Under the pieces are notes generated by a model. The model ran no database searches and was not told where the DNA came from. It was given only the letters and a program-made list of their open reading frames with translations. Shown here piece after piece: positions 1 through 32,000 of a stretch of 32,000 nt of DNA. The stretch is from contig CAZECW010000075.1 in the NCBI GenBank assembly GCA_964510585.1, positions 1 through 32,000 on the forward strand, in the 5' to 3' direction. The stretch is from an uncultured archaeon (lineage in GTDB: Archaea; Asgardarchaeota; Jordiarchaeia; Jordiarchaeales; Jordiarchaeaceae). Position numbers and translations under genes: made by a program. Numbering within the stretch: the first letter of the stretch is position 1; the number at the start of each line of letters is the position of its first letter.

Positions 1-100
1 ATGGGTGTGCCATCACCCAGTTAGCACGCCCTTCCCTCATGGGAACGGCGTCTATGTTGGCACCCTCATGGGGGCTGCGTCTTGTTTAGCCCCTTAAAGC
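1..100 (-). ncRNA. Putative omega-RNA-like structured RNA (partial)
   Basis: Three adjacent GC-rich hairpins (2-19, 26-51, 71-93) and a duplicated CCCTCATGGG (34-43, 63-72). The minus frame reads GANIDAVPMREGRANWVMAHP, resembling the tail after the last RuvC motif of archaeal TnpB. TATATAAATA lies upstream at 130-139 (minus). Confidence 0.45.
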
Positions 101-211
101 CCAAGCCAAACCCTTCAGCTACCAACAACTATTTATATACCCTACTTTCAAATAAGCTTTTTGGCGATTCATCCCCACGACTAAAGTCGGGGGCTTTCTC
201 GCCAAGGTTTT
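1..211 (-). mobile_element. Non-autonomous IS200/IS605-family element (IS608-like left end joined to probable tnpB 3' tail/omega-RNA); runs off the window
   Basis: Minus strand reads TTAC|AAAACCTTGGCGAG-AAAG-CCCCCGACT-TT-AGTCG-T-GGGG: TTAC target (212-215), AAAG guide (194-197) and a hairpin with bulged T (173-193), the IS608 left-end architecture. An outer stem TTGGCGA/TCGCCAA spans 161-167/199-205. No transposase ORF follows. Confidence 0.75.
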
Positions 212-263
212 GTAAAAAATGTGTGGGTGGTAACTGTTTTTATTGGCGAATTAGATTGCATGG

Positions 264-932
264 TTGTTTGAAATGTTGGGGAATGTTGTCCAGAAAATGG
301 TTGAGGGTCTCAGTGTAGAGGATTTCCAAGTTTATTGCAAAAAGGTTTCTAAAGGCAGGTTCAGGGAAGAAGAAAACTTGGAAATATATTTAAAGAGGAA
401 GGGATTGGAGAGTCGGCTCTTGGATGTCAAGGTATTTCATGGTAGGCCTCCTTACCACACTCCTTGGGTGGAATTCTTTGATATTAGAACACCCATCGTT
501 ATGGGCAGTGAAACATTGGAGTTTTTCGATTCGCCCGTTGAGGATGAGTTGTTGACGATTTTTTCCCAAGCCCTCAGTGGGGGAGAGAGTATTTTTGTAG
601 AGTACTATGAAGACGAAGAAACTCGGAGGCAGCTCGGGGCTGGGTTACCGCCACCAGTGAGTCGATTGGGCTACAAGTTATTTATGTTGGGTTTCACTTG
701 GTTTAAAGACTGGTATTTTGCTGAGGGTTTCTGGGAAGGGGGACAAAAGCTACAAGGAGAAAAACCCAGCAGGGAATCAAAAAGTCGGCAGTTAGCGTAC
801 ATCTATAGCGAAGCCAAGAACTTCCTCGAAAAGCAGCAGAGCATGGAGAAACATGAATGGTACCAGGTTAGAGCGGTTGTCAGAGCCAAAAACATAATCA
901 GCCTACTTAAGGGCTCTCTTGAACAGTTTTAA
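264..932 (+). CDS. DUF1122 family protein
   Basis: Motifs GRPPYHTPWVE, FVEYYEDEET and GFTWFKDWYFAEGFWEGGQKLQGEKP. Confidence 0.85.
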   Translation: MFEMLGNVVQKMVEGLSVEDFQVYCKKVSKGRFREEENLEIYLKRKGLESRLLDVKVFHGRPPYHTPWVEFFDIRTPIVMGSETLEFFDSPVEDELLTIFSQALSGGESIFVEYYEDEETRRQLGAGLPPPVSRLGYKLFMLGFTWFKDWYFAEGFWEGGQKLQGEKPSRESKSRQLAYIYSEAKNFLEKQQSMEKHEWYQVRAVVRAKNIISLLKGSLEQF

Positions 933-970
933 TTTTTTTCAAAATATTGATTTTTTTCTGAAAATTTTTC
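933..970 (+). terminator. Oligo-T archaeal terminator region
   Basis: Several T runs directly after the stop codon, between convergent genes. Confidence 0.4.
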
Positions 971-1091
971 AAATTAATAATGTAAAATTATAAAAAATCC
1001 ATCAAGATTGTAGGGAAATAAAAAATAAAACTTTCAAAGTCCTTAAGAAGCAATACGGGCAATAGGTTCTAAACATTTAAGGTTTTTAGTG

Positions 1092-1376
1092 TTATTTTGA
1101 TTCCCGTTTTTCAGTTACGGAAAAGGACACAATTGCACCAGAATCTGTTTCTTCCACCTCATCTATTCTGGTCTCAACTCCAAAATCTTTGAGCACGTAG
1201 ACCAGGTCTTCAAAGTAATCATAGAAACCACAAGTGCGACAGTAGGGCCCCGTGAATTCTATCTTAAATGAGCACTTGGCATTTGAAACAATCCTAGCAT
1301 TAGCCTCAGGCGAACGGTATTTATTGTACTCCCTAACCGCCTTGTACAAAACCTTCTCAAAAGACTCTTTACTCAT
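1092..1376 (-). CDS. Conserved archaeal hypothetical protein with CxxC (probable start ATG 1376)
   Basis: EYNKYRSPEA...FTGPYCRTCGFYDYFEDL; the extension to 1430 looks non-coding. Confidence 0.7.
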   Translation of the reverse strand: MSKESFEKVLYKAVREYNKYRSPEANARIVSNAKCSFKIEFTGPYCRTCGFYDYFEDLVYVLKDFGVETRIDEVEETDSGAIVSFSVTEKRESK

Positions 1377-1500
1377 AAGTAATACGAAAAAAGGCAAGCT
1401 TAAAAAAATAATCTGTTTCCACGACCGCAAAACAAAACTCCAAAACCTTTCAGAGTATCAGAAGGGGGAGAGAAGTTTAGATTATTCTCTTCCCGAGAAT

Positions 1501-2286
1501 TTAGAATCCGAGGTCTTCTCCTATGAGTATCACAAATATGCGGTTTGGTATGTGGGGTTGATCTATTATGGTGGTCATGCCACATGCCCTATTTTTGTGT
1601 CCGCAGTTTTTGAGAATTTTTGGTTCACCTCCACATCTTCCCAGACGGGAGCAGGGAGGATACCATTGTTCCTCATCCTTGTTCTTGGGTTCACCCCCCA
1701 TCATTCTCACAAGCTGGGGAGCCACCACGTTTCTCACTCTAACAAAGGCGTCGTCCAGGTCTCTAACTATTTTGTTGCATCCTGCGACAACATAAACTTT
1801 CTTGGGACCGAACATCATTGCGGCTATCCTGTTGCCATATCCATCACTATTAACCAGCATTCCCTTTAGGGTGATTGCATTTGTGCTGGTTAGATAAAGG
1901 TCTGCGTGTAGCGCCGCACGCCACTTCTTAATGGTTTTGTCAAGGGCCCCCTCTGTTAACATCCAGTGCCTTGCCACGTGAATTTCCTCAGGTGTGACAA
2001 TGTCTTCGAATGGATTTATGCACTTCCACTTTCCAGCCTTCTGCAAATCGAAAAGAATACCCAAATTAATGAGAGTAACCGAGCCGCCCCACGAGATGAC
2101 GCCACCTTCCGGTACCTCTTTTTCAATCATCTCAAATATCTTTGTTCTCGCCTCTTTAGCAGTTGGTATATACATACCGTCCATATTATTTTTTCTCAAA
2201 TTATCAATAACTTGGTTAGCGAGCTTCTCATAATACCACGGCTTAATACCATACCATTTCGCTAAATCTGGTTCTGTTTTAGCCAT
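1501..2286 (-). CDS. LUD-domain (lactate utilisation-like) protein with C-terminal 4-Cys cluster
   Basis: WGGSVTL, ADLYLTSTNAITLKGMLVNSDGYGNRIAAMMFGPKKV, PCSRLGRC..C..RAC and ILIGEDLGF; GGTGA ribosome site before ATG 2286. Confidence 0.85.
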   Translation of the reverse strand: MAKTEPDLAKWYGIKPWYYEKLANQVIDNLRKNNMDGMYIPTAKEARTKIFEMIEKEVPEGGVISWGGSVTLINLGILFDLQKAGKWKCINPFEDIVTPEEIHVARHWMLTEGALDKTIKKWRAALHADLYLTSTNAITLKGMLVNSDGYGNRIAAMMFGPKKVYVVAGCNKIVRDLDDAFVRVRNVVAPQLVRMMGGEPKNKDEEQWYPPCSRLGRCGGEPKILKNCGHKNRACGMTTIIDQPHIPNRIFVILIGEDLGF

Positions 2287-2351
2287 AACAATCACCTTGA
2301 GGTTTTTAGAATTGATAATGGTAACCCGTATTTTATTTTTTCATTAAAGTT

Positions 2352-2567
2352 AAGGCACGATGTAACAATTATGTTTTTTGGGGTTTGGGTCAGGCACAGT
2401 GTAGTGCCTATATTTTTTGCATAAGGGATATGTGTTTTGTTTATTGACTGCTTGAAAAGGGAGGCCTTTATTTAAGCCTTCTTTTCCAATTCCGAGGCTT
2501 ATTGGAGGATTTAAGAGCCTCAACATACTAAAAACCAGAAAAATACATACCAGTTACATCGTGCCTT
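2352..2567. repeat. 15-bp perfect inverted repeat AAGGCACGATGTAAC (2352-2366) / GTTACATCGTGCCTT (2553-2567)
   Basis: Read directly; lies between divergent genes; internal palindrome AGGCAC-N6-GTGCCT at 2392-2409. Confidence 0.85.
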
Positions 2568-2573
2568 TTTAAA

Positions 2574-2595
2574 GGAAAAAAATATATATTTTATA
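2574..2595 (+). promoter_or_regulatory. BRE/TATA-like promoter of paaK-like gene
   Basis: GGAAAAAAATATATATTTTATA about 25-40 nt upstream of the start. Confidence 0.5.
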
Positions 2596-2617
2596 GTTTA
2601 AATAAACTACAAACAAA

Positions 2618-4045
2618 ATGGTGGAATATATGGTATCTGAGGTAGATATTTTTAGAAATGTCAATAACCTGCCCAAAAAGGAGGAGAAGTACTGGAATAG
2701 AAAAATGGAGACAATAGATAGAAAGGAGTTGAGGGAGCTTCAGTTTAAACTCGCCAAGAGACAGTTAAAATATGCTTATGAAAATGCACCATACTATCAT
2801 GATAGATTCAAAAAGGCGGGAATAAAGCCAGACGATATTAGAGATTGGAAGGATTGGGAGAAAAAGGTTCCCATTACAGTGAAGGACGACCTGCGAAACT
2901 ATCGTGAAAAAACTAAAGATTCTTTTTACGGTGTGCTTGCACTACCCTGGGAAAAGGTAAGAGACATCTACATAAGTACCGGCACCACAGGTAGATCCAC
3001 TTATTGGGCTTTTTCAAAAGAGGATTGGAAATGGATATACGAAATGACCCTGAGAACCGTATGGTCAATGTATCAACTTCGCCCCGGTGACATGTTCTTA
3101 GGCAACGCTGGTAGATTTCACGGCGGATTCGAAGTAATGAGAGGACCAGATAGTCTGATGGACATCGGTATAACTGTACTATGGAACGATGTATTACCTT
3201 TACCAATGTTTATGGATAAAATGATTCAATACTGCCAAGATTTCAAAGGCAAAATTAAAGCAATATACTTCCCAGCTTTTCTATCCTGGGCTTTTATGGG
3301 TTACATGAACTCTAAGGGATTGGATCCAGTTGAGGATCTTGGTTTTGACAATATGATAGGAGGTTGGGCTGGAGGAGCGCTCACGACAGCTACAAGAGAC
3401 ATGCTAAAAGACGTTTTCGGCTTCAAAGCAGTTCTGAACATGGCCTGTTTAGGGGACACAATGGTCCCATTGATAGGTTGCCTTGAGGGACAAGGCCTCA
3501 AAACGCATGTTTGGGAAGACATACACTTAGTAGAACATGTGGATATGAAAACTGGAGAGCCAATAGAGCCTGATGAAGTGGGAGACTGGGTCATTACGCC
3601 ACTGCATAACCACGCGGTGCCTCATATAAGGTGGAGAATGGAAGATTACACAAAAATGGATTTTGAACCCTGTGTCTGTGGCACAACACACCTCTCAATA
3701 ACAATACTGGGCAGAGAATCAGACAAAATCACAATTGATGGTAAAATTATACTTCCCCAAATGGTTGAAGAAGTACTCTACAAGATACCCGAAATAGGCC
3801 CCGGCGGTGCAATGGCTTGCCAAGTGGTTAAAACAGCCCCAGAAAAACAGGACAGCTTAATCATTAGAACAGGGTACATCCAGGATAAAGTAAAGGATCA
3901 GGCAGCTTTCAAAGAAAAAGTGAGAGCTAATGTTCAAGAGAGTTTAGGGGTACCAGTGAGGGATGTGGAGCTTTTAACCCCAGAAGAGGTGGCTCAAGCA
4001 GGAAGCGTAGGATGGAAAATAGCCAGAATACAAAAGAGATACTAA
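2618..4045 (+). CDS. paaK: Phenylacetate-CoA ligase (PaaK) family adenylate-forming enzyme
   Basis: ELQFKLAKRQLKYAYENAPYY, PITVKDDLR, STGTTG, HVWED, PHIRWRMED, CVCG and GRESD; substrate uncertain. Confidence 0.8.
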   Translation: MVEYMVSEVDIFRNVNNLPKKEEKYWNRKMETIDRKELRELQFKLAKRQLKYAYENAPYYHDRFKKAGIKPDDIRDWKDWEKKVPITVKDDLRNYREKTKDSFYGVLALPWEKVRDIYISTGTTGRSTYWAFSKEDWKWIYEMTLRTVWSMYQLRPGDMFLGNAGRFHGGFEVMRGPDSLMDIGITVLWNDVLPLPMFMDKMIQYCQDFKGKIKAIYFPAFLSWAFMGYMNSKGLDPVEDLGFDNMIGGWAGGALTTATRDMLKDVFGFKAVLNMACLGDTMVPLIGCLEGQGLKTHVWEDIHLVEHVDMKTGEPIEPDEVGDWVITPLHNHAVPHIRWRMEDYTKMDFEPCVCGTTHLSITILGRESDKITIDGKIILPQMVEEVLYKIPEIGPGGAMACQVVKTAPEKQDSLIIRTGYIQDKVKDQAAFKEKVRANVQESLGVPVRDVELLTPEEVAQAGSVGWKIARIQKRY

Positions 4046-4373
4046 TAAAAGAGTGGTGTGGGCAAATCCGGTTTGAACCAGTTCCAAATATTATTTTTTT
4101 CCTTTTTAGCTATTTTACTAGGATTTAAAGTCTGCTGTTTTTTAGTACCATATCTTGATTCCACAAAAAGGACAAAATATAACGTGCAGATAAACGGCTG
4201 AAATGCCCTGAAAAATAGTTATAATTTCAGCTGCTATGTTTATTTGCCAAAGCTTGCAATGAACCATTTTGGCTAAATTCTTAGTCATTGTTTCTTTTAG
4301 ATTATAATTATAGTAGGGTAACACAAACATTAAAAGTGATATTAAAAATAGGAATGGTAAGGAGGATAAATGT

Positions 4374-4790
4374 ATGAGTAAGGATATGGAGTATCTCTGG
4401 AAAGCAAACCAGAAGGCTTTAGGACTTACAGATGAACAGGTTGAAATGATGAAAAAGAATCCTAAAGCTGTAAAAATGATTCAGCACAGCCCAGACCTTT
4501 ATAATAAAAAAATAGTGGCGGAAATTGTGAAAACAAAGAACTGCGCCTGTCACAAAGTGGGAGATAAAATCGTTTTCCGAGTAGCAGGAGGCATGATAAA
4601 GGAGGAATCATGCGAAAACCCGTGCCTTTTCGCCATAGGACCATTAGCAACCCTCGGCTATATAATATTCGACCGTGTAGCATCCGGGTGCGACACAAGT
4701 GAACTCATGATAGATAGTATCAAATGTATGGATGTAGGACTTGAAAACGGTGGTGTGGGAGAAGTACTAATGAAGATAAGAGTGGAATAG
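4374..4790 (+). CDS. Cys-containing hypothetical protein, TIGR04076-like
   Basis: GGAGG ribosome site; CACHKVGDKIVF...CLFAI...CMDVG...GEVLMKIRVE. Confidence 0.6.
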   Translation: MSKDMEYLWKANQKALGLTDEQVEMMKKNPKAVKMIQHSPDLYNKKIVAEIVKTKNCACHKVGDKIVFRVAGGMIKEESCENPCLFAIGPLATLGYIIFDRVASGCDTSELMIDSIKCMDVGLENGGVGEVLMKIRVE

Positions 4791-4885
4791 ACCATGTATC
4801 AATAAAAAGACAATGAGATTTACATCTGAGGCCTAATATCTTAAATTCAATAAAAACCTGCGTAAGCTTCTCTTCTTAGATAATT

Positions 4886-4901
4886 ATGAAAAATTTTTCA
4901 T
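4886..4901. promoter_or_regulatory. Perfect 16-bp palindrome ATGAAAAATTTTTCAT, possible operator
   Basis: About 35 nt upstream of the aldo/keto reductase pseudogene start; AT-rich, so may be chance. Confidence 0.25.
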
Positions 4902-4935
4902 TGCAAGAAAAGTTTTAGTAAAAGGGGCAGCGAAA

Positions 4936-5297
4936 ATGTAATTCCGAAAGTTTGGAAAAACTTGACTGTAAGGTTTCAGCTTTAGGTTTCGGATGTATGT
5001 GTTTACTAACAAATGATGGGGTAACATTGGCGGAAATGTAAATGAAAAAGAAGCGATAGCAATGATTAGTATTCAATCGATCAAGGGGTCAATCATATTT
5101 ATGCATCATATCCGTACAATAATTGGAATGGTGAGATTGTTTTAGGAAAAGCGTTGAAAGACGGGTATAGGTTGAAGGTCAAACCAGCGGCAAATTCTCC
5201 CGTGTTTTTCCTAAAGAAGATGGAAGATTTTGACACATAACCAAACGCACAATTAAAAAAGTTACAAACAGATCATACTCACTTTTATTTTCTACCA
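4936..5297 (+). pseudogene. Aldo/keto reductase pseudogene (N-terminal part)
   Basis: Stitched across stops and frameshifts: M*FRKFGK/LDCKVSALGFGCM..NEKEAIAMI../IDQGVNHIYASYPY..GEIVLGKALKDGYRLKVK..EDFDT*PNAQLKKLQTDHTHFYFL. Confidence 0.85.
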
Positions 5298-5812
5298 GTA
5301 TTTGAAAATGGAATGTATGTTTGAAACTGGTTGTAGCTGGTAAGCAGCCACCAGAACAGCAGCCACAAACCTAGACTCCACTATCCATTCAAGTCGATGT
5401 CTTCTTTTTGGGAGGATCTTTAGCCCTCCTATCCAGCGAGGCCACACTCATTTACTTGAAGCCAGTTTACGTTATCTCAAACCACCCAAGTCAGGGGCGT
5501 CTGCTTCTTGCACTGGTTCGATTCTTCTTAATCTTAAGTATGGTGGGTGCGATCCTTAAAGAGACGAAGGGATTGGGAACCTTTTGTAATACGCGTAAGG
5601 ATTCCCTGCTCTTCTTCCACCGTCTTTTTCTGGCTCTTTCCATCTTGGGGGATCTGCCATCGAAAATCGAAAAATTGTTTGAACAAAAACTGAGGAGTTG
5701 AAAAATATGATACTAGACTAACAAAGCAGGGATACTGATTATAGAGGCGGGGAAAATCTATTATAAGTGATTACACCTTCTAAATTTATAAACAGAATTA
5801 GGGGGTTAACAT

Positions 5813-7528
5813 ATGTCTAAGCTTCCCGAGGAACTTATGAAAAAGGCGGAAGTTCCACAATTTGTTAAGGATCAGTTGGAAAATGTGGTTATTCCTCCAC
5901 TGATATATGGTATGGGGTACACAGAGGAAGATTTGAAAAAGCCTAGAATAGGCATCGCAAACACTTGGAATGAGCTAAATCCTGGCCAAGTGCACCTCAA
6001 CAAGATTGCAGAGAAGGTGAGGGAAGGAATCAGGAGTGCAGGTATGACGCCATTTGAGTTCAGCACAATTGGTCCCTGCGACGGAATCGCACAGGGACAC
6101 GAAGGCATGAGATTCATTCTCCCAACTAGGGAAATCATTGCTGCCTCCATTGAGATTATGGCTAAGGTGAACCGGTTCGATGGAATGGTTATGATTGGAA
6201 CATGCGACAAAATTGTTCCCGGAATACTGATGGCTGCTGCAAGGATAAACATTCCCACAGCCATAATTACTGGGGGCTACCATCTTCCATACTGTTTTCC
6301 CGGTAAAATATTTGATGAGGCGGAGGAGTTTGCCCACTACGAGATTGGTAAATTCTACTTCGCATGGCAGAGAGGGGAGATTCCAGAGGAGGAGTTTAAA
6401 AAGGCTCTCCACGGAATAGTAACTGGGCCTGGGGCTTGCCCCATGTTGGGTACGGCAGTAACTATGCAGTGTATGTGTGAAGCCTTAGGAATGTCTTTAC
6501 CCTACTCCGGACTGTTACCTGCGCTGAGCAAGGAGAAGCTGGACTACGCTAAAAAGACTGGTGAAGCCCTAAGATACCTAGTTGAAAATAATATCACACC
6601 ATCAAAAATAATGACAAAGGAAGCTTTTGAAAACGCCATCAGGGTTCTCCTAGCAATTGGAGGCTCAACGAATGGCTATTTACACCTTCCAGCCATAGCC
6701 CACGAGCTTGACATAAAAATAGAATTGGACCTTTTCGACGAATTGAGTGAAACCACACCCCAAATCGTGGCCCTCAAACCTAACGGTCCAAGGGCAATAC
6801 AAGCCCTAGATGAAGCCGGCGGAATACCGGCAGTCATGAAAAGCATAAGCAGCCTACTGCATCTGGACGTCATAAACGTGTCTGGAAAAACTCTCAGAGA
6901 AACACTAAAAGATGTAGAAATTAAAGATAAAGAAATTATCAGGCCCATGGATAACCCGTTCAGCCCTGACGGAGGACTCGTGGTGTTAAAGGGAAACCTG
7001 GCACCAGATGGAGCAATAGTTAAAAAGGCAGGCACACCTCCAAACATGTTCAAATATAGAGGCCCCGCAAAAATTTTTGAATACGAGGAGGAGGCAATTC
7101 AAAACCTGTTCCAAGGAAAAGTGAAGCCAGGAGAATGCGTAATAATCAGGTATGAGGGTCCCAAGGGAGGACCGGGCATGAGGGAAATGGCTGTGCCGGG
7201 ACATATAATACAACTCTTAGGGTTGGGAGAATCATGCGCTCTTATAACTGACGGCCGCTATAGTGGCAGCACCTACGGGCTCTGTGTGGGGCATGTTTCT
7301 CCAGAGGCTGCTGAGGGGGGACCATTAGCAATAGTAAGGGAAGGAGACATAATAGAAGTTGACATTCCCAATAAGACTATCAGGTTAGACCTGCCAGATG
7401 AGGAGATAAAGAAGAGACTCGCGCAGTGGAAGCCACCAGAACCAAAATACAAGAAGGGCCTCCTCGCTTGGTACTCTCAGTTTGTAACTTCTGCAGATAA
7501 AGGCGCAATACTGAAACCAAAATTATAA
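5813..7528 (+). CDS. ilvD: Dihydroxy-acid dehydratase (IlvD/Edd family)
   Basis: KPRIGIANTW, CDGIAQGH, CDK, GAC, GGSTN, GNLAPDG, YEGPKGGPGMREM, TDGRYSG and GHVSPEA. Confidence 0.92.
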   Translation: MSKLPEELMKKAEVPQFVKDQLENVVIPPLIYGMGYTEEDLKKPRIGIANTWNELNPGQVHLNKIAEKVREGIRSAGMTPFEFSTIGPCDGIAQGHEGMRFILPTREIIAASIEIMAKVNRFDGMVMIGTCDKIVPGILMAAARINIPTAIITGGYHLPYCFPGKIFDEAEEFAHYEIGKFYFAWQRGEIPEEEFKKALHGIVTGPGACPMLGTAVTMQCMCEALGMSLPYSGLLPALSKEKLDYAKKTGEALRYLVENNITPSKIMTKEAFENAIRVLLAIGGSTNGYLHLPAIAHELDIKIELDLFDELSETTPQIVALKPNGPRAIQALDEAGGIPAVMKSISSLLHLDVINVSGKTLRETLKDVEIKDKEIIRPMDNPFSPDGGLVVLKGNLAPDGAIVKKAGTPPNMFKYRGPAKIFEYEEEAIQNLFQGKVKPGECVIIRYEGPKGGPGMREMAVPGHIIQLLGLGESCALITDGRYSGSTYGLCVGHVSPEAAEGGPLAIVREGDIIEVDIPNKTIRLDLPDEEIKKRLAQWKPPEPKYKKGLLAWYSQFVTSADKGAILKPKL

Positions 7529-7951
7529 ATTGCTCACCGATAATGGTAAGGTGGTTCGCCACTAAAATTGGAGACGAAAAGCAGCAAAAGGTGTTAAAAA
7601 ATACTTCAATCTTTGTTCCTTAAGGGCTCTATTTTTGTCTGCGCGGTCATCTTCGCTTTCCTTCTGGTCTGAGGCCACTTTTTTCTTTTTTTATATGGTT
7701 TTAGGAAACACCGATTGAAATCATGTTTCTATCGCCAAAGTGGTGGCTAGTGAAGTTTCCTTTGAAACTCAAGTTGTTTCTCTCTCACTTTTATTTTCGT
7801 GAATAAAAATTTGATAAAGTATAATCGGGAAACCGCATCTCTAAGGGAATTTAATTGGATGAAGGATTAAATTAACGCTACTTTTTAATAAATGTGAACC
7901 CATTAAGATGGGAATAATGTAAAATTTGGAGAATTAAATGGAGGGAAAAAT

Positions 7952-9106
7952 GTGTCGTTACCTATTAGAATACCTATTATTTATCACGGAGTAGGGTCTA
8001 TTGAGCACCTAAGGAATTTTAGAGAGAAGAGAATTTTGATTGTATCCGACAAAACAGTTATCCAAATGTTTGGCGACAAGCTTTCAGATATTTTCAAGGA
8101 TAGAGAGACAAAAATTTTTGACGAGGTGGAGCCTGATCCCAAGGACACAATTATGGTGAGGTGTGGTGATGTTGCCCGTAAATTTAAGCCAGAACTTATC
8201 ATTGGGATCGGAGGGGGATCAGCGATGGACACTGCCAAAGCGGCTTATTTCCTTTACGGGCAAGAATCCCTGAAATTATATGACATAAATGTGTTGGTGG
8301 AGTACAATTTGAGGGAAAAATCCAAACTGGTTTTGATACCAACCACTAGTGGAACCGGTGCTGAACACACGCCGGGATTAGTGGTTACGAATACTCAAAC
8401 GGGGCAGAAGGTCTCCCTAGCTTCCTTTGAGTTAATTCCTTGGGCCGTGATTCTTGATCCTGCATTGACTTTAAAAATGCCGCAAAAGCTTACTGCTGCA
8501 ACTGGACTTGATGCTTTAACGCAGGCAATTGAGGGGGCTATTAGTAAAATGGGAAGCGATTTCACACAAGCCCTAAATCTGTATGCAATTAAAATTCTCT
8601 TTAAGTACTTACCGATGGCTGCTGGGGAGGGAGCGGGTGACATTCAGGTTCGTGCAAAGGTTCACTTTGCCGCCTCCATGGCAGGAATAGGCTTTGGAAA
8701 CTCGGGTCTGGGTCTCGCCCACTCCTGTGGACATGCACTTGGTGGAGCCTTCCACATCCCCCACGGGATCAGTGTTGGGGTGATGTTGCCATACGTTATT
8801 GAATTCAATAAGCCCGAGTGTAGGGATAAGTACATTGAAATTCTTGAGTGCCTAAACATTATGGGTGTGGAAGATCCTGCAGCTACCTTATCCAATATGG
8901 TCAGAGATATACTAAGAAAACTGAAGACGCCCCTAAGCATAAGAGGGCTCGGAGTTTCTGAGAAGGATTGGGAGCAGAATTTTGAAAAAATAGTGAATTG
9001 GACTAAGAGCGACATAATTACAATGATAAATCCGAGGATGGCAAGCGAAGAACAGATTAAAAAAATCTTCCAATATGCATACCAGGGAAAACCAATAGAT
9101 TTCTAA
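7952..9106 (+). CDS. Iron-containing alcohol dehydrogenase
   Basis: VEPDP, GGGSAMDTAK, IPTTSGTGAE, GLDALTQAIE, GLAHSCGH, HIPHG and NPR. Confidence 0.9.
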   Translation: MSLPIRIPIIYHGVGSIEHLRNFREKRILIVSDKTVIQMFGDKLSDIFKDRETKIFDEVEPDPKDTIMVRCGDVARKFKPELIIGIGGGSAMDTAKAAYFLYGQESLKLYDINVLVEYNLREKSKLVLIPTTSGTGAEHTPGLVVTNTQTGQKVSLASFELIPWAVILDPALTLKMPQKLTAATGLDALTQAIEGAISKMGSDFTQALNLYAIKILFKYLPMAAGEGAGDIQVRAKVHFAASMAGIGFGNSGLGLAHSCGHALGGAFHIPHGISVGVMLPYVIEFNKPECRDKYIEILECLNIMGVEDPAATLSNMVRDILRKLKTPLSIRGLGVSEKDWEQNFEKIVNWTKSDIITMINPRMASEEQIKKIFQYAYQGKPIDF

Positions 9107-9450
9107 TTAATTTTCTATTAAATTCAGGAAAAAAGGTCTCCGTCAATTAGGTGATATCCATCCAAATTTCCCCATTTTTTTATTTTTTCATTACTTTTTG
9201 GTTCGTAAGTAGATTTCCTTTTAAAGGTCACGAAAATTTTGTCACCGTATTACCTTGCAAAATTTTTCTGTTGAGGGAAGTAAATTTTATGCATCTTTTT
9301 CCCTTTTTTCCTAGGAAGACTATTTTTTTCTTGGTGTATTTTTGAAGGATGGAGGAGTATCTGTTTATTTTTTTGGGAGGTTTGTAGGTAAAGACTTAAA
9401 TATAATTTTGCAGGTAACTACTTTAAAGTTGGTTTTGGAGGGAACATGAG

Positions 9451-10386
9451 TTGATTATTGACGCCCATAGCCATATTGTTGATAAGGATTGGTATCCTGA
9501 AAGGTGGTGGAGTGAACTAGCTAAAGCCTTTGTTGACCCCGTGAAGCACTTGCTGGGTATGGAATTGACCCCGAAACAAATAGTTGAGCAGATAATGCCG
9601 ACTTTTTACGACCCCACGGGTGAGAAATGTCTTGCCGAGATGGACAAAGCAGGTATCGATATGACTGTTATATGTGCACAGGACTATGGTTTACTTCTGG
9701 GGGATCCCAAAGTATCCATTGAGGAGCAGAACCAGATTTTTGGGGAGATTCAAAAGAAACATCCTAAAAGATTCTTAGCCTTTTGTAGTGTTGATCCCCG
9801 CAGACCCGGTGCAGATAAACTCGTTAGGCGGTGTTTTGAAGAGTGGAAGATGAGCGGTTTGAAGCTCCACTCATCAACTGGGTTTTATCCCAATAGCAAG
9901 GAAGTCTATAGACTTTTGGACATTGCAAACGAGTTTAAGAAACCGGTCCTATTCCACACTGGACAGATTGTGGCTCCGCTCAGGTCTAAGTACTGCAACC
10001 CCATGTTTCTTGACGACGTCTGCCTTGACTATCCAGACCTCTGGATACAAGCCGCGCATATGGGCTTCGGCTGGCGCTACGAATTATACCATCTAGGCTC
10101 ATGCAAAACCAATCTCACAGTGGACTTCTCAGGCTGGCAGGTACTGGCAAAAACAAACTACGCCCGCTTCTGCCACGCACTACGCGAATGCTTGGACGAA
10201 TTCACAGCCGCAAGAGTTCTTTGGGGAACAGACAACCCCTACCTCCGCGCCGCAGTACCAGATAGTGAATGGATACAAATGATAAAAGACCTGCCAACCA
10301 AAGCTCCTGAGGGAATCACATTCACCAAAGAAGAAGTAGATGCTATGCTGGGAGGCAGCGCAAAGAAAATATTCGGAATAAAATAA
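9451..10386 (+). CDS. Amidohydrolase family 2 (TIM-barrel metallohydrolase/decarboxylase)
   Basis: IIDAHSH, GLKLH, FHTG, AHMG and WGTDNP; GGAGG before TTG. Confidence 0.9.
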   Translation: MIIDAHSHIVDKDWYPERWWSELAKAFVDPVKHLLGMELTPKQIVEQIMPTFYDPTGEKCLAEMDKAGIDMTVICAQDYGLLLGDPKVSIEEQNQIFGEIQKKHPKRFLAFCSVDPRRPGADKLVRRCFEEWKMSGLKLHSSTGFYPNSKEVYRLLDIANEFKKPVLFHTGQIVAPLRSKYCNPMFLDDVCLDYPDLWIQAAHMGFGWRYELYHLGSCKTNLTVDFSGWQVLAKTNYARFCHALRECLDEFTAARVLWGTDNPYLRAAVPDSEWIQMIKDLPTKAPEGITFTKEEVDAMLGGSAKKIFGIK

Positions 10387-10427
10387 AAAGAGTAAAAAAT
10401 ATTTTTAGCCTAGAGGCCCCACTCTCT

Positions 10428-10498
10428 ATTTTTTTTATTTATTTATTTTTTTATTTTATTTTGGGAATTTTGGTCTGTCCCGTTCTTTTATTTTTTTC
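10428..10498 (+). terminator. Long T-rich tract between convergent genes
   Basis: Repeated T4-T8 runs downstream of the amidohydrolase. Confidence 0.45.
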
Positions 10499-10512
10499 GA
10501 GTTGCTGGTTTG

Positions 10513-11076
10513 TTACTTTTTGGAGAAGCCGTATGTTCCTAGGCGTTTTCCGAGGCTGTGGTATTCGCTTGATATGGGGTTCCAGGTTATGGGTTTTAGT
10601 TTTTCGAAGTTTATGCTTGTGGGTGAATCCATAACGTCCTCGTTTGCATTCACATTTACTATTTCGCCGATGAATAGGTCGTGTGCTCCAAGGTTGATTA
10701 TATTTTTAACTTTGCACTCCATGTTCACGGGGCACTCCTCGATTAATGGGGGTTTCACCTTTTTTGCCTTGACTGGTGTGAGCCCGGTTTCTTTGAACTT
10801 GTCCACCTTTTTTCCAGTGACTATTCCACAGTAATCTGTTTCCTTCACAATGTCAGCGGTTGGTACATTCACAACGTATTCTTTGGTTTTACTTATCAAC
10901 TCGTGGGTATAGCGTGAGGGCCTTATGGAAATGCCTATCTGGGGAGGCTCAGAACACACCACTCCCACCCAGGCCAGTGTGCAAACATTGGGCTTACCCT
11001 TCTCATCTATTGAGGTAGCTAAAATCACCGGGGTTGGATACAAAGCAATACTGGGTTTCATCTCCTTCTTACCCAT
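10513..11076 (-). CDS. Flavin reductase family protein (DIM6/NTAB)
   Basis: YPTPVILATS, ISIRPSRYTHELI, CGIVTGKKVDKF, PLIEECPVNMECKV and GAHDLFIGEI. Confidence 0.92.
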   Translation of the reverse strand: MGKKEMKPSIALYPTPVILATSIDEKGKPNVCTLAWVGVVCSEPPQIGISIRPSRYTHELISKTKEYVVNVPTADIVKETDYCGIVTGKKVDKFKETGLTPVKAKKVKPPLIEECPVNMECKVKNIINLGAHDLFIGEIVNVNANEDVMDSPTSINFEKLKPITWNPISSEYHSLGKRLGTYGFSKK

Positions 11077-11174
11077 TATAATTCCACCTCTGAAAAGTAT
11101 TGCAGAAACTATAGTAGTTTATGCCATTTATTTTTATCTCAAAGAGTGTATGTATAGTCAGAAACTATCAGGTT

Positions 11175-11960
11175 TTATGGTTTGTTTAATTTTTTGGACC
11201 GTTTTTGAACCAAGCTGATTCGTACAGTATGGAAAAACATAACTGAGGCAACAAGTATCATCCCTAGAGTTATGGATAAATACGCGTTATCAATAATTTG
11301 CGGATTCCATACTCCTCCTATGCTGTAACCTGCAAAGATAAAACCGTTTTGAACACCAACGTAAAGCCAAGAAAACTCATAATATACGTGCATCCAGTAA
11401 CCATTTTTATATTCGTGTATTTGCATTTCTGATAGTGGCATGAATAGATCGGCCAAGAATTTTTCATATCTATGAATTTCCTGATAATAATGTATAGTAA
11501 AGTTCACAGGATTTGTAGCATTCTTTTCAAGATAGAGTACCCACTCACTTGTACCATTGTAATATTTTTTCACTTCTACCGTGAAGTTGGCGCTGCTAAC
11601 ACTGTCCGCTTTGAAAACAGGATTCCTCTCAAACCAGCCCGGTTCTGTAATGTTTATGTAAAAGTTCACTGTATCGTTCACTTCAAGGTACCCTTTAAGA
11701 TAGGGAGTAACTGCATGGTTGGAGTTTTTACCATAAAGGCTGTAGTAACTTATGTTAAAAGTATAATTGGGATTCTCGGACGTAAGCACACCAGCAACCA
11801 TCTCCTCAGTAGAGTAGGAGGGATATGGTAATAGCACCACTCCCCAGTTGCGACCATATTTGAAAGCAAAGTAGGAACCCAGAAATATCATTGAAAAACC
11901 TACTAGAAGAATGAGGACTATTCCAATTCCCATCTTATTTGTAAACTTCTCCCACACCAA
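11175..11960 (-). CDS. Hypothetical membrane protein (N- and C-terminal TM helices, extracellular domain)
   Basis: Hydrophobic ends and several N-x-S/T sequons (NYT, NIS, NDT, NIT, NFT, NGT, NAT). Confidence 0.7.
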   Translation of the reverse strand: MVWEKFTNKMGIGIVLILLVGFSMIFLGSYFAFKYGRNWGVVLLPYPSYSTEEMVAGVLTSENPNYTFNISYYSLYGKNSNHAVTPYLKGYLEVNDTVNFYINITEPGWFERNPVFKADSVSSANFTVEVKKYYNGTSEWVLYLEKNATNPVNFTIHYYQEIHRYEKFLADLFMPLSEMQIHEYKNGYWMHVYYEFSWLYVGVQNGFIFAGYSIGGVWNPQIIDNAYLSITLGMILVASVMFFHTVRISLVQKRSKKLNKP

Positions 11961-12049
11961 TTTCTCCCTTTGCCCATATTTTTACTGTTAACAGTTTTAG
12001 TAGAAATTCAAATAAATATTACGAATATCGAAACTCATATTATTGAAAA

Positions 12050-12274
12050 TTTTTCCAGCTTTACAGCTAGTAATATAGACATAAACTGCCGAGATAACGA
12101 ATATGAAATTTAAACCTAAGCATTGCTAGTCCCCATTTCCATAATTGCAGAATAAGTCTCACTGAAACATGTAGTATTCCAGAAGCCTAGTGCAGCAACC
12201 ATGTCTCCCAGCGCGAAAAATAATAGGATATCACAACTAGTTTTGCAACCAGAGGTCTGTAAGAAGACATCCAT
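12050..12274 (-). pseudogene. Possible eroded small membrane-protein gene
   Basis: GGGAGG before ATGs at 12274/12270; hydrophobic segments (PLVAKLVVI, LLFFALGDMVAALGFW, LNFIFVISAVYVYI) split by frameshifts and stops. Confidence 0.3.
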
Positions 12275-12581
12275 AATCCTCCCAATAATTGTTATTCATA
12301 TTTTTTTATTCTAAACTATATTTCTTTCTTTGTGTGCAAAAGGGGATTGATTTGAATTTTCTATTTTGAGGCTTTTTGAAATGCAGGGGTACGATTTTTA
12401 TTTTCGCTACCCTCCATGTTTGGCTCTTCATGTACGCATCTACATAAAGGAAGCTAAGGCTCAAAAATAGTAGTCAGAATATTCTTAAAATTTGGATGGG
12501 TTAGACTTTTTATTTGGGTGATACTCTGAATTAAAAAAGGAAAAATCGTATTAGAAATTAAAGAAATGGATGGAGTAAGAT

Positions 12582-13751
12582 TTGAAGAGTGAGATTGTGA
12601 GAATTGAATTAACTCCTCTGTATGTGCCCTTCAGGCCTGAAGTAAGGAAGGCTATGGAGTCGGGTGAAGGCCAATTGGGAATGGCGATTGGTGCAGAGGA
12701 ACCCTGGCTTGGCGGCGATTTTGTCATCTGTAAACTCATATGTGATGATGGTACCACTGGTTTGGGTGAGTCATTTGTGTGGTTGCCTGAAACGGGCATT
12801 TCTCCTGAACAGATTATTTCGACGATTAAGGGAACTTTAGCGAAGTACATTCTGGGTGAGAGCCCCTTCAATGTGGAGCGCATCCAGCAGAGATTTGATG
12901 CAAACATTACTAGAAACGAGGTGGCGAAGGGTCTCTTGGATAAGGCTTGTTATGATTTGATGGGAAAAATTACGGGGCGTCCCGCGTGCCACTTTATGGG
13001 GGGCCAAACGGTAAACGAAATTCCACTGGCGGCTCTCATACCTTTAACTGATACTGAAACCATGGTGGAACTTGCCAAACTGTTTCACAAGGTGGGATAT
13101 CGTGCTTTTCGGCTTAAACTGGGCAAGGGGGTTAAGGAGGATAGGGAAATTGTGGAGAGCTTCCGCGATGCTTTAGGCTCTGATGTGGCTCTGCGGGTGG
13201 ACTATAATCAAGCCTATGAGCCACCTGAGGCTGTGCGGGCCATTAGGGCTATTGAGCCCTTTGGTATTGATTTCGCCGAGCAACCAGTTAATGCTAATGA
13301 CTATTTGGGTATGGCCTATGTTCAAAAGCGGGTGGATACACCCCTTATGGCTCATGAGGGATGCTTCTCCGTGAGGGACTTTGTTACTTTGGTTGAACTT
13401 GGTGCGGTGGGGGTTCTGGGTTTGAACTCGGAACGCCCAGGAGGGGTTACTAATGCCCTTAAGGTGTTAAATTATGCTGAGTTGCGGGGTATCGGTGCAG
13501 TTTTGCATAATCAGCCTTTGGGGATTGCGTCTGCTATGCATATTCATTTGGCTGCGGCCCGGCCCCATAATTTTTGGTATGAGACTGAGCTCTTCGGCTA
13601 CGTGATGTTTGAAGATGACCTCATTAAGGACCCCATAGATTACAGTGACGGTAAGGCCAAGCTGCCACAAGGACCGGGATGGGGAGTTGAACTGGACGAG
13701 GAAGCTCTAGCAAAATATGCCACGGGGCCCACTACTGTTATAAAGAAGTAG
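12582..13751 (+). CDS. Enolase-superfamily enzyme (mandelate racemase/muconate lactonising enzyme-like) with atypical active site
   Basis: GTTGLGES, DKACYDLMGK, RLK, VDYNQ, EQP and PQGPGWGVELDEEAL. Confidence 0.9.
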   Translation: MKSEIVRIELTPLYVPFRPEVRKAMESGEGQLGMAIGAEEPWLGGDFVICKLICDDGTTGLGESFVWLPETGISPEQIISTIKGTLAKYILGESPFNVERIQQRFDANITRNEVAKGLLDKACYDLMGKITGRPACHFMGGQTVNEIPLAALIPLTDTETMVELAKLFHKVGYRAFRLKLGKGVKEDREIVESFRDALGSDVALRVDYNQAYEPPEAVRAIRAIEPFGIDFAEQPVNANDYLGMAYVQKRVDTPLMAHEGCFSVRDFVTLVELGAVGVLGLNSERPGGVTNALKVLNYAELRGIGAVLHNQPLGIASAMHIHLAAARPHNFWYETELFGYVMFEDDLIKDPIDYSDGKAKLPQGPGWGVELDEEALAKYATGPTTVIKK

Positions 13752-13790
13752 AGAGCATTCTTGAAATATCGATTACGGAGTGTGAATACA

Positions 13791-15461
13791 ATGGAGATTA
13801 GCCTCTTTTATAATTGCACCATTCTAACTATGGACTCTAACGACTCTGAAGCCAGTGCTATGGCTATTTTTCGGGACAAAATCTTAGCCGTGGGTTCAGA
13901 AAAGGAGGTTAGAAACAGCATAGCCCAGTTTAGAGAGAAGAATCGGTTAGAAGGTGGTGAAACGGTTTCTTTACGGGAAATCAACTTGAATGGTGCTTGT
14001 ATTGTTCCCGGCTTTATTGATGCCCACATGCATCCGGGAATATACATTTTTTATAAAACACAGAAGAGTCTTTCAGGGGTTAAAGGGTATAAGGATTTGG
14101 AAAGAGTCCTTGGAGAGGAAGCGAGGAAATGCGGTGAGGGGCAGTGGGTTGTGGGTTTTGACTTGATGGAAGACATATTCGAAAAACCTGAGGAACGCCG
14201 GTTCCCCAACAGGTACGATTTAGACAAAATATGTTCCGAGCATCCGGTGTTAGTTTTGCGGCACGATGGACATATTTGTGCTGTAAATTCCCTAGCCTTA
14301 AAAATAATGGGAATTGATAAATCCAATGTTGCGGAGAAAACTGTGGAGGCTGGGGAAATTAGAGTGGATGAGAATGGGGAACCCACAGGAGTGTTTACCG
14401 AGGCAGCCACAGCCATTCCTCTGGGGTTTATGCCCCTGCCTGATTTACAGCGTTTCCTAGATGCGGGCAGAATATTTTCCCAAGAGCTGGCATCCTATGG
14501 AATCACCACCTGTGGCGGAGTGGTACAATTAGGGGAAGAGGGACCTGCAGGAAAGGCTGGAACCTTTGAGATACCGCTAATTCAAGGACTAATAAAGGAG
14601 GGGTTAATAGAGCAGGATTTCGTGTTTTACGTTATAACCACCCTGCCTAGTGAGTTAAAGAATGTTGAGAAATCCTTCCAAGAATTGGGTTTAGGGGAGG
14701 GAAGGTTCCAGGTGGGGGGAATCAAAAGATTTGCAGACGGTACATTCGGAGCCTTCACCGCTGCCATGTTTGAGCCGTTTTCAGATTCGCCGCGAAAGAG
14801 TAAGGGCTTCTTTATGACTGATGAGGAGTCTCTCTTCGAAATCATAAAGGAAACTTACAAGATGGGATACCAAATCCTTGTACATGCCATAGGGGACAGA
14901 GCCAACCGGTGGGTTGTTGACCTCTACAAGCGGGTAGTAAAAACCGTTAAATCGAAGGAAGGGGGCCGACTCCGAATTGAGCACGCATCAGTGCTTACGC
15001 CGGACGTTATCAGAGACGCCGCAGATTTGGGAATAGTTTTGGTCTGTCAGCCAATGTTCATAGATAGCGAGTATACATGGCTTGAGAAACGCTTAGGCCC
15101 CGAGAGGATAAAAAATGTTTATCCATTCCGTTCAATAATTGATGCCGGTATATTTCTAGCAGGGGCTTCAGACGCTCCGGTGGAATCCGCCAGAGTATTG
15201 AAAGCCTTGCAGGTGTGCGTTACCCGAAACGGCTTTGTACCCGAACAGGCTATAACCATAACTGAAGCAATTAAAATGTTTACGTTGAATGCGGCGTATG
15301 CCCTGGGACAGGAGAAAATTAAGGGAAGCCTCGAAGAGGGAAAACTGGCCGACTTTGTAATTCTGGAAAGAAATCCTAAAAGCGTTCCCCCAAACCGGAT
15401 TGCAGACATTAGAATACTGGCAACATATCATCGGGGACGGCTAATTTATTCTCCGCATTGA
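13791..15461 (+). CDS. Amidohydrolase family 3 (YtcJ-like); probable start ATG 13791
   Basis: PGFIDAHMH, DGH..VNS, GEPTG, IKRFADG, HAIGD, RIEHAS, ASDAP and GSLEEGKLADFVIL. Confidence 0.92.
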   Translation: MEISLFYNCTILTMDSNDSEASAMAIFRDKILAVGSEKEVRNSIAQFREKNRLEGGETVSLREINLNGACIVPGFIDAHMHPGIYIFYKTQKSLSGVKGYKDLERVLGEEARKCGEGQWVVGFDLMEDIFEKPEERRFPNRYDLDKICSEHPVLVLRHDGHICAVNSLALKIMGIDKSNVAEKTVEAGEIRVDENGEPTGVFTEAATAIPLGFMPLPDLQRFLDAGRIFSQELASYGITTCGGVVQLGEEGPAGKAGTFEIPLIQGLIKEGLIEQDFVFYVITTLPSELKNVEKSFQELGLGEGRFQVGGIKRFADGTFGAFTAAMFEPFSDSPRKSKGFFMTDEESLFEIIKETYKMGYQILVHAIGDRANRWVVDLYKRVVKTVKSKEGGRLRIEHASVLTPDVIRDAADLGIVLVCQPMFIDSEYTWLEKRLGPERIKNVYPFRSIIDAGIFLAGASDAPVESARVLKALQVCVTRNGFVPEQAITITEAIKMFTLNAAYALGQEKIKGSLEEGKLADFVILERNPKSVPPNRIADIRILATYHRGRLIYSPH

Positions 15462-15466
15462 GGACG

Positions 15467-15922
15467 CTAAAAATTGTTTTTGTGGGTGTTTTCCTCTTTA
15501 TCTTCTTTTATTGTCAGTAGGTTTTCTGAGCCGTCTAGAATTGTTTTGTAGTCTTCGATGAAGCCTCTTCCAATGGTGAGTAATTTATTGTCCTTGAATG
15601 TTGTCACTACTGTTAGGAGAGTTAGAGGCCCCATTTCAACTTTCGCGTAGGAGGATAGTAGTTTTTTCTTTTCCCCCGACACGGTAACTCCCCGTTGTGA
15701 GAAGATGTCTGGAAGCTGACAGTTTTCCAATTTTAGCTCTGTATAAGTTTTCCAGGGTATTAGTATCATTCCGTCGAATCCCGTGTCAAGGAGTGCAACT
15801 ATTTCGGTTTTCTCTCCGCTAACAAAGTTTGATATTTTAATCTTGACTGCTGGAGATAAATAGTTGAATCTTTCATCAATGTATGGTTGCTTGTATACTA
15901 CTCTATTTGTAGGCTTGTTCCC
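15467..15922 (-). CDS. Retropepsin-like (clan AA) aspartyl protease; catalytic region lacks a canonical start
   Basis: Extending the listed 15467-15769 ORF upstream gives PAVKIKISN..KTEIVALLDTGFDGMILIP and later IGRGFI. The frame is open to 15979 with no ATG/GTG/TTG before the DTG. Confidence 0.8.
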   Translation of the reverse strand, partial: GNKPTNRVVYKQPYIDERFNYLSPAVKIKISNFVSGEKTEIVALLDTGFDGMILIPWKTYTELKLENCQLPDIFSQRGVTVSGEKKKLLSSYAKVEMGPLTLLTVVTTFKDNKLLTIGRGFIEDYKTILDGSENLLTIKEDKEENTHKNNF

Positions 15923-16302
15923 CCCAAGTAGATTTCTTTGGGTTGTTTGAGGAATTTTTCCGTAATCCTTATAATTATTCTATGTTTGACGTCTCTCGAC
16001 AGTTTGAGCTCCTCGGCAGAGTCAGCAACTATCGTATTTCCATTCTCAAAGGCCACCCATTTCCCCACGTAGTTTCGGAAAAGCTCATCTTTCATCTTTT
16101 CAAACGCTAGATTGTTTTTCTCTAACTCTCTGCGATACTCTTCCGCCCCAACCCAGTCATCCAAAGTTCTGTCAACAGCCCTAGAGATATTCCCATTACT
16201 AGTAGTGGTATTTACAGTTCCCTTAGCTCCTGTCGACTCAGCCTCACCCTTCTTGGTTCCCCAAAAAATGGAAGAGTCTTTAACCCTCGAATGTTCTATC
16301 AA
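15898..16302 (-). CDS. DUF5678-like domain protein with low-complexity N-terminus
   Basis: NNLAFEKMKDELFRNYVGKWVAFENGNTIVADSAEEL; TTG start 1 nt after the upstream stop. Confidence 0.7.
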   Translation of the reverse strand: MIEHSRVKDSSIFWGTKKGEAESTGAKGTVNTTTSNGNISRAVDRTLDDWVGAEEYRRELEKNNLAFEKMKDELFRNYVGKWVAFENGNTIVADSAEELKLSRDVKHRIIIRITEKFLKQPKEIYLGGTSLQIE

Positions 16303-16303
16303 T

Positions 16304-16537
16304 TTACTCTTCCTCCTTAGGAGAACTAACAGAGATGACTGTTTGCGACCTCACTAAATAATCTGGCTCACCTGTTAGAGGATCTAAATCATCCAACTCG
16401 TATACCTTTAAAACAACGGGTTTAACCCGCAAAACTTTTCCATTTTCCAGCCGGAAATCACTCCACTCTTCACGCACAACACGGAATCCCACTTCGACGC
16501 CATTCACTTCTCTCCCGTCCGGAAGCTTTAAACTCAT
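16304..16537 (-). CDS. Small beta-rich hypothetical protein
   Basis: EEWSDFRLENGKVLRVKPVVLKVY..DPLTGEPDYLVRSQTVI; TATA-like GTTAAATA about 60 nt upstream; start 16537 or 16546. Confidence 0.75.
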   Translation of the reverse strand: MSLKLPDGREVNGVEVGFRVVREEWSDFRLENGKVLRVKPVVLKVYELDDLDPLTGEPDYLVRSQTVISVSSPKEEE

Positions 16538-16789
16538 AAACCACATCCGTCCAAACCTACACAGTCAACTTCAGACTATCTCAACCCCGAATCGTATTTA
16601 ACTCTTCTCATCTACAATTTCATTTCGCAGAACCCTAAAAAGCGTCCCATCGAATCAAATTGCAGACAATAAAAAATACTGGCAAACTATCATCAAGATC
16701 GACTGATTTATTTCCGAATTGAAAAGTTTTCTGATTAAACCGCTACCCTCTTTTTGAAACACACTTCTTGAACATTTCTTCTTCTGGTT

Positions 16790-17005
16790 TTAATGGGTGA
16801 GGATGGCTTTACATTCTTCGCCTAAGCCTTGGAGGAGATCCCAGGAGTCGTTTTTGGTTCCCTTCGTCTGCATTGTTCTCACGTCTTGGCAAATGGGCAT
16901 GATCATTCGTTTAAGGATGTGTTGAGGTGTGGGTTCGTATGGTCTGAGGGAGTGCTCTATGAGTATTTTGAAGTGGCCTAATGTTCTTTTCACAATTCTG
17001 TTCAA
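16790..17005 (-). CDS. Small hypothetical protein coupled to RHH gene
   Basis: TTGA 4-nt start/stop overlap with the upstream gene. Confidence 0.5.
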   Translation of the reverse strand: MNRIVKRTLGHFKILIEHSLRPYEPTPQHILKRMIMPICQDVRTMQTKGTKNDSWDLLQGLGEECKAILTH

Positions 17006-17550
17006 TATAATACCTCCACATGTCCCTCTCTCACAATAACACTGAACCTGTCCCTAGCTAGCTTGATTTTTATACCTAGCTGCTTTAGTAATTTTTCGGC
17101 TATGGAAATCTTTTGTTTCCTGTTCAGAACAGCTTCCAGAAGGAAGCAGCCCCCACCACCCGTATATAAAGAAGCGGTTTCGAGTTCCGCCATAAAAGTG
17201 GGATTCAGAAACACATCCGTCATTTCTCCACATTTTGACCTTGCTAATTCTGCGGGAAGTTTTAACTCCACCTCCTCCTCACCATGCAGATAACTGTACA
17301 CAACGTTGCTCGGTTTAAGGACATCTATGAGAATTTCCATCAACTCTGGAACCAGTTTTTCTGGAACTTCGAAACTCATGCCACTTGATGTGGTGCCCAC
17401 ATACATTTCGGGGTCAGGGCTAAGCCAGTTGAAGAGAGCATTGGTAACTGAACGACTGAGACTCCCTTTCCTTGCCCCGTACAAGACACCTGCCTTAGAC
17501 CTCACTTTCTCCTCAAGATCGTCGGGAAGAGCCACTTTGATATACTTCAT
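17002..17550 (-). CDS. Ribbon-helix-helix domain fused to unknown C-terminal domain
   Basis: MKYIKVALPDDLEEKVRSKAGVLYGARKGSLSRSVTNALFNWL matches the archaeal RHH pattern. Confidence 0.7.
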   Translation of the reverse strand: MKYIKVALPDDLEEKVRSKAGVLYGARKGSLSRSVTNALFNWLSPDPEMYVGTTSSGMSFEVPEKLVPELMEILIDVLKPSNVVYSYLHGEEEVELKLPAELARSKCGEMTDVFLNPTFMAELETASLYTGGGGCFLLEAVLNRKQKISIAEKLLKQLGIKIKLARDRFSVIVREGHVEVLY

Positions 17551-17574
17551 AAAAATCATCCGGTAAATTTCTCA

Positions 17575-17613
17575 AATAGGACATATGACCATATTCCCAT
17601 AAATACCTTTTGG
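17575..17613 (-). promoter_or_regulatory. BRE/TATA with 8-bp-periodic TATG repeats (candidate RHH operator)
   Basis: Minus strand CAAAAAGGT-ATTTATGG-GAATATGG-TCATATGT; CATA at 17582, 17590 and 17598. Confidence 0.45.
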
Positions 17614-17856
17614 ACAAATAAACCGTTTCCAATGTAGGGTTATCTTCGAAAGATTATCCTATTGACCCCCACACCTCTACCCTGGAAAGAATCGAGAAAA
17701 GTGAAATAAACCAAAAGATGAGGGTGCAGAAAAGGCTTCTCGAATGAGCTAATAATTAGTCAATTTGAAAGCTGACTCACCCCCTTTTCAGATGCATGAA
17801 AATCTAAAGTTGTGTATTTATTATGATGATGCTAAAATAGAAAAGGCAAAAATACT

Positions 17857-18297
17857 ATGAAAGCCTATATGGTAGAAAAAATGAAGGAAAGGAAGGAAAA
17901 TTACCTTCGCAAAATTCAATTTGCTCAAGATAACATTAAATCCGTTAAAATGTGGCTGACAGGAATAACGCTTGAAAAGTTTTTGGACGATAAGAAGACA
18001 CGCTATGCCGTGTTTAAGGCCTTTCAGGAAGTGGTAGAAACCTGTATGGATTTGGCGGCTATGCTGGTTAAAGATCGTGGAATTCCACCCAAAGATGATT
18101 ATACCAATCTGGAGAAGTTAAGAGAAGAAAAGGTAATATCTGGCGAGATGGAGGATATTTTAGCGGAGGCTAATGGTCTACATAAATGGATAATCCACAG
18201 ATACAATAAGCTGGATGAAGCAGAAGCCTACAAAGCGATGCTTAGACTCATAACTCCCCTAGAGGGATTCATAGGAGTTGTAAAAAAGTGGATTTAG
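17857..18297 (+). CDS. hepT: HEPN/DUF86 (HepT-like) toxin with altered catalytic motif
   Basis: RYAVFKAFQEVVETCMDLAAMLVKD..PKDDYTNLEKL..ANGLHKWIIHRYNKLD; true start may be 17869 or 17881. Confidence 0.85.
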   Translation: MKAYMVEKMKERKENYLRKIQFAQDNIKSVKMWLTGITLEKFLDDKKTRYAVFKAFQEVVETCMDLAAMLVKDRGIPPKDDYTNLEKLREEKVISGEMEDILAEANGLHKWIIHRYNKLDEAEAYKAMLRLITPLEGFIGVVKKWI

Positions 18298-18671
18298 TGG
18301 AGAAAATTAAGAGGGATTTCGGATTTCTGACCGATCGCCGTGATGTTCTAGCTGTGCTTCTTTACGGCTCTCAGGCTTCAGGTGAGTCCACTCCGAGGAG
18401 CGATGTTGATATCTGCATTGTAGCCCCGAAAGCAGACCGTGACGAGCTTTTTAGAACAATTTTGAGGCACGTTAGAGAACCTTATGATGTCAAGATATTT
18501 GAATCTCTACCAATGTACTTGAAAATTCAGGTGATCAAAAACCACATCGTAGTCTATGCAAGAGAGATCCTAGACCTGTACGAATACTTCTACACCTACA
18601 GGAAACTCTGGAAGGATCAAGAGAGGCGGAATACACTAACAAAAGAAGATATAGAAACCCTCCTCAAATGA
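18288..18671 (+). CDS. mntA: Minimal nucleotidyltransferase (MntA-like antitoxin)
   Basis: LLYGSQASGESTPRSDVDICIV (GSx10DxD) and YDVKIFESLPMYLKIQVI; overlaps the HEPN gene. Confidence 0.9.
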   Translation: MDLVEKIKRDFGFLTDRRDVLAVLLYGSQASGESTPRSDVDICIVAPKADRDELFRTILRHVREPYDVKIFESLPMYLKIQVIKNHIVVYAREILDLYEYFYTYRKLWKDQERRNTLTKEDIETLLK

Positions 18672-18913
18672 AAGTAAACCATTTAACCCACTTTCCGCAC
18701 CCATTGGTTTATTCTTTTCTATTTTTGCGAAATTTGTAAGTCTATACGAAGAATGCTGAACTTCAAACAATTTTTGGAAATCTCCAAATGCCCCCAAGAA
18801 AAGGACCAGAAACTGGTAAAAACAAAAAAATAACAAAAAATTCACAAAGGATGCGGAATGTGGGATAACTGAACAAGAAGTTTATTTATTGTTGAGAGGC
18901 TAAATATTTTTTT

Positions 18914-19135
18914 ATGAGTATTTTTGTTCTGGATTCTGATGGGTTAATTAAGCTAGTCAAATCTTCTATTATAGAGCAATTGCTCAAGCGATTTTCTTGT
19001 TTCATATCCAGCGAAGTTTACGAGGAGGTTGTGATCAGAGGCAAGGAAAAGTTGTATGAGGATGCCTTCATAATTGAAAAACACGTTAGAGCCGATATTT
19101 TAAAGGTTATGAAGACTAAGGAGAATCAGCACTAA
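18914..19135 (+). pseudogene. Truncated PIN-domain (VapC/DUF3368-like) gene
   Basis: FVLDSDGLIKLVK...ISSEVYEEVV; ends at 73 aa, before the remaining PIN acidic residues. Confidence 0.7.
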
Positions 19136-19330
19136 TCCAACCCTCATCTTATACGAAACCGTATCCACCACCATTTGTGCCCTCTGACAAACATCATGCC
19201 AATATCTTTTTCCACTGGAATCTTAATATACTTTATTTTCGTGGCAAACCACATCCCCGCAATTCTTATAATTAATACATAGAGAATTGGGATTAAACTT
19301 GATAATAATCCCCCGATTTTTTTCATTTTA

Positions 19331-19618
19331 GTGATTGTAGGTAAGTTTATTATAGCCATCTTACTGAAAGAAATCTTTCAGGCTTATTATATGGCTGATC
19401 CCAGTTTAAAAATAATTTTTCCTAAAATATATTATTGGCTTGGAAGGAAAATCTATGGTTACAGAGGTAGACAACTTTACAATCCAAATACCTATGGACT
19501 GAAACCCAATGATGTCTGGTTCGTTAGTAAATTGTTTGATAACACGAATAGAGAAATTGCAGGAGAAACACATCCATTAATAGGAAGAAGTTACGGAGGT
19601 AAAAAATTTAGAGGGTGA
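19331..19618 (+). CDS. Hypothetical ORF or gene fragment
   Basis: Open frame followed by a hairpin; no recognisable motif. Confidence 0.25.
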   Translation: MIVGKFIIAILLKEIFQAYYMADPSLKIIFPKIYYWLGRKIYGYRGRQLYNPNTYGLKPNDVWFVSKLFDNTNREIAGETHPLIGRSYGGKKFRG

Positions 19619-19650
19619 AAAGGAACCCTGCCCTTATTCACCCTCATTTT
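19611..19650. terminator. Stem-loop GAGGGTGAA...TTCACCCTC followed by T run
   Basis: 9-bp stem (19611-19619/19637-19645), extendable by AAGG/CCTT. Confidence 0.45.
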
Positions 19651-19758
19651 CAATAAGTAGGGCTATTATAGATGTAGAGAGAAACACGCGGGTCTTTATT
19701 TTATCTCATACTAAAAAGTGCTCAGCAGTAATACCCCATTAATCGTTCTAGTGTGGCG

Positions 19759-20259
19759 CTAAGTGTATGACGCTACAGCGTAAGGTTGAAGAAAAGTAAC
19801 GTGTGTAATCCACGCTTCGACCGTGTAAGAATTAAAGTATTGATGCCTGTCTACATTAGTCCACACCCTATTTGGGGTTCCAGAGACTAAATCTGCACCG
19901 CTTGGTACGGCGTCAACGAGAGTTATCTTGTAGGGTTCTAGTTGACCATCACTCTCTACCGCAGTATACACATACCAACCGTAGCGTGGAATCCAAGACC
20001 CCCATGACCAAGTGTACCAAACCCATTTCAGATACCAGTAATTAGGTGTTACGATTCCCTTACGTCACTTAGTCGCGTATGCGTGTAGGCTATAGGAGTA
20101 CTCTCCAGAAACATATTTATAGGCATCTAGTGCATTTAAGTAACCGTGCCCGTGGTTGTGTTCCCATCCAGTGTCTCCGATATCGTGTAGTGCGGCTGCA
20201 CGAATAATAGCCGCTCGAACTAATACACCTCTATACTGTCGCAGTTGTATAATCTGAAG
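19759..20259 (-). pseudogene. C-terminal remnant of a subtilase (S8)-like extracellular protein
   Basis: LVRAAIIRAAALHDIGDTGWEHNHGHGYLNALDAY resembles the end of an S8 domain. After an in-frame TGA at 20065-20067 the same frame continues into the listed 19759-19971 ORF. Confidence 0.55.
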
Positions 20260-20446
20260 TCATATCTTAGTAGCATGGATATGAAAGCTATTGGCTTAGG
20301 TTCAGGTATATTGATAATGGGTATTGCACTTGCTTCAATATACTATATTAGAAAAAGAAGTGTCTTCAAGCATTAAAAAAGTAAGCCCGAATGATTCTTT
20401 TCCAATTTTTTTCTTGCCAATTCACTTTGTAAATAAAATTGAATGG

Positions 20447-21535
20447 TTAATGGATTCTTTGTTTTTCATATTCTATGATTACGTCTCGGGCTTTTTCAAC
20501 GGGTATTTCTTCTTTTACCCTAATCATGGTTATTGCTTCCTTTGGGCATTTGCTGGAACATAGGCCGCATCCGATGCATCTTTCTTCCTCAATTTTTATC
20601 AGGTTATCTGTTAAATCATCATTGTGGGGGTAGTGGTGGTATATTGCTCCCATTGGACATATCTTGATACAGGATTCGCATAGTGTGCATTTTTCTTTGT
20701 TGATTTGGGGTTGGAAGTTTGATTTGGTTAGGGTTCTGGGATTGTTCAGTTCCGTGAGTCCTCTTAGGAAGCCGCAGCAGCAGGGGCAGCAGTTGCATAT
20801 GAAGTTTGGTTTCTGCTGTTGATTATTGGTTATGTGTACCAGTCCTGCTTCTTCTGCTTTTTTGAGTATTTCGAGGGCTTCCTCGTAGCTTACGTATCTT
20901 GCTCCTCGGTGCTTCACCAAGTAGTCTGCGGTGGAGTCGAAGTTCATGCAAACCTCTAGTGGTTTTTCGCAATGGTCAAAGGTTGATCGGCAGACACAGT
21001 TGATTACTGCTATGCTGCGGGCGTCTTTGATGTATTGGCTTACCCTCTCGAAAGTTAAAATTTCTGCTTTGGTGTCTAGTTTTTGCTCTACTGGTATGAC
21101 TCTTATGAAGGGGTAATTGGAGGCCCCCAGTTCCATTCCCCAGTACTTGTAGATTTTGTTAAATATTCTCCTTACTTCTCTTCGCTCGTCAGTTGGTTCT
21201 CCTTCCATGAACCATTCGAAAACTCCAGGCACGAAGGGCATCATTGCATAGTACAATTTTTTATCGCTTTTACCTTCAAACTCAAAAATCAGGCCTTTTT
21301 TAGCCGCATCCTCAATAGCTACTTTGATTTCCTCCTTGTCTCGGCCTAGTTTCTCCGCTATTTGTTCCACGGTTTTGGGCTCTATAAATGGTCCGTCAAA
21401 AGCGGAGGAAACTAGTTCTGCTTCTTCGGGTTTAAACATTATTTTGAGTACTCTCAGAGTGTCTTTAGATTTTGGAATTTTAAGAGGCCATTTGTTTAAT
21501 TTATTAAATAATTGGTCATAAACTTCATCGCTCAT
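20447..21535 (-). CDS. 4Fe-4S dicluster-domain protein with Cys-rich central region
   Basis: CVCR..C..C, ICNCCPCCCGFLRG, CTLCESCIKICP and CIGCGLCSSKCP. Confidence 0.9.
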   Translation of the reverse strand: MSDEVYDQLFNKLNKWPLKIPKSKDTLRVLKIMFKPEEAELVSSAFDGPFIEPKTVEQIAEKLGRDKEEIKVAIEDAAKKGLIFEFEGKSDKKLYYAMMPFVPGVFEWFMEGEPTDERREVRRIFNKIYKYWGMELGASNYPFIRVIPVEQKLDTKAEILTFERVSQYIKDARSIAVINCVCRSTFDHCEKPLEVCMNFDSTADYLVKHRGARYVSYEEALEILKKAEEAGLVHITNNQQQKPNFICNCCPCCCGFLRGLTELNNPRTLTKSNFQPQINKEKCTLCESCIKICPMGAIYHHYPHNDDLTDNLIKIEEERCIGCGLCSSKCPKEAITMIRVKEEIPVEKARDVIIEYEKQRIH

Positions 21536-21723
21536 AGAAGGTTCGCCTCGGCAAGCTATCTTGAACAGGAGTGTAAGGGAGTTATAAGGTTGAGTGCTTT
21601 ATATCTTTCTCCGCTGTGACAGTATTAATTATTTTTGAATTGTATTTTTTAAAAAAATTTTATATAGATGGTTAAAATAATTAACAAGTCATATATCTTC
21701 TGAAAGTGAAGGAAGGTTGTGGT

Positions 21724-21803
21724 ATGAGTATTGACTTGGGAAATAACCGTCTAAATGTTGGCAACCAGTTGGTTAGAGCAGCTTGGAGGTATCCAGACAA
21801 GGA
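21724..21803 (+). repeat. 80-nt direct repeat, copy 1 (partner 24835-24914)
   Basis: One mismatch in 80 nt, including 68 contiguous identical nt. Confidence 0.9.
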
Positions 21804-23265
21804 AGCGGTGGTCTGCAAGGGCAAAAGGTTAACCTTTAAGGAGTTGAATTCTAGAGCTAATAGTTTGGCTCATGGAATCATGGATCTGGGTTTAAAAAAG
21901 GGAGACTTTGTTTCTGCTTTAATGATGAATTGTACCGAGTATGTTGAGACTTATTTCGCGTTGGCAAAGATGGGAGCAATTATCGCTCCATTGAACTATA
22001 GGTTGACCCCCAATGAGCTTGTTCAACTCATCAATCAGTGTGAAGCTAGAGCAATAATTTTCGGTCAAGAGTTCAAAGATTTGGTTAAAAATTTGCGCCC
22101 ACATATTGGAACCGTGAAGCATTATATCTGCGTTGGAGAAGAAGTGGTTCAAGACGTTATTCCATATGAGGACTTAGCTACTGGTTACTCTACAGGTGAG
22201 CCGAATGTTGATGTTTTTCAAGACGACGGTCAATTTATGAATACTACTTCTGGTACCACGGGTTTACCCAAGGCGTCCATAATGTCGCATTTTAACAATC
22301 TCGCAGTGGTTATGCAGATTTCACTTGAAATTGGGTTAACATCGGACAAGGTTTTCATGACCGTTCTTCCACTATTCAACAGAGTTGGGTGGACCACAAC
22401 TCTTACCGCAGTTAGCTGCGGATGTAAGAATGTTATCACAGAGATTGACCCCAAAGCAATACTAGAGGCAATCCAAGAAGAGAAAGTGAACATGGTGAAC
22501 TTTGTACCCGTGATAACGAATCTTTTAATGCTTGTTCCCGAATTTGAAAAATATGACACCAGTTCCATGGAGCTCATCATATATGCGGGAATGCCCCTAA
22601 CTTCCGAAACCCGAGAGGCAACCTACAAGTACTTTGCACCCAAAATCTCTGAGTATTACGGCTCCACAGAAACTTCCCTAATAACATATTGTAATCCTGA
22701 AGTAAAGAGAAGGAAACCAACCTCTCTGGGAACTCCAGTATTTGGAGTGGAATTAAGACTAGTTGATGAAAAGGATCAAGATGTACCCCTAGGGGAAATA
22801 GGAGAAATTATTATAAGGTCTCCCGCTCTAAACGCCAACTATTTCAATAATCCCGAAAAAGCGAAAAAAGACATGCGTGGCGGATGGTTCCACACCGGTG
22901 ATTTGGGAAGATTCGACGAAGAACGACATCTATACGTTGTGGGCAGAGTTGAGGACATGATTATTAGTGGAGTTGACAAAATTTTCGCCCCAGAAGTGGA
23001 AGAGGTGATACAGAAACACCCTAAAGTCGGGCAGTGCGCAGTAATCGGATTACCAGATAAATCCCTAGGCAAAGTGGTTACCGCTGTAGTAACCCCCAAG
23101 CCGGGAGAAAATGTGGATGAGAGAGAAATTATAGAGTTTTGTAAGGGTAAAATAGCAGATTTCAAAATACCGAAAAAGGTGAAAACAATAGAAGCTATTC
23201 CAAGAACCCCCACCGGGAAAGCCATAAAGTTCCAACTGGTGAAGAGATTTTCGGAACAAGAGTGA
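21724..23265 (+). CDS. AMP-binding acyl-CoA synthetase (ANL superfamily), paralog 1
   Basis: TSGTTGLPKA, YYGSTE, GEIGEI, GWFHTGDLG and TGK. Confidence 0.92.
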   Translation: MSIDLGNNRLNVGNQLVRAAWRYPDKEAVVCKGKRLTFKELNSRANSLAHGIMDLGLKKGDFVSALMMNCTEYVETYFALAKMGAIIAPLNYRLTPNELVQLINQCEARAIIFGQEFKDLVKNLRPHIGTVKHYICVGEEVVQDVIPYEDLATGYSTGEPNVDVFQDDGQFMNTTSGTTGLPKASIMSHFNNLAVVMQISLEIGLTSDKVFMTVLPLFNRVGWTTTLTAVSCGCKNVITEIDPKAILEAIQEEKVNMVNFVPVITNLLMLVPEFEKYDTSSMELIIYAGMPLTSETREATYKYFAPKISEYYGSTETSLITYCNPEVKRRKPTSLGTPVFGVELRLVDEKDQDVPLGEIGEIIIRSPALNANYFNNPEKAKKDMRGGWFHTGDLGRFDEERHLYVVGRVEDMIISGVDKIFAPEVEEVIQKHPKVGQCAVIGLPDKSLGKVVTAVVTPKPGENVDEREIIEFCKGKIADFKIPKKVKTIEAIPRTPTGKAIKFQLVKRFSEQE

Positions 23266-23401
23266 TATAGAATAAGATAAGGTTAAAGATAAGTCAAATT
23301 TCTAATTTGTATAAAGGATTCTTCTTTTTTACTTATAACTTTTGTTGAAGTAAATATTTTTTAGATACCAAAAAATAAAGATGGGAAAGAGGTGACTGAA
23401 T

Positions 23402-24109
23402 ATGAGAATAAAAATTATTAACCCAAATACGCATTTGGAGGGAACAAAACGCATAGAAAGAGTGGCTAAAGCACATGCCAGAGCAGACACGGAGGTTATA
23501 GCGGTTAGTCCCAAAAAAGGACCGGACGCTATTGAAGGTTCTTACGATGAAGCCTTGGCAGTACCTGGAGTCCTAGAAGAAATAAAGAGGGGGATAGAGG
23601 ATGGCTACGATGGCTTCATAATTGCATGCTTTTTGGATACAGGTCTTTATGCTGCTAGAGAACTGACTGATAAACCAGTTATAGGAATTGGTGAGGCCTC
23701 TATGCACATGGCCTGTATGCTGGGACGCAGATTCTCTATGCTCTTGCCTGCACCGAGATGGGATATAACCTATGTTTTGGCAGAGTTTGTCCGGAGATAC
23801 GGTTTAGAGAATAGGTTCGCATCGGCCAGAGGTATAGGATTGGGGGTATTAGACATCGATAAAGACATAGGTAAAACCCTAGAGATTCTCAAAGAGGAGG
23901 GAACTAAAGCCATTCTACAGGACGGTGCAGAGGTTATTTTGCTTGGCTGCGCAGGATTTGCGGAACTAGACAAGAAGCTTGAGAAAGAATTGGGAGTTCC
24001 AGTAATAGATCCCGTTATTGCAGCGTTAAAATTCATGGAAGCAATACTGGACTACGGCAAAAAAACGAGTAAAATCTCCTTCAGGCTGCCAGAGAGACTG
24101 AGAAAATAA
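23402..24109 (+). CDS. Asp/Glu/hydantoin (allantoin-type) racemase
   Basis: MRIKIINPNT, IIACFLDTGL, PVIGIGEAS, ILLGCAGF and GVPVIDPV (two catalytic Cys). Confidence 0.92.
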   Translation: MRIKIINPNTHLEGTKRIERVAKAHARADTEVIAVSPKKGPDAIEGSYDEALAVPGVLEEIKRGIEDGYDGFIIACFLDTGLYAARELTDKPVIGIGEASMHMACMLGRRFSMLLPAPRWDITYVLAEFVRRYGLENRFASARGIGLGVLDIDKDIGKTLEILKEEGTKAILQDGAEVILLGCAGFAELDKKLEKELGVPVIDPVIAALKFMEAILDYGKKTSKISFRLPERLRK

Positions 24110-24834
24110 GTCAATGAATCGAGATAATCAAAAACCATATCTATAAAAAGTAGTAAGATACTATGAAACTGCAGTTGGTGTTTCCTTTATTTATTGGGAT
24201 AGAACCACTTTTCCTTCAATGTCCTTTTTTTCCGTTCTCAAATATTTTGAATTATTTAAATTTTATACGATCCTCAGCATCAAAAATTCTCGGAAGAATT
24301 TAAATATAAGTGATTCTTGTCAATTTACAAAAAACTGTTTATCTTAACTCTCAGGTATAGAGAGATAAGGTTGTTGGGTGAAGAGAGATCCTTCAGTATT
24401 TTAGCATTTGTTAAAAAGTGTTCGAAGAACATCGGGGAATTTGAGTCCTCCAGACTTGATTTGATGTGTATGAAGCTAGCTGGGAATTTTAATCTGAGGA
24501 AGTTGATGAAATAATTTCTTAATTATTGGGAAAGGGCATACTTTTTTAGAAACCTAATAGGGTGAACTCCAACGTAGATACGGAAGGGTACTCTGCTTTT
24601 TTCGATTTATGGTGCTAAAACCACTTTTTGGAATTGGTTAGCATACATAATATTTTATAGCTATACAGGAAATCGTTCTTGAAGCCTGTATCATACTGTT
24701 TATTGTTTTTTATTAATGGTTTATATAAAAATTCAGAATATTATTGAAGAATGGGAAATATTTAAAACGTGTACATATTAAAATAAGAAACTTAAATAGC
24801 TAATTTTTGGAAGGAAGAGCGTGGAGGATATACT

Positions 24835-24914
24835 ATGAGTATTGATTTGGGAAATAACCGTCTAAATGTTGGCAACCAGTTGGTTAGAGCAGCTTGGAGG
24901 TATCCAGACAAGGA
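24835..24914 (+). repeat. 80-nt direct repeat, copy 2
   Basis: Matches 21724-21803 except GAT versus GAC at codon 4. Confidence 0.9.
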
Positions 24915-26370
24915 GGCTATAGTTTGTAAGGGTAAGCGTGTTACCTTCAAGGAGCTTAACAGACGAGCTAACAGTTTAGCCCACGGATTGATGGGTCTTG
25001 GAATTAGGAAGGGAGACTTTGTCGCAATAATTCTTATGAACTGTGTGGAATTTGTCGAAACTTACTTCGCTTTAGCAAAGATTGGAGCAATTGCCGCCCC
25101 ACAAAACTATAGGCTCACCCCGAACGATATTGAACAACTTATTAATCAGTGCGAAGCAAAAGCACTAATTTACGGTAGTGAGTTTAAGGATTTAGTCAAA
25201 AATTTGCGTTCAAAATTGAAGTCAGTTAAAAACTACATATACGTTGGAGGGGGAGAGTTCGAAGACGCTATCCCCTACGAAGAATTGGCGACAGCGCATT
25301 CAACTGAGGAGCCGAAGGTTGACATTTTCCAAGATGACGGCCAATACATGAATTATACTTCAGGCACTACTGGGTTGCCGAAGGCTTCGATAATGACTCA
25401 TTATAATAATCTTATGGCGGTATCGCAGATAGCTATGGAGGTAGGATTTGACTCAAGCTGGGTCATAATGACAGTATTTCCACTGTTTCACCGGGTAGGA
25501 TGGGTAACTGTATTGGCGGGGGTTACATTGTGTTGTAAAAATGTTATAACGGAAATAGATCCAAAGAGTATACTTGAAAACATTGAGAGGGAAAAGGTCA
25601 ACTTCGTCAATTTTGTTCCAGTAATAACGAATCTTCTTATGATGGTACCCGACTTTGACAAGTATGATATGAGTTCACTTAGAACAATTGTGTACGCAGC
25701 AGCTCCGCTAACTACTGAGGTGAGGGAAGCTACTCAAAAATATTTCACAAAGAACATAGCAGAGTATTATGGAAATACCGAGAGTTCTATTCTGGTTTAT
25801 TGTAACCCGGAGATGAAAAGAACTCACCCCACATCTGTGGGCACACCTGCATTCGGAGTTGAGCTACGATTAGTTGACGAGAATGATAAAGATGTGCCAA
25901 TAGGAGAGATCGGTGAGATTGTCTGTAGGTCTCCAGCATTGAATGCTAACTACTTTAAGAACCCTGAGAAAACAAAACAGGCGATGCGAAACGGTTGGTT
26001 CCATATGGGAGACCTTGGCAGATTCGATGAGGATGGACACTTGTACATTGTAGGAAGGGTGGAGGATCTAATCATTAGCGGTACAGACAGAATTTTTGCA
26101 CCAGAAGTGGAAGACCTACTTAGACAGAATCCTAAAGTTCAAGACTGCGCAGTTATAGGGTTACCAGATAAAGTATTGGGCAAAAAGGTCACCGCAATAA
26201 TAACACCCAAACCGGGAACACAAGTAAATGAAAAGGAGTTGATAGAATACTGCAAAGGTAAAATCGCCGATTTCAAAATACCTAAGAAGATAATAATAAG
26301 TGAGATGATACCAAGAACTGCTACTGGAAAAATTCTAAAATACCAGCTTGTGGAAAAATATTCCCATTAA
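24835..26370 (+). CDS. AMP-binding acyl-CoA synthetase (ANL superfamily), paralog 2
   Basis: YTSGTTGLPKA, PLFH, YYGNTE, GWFHMGDLG and TGKILK; GGAGG ribosome site. Confidence 0.92.
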   Translation: MSIDLGNNRLNVGNQLVRAAWRYPDKEAIVCKGKRVTFKELNRRANSLAHGLMGLGIRKGDFVAIILMNCVEFVETYFALAKIGAIAAPQNYRLTPNDIEQLINQCEAKALIYGSEFKDLVKNLRSKLKSVKNYIYVGGGEFEDAIPYEELATAHSTEEPKVDIFQDDGQYMNYTSGTTGLPKASIMTHYNNLMAVSQIAMEVGFDSSWVIMTVFPLFHRVGWVTVLAGVTLCCKNVITEIDPKSILENIEREKVNFVNFVPVITNLLMMVPDFDKYDMSSLRTIVYAAAPLTTEVREATQKYFTKNIAEYYGNTESSILVYCNPEMKRTHPTSVGTPAFGVELRLVDENDKDVPIGEIGEIVCRSPALNANYFKNPEKTKQAMRNGWFHMGDLGRFDEDGHLYIVGRVEDLIISGTDRIFAPEVEDLLRQNPKVQDCAVIGLPDKVLGKKVTAIITPKPGTQVNEKELIEYCKGKIADFKIPKKIIISEMIPRTATGKILKYQLVEKYSH

Positions 26371-26536
26371 TCTTTCCTTTTTCTTTTATTGCGAATTTCT
26401 CTCTTGGTAACTTTTCCTTGGGGATGTAGTAAGAAATAAATGCTTTGAATCTTATTGGAATTTGAGATAGTGATAAAGCCTTTGGTATAGATCTTCCCCA
26501 AAGCCATTGGTCCTTAGTTAAATTATTAATTCCCAT

Positions 26537-27907
26537 ATGGATGGAGGATGGTTGGATAAACAGTTATCTAAAAAATTTGTGAAGCAGGTTAAAAAAAGGA
26601 TTCCATGGATTGACCATTTGATTGAGGATTATTCTACTGCTTTGGAGTTTAACCCGGAACTCATAGATTATTCTGTGCCTAAGCAGTCTGTCTGTCTTCT
26701 GTGTAGGGGTACAAGGATGTTGTGTGGAAAAAAGAAGTGTCCTCTGCTTGAGCGTTTTTATAGTTATGTTAGGGTGTCGAGGAGTTTTGATGGAACTCAG
26801 CTGGTTGGTGATTCTCCGCCGAGTGCCTTTGTGGGTAGAAAGGGGTATCCTTATGTTTATGCTGGTCCGATGGTTCCTCCGGAGAGGGGTGACACCAGTA
26901 TTTATGATGTTCCTGAGTTATGGTATGGGAAGGATGTGGAGGAGATAATTGGTTTTAGATGCAAACTGGTGCGGGGTATGTTTATCACAGATGTTAGGGA
27001 TGCCAACTCGGATAACAAGTTGCTTAGGGATACCAGGGAACTGGCTCTTGCTGGTGAGCCTGTGGACGCTGAGGTTATATTGAAGAAGAAGCCTAAGCAT
27101 CGCCTTTTGCTATCTAGTGAGGTGCAGCCTATGGGCCCCTCCGCGCCCCTTGAGAACATTAACATTGGGTCGTTGAAGGTGCCAAAAATTGTGGATAAGG
27201 TGTATTTTGACACTGATCTTAAAGCCCTTGATGGGATGTTGATGCTCTACGAGAATGGTTTGCCTGTTACCAGGATACAGCGGATTTTGAGTGTTGGCGC
27301 TATGGGAATTAAAGATAATAGGAAATTGGTGCCCACCAGGTGGAGTATTACTGCTGTGGATAGCAATATCTCCAAATTTTTGAGGGAAAACGTGAAGGAT
27401 TTCCCATTGATTAATGATTATTTGGTGTATGAGGCGGATTATCTTGATAACAGGTTTGTTGTTCTTATGATGCCGAGGCCTTGGAGCTACGAGTTGATAG
27501 AGGCATGGTTTCCGGGCACTTTGTGGAACCCTGATAGGGAGCATGTGGGTATGGCTGCGGATTGGGAGCCATATTGGGGTAGAACTACTTATGCCAGTAT
27601 TGGGGGATGCTACTACGCTGCTAGACTTGCGGTTACGGAGCATCTTCTTCGGGAGAGGAGGCAGGCATCTGTAGTTATTTTCCGAGAAACGCTTCCTGGA
27701 AATTTGATGCCTCTGGGGGTGTGGCTGGTTAGGGAATGTGTGAGGGATGCTTTAAGAAGGGAACCGGTTAAGTTTCAAACATTGGAGGACGCTCTTCAAC
27801 ATGTTAAAACTCGGCTTCGCATTGGTATGAAACATTGGTTGCAGGTGAGTGGGGTATTGTCTGAAGTTAGGAAGCAGCGTTTATTAACTGAGTTTTTAGG
27901 GTTTTAA
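26537..27907 (+). CDS. nreA: Nre family DNA repair protein
   Basis: CLLCRGTRMLCGKKKCP, SPPSAFVGRKGYP, LVPTRWSITAVD, GGCYYAARL and C-terminal PIP-like QRLLTEF. Confidence 0.92.
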   Translation: MDGGWLDKQLSKKFVKQVKKRIPWIDHLIEDYSTALEFNPELIDYSVPKQSVCLLCRGTRMLCGKKKCPLLERFYSYVRVSRSFDGTQLVGDSPPSAFVGRKGYPYVYAGPMVPPERGDTSIYDVPELWYGKDVEEIIGFRCKLVRGMFITDVRDANSDNKLLRDTRELALAGEPVDAEVILKKKPKHRLLLSSEVQPMGPSAPLENINIGSLKVPKIVDKVYFDTDLKALDGMLMLYENGLPVTRIQRILSVGAMGIKDNRKLVPTRWSITAVDSNISKFLRENVKDFPLINDYLVYEADYLDNRFVVLMMPRPWSYELIEAWFPGTLWNPDREHVGMAADWEPYWGRTTYASIGGCYYAARLAVTEHLLRERRQASVVIFRETLPGNLMPLGVWLVRECVRDALRREPVKFQTLEDALQHVKTRLRIGMKHWLQVSGVLSEVRKQRLLTEFLGF

Positions 27908-27909
27908 CC

Positions 27910-28719
27910 TTGATTGAGGAAGTTAAAGAAGTTTTTTGTAAGGGAATTTTGAGTAGGAGCGGAATAGGTGGTGTAGACTATTCCATTAATCCTTATACTG
28001 GCTGTTCTCATGGCTGTGCATACTGCTATGCCCGCTTCATGTTGAGGTATGCTAAGACTAGGCAGCCCTGGGGAAAATTTGTCCACGTAAAAATTAATGC
28101 CCCCACGGTATTAATGAAGGAAATTAAGGGTAACATGTGGGGGACGATTCTTTTAAGTAGTGTTTGTGACCCTTATCAGGAGCTGGAGAAAAAATATGAG
28201 ATTACTAGGAAAATTTTGCAGGTAATTTCCAAGCATAACAATTTTAAAGTTGACATTTTAACCAAGTCAGATCTAATAGTGAGGGATTTGGACATAATAA
28301 AGAAAATAAAAAATGTTGAGGTGGGGTTCTCCATCTCTCATTTCGATGAGGAGTTTAGGAGAATATTTGAGCCCGGAGCGCCCAGTGTTGAAAAAAGATT
28401 CCATGCCTTAGAAACCCTAAACAAAAGTGGGGTTGACACGTATGTTTTTGTTGCGCCAGTCATTCCACTAATCACTGAGAGGCACATGGAAAGTATACTG
28501 GAGAGCGCTGAGCGCTGCCATGCGAGGTACCTGTTTTTCGACACACTAAATATCAAGTGCGGGAACTGGAAACCCATTACCGCAGCAATGGAGAAATATG
28601 AACCAAAGATTCTTCCACGCTTTATAGAAGTGATGGAAAAACCAGAAGGATACTACTCACAATTCAAAGAAAGAATCTTAAATATGTGCAATAACTTACC
28701 CTGCAGTTTTACATTCTAA
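27910..28719 (+). CDS. Radical SAM protein, spore-photoproduct-lyase-like family
   Basis: SINPYTGCSHGCAYCYAR, SSVCDPYQ, ILTKSDLIVRDLD and FEPGAPS. Confidence 0.9.
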   Translation: MIEEVKEVFCKGILSRSGIGGVDYSINPYTGCSHGCAYCYARFMLRYAKTRQPWGKFVHVKINAPTVLMKEIKGNMWGTILLSSVCDPYQELEKKYEITRKILQVISKHNNFKVDILTKSDLIVRDLDIIKKIKNVEVGFSISHFDEEFRRIFEPGAPSVEKRFHALETLNKSGVDTYVFVAPVIPLITERHMESILESAERCHARYLFFDTLNIKCGNWKPITAAMEKYEPKILPRFIEVMEKPEGYYSQFKERILNMCNNLPCSFTF

Positions 28720-29111
28720 AATTTTTAAGACGTTTACCCTCCAGAAGCCGATAGGACTACAATATACATTTGCCTTTTTACTCCCCCCTCCAATAGTAAA
28801 AACAAAATCTGATTCCCAAAATCCGCTTTTTGTGCAGAGTGCGAGTTTAAGCTTCTAAAACTTTATTAAGTTTTTCGGAAGTGCCATAAGGAATTATTCT
28901 AAATGCTGTCATTCAAATTTTCTCTGTCTTGTCACAATCCTATCCACTTATTATGAAGTGAACGACCTCTCTTATGTCTTTAATAACTATTTACTCTCTT
29001 TTTTCCGAAGTGTTATCTGAAGATGCTGGAATATTTATTTAAAAAGGGTTATGTACCTTTTTAATCATATGAGGTATATAGGTTTAGTCTTAATTGTGGT
29101 GTGTATTTGTT

Positions 29112-29462
29112 ATGCTTAAAAAGAACTATCGTGATGTTGCGGAAGAGAATGTTACAGTGGCAGGTTCCACGGGGACAACCATACGTTGGCTTATCACTGA
29201 GAAGGATGGAGCCTTAAGATACGCTATGCGGCGCTTCGAAATCAAGCCTGGAGGGCATATAGGGCTGCATAACCATCCGGAGGAACATGAGATTTATGTA
29301 TTGTCGGGAAAAGCTAGAATTTTTAATGATAAGGGTGAAGAGTTCATAGCCGGCCCAGGGGATGTTCTATTTGTTCCGCCAAACGAGAAACATGGATATG
29401 AGAATCTGGGTGGAGAAATTTTCGCCTTCCTATGCATTATTCCCATATTAGAAAAAAAGTGA
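29112..29462 (+). CDS. Cupin-2 domain protein
   Basis: MRRFEIKPGGHIGLHNHPEEHEIYVLSG and GDVLFVPPNEKHGY. Confidence 0.92.
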   Translation: MLKKNYRDVAEENVTVAGSTGTTIRWLITEKDGALRYAMRRFEIKPGGHIGLHNHPEEHEIYVLSGKARIFNDKGEEFIAGPGDVLFVPPNEKHGYENLGGEIFAFLCIIPILEKK

Positions 29463-29496
29463 AGTTGTTATTTCCCAATTCTGTTCTGAACCAGTT

Positions 29497-31017
29497 TTAT
29501 TCGCTTTTTTCAATTATATGGTTGGCTGCCAGTTTGCCAGTGTACATAGATGTGGGGTAGCCTCCCAGGAACAGTTCACGGGCTGAGGAAATGCCTACTA
29601 CTAAAAGGTTGGGGATAGGAGTTTCAATTAGCAGTTTTTTTCCGATTTTGCTTTGTTCCTTAATATTCCATGACCAGCCGGCGATAGAGCCCTGGTATCG
29701 GTTTCCCCAGTCTTGATAGGTTAGGGGTGTAGCTATTTCCATTTTCTCAATGGAGCTTGACAGCCCGGGTAACAAACTTTCCACGGTGTGTATTAGTTTT
29801 TTTGCCAGTTTTTTCTTATAGTTGAGGTAGCCCTCCCTTCTTTTCTTCTCGCCTGTCCTCCACATGGAGAAATGGTCGTAAGGGAAACTGACGCGTAGAA
29901 TGAGGGTGGCCTTTCCGGGCGGAGCTGAGTCTGGTGCGTTGGCGGACCATAGGCATATTTCTATTTCTCGGTTGTCAAAATCTTCGGGGTTAAATTTTCG
30001 TGGGGATTTTATTTCTTTTCTGTAGAAGACGTGTTGGGCTCTCATTTTGCTTAGGTCAATTTTTTGGGGTTCCACTCCCAAGTATACGCAGAGTTCGGAG
30101 CCCGACAATGTGTAGTTTTTAACCCTGCTTAAAAATTGTTGGGGAAGATTATAGGGATTTACTAGTTCTAGGAAGGTTTTCTTATAATCAGCATTGGATA
30201 CTACCCAGTGGGATTTGAAGATTTCACCATTAAAGGTTTTAACCCCTATTGCGCGCTTATTTTTGATTAGAATTTCTTTGACTCCCTTTGATAGTTTCAC
30301 TTCTCCATTGTTGCTTAGAATGCATTCATAAACTAGTTGGTTTATTCCATGAATGGTGCACGAGGGATACCAGATTCCCCTCATAGTGGTGAAGTCCCAC
30401 ATGAATGCCAGGAGGGCTAAGGACATTGTGGGTTCATAGGTGCTTTGGGATCCCAGAAAATTCTGCAATATTTTGGTTGATATGTGTTTTTGAAGGTATT
30501 CTTTTGCTGGGACCTGTAGGTTTTCATTCATGATTTCGAGTTCCTTCTTGTGCTTGGGAAGGTTTTTTAGTGCCTCAGTCCTATTTTTGCCCATTAGGTA
30601 CTCAGGATGCCATAGATGAATTTTTTTGGTGGTTTTAACTATTTCCCGCAGTTTTTGGATAAAAATGTCGATACCCCGCCTTTCATTTGAAAAATATTTT
30701 TTCAAATCTTTTCCCAACTTGTCAAATGATTGGGAGTAAATAATGTCGAAAAAGGGGGTGATTAGCTGAAAATGGTTGCGTTTAAAACGAATTTTTTCTC
30801 TGACTCCAATTTCACTTAATAATTCTTTTACCAAGTCAGGAGAACTGAAGGATAAGGGGCCCATCGGGAAATAGTATGGGCCTCTTCTAAAAATGTGACT
30901 GGTACCACCAATGTGTGGATTTTTCTCCAATAGCAGAACACTTTTGCCATTTTTCGCAAGTTTAGCGGCACAGTACAATCCCCCGATTCCCGCCCCCACT
31001 ACTATAGCGTCATACAA
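29497..31017 (-). CDS. Phytoene desaturase (CrtI)-like FAD-dependent oxidoreductase
   Basis: YDAIVVGAGIGGL, LLEKNPHIGG, VVSNAD, ATPLT and TPIPNL; GGAGG before TTG. Confidence 0.88.
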   Translation of the reverse strand: MYDAIVVGAGIGGLYCAAKLAKNGKSVLLLEKNPHIGGTSHIFRRGPYYFPMGPLSFSSPDLVKELLSEIGVREKIRFKRNHFQLITPFFDIIYSQSFDKLGKDLKKYFSNERRGIDIFIQKLREIVKTTKKIHLWHPEYLMGKNRTEALKNLPKHKKELEIMNENLQVPAKEYLQKHISTKILQNFLGSQSTYEPTMSLALLAFMWDFTTMRGIWYPSCTIHGINQLVYECILSNNGEVKLSKGVKEILIKNKRAIGVKTFNGEIFKSHWVVSNADYKKTFLELVNPYNLPQQFLSRVKNYTLSGSELCVYLGVEPQKIDLSKMRAQHVFYRKEIKSPRKFNPEDFDNREIEICLWSANAPDSAPPGKATLILRVSFPYDHFSMWRTGEKKRREGYLNYKKKLAKKLIHTVESLLPGLSSSIEKMEIATPLTYQDWGNRYQGSIAGWSWNIKEQSKIGKKLLIETPIPNLLVVGISSARELFLGGYPTSMYTGKLAANHIIEKSE

Positions 31018-31113
31018 AGAGTAACCTCCAATATTCTATGAACCAGCAGCATTTATTGGAATCATTTTCAAAATAAAAAAAGGGGGAAGTGGGTTTGTTT
31101 AGTCTTCCACCTG

Positions 31114-32000
31114 TTATAGGAGTGAAAAGAGATATTGTAGTATTTCTCTGTTAATTAGTGCTGCTTGTGATGGCTGGACGAAAAAGGGATATACAGGCAT
31201 AATTCCGTAAATTGCTGCGCAGGCTACGATGGCAATCACGTTGCCAAGAAAGAATAGGAGCGAGAAAGCGTAAAAGGGATTTGACCTCACAGTTTCTTTA
31301 TCGTTTTCGGTGAAATGTATTTTGCCTCTCCACAGTAGGAGTACCATGACGACAAAGGCTGAGGAGGAGAAAATAATTGTTTCAAATGCTGCTTGTCCCT
31401 CCACCACGCTTACTCCTATTCCCAGGCCGAAGAGTAATCCTAGAAAGCCAAGCAGAGAGTAGTCTAGTTGAGTGAATTTTCTGGTGTAGCCATGCTGGTT
31501 TTGCAGAATGGTCCCCGCAACTATGAAGCCAATAATTCCTAGGTAGATGAACTTGTGGCCAAGTGTTTCGTCAAAGAGATAGTTGAGGTAGTAAATATTA
31601 TTCGTAAAAGTTACAGGGTCTATGGTGAATGGAGTGTAGGGGGGAACCAGCGCAATGTAGTAAGTGAATGTGTGTAATTCGTTTGCTACGTAGCGCATCC
31701 CTAATCCGCTGAGAAATACGAAAATGAATAGCATGAAAATTATTTCCGCCAGGGTTTTGGTCTTTCTTGCCTCTTCGGTTTCTGGAGGTTGAGCCAGTAT
31801 CTCCTTGAAAATTAGGTAGAGCATTATGGTTCCAATGCTTCCCAGGAGCAGGAAGCTTAGAAGCCTTCCCACAGAGAGAAAAGCGGTGAACCATGTGAAC
31901 GGGTAAAATTCTGGTATGGGAATGGATACAAAGCCGTACACTTCGCCCCAGAACACCTCTAGAACCAGGGTAATAATACTCCAGCTTACAACTAGTATGA
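31114..32000 (-). CDS. Polytopic membrane protein, 5'-truncated by the window edge
   Basis: Multiple TM segments with a YLFDETLGH motif; the frame stays open upstream of 31956 (ILVVSWSIITLVLEVFWG) to the end of the window. Confidence 0.8.
   Translation of the reverse strand, partial: ILVVSWSIITLVLEVFWGEVYGFVSIPIPEFYPFTWFTAFLSVGRLLSFLLLGSIGTIMLYLIFKEILAQPPETEEARKTKTLAEIIFMLFIFVFLSGLGMRYVANELHTFTYYIALVPPYTPFTIDPVTFTNNIYYLNYLFDETLGHKFIYLGIIGFIVAGTILQNQHGYTRKFTQLDYSLLGFLGLLFGLGIGVSVVEGQAAFETIIFSSSAFVVMVLLLWRGKIHFTENDKETVRSNPFYAFSLLFFLGNVIAIVACAAIYGIMPVYPFFVQPSQAALINREILQYLFSLL

Follow-up and report, generated by a model that had tools for sequence, protein, structure and literature searches.

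In the available text of PMC3119063, which also gives the definition of PATEs followed here, members of the IS200/IS605 family are described as having a targeting oligonucleotide of 4-6 bases and causing no duplication. According to the accessible portions of bioRxiv 2023.03.14.532601, PATEs often encode omega-RNAs that need TnpB in trans, and guided TnpB cuts the empty site, with recombination restoring the copy. As far as the available parts of the respective sources go, PMC10691335 summarises standalone omega-RNAs that work in trans, PMC4615843 reports a PATE RNA that is expressed, TnpB is described as trimming its guide from its own message in PMC10278001, and L7Ae binding is shown for the tnpB-derived RNAs sRkB and sRkC in PMC3124441. 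Guide-only PATEs are known, and they raise the question of what lets an omega-RNA work when it is not cut from a tnpB message of its own.

The stretch of DNA analysed here (the window, 32,000 nt) is the start of contig C75 in an archaeal assembly, G000, of 3.78 Mb in 217 contigs, in which an archaeal Nre gene was found; the sequencing runs in which the element is best represented are hot-spring metagenomes. Read on the minus strand from 211 to 1, the start of the window is the left portion of an IS605-derived element of 276 nt without an ORF, which belongs to the PATEs and in its predicted working resembles a standalone omega-RNA. No ORF of 80 aa or more was found over window 1-215. The element is truncated by the contig start, and window 1-141 overlaps exactly with C37:1-141 and with nothing else, while the genes of C37 adjoin the window's DUF1122 gene in the orthologous loci of five of five congeners. 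This overlap and gene order place the right end of the window copy at C37:142-206, and the 211 nt in the window plus 65 nt on C37 give the copy its length of 276 nt. The initial annotation, which read the stretch as an IS605-type mini-element, had proposed looking leftwards for a right-end hairpin, and a hairpin followed by TCAA is indeed present there, within the 65 nt beyond the contig start. This remainder comprises a third stem, GAAT, the right-end hairpin, and the terminal TCAA, and the guide is predicted to run from C37:207 on.

The motifs on which that reading had been based all lie on the minus strand: TTAC at 215-212, AAAG at 197-194, a bulged hairpin at 193-173, and TATATAAATA at 139-130. 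TTAC belongs to the host DNA and is the target tetranucleotide and predicted TAM. TTAC/AAAG and TCAA/GAAT are IS608 motifs, and AAAG is the presumed left guide, the role that it has in IS608; it is also present in the tnpA-bearing IS605 left ends on C7, C169, and C162. The hairpin is a subterminal left-end structure and predicted TnpA site, indicated by DNA folding and common to tnpA-bearing left ends, and the folding of this region as DNA exceeds chance (z -3.86, 0/200 shuffles). The identification as an IS605-type mini-element with IS608-like ends thus held, its left end being common to tnpA-bearing IS605.

The element occupies the gap between the DUF1122 gene (264-932, plus strand) and a co-directional upstream gene on C37, in an orientation reversed relative to both. 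The corresponding site is empty in three related genomes (G001, G003, and G004). Once the element is taken out, its flanks can be aligned to the empty G001 site straight through the junction, with no gap, and the sites of G003 and G004 align too; by these alignments the insertion is directly 3′ of TTAC, without target duplication. Elsewhere in this neighborhood, an AT-rich repeat of ~100 nt, found in ~30 places in the assembly, matches the congener intergenic stretch that follows DUF1122 (the region of window 981-1100).

Sibling copies, which the initial annotation had expected BLAST to reveal, are abundant. A search with a whole copy returned 149 hits, among them 29 whole copies, 51 left parts, and 39 right parts, where the parts end at contig ends. 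The 29 whole copies are 275-284 nt long, none are identical, and their identity is 84-98% with a median of 94.7%. There are 94 related left ends, 84 of this PATE family, eight of IS605, and two others, and TTAC, likewise anticipated at every left junction, precedes 93 of the 94. The right ends number 78, 70 of them from this PATE family; their flanks are all different (78/78), and TCAA is followed by G in a single one of the 78. The first ~60 nt of the element are common to tnpA-bearing left ends and the last ~37 nt to tnpB-bearing right ends. Copies of the element are severed at 90 of the 434 contig ends, i.e., the assembly is fragmented by them. In three DNA runs the contig depth over the element is tens of times that of its flanks, a depth which does not equal copy number.

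One site is known in both allelic states. A TTAC-adjacent match of at least 12 nt was found for only one of the 78 flanks, and it lies at C154:2123, an empty site inside an open frame. The assembly has the empty form of this site and run X1 the filled one; in run X2 a contig reads it as empty and extends 30 letters beyond, one letter under the bridging rule. Shorter flank matches of 8 and 10 nt occurred 58 and 2 times against random expectations of 60.5 and 4.65, i.e., with no depletion, and the 78 flanks gave no regulatory target in host genes and no aiming at other host sites. The copy at G000:C12:8676-8955 has as its right flank the sequence that follows the empty C154:2123 site together with a different left flank, a pattern that reflects either recombination between copies or a mis-join.

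The assembly also harbors other small elements of this kind. Single-hairpin elements of ~50 nt, which lack the scaffold, are found here and, several per genome, in congeners. In one of these, G000:C3:22074-22031 (L046), a single hairpin makes up both ends between TTAC and TCAA-like motifs, and further examples are L019, L028, L031, L034, L015, and L025. Since such scaffold-free elements spread, the RNA is not needed for spread, and TnpA seems to need far less sequence than the 276-nt element retains. A second ORF-less family of ~335 nt (G000:C58:28224-28557, C107:6905-7233, and copies on C32 and C21; L041-L043 and L080) has hairpin 2 and the right end as in the 276-nt element together with a different structured 5′ module, and a 5′ module similar to the latter precedes other scaffolds in G304 and G456 (L240 and L257).

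The initial annotation had suggested that the element could be moved by TnpA in trans and serve a TnpB encoded elsewhere, and genes for both proteins are present, with the C169 TnpA and the C81 TnpB scoring above their cut-offs. Three tnpA genes (on C7, C169, and C162) start with the same first 60 nt as the element and are followed by a tnpB on the same strand; the C169 product scores 129 bits against the NCBIfam cut-off of 55, and the C162 tnpA and the C7 tnpB are frameshifted. From these shared ends, mobilisation of the mini-element by TnpA in trans is likely. The tnpB 3′ end is present at four right ends, while the middle of that gene is unassembled: residues 159-241 of the G004 homologue of this commonest co-resident IS605 TnpB match only the distant C81 protein. 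The latter is an open TnpB of 424 aa that scores 136 bits against a cut-off of 100, with D, E, and D at what we take to be the places of the rearranged RuvC site. Because the third-stem base and right end of the C81 tnpB resemble those of the mini-element, its product is the best candidate partner, as judged from sequence. The C81 locus itself (G000:C81:5075-6790) has a degenerate tnpA running in frame into tnpB, forming a 571-codon open stretch, and the tnpB frame reaches the element's last base. Three more TnpB-like genes of other families were seen, one open on C204 (381 codons) and two broken on C13 and C124 (L001, L003, and L005). A full-length tnpB parent with the mini-element's exact tail, which had been proposed as its source, was not found among the loci searched in genomes and metagenomes. 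Among the matches listed in the metagenome scan (at least 111 loci, at least seven of them true hits), none had a tnpB in the listed part, and viral contigs gave no matches to the hairpin-2 pattern.

The claim that an omega-RNA scaffold is retained is borne out by covariation in 24 sequences. The last 120 nt of the element match the 3′ ends of the clade's tnpB genes, with a scaffold length of 120 nt here and 111 nt in parent L056. Scaffold hairpin 1 (window 26-51, minus strand) is where the tnpB 3′-end similarity starts, and hairpin 2 (2-19, minus strand) includes the NWVMAHP codons and has a loop predicted to form a pseudoknot with the element's last bases. In alignment A2, whose 24 rows of parents and minis are what is left of 55 loci once 13 without a pseudoknot call, about five mis-picked loci, and the long-stem rows are taken out, 89.7% of cells are paired, and the covariation score is 0.224 against 0.112±0.011 in shuffles (0/500). 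The pseudoknot helix is 96.7% paired in the 24 sequences, with changes that are only one-sided in the counted alignment; a two-sided variant was seen by eye in the G047 family. The RNA read from 140 to 1 folds with a z of -3.16 (1/200 shuffles). In 14 of 15 minis the match to tnpB parents begins within 3 nt of hairpin 1; these rows are not independent, as G004 contributes 12 of the 15, which are probably related by descent. On this comparative evidence, what the last 120 nt retain is the scaffold of a TnpB omega-RNA, in which stems covary and a pseudoknot is predicted.

The omega-RNA covariance-model check suggested at the outset was negative with Rfam: the omega, sot, and HgcC models gave no match in the window at gathering score. 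Searches with whole copies at E up to 5-10 returned nothing over the element except one chance-level match of 22 nt. The sister mini-family represented by L042 reached 23 bits against Rfam sot0042 (cut-off 88, E 0.002).

The initial annotation had explained the entire element as what remains after nearly all of tnpB was deleted, pointing to a minus frame that begins with GAN and ends with NWVMAHP. That frame, GANIDAVPMREGRANWVMAHP, is there and reaches the contig edge. The deletion account fits the last 120 nt and fails for the first hairpin at 130-54, which is a separate domain; GAN straddles this domain, and the window copy starts to resemble a tnpB tail only from about window 58 on. The domain is a structured 5′ leader, H0 (window 54-130, minus strand), detected by covariation and by covariance-model hits, and consists of an outer stem, a kink-turn signature, and inner stems with a 3-nt A-rich bulge.

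A kink-turn is composed of a C-stem, a 3-nt bulge, tandem G·A/A·G pairs, and an NC stem, and this arrangement was found across 21 leader sequences. In the window copy the bulged strand (C-stem, CAU bulge, GA, and GGG) lies at 63-74 and the non-bulged strand (CUGA) at 115-118, both on the minus strand. The leader core in alignment A3 (21 sequences from 10 genomes, with related rows and with alignment and structure set by hand) has 17 pairs, a count that leaves out the outer stem because its register differs between families, and is 90.4% paired; two-sided changes occur in 10 of the 17 pairs against 5.5±1.4 in shuffles (0/500). The unpaired kink-turn bases are nearly invariant, with L3 U and 2b A in 21/21 and 1n A and 1b G in 20/21, and position 2n is G in 12, A in eight, and U in one of the 21. 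The first C-stem pair is G-C in 19/21 and A·C in both G000 rows; the window copy is one of these two and thus has a mismatch in place of a Watson-Crick first C-stem pair, possibly with an extra bulged A. RNAalifold keeps the outer and apical stems and, where the kink-turn would lie, folds another small hairpin. L7Ae-family genes are present, and the predicted leader kink-turn is likely a docking site for host L7Ae.

The leader is not confined to this assembly. It was found in 15 different genomes from two archaeal phyla, the match in G004 being weak. A 19-base leader pattern matched a record titled Ca. Bathyarchaeota, genome G301, which carries 20 diverse ORF-less elements with the leader module, and a record titled Ca. 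Jordarchaeia has part of the leader along with an almost identical left end. Covariance-model matches were obtained in 4/150 genomes of G301's class, 5/150 of its phylum, and 8/150 of the window's phylum, counts in which the best 32-150 candidates per genome were scored and a miss does not equal absence. In G047, G038, G062, and G028 the scaffold joined to the leader is of another kind, as is the end family (right end GTTCAC), and in three G320 elements the leader sits on a short tail without recognisable hairpins 1 and 2. One element each in G028 and G062 has the leader followed by a tnpA 3′ remnant and then a tnpB gene; in G062 this gene is whole and has its right end, and in G028 a contig end severs it. 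A model search of 61 loci found the leader absent from the co-resident tnpB parents. Compared in this way, the leader is a separate conserved domain and not a tnpB relic.

Neither the window nor whole copies gave an Rfam family match for the leader, and no description of it turned up among the openly readable papers and preprint texts searched; the available parts of PMC11043419 and PMC12558985 contain nothing on such a leader. Reading the leader as a peptide or as a tnpA relic was tried and is unsupported, there being no shared frame and no significant similarity to tnpA or tnpB. At L299/L341 (G047:C5), what looks to us like an IscB-type (HEARO) RNA, probably a nested insertion, comes after the leader and a broken hairpin 1. 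On a metagenome contig, L096 has the promoter, the leader, and two scaffold hairpins without the ends, just upstream of an unrelated ORF, and is possibly an immobilised relic.

The promoter had initially been placed at TATATAAATA (130-139, minus strand), a variable AT-rich stretch by the predicted start site. Since this stretch lies directly against the first RNA helix and only 53 of 78 copies have it intact, its role as promoter is unsupported, and it is probably not a TATA box. A conserved TATA-like box, CTTATTTG, lies instead at window 156-149, after AAAAAG; together they form a likely BRE/TATA (149-162, minus strand) that precedes the leader by ~25 nt and occupies the position of the tnpA promoter in the parents. 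The matched copies, 75 in number, keep YTTATTTG, and a box of the TTAAA/TTAT type occurs ~25 nt upstream of the leader's first helix in the 19 loci listed, the window's included. The whole transcript predicted from window 130 onto C37, containing the leader and four hairpins, folds with a z of -4.56 (0/200 shuffles). RNA run X8 (share 0.17) has two contigs at depth 3-4 on related elements, which, as they are without a silent-region control, we do not count as evidence.

Taking these results together, we favor, with somewhat better than even confidence, a working in which a protein-free, IS605-derived element of 276 nt, present in ~80 copies after TTAC, is moved by TnpA in trans, makes a leader and omega-RNA scaffold from its own promoter, and is aided in its retention by a TnpB that would act in trans on the empty site. 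TnpA made elsewhere would excise and insert the element, and transcription from the element's own promoter would start near window 130. Since an orphan guide has no tnpB message of its own, the leader and L7Ae are proposed as its 5′ protection: L7Ae on the leader would shield the 5′ end of the orphan RNA until it is bound by scarce TnpB, which would then trim it at hairpin 1. TnpB guided by the flank would cut the copy's empty site, and recombination would restore the copy.

The same element could be an ordinary PATE that carries its RNA parts as passengers, its spread accounted for by TnpA acting in trans, with leader and scaffold inherited from a tnpB-only parent in which they were functional and no present guide function. 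The leader does stand ahead of tnpB in G028 and G062, from which a mini could arise by one deletion, the scaffold-free elements spread as well, and for the common IS605 a whole cognate TnpB is missing from the assembly. Counting against passengers are compensatory changes among the ORF-less copies themselves, such as the diverged C49 copy and the G301 minis, and the presence of the leader on different scaffolds and end families in ORF-less elements, and we judge this account rather unlikely. We think it quite improbable that the RNA is instead a decoy or regulator, with ~80 loci titrating TnpB, TnpA, or L7Ae and thereby damping autonomous IS605. A decoy role of PATE-derived RNA is speculated upon in the available text of PMC4615843, minis outnumber IS605 left ends by 84 to 8, and the leader persists in the G320 elements although the scaffold there is not full; nevertheless, the 3′ end, the pseudoknot partners, and the guide junction are intact, as a working guide needs, and a decoy would bring no obvious benefit to the element itself.

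The leader in particular could be a remodelled scrap of coding sequence, the start of tnpA or tnpB, in which the pairing is incidental and there is no kink-turn. Its location where tnpA starts in IS605, the tnpA 3′ remnant that follows it in G028 and G062 (Y1_Tnp positions 96-121, E 0.0038, below cut-off), and the alternative RNAalifold hairpin can be cited for this origin. The covariation is strong, however, and the unpaired kink-turn bases are invariant; the families have no reading frame in common, and nine parent loci gave no significant DNA similarity to tnpA or tnpB except for the leader itself in L201 (next E 0.46). We therefore give a coding origin very little credence.

Returning to the orphan guide with a protected 5′ end, we offer a broader proposal only tentatively, as a possibility we doubt more than we believe: the 75-nt leader would be an undescribed portable RNA domain, swapped between archaeal IS200/IS605 end families, that acts as an L7Ae-capped 5′ module and lets orphan guides persist and contend for TnpB belonging to autonomous elements, such that one nuclease gene would support homing at ~80 sites. 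The occurrence of the kink-turn leader before different scaffolds and before tnpB makes the question of what lets an orphan guide work testable with a 75-nt RNA, L7Ae, and one TnpB. If the proposal is true, archaea offer a case of a host RNP protein drawn into the RNA-guided nuclease pathway of a transposon, and the leader is a possible natural 5′ stabiliser for thermophilic TnpB guides.

Among known systems, the nearest kink-turn precedent is the pair of Pyrococcus abyssi RNAs sRkB and sRkC, which belong to a different sequence family. As described in the accessible part of PMC3124441, they are, like the element here, intergenic RNAs that occur repeatedly and are related to the 3′ end of a tnpB; their own BRE/TATA 24 nt upstream and their L7Ae-bound kink-turns have predicted counterparts here, and they are processed from a primary transcript of ~215 nt. 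They differ in that the supplement sequences are unlike ours by eye and that their first stem aligns with tnpB coding sequence, whereas the leader here is a separate module found across end families. The omega-RNA of ISDra2 (PMC10097598, available text) has a scaffold of ~116 nt with four stems and a last-base pseudoknot, and the 120 nt here follow the same predicted logic. Unlike Rfam sot0042 members, the element has no gathering-score match, with only the sister family L042 matching weakly. The standalone omega-RNAs of OMEGA systems (PMC10691335, in the portions available) are likewise mobilised RNA-only loci with an effector elsewhere; their function in trans has been demonstrated, and here it is predicted. 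The PATEs of Haloquadratum (PMC3119063) and the omega-RNA-bearing PATEs of Geobacillus (bioRxiv 2023.03.14.532601), as their accessible text presents them, share with this element the lack of an ORF, near-terminal hairpins in common with IS605, a fixed target oligonucleotide without duplication, homogeneous copies, and an omega-RNA requiring TnpB in trans, as the one here is predicted to. Here, correspondingly, there is no transposase ORF, the near-terminal palindromes are related to IS605, the target oligonucleotide lies outside the element and is not duplicated, copies are more than 90% identical at the median of 94.7%, and insertions are strain-specific, as the C154:2123 alleles illustrate. 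In contrast to those PATEs, ~80 copies of one family are present in a 3.8-Mb assembly, and there is an extra structured 5′ leader that the co-resident parents lack; with guide-only PATEs already described, this portable kink-turn leader is what is new.

Follow-up and report, generated by a model that had tools for sequence, protein, structure and literature searches.

Switches of nucleotide skew at defined points have been described in several systems. At replication origins of bacteria, human and yeast, the G-C and T-A skews jump upward at a point, in intergenic DNA as well as at third codon positions and irrespective of gene orientation, and the arms of such origin skews and N-domains run for tens of kb to Mb (PMC3459929). 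Leading strands in yeasts are A/C-rich, and each chromosome of Candida albicans carries one abrupt and very large jump at its centromere that returns to baseline in ~3 kb, is opposite to the replication-associated skew and coincides with an early origin (PMC3459929). GRINS, which are defined as duplicated (>500 bp, >80% identity), show intense and correlated G-C and T-A skews with abrupt changes, strongest at third positions, together with increased Val and Gly and decreased Thr, Gln and His (Nivina et al., 2021; PMC8256042); the main text of that paper does not contain the word "archaea". In fungi, a genome-wide gradient tied to genes, with C at 5′ ends and G at 3′ ends and no T-A gradient, reaches four-fold sites, flanks and amino-acid use (McLean and Tirosh, 2011; PMC3315797). 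Around human meiotic breaks, C>N and A>N changes fall on a single strand in each of two arms of ~2 kb (Hinch et al., 2023; PMC7615360).

The Asgard archaeal DNA analyzed here (the window, 32,000 nucleotides of genome G000) displays a gradient that is a property of DNA position, and not of gene or mRNA. This gradient sums the footprints of more than 1,000 point-centered strand dipoles in a 3.8-Mb genome, each A/C-rich to the left and G/T-rich to the right of its point when read on either strand. The upward jump is like that at origins, but the arms span only 0.3–4 kb, the amplitude reaches saturation and does not scale with spacing as in N-domains, the sites exceed 1,000 in one prokaryotic genome, and in the closed congener G005 the local sign is opposite to the long-range leading-strand sign. 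If the ORB locus of G005 is its origin, the leading strand would be A/C-rich as in yeasts. The jumps resemble Candida centromeres in abruptness, size, short range and sign (PMC3459929), but are found within genes and at the majority of gene ends. The GRINS-type skew and the accompanying amino-acid changes are also seen here, as judged by four-fold field bins and not by the 150-nt window statistic of that paper; however, only 7 of 178 centers (±700 bp) have a duplicate copy in G000 by the same length and identity thresholds, and the fixed order of A/C then G/T and the intergenic majority lie outside the GRINS definition (PMC8256042). Compared to the fungal gradient, the sign is opposite, G and T move together, the T-A gradient is strong and gene borders are crossed. 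Meiotic breaks likewise have two arms of ~2 kb; of their one-strand C>N and A>N excess, C>T, A>G and A>T are observed here, C>G is marginal, and C>A and A>C are symmetric, and resection would be expected to leave the opposite side single-stranded (PMC7615360). Displacement of Mcm2-7 double hexamers by RNA polymerase would similarly put initiation at 3′ ends and most at convergent gaps; it is described in yeast and fly only (PMC4991242) and is not known to leave such a footprint. Transcription-associated asymmetry makes the non-template strand of highly transcribed genes G/T-rich, whereas the mean of eleven ribosomal-protein genes here is ~-0.01.

The gradient was noted originally from hand counts of G/T at third positions, all seven of which were reproduced exactly: 20/30 codons from 9451 and 5/30 from 10141 in the amidohydrolase ORF, 21/30 at the start and 2/30 at the end of the flavin reductase-like gene (10513-11076, minus strand), 27/30 from 26762 and 23/30 from 27782 in Nre, and 8/30 from 28621 in the downstream radical SAM gene. 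The chosen blocks were representative: 21 of the 22 scorable genes in the window were more G/T-rich 5′ than 3′ by a mean of 0.15 when the synonymous-class mean was subtracted for each codon, with z = 7.2 against 2,000 within-gene shuffles (shuffle maximum 0.062). The switch points and arms are collected in Table 1. The strongest two-armed dipole of the window is that at 10398..10428. Amidohydrolase is the label of the first-pass annotation for the ORF to its left, which had no NCBIfam match at 1e-8; no Rfam match was detected in the window. The switch left of the Fe-S gene is one-armed because there is little scorable coding DNA on its left side. The right arm of the switch that precedes Nre climbs to +0.4 inside this gene, whose four-fold G/T is 78% in the window, 69–77% in three close congeners and 57% in G002 and G005. 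The last arm passes a 34-bp convergent gap (29462 to 29497) without a jump. The contigs that were compared with the window showed strain differences only.

Table 1. Switch points, arms and associated genes in the window.
Feature	Position	Strand	+ strand residual (left / right)	Remarks
Switch point, divergent junction	2251..2297		-0.16 / +0.13	Outside the span of the first-pass annotation
Amidohydrolase-labeled ORF	9451..10386	+		Left (A/C) arm of the switch near 10422 is formed by the 3′ third
Switch point, 126-bp convergent gap	10398..10428		-0.26 / +0.22	
Flavin reductase-like gene	10513..11076	-		Weak StyB match; 3′ end is + strand G/T arm
Switch point, divergent gap 11961-12581	12282..12294		-0.08 / +0.22	
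Two-gene unit, enolase-superfamily and amidohydrolase-like	12582..15461	+		G/T arm fading over ~3 kb
Switch point left of Fe-S gene	20024..20067		-0.02 / +0.23	
Fe-S cluster gene	20447..21535	-		Coding strand A/C-rich towards 3′ end, which is + strand G/T arm
Switch point, 3′ end of second acyl-CoA ligase gene, 5′ of Nre	26271..26342		-0.08 / +0.25	
Nre and radical SAM gene	26537..28719	+		Long G/T arm
Switch point, tandem gap after radical SAM gene	28818..28827		-0.05 / +0.17	
G/T arm	29094..31956	+		Runs on through two minus-strand genes

Genome-wide, the G+T content of four-fold sites fell from 0.506 in the first gene decile to 0.380 in the last, and 74% of 2,679 genes sloped in the same direction (mean 0.098). 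As the gradient survives both at four-fold sites and across the genome, it is not an artifact of amino-acid composition or of block choice. Native and island genes, which the first-pass annotation had proposed to compare, did not differ: slopes were alike across quintiles of codon typicality (0.086–0.108). Across field bins, ln(T/A) and ln(G/C) at four-fold sites moved by 2.5 and 1.8, respectively. All synonymous classes shifted together without neighbor-base preference, and amino-acid use altered alongside, with Val and Arg up and Gln, Thr and Lys down by ~0.3–0.4 ln units. The skew was seen in non-coding as well as coding DNA.

The geometry of the dipoles was examined at gene junctions. Arms entered genes of either orientation, and the + strand residuals of both genes were correlated at 100 short convergent junctions (r 0.40). 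Jumps of at least 0.36 numbered 203 up versus 44 down in G000 and 32 up versus 2 down in 800 kb of G005, whereas a single shuffled genome had none in either direction. Skew tracks were sawtooth-like with negative autocorrelation at 3–5 kb; the average edge decayed in ~400 bp, and edge amplitude did not depend on how long the inter-gap stretch was. Gene 3′ ends had values of -0.113 at long convergent and -0.078 at long tandem junctions, and 5′ ends had values of +0.054 at tandem and +0.036 at divergent junctions, a dependence on junction for which a gene-intrinsic gradient does not account. The jump was 0.225 at convergent (positive in 90% of 233), 0.132 at tandem (77% of 804; short tandem -0.020) and 0.072 at divergent junctions (66% of 415), and this order persisted >3 kb from any strong center. 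In tandem gaps the G-C skew crossed zero ~100 bp past the upstream stop. Jump size tracked gap length and junction type with no rise with A+T, which discounts the A+T-richness of the gaps as the determinant. tRNA genes also were rejected as the determinant: several of the top jumps have tRNAs and others none, and tRNA loci were uneven, some with jumps of 0.5–0.78 and others of ~0. The tRNA set used here is incomplete, and most of the 743 calls of a relaxed ARAGORN search were false. Where a + strand tRNA was present (six loci), the mean of the upstream arm was -0.19 and that of the downstream arm +0.11.

Among the strong two-sided switches, 54 of 178 sit >200 bp inside genes. Strong centers include those of purD, cdc48 and ABC genes and the switch of the window near 10422. 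The earlier view that the gradient follows the operon and holds on both strands stands in its strand-independence, whereas the operon rule fails both on the intragenic centers and on the arms that enter opposite-strand genes. The underlying proposal of a strand-asymmetric substitution process centered on fixed points, mostly intergenic, is supported. Around 26 strong intragenic centers the mean residual was ~-0.33/+0.33, with a near-linear fall to 0 over ~4 kb that spans neighboring genes of either orientation. Intragenic centers occupy common positions in paralogs. No DNA motif was recovered at centers in searches with k-mers, spaced dimers and trimers, and degenerate palindromes; the best candidates, CC-N6/7-GG and GGNCC, had small effects, and near-identical DNA is present both in ABC genes that show a step and in ABC genes that lack one. 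Location of the centers at the most conserved motif was apparent by eye, but the tie to conserved residues was weak once measured (median percentile 0.64, p 0.08, in 48 of 72 genes with homologs). Neither hairpins nor cruciforms marked 26 centers (folding z -0.08 ± 0.24; inverted-repeat z -0.05 ± 0.20).

Substitutions were counted at four-fold sites in three tips at absolute field values of at least 0.2. The C>T (96/744 versus 181/3450), A>G (57/786 versus 183/5886) and A>T (17/786 versus 30/5886) rates were 2–4 times higher on the G/T strand than on the A/C strand, and the process is still ongoing. C>A and A>C were equal on both strands, and C>G was marginal (p 0.02–1). In A/C-rich coding arms, the substitution equilibrium of C/T is 0.27–0.42 versus a present 0.11–0.13 and divergence is lowest (0.25 versus ~0.33); these arms therefore may be decaying or otherwise constrained. 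Divergence of G/T arms was not lowered (0.36–0.41 versus 0.35).

The dipoles were compared with predicted origins. In G005, ORB-like boxes upstream of cdc6 lie in a -0.24/+0.34 dipole that is the largest jump among 609 junctions sampled. Predicted origins ranked at or near the top in four of six other Asgard genomes scored (G006 1/61, G021 2/62, G016 2/54, G014 4/74), whereas two of the seven genomes scored on both sides lacked a dipole at the predicted origin (G011, rank 52/74; G033, rank 13/55). On the left side, which alone was scored, the G009 origin had an arm of -0.18. ORB calls were by consensus only, and origins also are long gaps so that gap length is confounded with origin function. 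Over 20-kb regions of G005, long-range skew flanking the ORB locus was +0.030 on the left (14 regions) and -0.026 on the right (17 regions; p 1.5e-5), delimiting two long replichores that switch near this locus and near its antipode. As this sign is opposite to that of the local jump, the arms do not record fork direction. One-sided lagging-strand arms were not adopted as an account of the G005 data, which a constant offset fits equally well. The dispersed initiation proposed in the first-pass annotation is therefore retained as a link, in that predicted origins share the dipole, but not as ordinary dispersed origins with long-running forks, with which the short arms and the opposite sign in G005 disagree.

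No ORB clusters were found in G000, which has four scattered ORB-like matches with two mismatches genome-wide, and no cdc6 gene in the window. The canonical oriC combination of ORB boxes with adjoining cdc6/orc1 was absent from G000 centers; it was confined to the one ORB locus that G005 and other relatives have. An origin-less lineage that had lost Cdc6 was rejected: G000 had no match above the cut-off, yet cdc6 is present in five of five congeners, with three Cdc6 copies in each of the four best assemblies, and relatives all have the usual 2–3 strong Cdc6/Orc1 matches. The ORB/cdc6 locus of G000 itself probably is unassembled. The dipole effect is strong in this genus only, and a search for gene content that sets the genus apart found nothing. 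Absence of a mismatch nuclease was discarded (NucS in 13 of 15 genomes, including all four congeners searched), as was an odd PolB set (PolB exonuclease matches in 15 of 15). A wide taxon scan based on Nre provided 11 loci, too few for a survey beyond Asgard archaea.

The reading that we tentatively favor, at somewhat less than an even chance, is that the dipoles reflect origin-type bidirectional duplex opening at many secondary sites with damage to the displaced strand. The duplex would be opened outward both ways at each center, as at the predicted origin, and the displaced strand would stay single-stranded for 0.3–4 kb, losing C and A. The spectrum suggests exposure of the G/T strand, with deamination of C and A and with A>T arising from abasic intermediates. 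The opener may be the replicative helicase, which would be loosely loaded and, as in yeast, moved by RNA polymerase to where transcription units end; in yeast, origins lie mostly near 3′ ends, to which Mcm2-7 is pushed (PMC4991242). Most openings presumably remain local, being either abortive or soon merged, given that a single weak replichore pair with the opposite sign persists on the chromosome, and this sign obliges the favored reading to invoke a second process. Helicase sliding does not predict deep intragenic centers at common positions in paralogs. Nick or break hotspots, arising for example from topoisomerase cleavage where positive supercoils accumulate at 3′ ends or from recombination seeded at frozen motifs, at which a G:T-tolerant polymerase would rebuild patches 5′ to 3′ away from the center into a G/T-rich new strand, are unlikely overall but have the merit that a single rule, which would also leave the lagging strand weakly G/T-rich, accounts in G005 for the local sign as well as for the reversed long-range one. 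The order convergent > tandem > divergent matches supercoil build-up in the twin-domain model, and common paralog positions fit sites that are unable to mutate away. The arms resemble resection tracts of 1–2 kb (PMC7615360), and G:T mispairing, a mechanism proposed for GRINS (PMC8256042), would fit the equal folds of C>T and A>G; however, such mispairing does not give the A>T excess, and 5′ to 3′ resection with damage predominantly to the unresected strand would predict the opposite sign (PMC7615360). Moreover, the target motif was not found, the tie of centers to conserved residues is weak and NucS/EndoMS is present.

R-loops formed by untranslated read-through or antisense transcription both ways from gene ends and cryptic promoters, with deamination of the displaced strand and ribosomes shielding translated mRNA, would give the correct polarity and spectrum, and 3′ ends and some tRNA clusters are the strongest sites; fungi also have a transcription-linked 5′/3′ skew (PMC3315797). 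This explanation nevertheless is improbable: the mean over eleven C18 genes that were recognized by eye, from their N-termini, as encoding ribosomal proteins is ~-0.01 so that presumably heavy sense transcription leaves no mark, the upstream arm at the six tRNA loci is no weaker than the downstream arm, saturated ±0.4 arms run across opposite-strand genes, and the origin dipoles are left unexplained. Fully productive origins in the hundreds, their leading strands G/T-rich and their forks meeting within a few kb, in effect miniature N-domains, would produce the sawtooth tracks, the excess of up-jumps, the near-linear decay and the negative autocorrelation, but are highly improbable given that edge amplitude does not grow with inter-gap length, that the average decay is so short and that G005 keeps two long replichores of the other sign; for Candida centromeres, the same opposite-sign argument has been raised against replication as the cause (PMC3459929). 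Selection on codon use or mRNA structure, including hairpins across the switch, is largely refuted. The low divergence of strongly A/C-rich coding arms and a slight excess of 5′/3′ duplexes in the 60 steepest genes (mean z -0.37 ± 0.14) would accord with it, but the skew is present in non-coding DNA and indifferent to gene orientation, divergence of G/T arms is not lowered and, for the 5′-3′ mRNA pairing suggested originally, none of four window genes beat shuffles by >1 SD.

An extension of duplex opening at secondary sites, possible but doubtful, is that the genus licenses its chromosome in a eukaryote-like style, with ORB-free helicase loading, RNA polymerase sweeping helicases to unit ends or fixed internal stalls, and hundreds of secondary origins that each would bear a short oriC-like dipole. 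A eukaryote-like spread of start sites was not found in the archaeal literature searched. The findings touch on the question of how sequence-defined origins, one or a few in number, gave way to many loosely placed origins in eukaryotes, and a footprint common to the ORB origin and ~1,000 gene-end sites yields predictions at base-pair level for initiation, unwinding or breaks. In this genus the bacterial rule that the G-rich strand is leading may swap origin and terminus. Whatever the cause, synonymous sites and amino-acid use are rewritten by chromosomal position, an effect that can introduce bias into studies of codon usage, horizontal transfer and phylogenomics in a lineage that is used to place eukaryotes.

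The skew was scored in the source genome (G000; 3.78 Mb in 217 contigs) as a residual: a codon receives 1 for a third base of G or T, and the mean over all codons in the genome that share its amino acid and first two bases is then subtracted. Met and Trp codons were excluded. Genes came from a self-trained ORF caller (3,462 called, 3,125 kept), and gene starts are therefore approximate. The first-pass annotation had proposed a third-position gradient from G/T to A/C along transcription units based on seven hand counts of G/T in 30-codon blocks. All seven were recovered exactly, and all but one of the 22 scorable window genes showed the slope, on average 0.15 (z 7.2 compared with 2,000 shuffles). 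Genome-wide, 74% of 2,679 genes slope in the same direction, and four-fold G+T declines from 0.506 in the first gene decile to 0.380 in the last. Along the local field, which was computed for each site class from the remaining classes, four-fold, NNY, NNR and Ile sites each shift by ~2 ln units. Amino-acid use moves along with this field, and the G-C skew of intergenic DNA flips in the same sense. As the four-fold, genome-wide, amino-acid and intergenic signals all persist, the proposed gradient stands.

The + strand of the genome forms a sawtooth, A/C-rich to the left of fixed points and G/T-rich to the right. With gaps of at least 120 bp, the mean jump was 0.225 at convergent (n = 233), 0.132 at tandem (n = 804) and 0.072 at divergent junctions (n = 415), an order that was kept >3 kb away from every strong centre. 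Gaps of <30 bp gave -0.020 at tandem (n = 477) and 0.042 at convergent junctions (n = 77). The suggested importance of A+T-richness was not borne out: jump size did not increase with the A+T content of the gap. The average gap has arms of ~400 bp whose height is independent of distance to the next gap. At 100 short convergent junctions the field continues from one gene into the other (r 0.40), and skew at gene ends varies with the adjoining feature. The skew field is a property of DNA position. Four-fold G/T in Nre is 69–78% in the source genome and three close congeners, and 57% in congeners G002 and G005.

A scan for jumps of at least 0.36 that ignored gene borders returned 203 up-jumps versus 44 down-jumps, compared to none of either sign in one shuffled genome. 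Among 178 two-sided up-jumps, 97 were intergenic, 27 lay ≤200 bp from a gene end and 54 were deeper inside genes. The deep switches are localised to a few codons, occupy matching positions in paralogues, and have arms averaging -0.33 and +0.33 that fade across ~4 kb. Of 29 scored Walker-B-like motifs, six carried a switch (background 0.8%), each of them within an ABC ATPase, and both cdc48 genes had one at the second AAA domain; recurrent positions also were noted in Rab GTPases and acyl-CoA ligases, family names being assigned by eye. Searches at deep switches found no DNA motif or hairpin and no firm link to sequence conservation. About 20 gaps (e.g., C37:10974-11589, C72:56324-58000, C49:7031-7556) share a GC-rich element that is 80 bp or longer, and jumps there are average. 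CG-containing words, GATC, GGWCC and CTAG are depleted ~twofold in coding DNA relative to codon shuffles, and at GATC and GGNCC words there the mean jump is slightly positive.

Across 800 kb from G005, a closed congener, the 5′-3′ difference was 0.063 ± 0.007 (561 genes), with 32 up-jumps versus 2 down-jumps. Ten Asgard genomes outside the genus (64–80 kb each) gave -0.025 to +0.033 (SE ~0.015), compared to 0.04–0.17 in six equal-sized draws from the source genome, and across their 784 kb, up-jumps numbered 2 and down-jumps 1. Copies in G002 and G005 vary in the ABC step, which some show clearly and others lack; it is missing in 3/3 sister-family orthologues, and the cdc48 step is missing in 8/8 orthologues outside the genus. 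Thus, across these small samples of Asgard genomes, the effect is strong within the genus and sparse beyond it. The sister-family genome G006, otherwise with few dipoles, has a 1.5-kb gap flanked on the right by a strong G/T arm (+0.2 to +0.3), at ~12–16 kb of locus L093 (C1:400,001-420,000).

Substitutions were assessed at 38,614 synonymous sites in orthologous DNA of three congeners (~185 kb each, picked around strong jumps; tree ((G000,G003),(G001,G004))). On the G/T-rich strand C>T was 2.5-fold, A>G 2.3-fold and A>T 4.2-fold faster than on the A/C-rich strand, with C>A and A>C equal between strands. Restricting the data to G001 and G004 left the asymmetry in place, and there was no flanking-base preference. 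In G/T-rich coding arms, C/T is near and A/G somewhat above equilibrium, and divergence is no lower than in flat DNA; A/C-rich coding arms are less divergent and apparently out of equilibrium. These strand-specific rates and arm properties show that a directional substitution process is active now and that the skew does not stem mainly from purifying selection. The process may presently be weaker than that which built the pattern, and the data fit mutation and biased conversion equally.

Predicted origins, with boxes resembling origin recognition boxes (ORBs) near the initiator gene cdc6, provided a control. The G005 locus bears a -0.24/+0.34 dipole, exceeding all 609 sampled junctions. Predicted-origin dipoles ranked 1/61 in G006, 2/62 in G021, 2/54 in G016 and 4/74 in G014, and low in G033 (13/55) and G011 (52/74); the left arm was seen in G009, where the left side alone was covered, and G034 and G020, with no ORB-like box in the DNA examined, were left out of scoring. 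Origin status at the G016 and G033 loci is doubtful, as each has one box nearby. Far from the G005 ORB locus the sign is opposite, +0.030 to the left (14 regions) and -0.026 to the right (17 regions; p 1.5e-5), is the same in genes of both strands, and reverses near the antipode. Taking the ORB locus as the origin would make the leading strand weakly A/C-rich, a bias that PMC3459929 gives for yeasts, and the short dipole a mark of initiation itself without relation to fork direction. PMC11291895 describes bidirectional GC skew in a complete Freyarchaeia genome; its searched text and supplements do not give cdc6/ORB placement. The source assembly (completeness 96%) yielded no canonical cdc6/orc1 gene or ORB cluster; both are present in all five congeners, and the origin region therefore is probably unassembled. 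The G005 region C1:1,638,200-1,641,950 (L062, L063) also contains many GATATC-containing words clustered on both sides, followed by an AAA-type ORF at 1,642,100, and lone perfect and near-perfect ORB-like boxes lie at C1:287,378 and 78,435, far from any cdc6 match.

Features with coordinates in the window and in the closed congener
Feature	Location	Remark
HepT-type RNase and MntA-type nucleotidyltransferase, tandem	window 17857-18671	type VII toxin-antitoxin pair
Dispersed repeat, ~180 bp	window 18685-18864	directly after MntA-like gene
Two similar long-chain acyl-CoA ligase genes	window 21706-23265 and 24835-26370	
Called Nre N-terminus	window 26537-26551	
G/T arm	window, from ~28824	over convergent gap 29462-29497, into two minus-strand genes
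Three ORB-like boxes	G005 1,639,072-1,640,012	upstream of cdc6

Hot-spring metagenomes are the best DNA matches to the window. Residue 5 of the called Nre ORF is Trp in the source genome, and three congeners (L002–L004, 97–98% identity) have TAG instead. More distant matches begin at residue 5–6, and the true start probably lies further downstream, so that this TAG is no evidence for pyrrolysine read-through. The HepT match is just under its curated cut-off and the MntA match under its own. Congeners contain many copies of the repeat, and depth in aligned contigs is raised over it; the 1.4 kb beyond it is absent from two more distant strains. The ligase genes, 3.1 kb apart, have near-identical N-termini. 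Most tRNA genes in the source genome (e.g., C140:13723, C126:24283-24392) were missed by both ARAGORN, which found 6, and Rfam, which found 9, apparently through introns at non-canonical positions, which PMC11291895 reports for this class.

Pairing between mRNA 5′ and 3′ regions, raised as a cause initially, was rejected by folding tests, and sense transcription also was rejected. Selection is a very improbable source of the pattern. Dense productive origins are improbable: long-running forks are rejected by the independence of arm height from gap spacing and by the opposite long-range sign in G005. R-loops of untranslated RNA would be a rather unlikely cause, and repair of breaks or nicks at the centres a somewhat less unlikely one. 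The best reading, a tentative one, is origin-type opening at many secondary sites, preferred because of the origin control and because 3′ ends weigh heavily; PMC4991242 describes RNA polymerase delivering MCM to 3′ ends in yeast. Under every mechanism considered the intragenic centres need an extra assumption.

If DNA opens outward from one point and the displaced strand (the lagging template, or a non-template strand) is damaged, one strand would become G/T-rich on the right-hand side of the centre and the other strand on the left-hand side. The same geometry would arise if new DNA, synthesised 5′-3′ outward from the opening, carried G:T errors. Of the two, damage to exposed C and A would better fit the A>T excess. 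A full-text search, with most subscription journals outside it, turned up no archaeal report of either a 5′-3′ keto gradient or local keto/amino dipoles. The dipoles come closest to origin jumps, Candida centromere jumps, GRINS, fungal 5′/3′ GC skew and meiotic hotspot asymmetry; for each, at least one tested defining feature is missing in the dipoles or matches in part. The dipoles are classed as a variant of origin-centred strand asymmetry and as a member of none of these cases.

Follow-up and report, generated by a model that had tools for sequence, protein, structure and literature searches.

A retropepsin-like protease gene with no standard start codon in an Asgard archaeon: near-cognate initiation or ribosomal frameshifting?

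How is an aspartic protease made when its reading frame offers no standard start codon ahead of the catalytic motif and overlaps the end of the preceding gene in the -1 frame? The question is raised by a locus within a stretch of 32,000 nucleotides (the window; GCA_964510585.1 CAZECW010000075.1:1-32000) from an uncultured archaeon, which the names on close homologs place in the Asgard archaea, lineage Freyarchaeia/Jordarchaeia. Retroviral gag-pro is expressed by -1 frameshifting, and a first-pass annotation of the window had proposed that this protease is likewise reached by programmed slippage on a run of G. We do not favour that mechanism, because the second repeated base of the heptamer (Y) is G, no stimulator and no fused homologs were found, and the junction lengths seen in relatives do not suit a -1 slip. 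We consider it probable, with considerable reserve, that the protease is a separate gene translated by coupled, Shine-Dalgarno (SD)-directed, weak near-cognate initiation at a codon that is ACG in relatives and ACA in the window.

Below, G000 denotes the window's own genome, G001 that of a sister species and G002-G005 other genomes of the genus; X1-X4 are hot-spring metagenome runs, X4 carrying a 96%-alike strain, and P-numbers are homologous proteins or their clusters. Codons of the protease frame are numbered from the catalytic Asp, so that -41 lies 41 codons ahead of it. The features of the locus, together with two sets of genes cited further on, are collected in Table 1.

Table 1. Positions of the features discussed (window coordinates unless a contig of G000 is given)
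Feature	Position	Strand	Remark
80-aa ORF of no known family, first of a likely three-gene unit	16304..16546	-	no Pfam match
DUF5678-like partner gene, 134 aa, TTG start, TAG stop	15898..16302	-	
G6 run, in the Leu-Gly-Gly codons of the partner; likely SD site of the protease	15920..15925	-	
Heptamer G_GGG_GGA, correctly phased	15925-15919	-	within TTG GGG GGA at 15927-15919
Codon -41, inferred start site, ACA in the window	15908..15910	-	9 nt behind G6
Partner stop codon TAG	15898..15900	-	overlaps GTA (codon -38) of the protease frame
Clan AA (retropepsin-fold) aspartic protease, about 147 aa from codon -41	15467..15910	-	frame open from 15979
Catalytic D-T-G motif of the protease	15779..15787	-	
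A-rich spot near the 3' end of the protease gene	15520..15527	-	intact in the window; frameshifted in G001, G003 and X4
ACG start of SepRS	G000:C187:56612 (L079:813)		orthologs L083-L090
Housekeeping genes with a displaced N-terminus	C18:16059-17010, C18:21390-23037, C187:96773-98006 and C187:84699-85431 of G000	-	reverse-strand offsets

The layout first described for the locus was confirmed when the sequence was re-read. On the minus strand, the first ATG of the protease frame (15769) lies behind the D-T-G motif, and ATG, GTG and TTG are all absent from the open frame ahead of the motif, so that the protease cannot be made from a standard start. The heptamer is phased as claimed, and the zero-frame TAG follows six codons on; the partner thus ends with Tyr-Leu-Gly-Gly and six further codons. 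A -1 slip at the heptamer would give a partner-protease fusion of about 278 aa by hand count. Upstream of the partner, the TAA of the 80-aa ORF lies one base ahead of the TTG of the next gene; its homologs fall in unnamed clusters (0.92), and the ORF is present in G001 and broken in G003.

The sequence at the junction is not an artefact. The assembled contigs of X1-X4, four of the 11 listed runs, all agree on the G run and are free of indels there; the X1 and X2 contigs may themselves be the source of the window DNA, and X4, with 50 differing letters in 1201, is an independent strain that also lacks an indel at the run. G001 has the same G6 and the same -1 overlap, again with no standard start. 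A homopolymer error, which the first-pass annotation had allowed for, is therefore excluded. Its second caveat, a recent inactivating indel, is excluded by the startless layout common to a clade of 67-99% identity and by purifying selection on the protease; a recent single indel splitting a former fusion was rejected as well, since the layout is clade-wide and a whole fusion was never found.

The startless proteases form one clade (support 100/99 in a tree built on 60 of 116 aligned rows). Gene calls place the start of representatives of all eight close protease clusters (74-96% identity) at internal or spurious codons, many of which fall past the catalytic Asp. The N-terminal region is nevertheless intact in the sequence of P0015, gap-free and 74% identical by hand count, and Val at -37 and Tyr at -36, both beyond the partner's stop, are kept in G000, G001, G003 and P0015. 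Between G000 and G001, dN/dS is 0.15 for the protease (dS 0.22, Fisher p 4e-6) and 0.11 for the partner; the N-terminal 31 codons of the protease alone give 0.45, which is not significant. The low protease ratio and the clade-wide layout argue together that the protease has been translated despite the absent standard start. As first proposed, it is probably made below the level of the partner.

Broken protease alleles are common at the tips of the tree. The gene of G003 is a multiply frameshifted pseudogene, 3' frameshifts occur in G001, G003 and X4, the D-T-G is lost in P0017/P0019, and the N-terminus is replaced in P0008/P0023-26. With the window query, no protease ortholog was found in G002, G004 or the complete G005. 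As expected, such frequent breakage at the tips fits an accessory gene with turnover.

That the protease is genuine, as first annotated, is borne out by a retropepsin-fold model and by the purifying selection described above. The AF2 model started at -41 has a pLDDT of 91, and its best Foldseek matches are the Rickettsia retropepsin 5c9f, Ddi1 and the HTLV-1 protease (E 2e-4 to 5e-4); the D-T-G motif is at least 90% conserved in the 116 aligned sequences. In this model residues 3-9 form strand 1 (pLDDT about 89-93), which places the start at or before about -39. The protein matches TIGR03698 with E 7.5e-8 and 32.6 bits, below the curated cut-off of 57.35 bits. It is thus a clan AA protease related to the AF_0612 family and is not filed in that subfamily. 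Like the AF_0612 family, or COG5550-type pSNCAPs, as described in the accessible part of PMC2642776, it has a single retropepsin domain with DTG[FY], about 140 aa and stand-alone homologs; unlike them, it scores below the cut-off, is paired with an RHH-DUF5678 gene and belongs to a clade without a standard start. The same part of that source treats AF_0612-type peptidases as little studied.

For the partner, the label 'DUF5678-like' is fair. It reaches 15.2 bits against DUF5678 (PF18929), where the gathering cut-off is 23.2, and all 11 of its close relatives match weakly too. Among 31 aligned partner homologs, 15 match DUF5678 at E <= 0.01 (best 1e-11) and seven match a FitA-like ribbon-helix-helix (RHH) domain, for which the window partner has no match; its residues 1-48, with pLDDT < 50, stand in place of the homologs' N-terminal RHH. 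The C-terminal tail YLGG-x-SL is conserved. It also ends the partner of a sister lineage (P0043), as YLGG-S-SLR, despite a normal TTG protease start there, which indicates that the YLGG and S-L-R residues are conserved at the protein level.

We also asked how the pair is arranged in distant relatives. When 400 genomes of the phylum were searched with a profile, 35 gave matches; the census retained 37 distinct distant pairs in which the motif is intact, the protease full-length and an ORF present upstream. Not counted were the startless clade, duplicates, loci that are truncated or run off a contig (L015, L056, L060-L062) and matches in which the motif pattern is missing. The window's own pair did not come up in a genome-wide pair scan, its partner being missing from the gene set. 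It had been suggested that homologous loci be scored as fused, separately started or overlapping, and the outcome goes against the frameshift proposal: in all 37 pairs the protease has its own start (ATG in 16, TTG in 18, GTG in 3), placed between codons -29 and -47 (median -39), and no pair is fused. The -1 frame relation is found in 23 of these pairs and an NTGA overlap in 16; in the -1 pairs the frame is open for 3-35 codons ahead of the protease start. A -1 overlap with an open frame is thus ordinary for this gene pair, a translational-coupling geometry and not a mark of recoding. Of 236 representatives, the best 150 include no protein of about 280 aa; three that measure 182-193 aa show no partner fusion in their sequences, and a weak search of 1180 longer proteins found no whole fusion either.

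In the sister lineage P0043, which is 44% identical without gaps, the protease has a Leu-type (TTG) start at -36 overlapping the partner's stop. One member of this cluster, P0213, is an in-frame partner-protease deletion chimera that lacks the first strands of the protease. Elsewhere in the sister lineage, P0073/P0211 have a transposase fused into the protease. A scan of metagenome contigs yielded two distant loci only. G000 itself carries two further pairs, at C48:3616-4038 (L014) and C59:3359-3733 (L075), with ordinary GTG and TTG starts. Among the papers listed by our literature search, which covered sources other than subscription journals and supplements, none dealt with the DUF5678-protease pair.

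Under the near-cognate reading that we prefer, ribosomes finishing the partner, or recruited by G6, would start at codon -41 and give a stand-alone protease at a low level; the ACA allele of the window would be weaker still or recently silenced, and the conserved C-terminal tail of the partner would probably serve to bind and restrain the protease. The 16S tail of the genus ends GGAUCACCUCCU, with which G6 pairs at -8.5 kcal/mol (SD sites of the homologs, -3.1 to -10.7); codons -42 and -41 are the only ones that G6 precedes by an SD distance. GGGGG serves as an SD in G000: in 1963 genes it stands 6-11 nt ahead of ATG at 20 sites, 11 of them at 9-10 nt, and control windows give 3 and 2. Codon -41 also falls within the range of the homolog starts, close to their median and five codons ahead of the sister-lineage start. 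Two of three testable features of a near-cognate start, SD spacing and codon position, are therefore present.

The identity of the codon is clearer in relatives than in the window. It is ACG in G001 and G003, and also in the lineage of about 70% identity, a deduction from P0015 and P0193, which were read against each other in the two frames; the remaining four clusters are represented by their amino acids (S-L-R) alone. ACG is kept although CGA, the codon it imposes on the partner, makes up only 8% of Arg codons. It may in part be a by-product, since S-L-R is kept in the sister lineage with its normal TTG start. An ancestral ATGA overlap at -41 was considered and is unsupported, as the sister lineage starts at -36 and the partner keeps S-L-R. 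An internal ATG five codons before the Asp in G001, G003 and X4 was likewise rejected; it is Ile or Arg elsewhere, and a start there would drop in-frame conserved strands.

Sequence comparisons indicate that ACG is used as a start codon in the genus. The SepRS gene (TIGR00470) has an SD and ACG in all six genomes of the genus, and ATG at the same codon in three of three genomes of the sister family. A NusA-like gene (G000:C18, about 6860, minus strand, L091) has ATA in G000 and G001 where G002 and G005 have ATG. Altogether, 186 genes of G000 with coding signal ahead of the first standard start contained 68 SD-placed codons, among which ACG (4 observed, 0.35 expected), ATA (10 and 2.3) and CTG (7 and 0.9) are in excess; ACA was not seen (0 and 1.3). 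Opposite 111 genes of G005 with an SD and ATG, G000 has ATG in 92, TTG in 6, GTG in 6, ACG in 2, ATT in 1, ATA in 1 and other codons in 3, and never ACA (1.2 of the 3.6 Mb of G005 was covered). ACA differs from AUG by two mismatches.

The ACA allele is shared by X4, whose Gln codon in the partner frame implies it, and the protease still looks constrained in the strains that bear it. Between the window and X4, the listed changes in the protease are 11 synonymous and 8 non-synonymous (p 0.001). On the window's own branch, polarised by hand with G001 and G003, 5 of 7 changes are synonymous (p 0.011), or 6 of 10 when the tail and one ambiguous site are included (p about 0.02, by hand), with 6 of the 46 window-X4 differences outside those displayed. 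If selection continued after the change from ACG to ACA, then either ACA works weakly, or a start at the stop codon is used, or the protease is reached by a slip that needs no start.

The last of these, low-level -1 ribosomal slippage (or +1 G transcriptional slippage) on G6 giving the Gag-Pro-style fusion, is the strongest of the alternatives, and we regard it as unlikely. It keeps its standing chiefly because the window has ACA instead of ACG; in the protease frame the ACG to ACA change is a silent one, and selection seems to persist afterwards. The heptamer is moreover phased and the run unusual: G_GGG_GGN occurs in the last 27 codons of only 4 of 2773 genes of G000, while any phased heptamer occurs there in 580. 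The G6 survives in G000, G001, X1-X4 and the P0015 lineage; only in the pseudogene of G003 is it interrupted. That a G run can slip is possible in principle, as low-level frameshifting on a G7 run is described for the herpesvirus thymidine kinase in the accessible part of PMC5009743.

Against slippage, three of the five features of a -1 frameshift site that we tested fail. The Y base is G, where the available part of PMC8211752 gives A or U as usual. Downstream structure is lacking: in windows of 40-100 nt from G000 and G001, folded at 37 and 60 C under a model limited to structures other than pseudoknots, z ranged from -0.5 to +2.0, the RNA was essentially unfolded at 60 C, and no stem-loop lay 5-9 nt downstream of the heptamer in either genome. 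Fused homologs are absent from each of the three sets described above, the sole fused protein found being the P0213 deletion. YLGG is moreover conserved at the protein level, and of 467 occurrences of Leu-Gly-Gly 41 contain G6 in any case. A second slippery candidate, G_GAA_AAA in Thr-Glu-Lys codons, is absent in G001 and G003 and was discarded.

Conservation of the slippery site points both ways. The phased heptamer persists in G001, in X4 and in the P0015 lineage, its phase is changed in 7 of the 12 members of the P0037 cluster, and a G run of six or more occurs in one of the 37 distant pairs. The seven junctions that a -1 slip would not serve weigh against slippage. These 12 show four types of partner tail: the standard one (3 members), a tail one base shorter at the run (5) or two bases longer there (2), both of which put the protease beyond -1 reach, and a form in which an insertion farther upstream brings back the standard ending (2). 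An in-frame junction allele was not seen among them, and all of their tails leave codon -41 near G6. One of the seven, P0193/P0015 (neighbours by accession), combines a shifted junction with an intact protease. This evidence is soft, because the P0037 lineage has many broken proteases; the alleles may be neutral decay or assembly noise.

The locus resembles retroviral gag-pro and the fucA1 gene of Saccharolobus (A_AAA_AAT; accessible part of PMC8211752) in having an upstream ORF with a phased heptamer, and gag-pro also in its clan AA protease in the -1 frame. It differs from both in its G-only heptamer without a stimulator and in that the homologs are two genes and not one split gene. We think it rather doubtful that the lineage lost a coupled start codon and then expressed a cellular retropepsin by a G-run slip, with the run length acting as a rheostat between strains. 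Were this true, it would be a cellular -1 frameshift at a non-canonical G_GGG_GGA without an RNA stimulator, and would add to the single archaeal -1 case named in the available part of PMC8211752 (2021).

Termination-reinitiation at a non-standard codon, either at the stop (GTA in GTAG; ATA in ATAA of G001) or at ATT (-31), is less likely again. The stop (-38) sits where homologs have NTGA overlaps, GTAG can also be deduced in the lineage of about 70% identity, ATA is used as a start in G000, and coupling requires very short distances according to the accessible part of PMC10666635. Yet the SD distance is wrong, with -4.7 kcal/mol at 18 nt for -38 and no pairing for -31, and GTA is never SD-placed in G000 (0 against 1.4 expected). 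The ATT, raised in the first-pass annotation as a non-canonical start, is Val in P0015, and starting there would cut off the predicted strand 1.

It is very improbable that the protease has been silent throughout the clade, as an old start-loss pseudogene behind an intact partner. The broken alleles at many tips are what such silence would leave, but the dN/dS between G000 and G001, the intact frames across 71-96% identity and the gap-free N-terminal region of P0015 contradict it; silence of the ACA allele of the window alone is already allowed for under near-cognate initiation. Hardly credible, finally, is C-to-U editing at the one C that the two frames have in common, which would turn the partner's CGA or CAA into a stop in an ideal four-base overlap, make AUG or AUA of the protease's ACG or ACA, and so rescue the ACA allele, since we know of no mRNA C-to-U editing in archaea, the ATA and CTG starts of G000 show relaxed selection without editing, and the partner tail beyond the codon is conserved.

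We return to near-cognate initiation at codon -41. ACG and CUG starts are known in eukaryotes and their viruses. The codons concerned there are, as in the genus studied here, one mismatch from AUG, and in SepRS ACG replaces ATG across the genus; the initiation proposed here differs in being SD-directed and in an Asgard archaeon, and the codon of the window is the two-mismatch ACA. Among archaea, near-cognate sites appear in Haloferax ribosome profiling (accessible part of PMC7261190), and the available part of PMC7531240 makes no mention of near-cognate starts. Archaeal termination-reinitiation coupling, as far as the accessible parts of PMC6728339 and PMC10666635 describe it, likewise has the downstream gene overlapping in the -1 frame, with its SD within the gene ahead, and is typical of heteromeric partners; in place of an NTGA overlap, the start proposed here would be a near-cognate codon lying 13 nt within the partner gene. 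Within the same literature scope as above, no paper on ACG starts in Asgard archaea was found.

The locus is probably one more, less clear-cut instance of near-cognate initiation in Asgard archaea. Such starts are genuinely used there, gene callers truncate the proteins concerned, and a gene that seems to lack a start and overlaps its neighbour in the -1 frame can pass for a programmed frameshift. The junction offers a natural allele series (TTG in the sister lineage, ACG, ACA and several lengths of the G run), which suits side-by-side tests of archaeal start-codon stringency and G-run slippage.

The RHH-DUF5678 and retropepsin module as a whole is widespread and apparently unstudied, with weak starts and frequent loss. 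Judged from the sequences, it suggests a toxin-antitoxin-like arrangement of a protease with its inhibitor or regulator, in view of the RHH-bearing partner, the tight coupling, the patchy presence, the frequent breakage, the weak protease starts (non-ATG in 21 of 37 distant pairs) and a nearby HepT/MNT pair. That pair, a HepT-like RNase and a nucleotidyltransferase (MNT) of type VII toxin-antitoxin-like character, lies 1.5 kb from the protease unit (window 17857-18671, plus strand), both members scoring just under the NCBIfam cut-offs. A search for defence systems (PADLOC) gave only weak generic aspartyl-protease hits (E 0.004 and 0.012), and a scan for sigma-70 promoters and terminators, which is unsuited to archaea, stayed at chance level. 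Two ORFs of 185 and 71 aa without a Pfam match (window 16790-17559, minus strand) are kept beside the protease unit in G003. Farther along the window, an archaeal Nre gene is followed by a radical SAM gene (26537-28719, plus strand).

Several other genes of G000 have possible non-standard starts or interrupted frames. An enolase-like gene (C56:6909-8148, plus strand) carries TCG after a strong SD, at the position of a TTG in G005; a two-mismatch start, or a start at an ATA three codons on, is possible. The frame of an RtcB-like gene (C58, about 3764, plus strand) breaks off close to the N-terminal part, at a position shared by G000 and G005, and a conserved motif resumes after the insert, possibly through an intron or a conserved frameshift. 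In several housekeeping genes (Table 1) the N-terminus is either in a different frame or separated by a stop, in one or both of G000 and G005, and these are candidates for protein-gene introns or frameshifts. Besides NusA, G000 holds further candidates for ATA, CTG and ACG starts.
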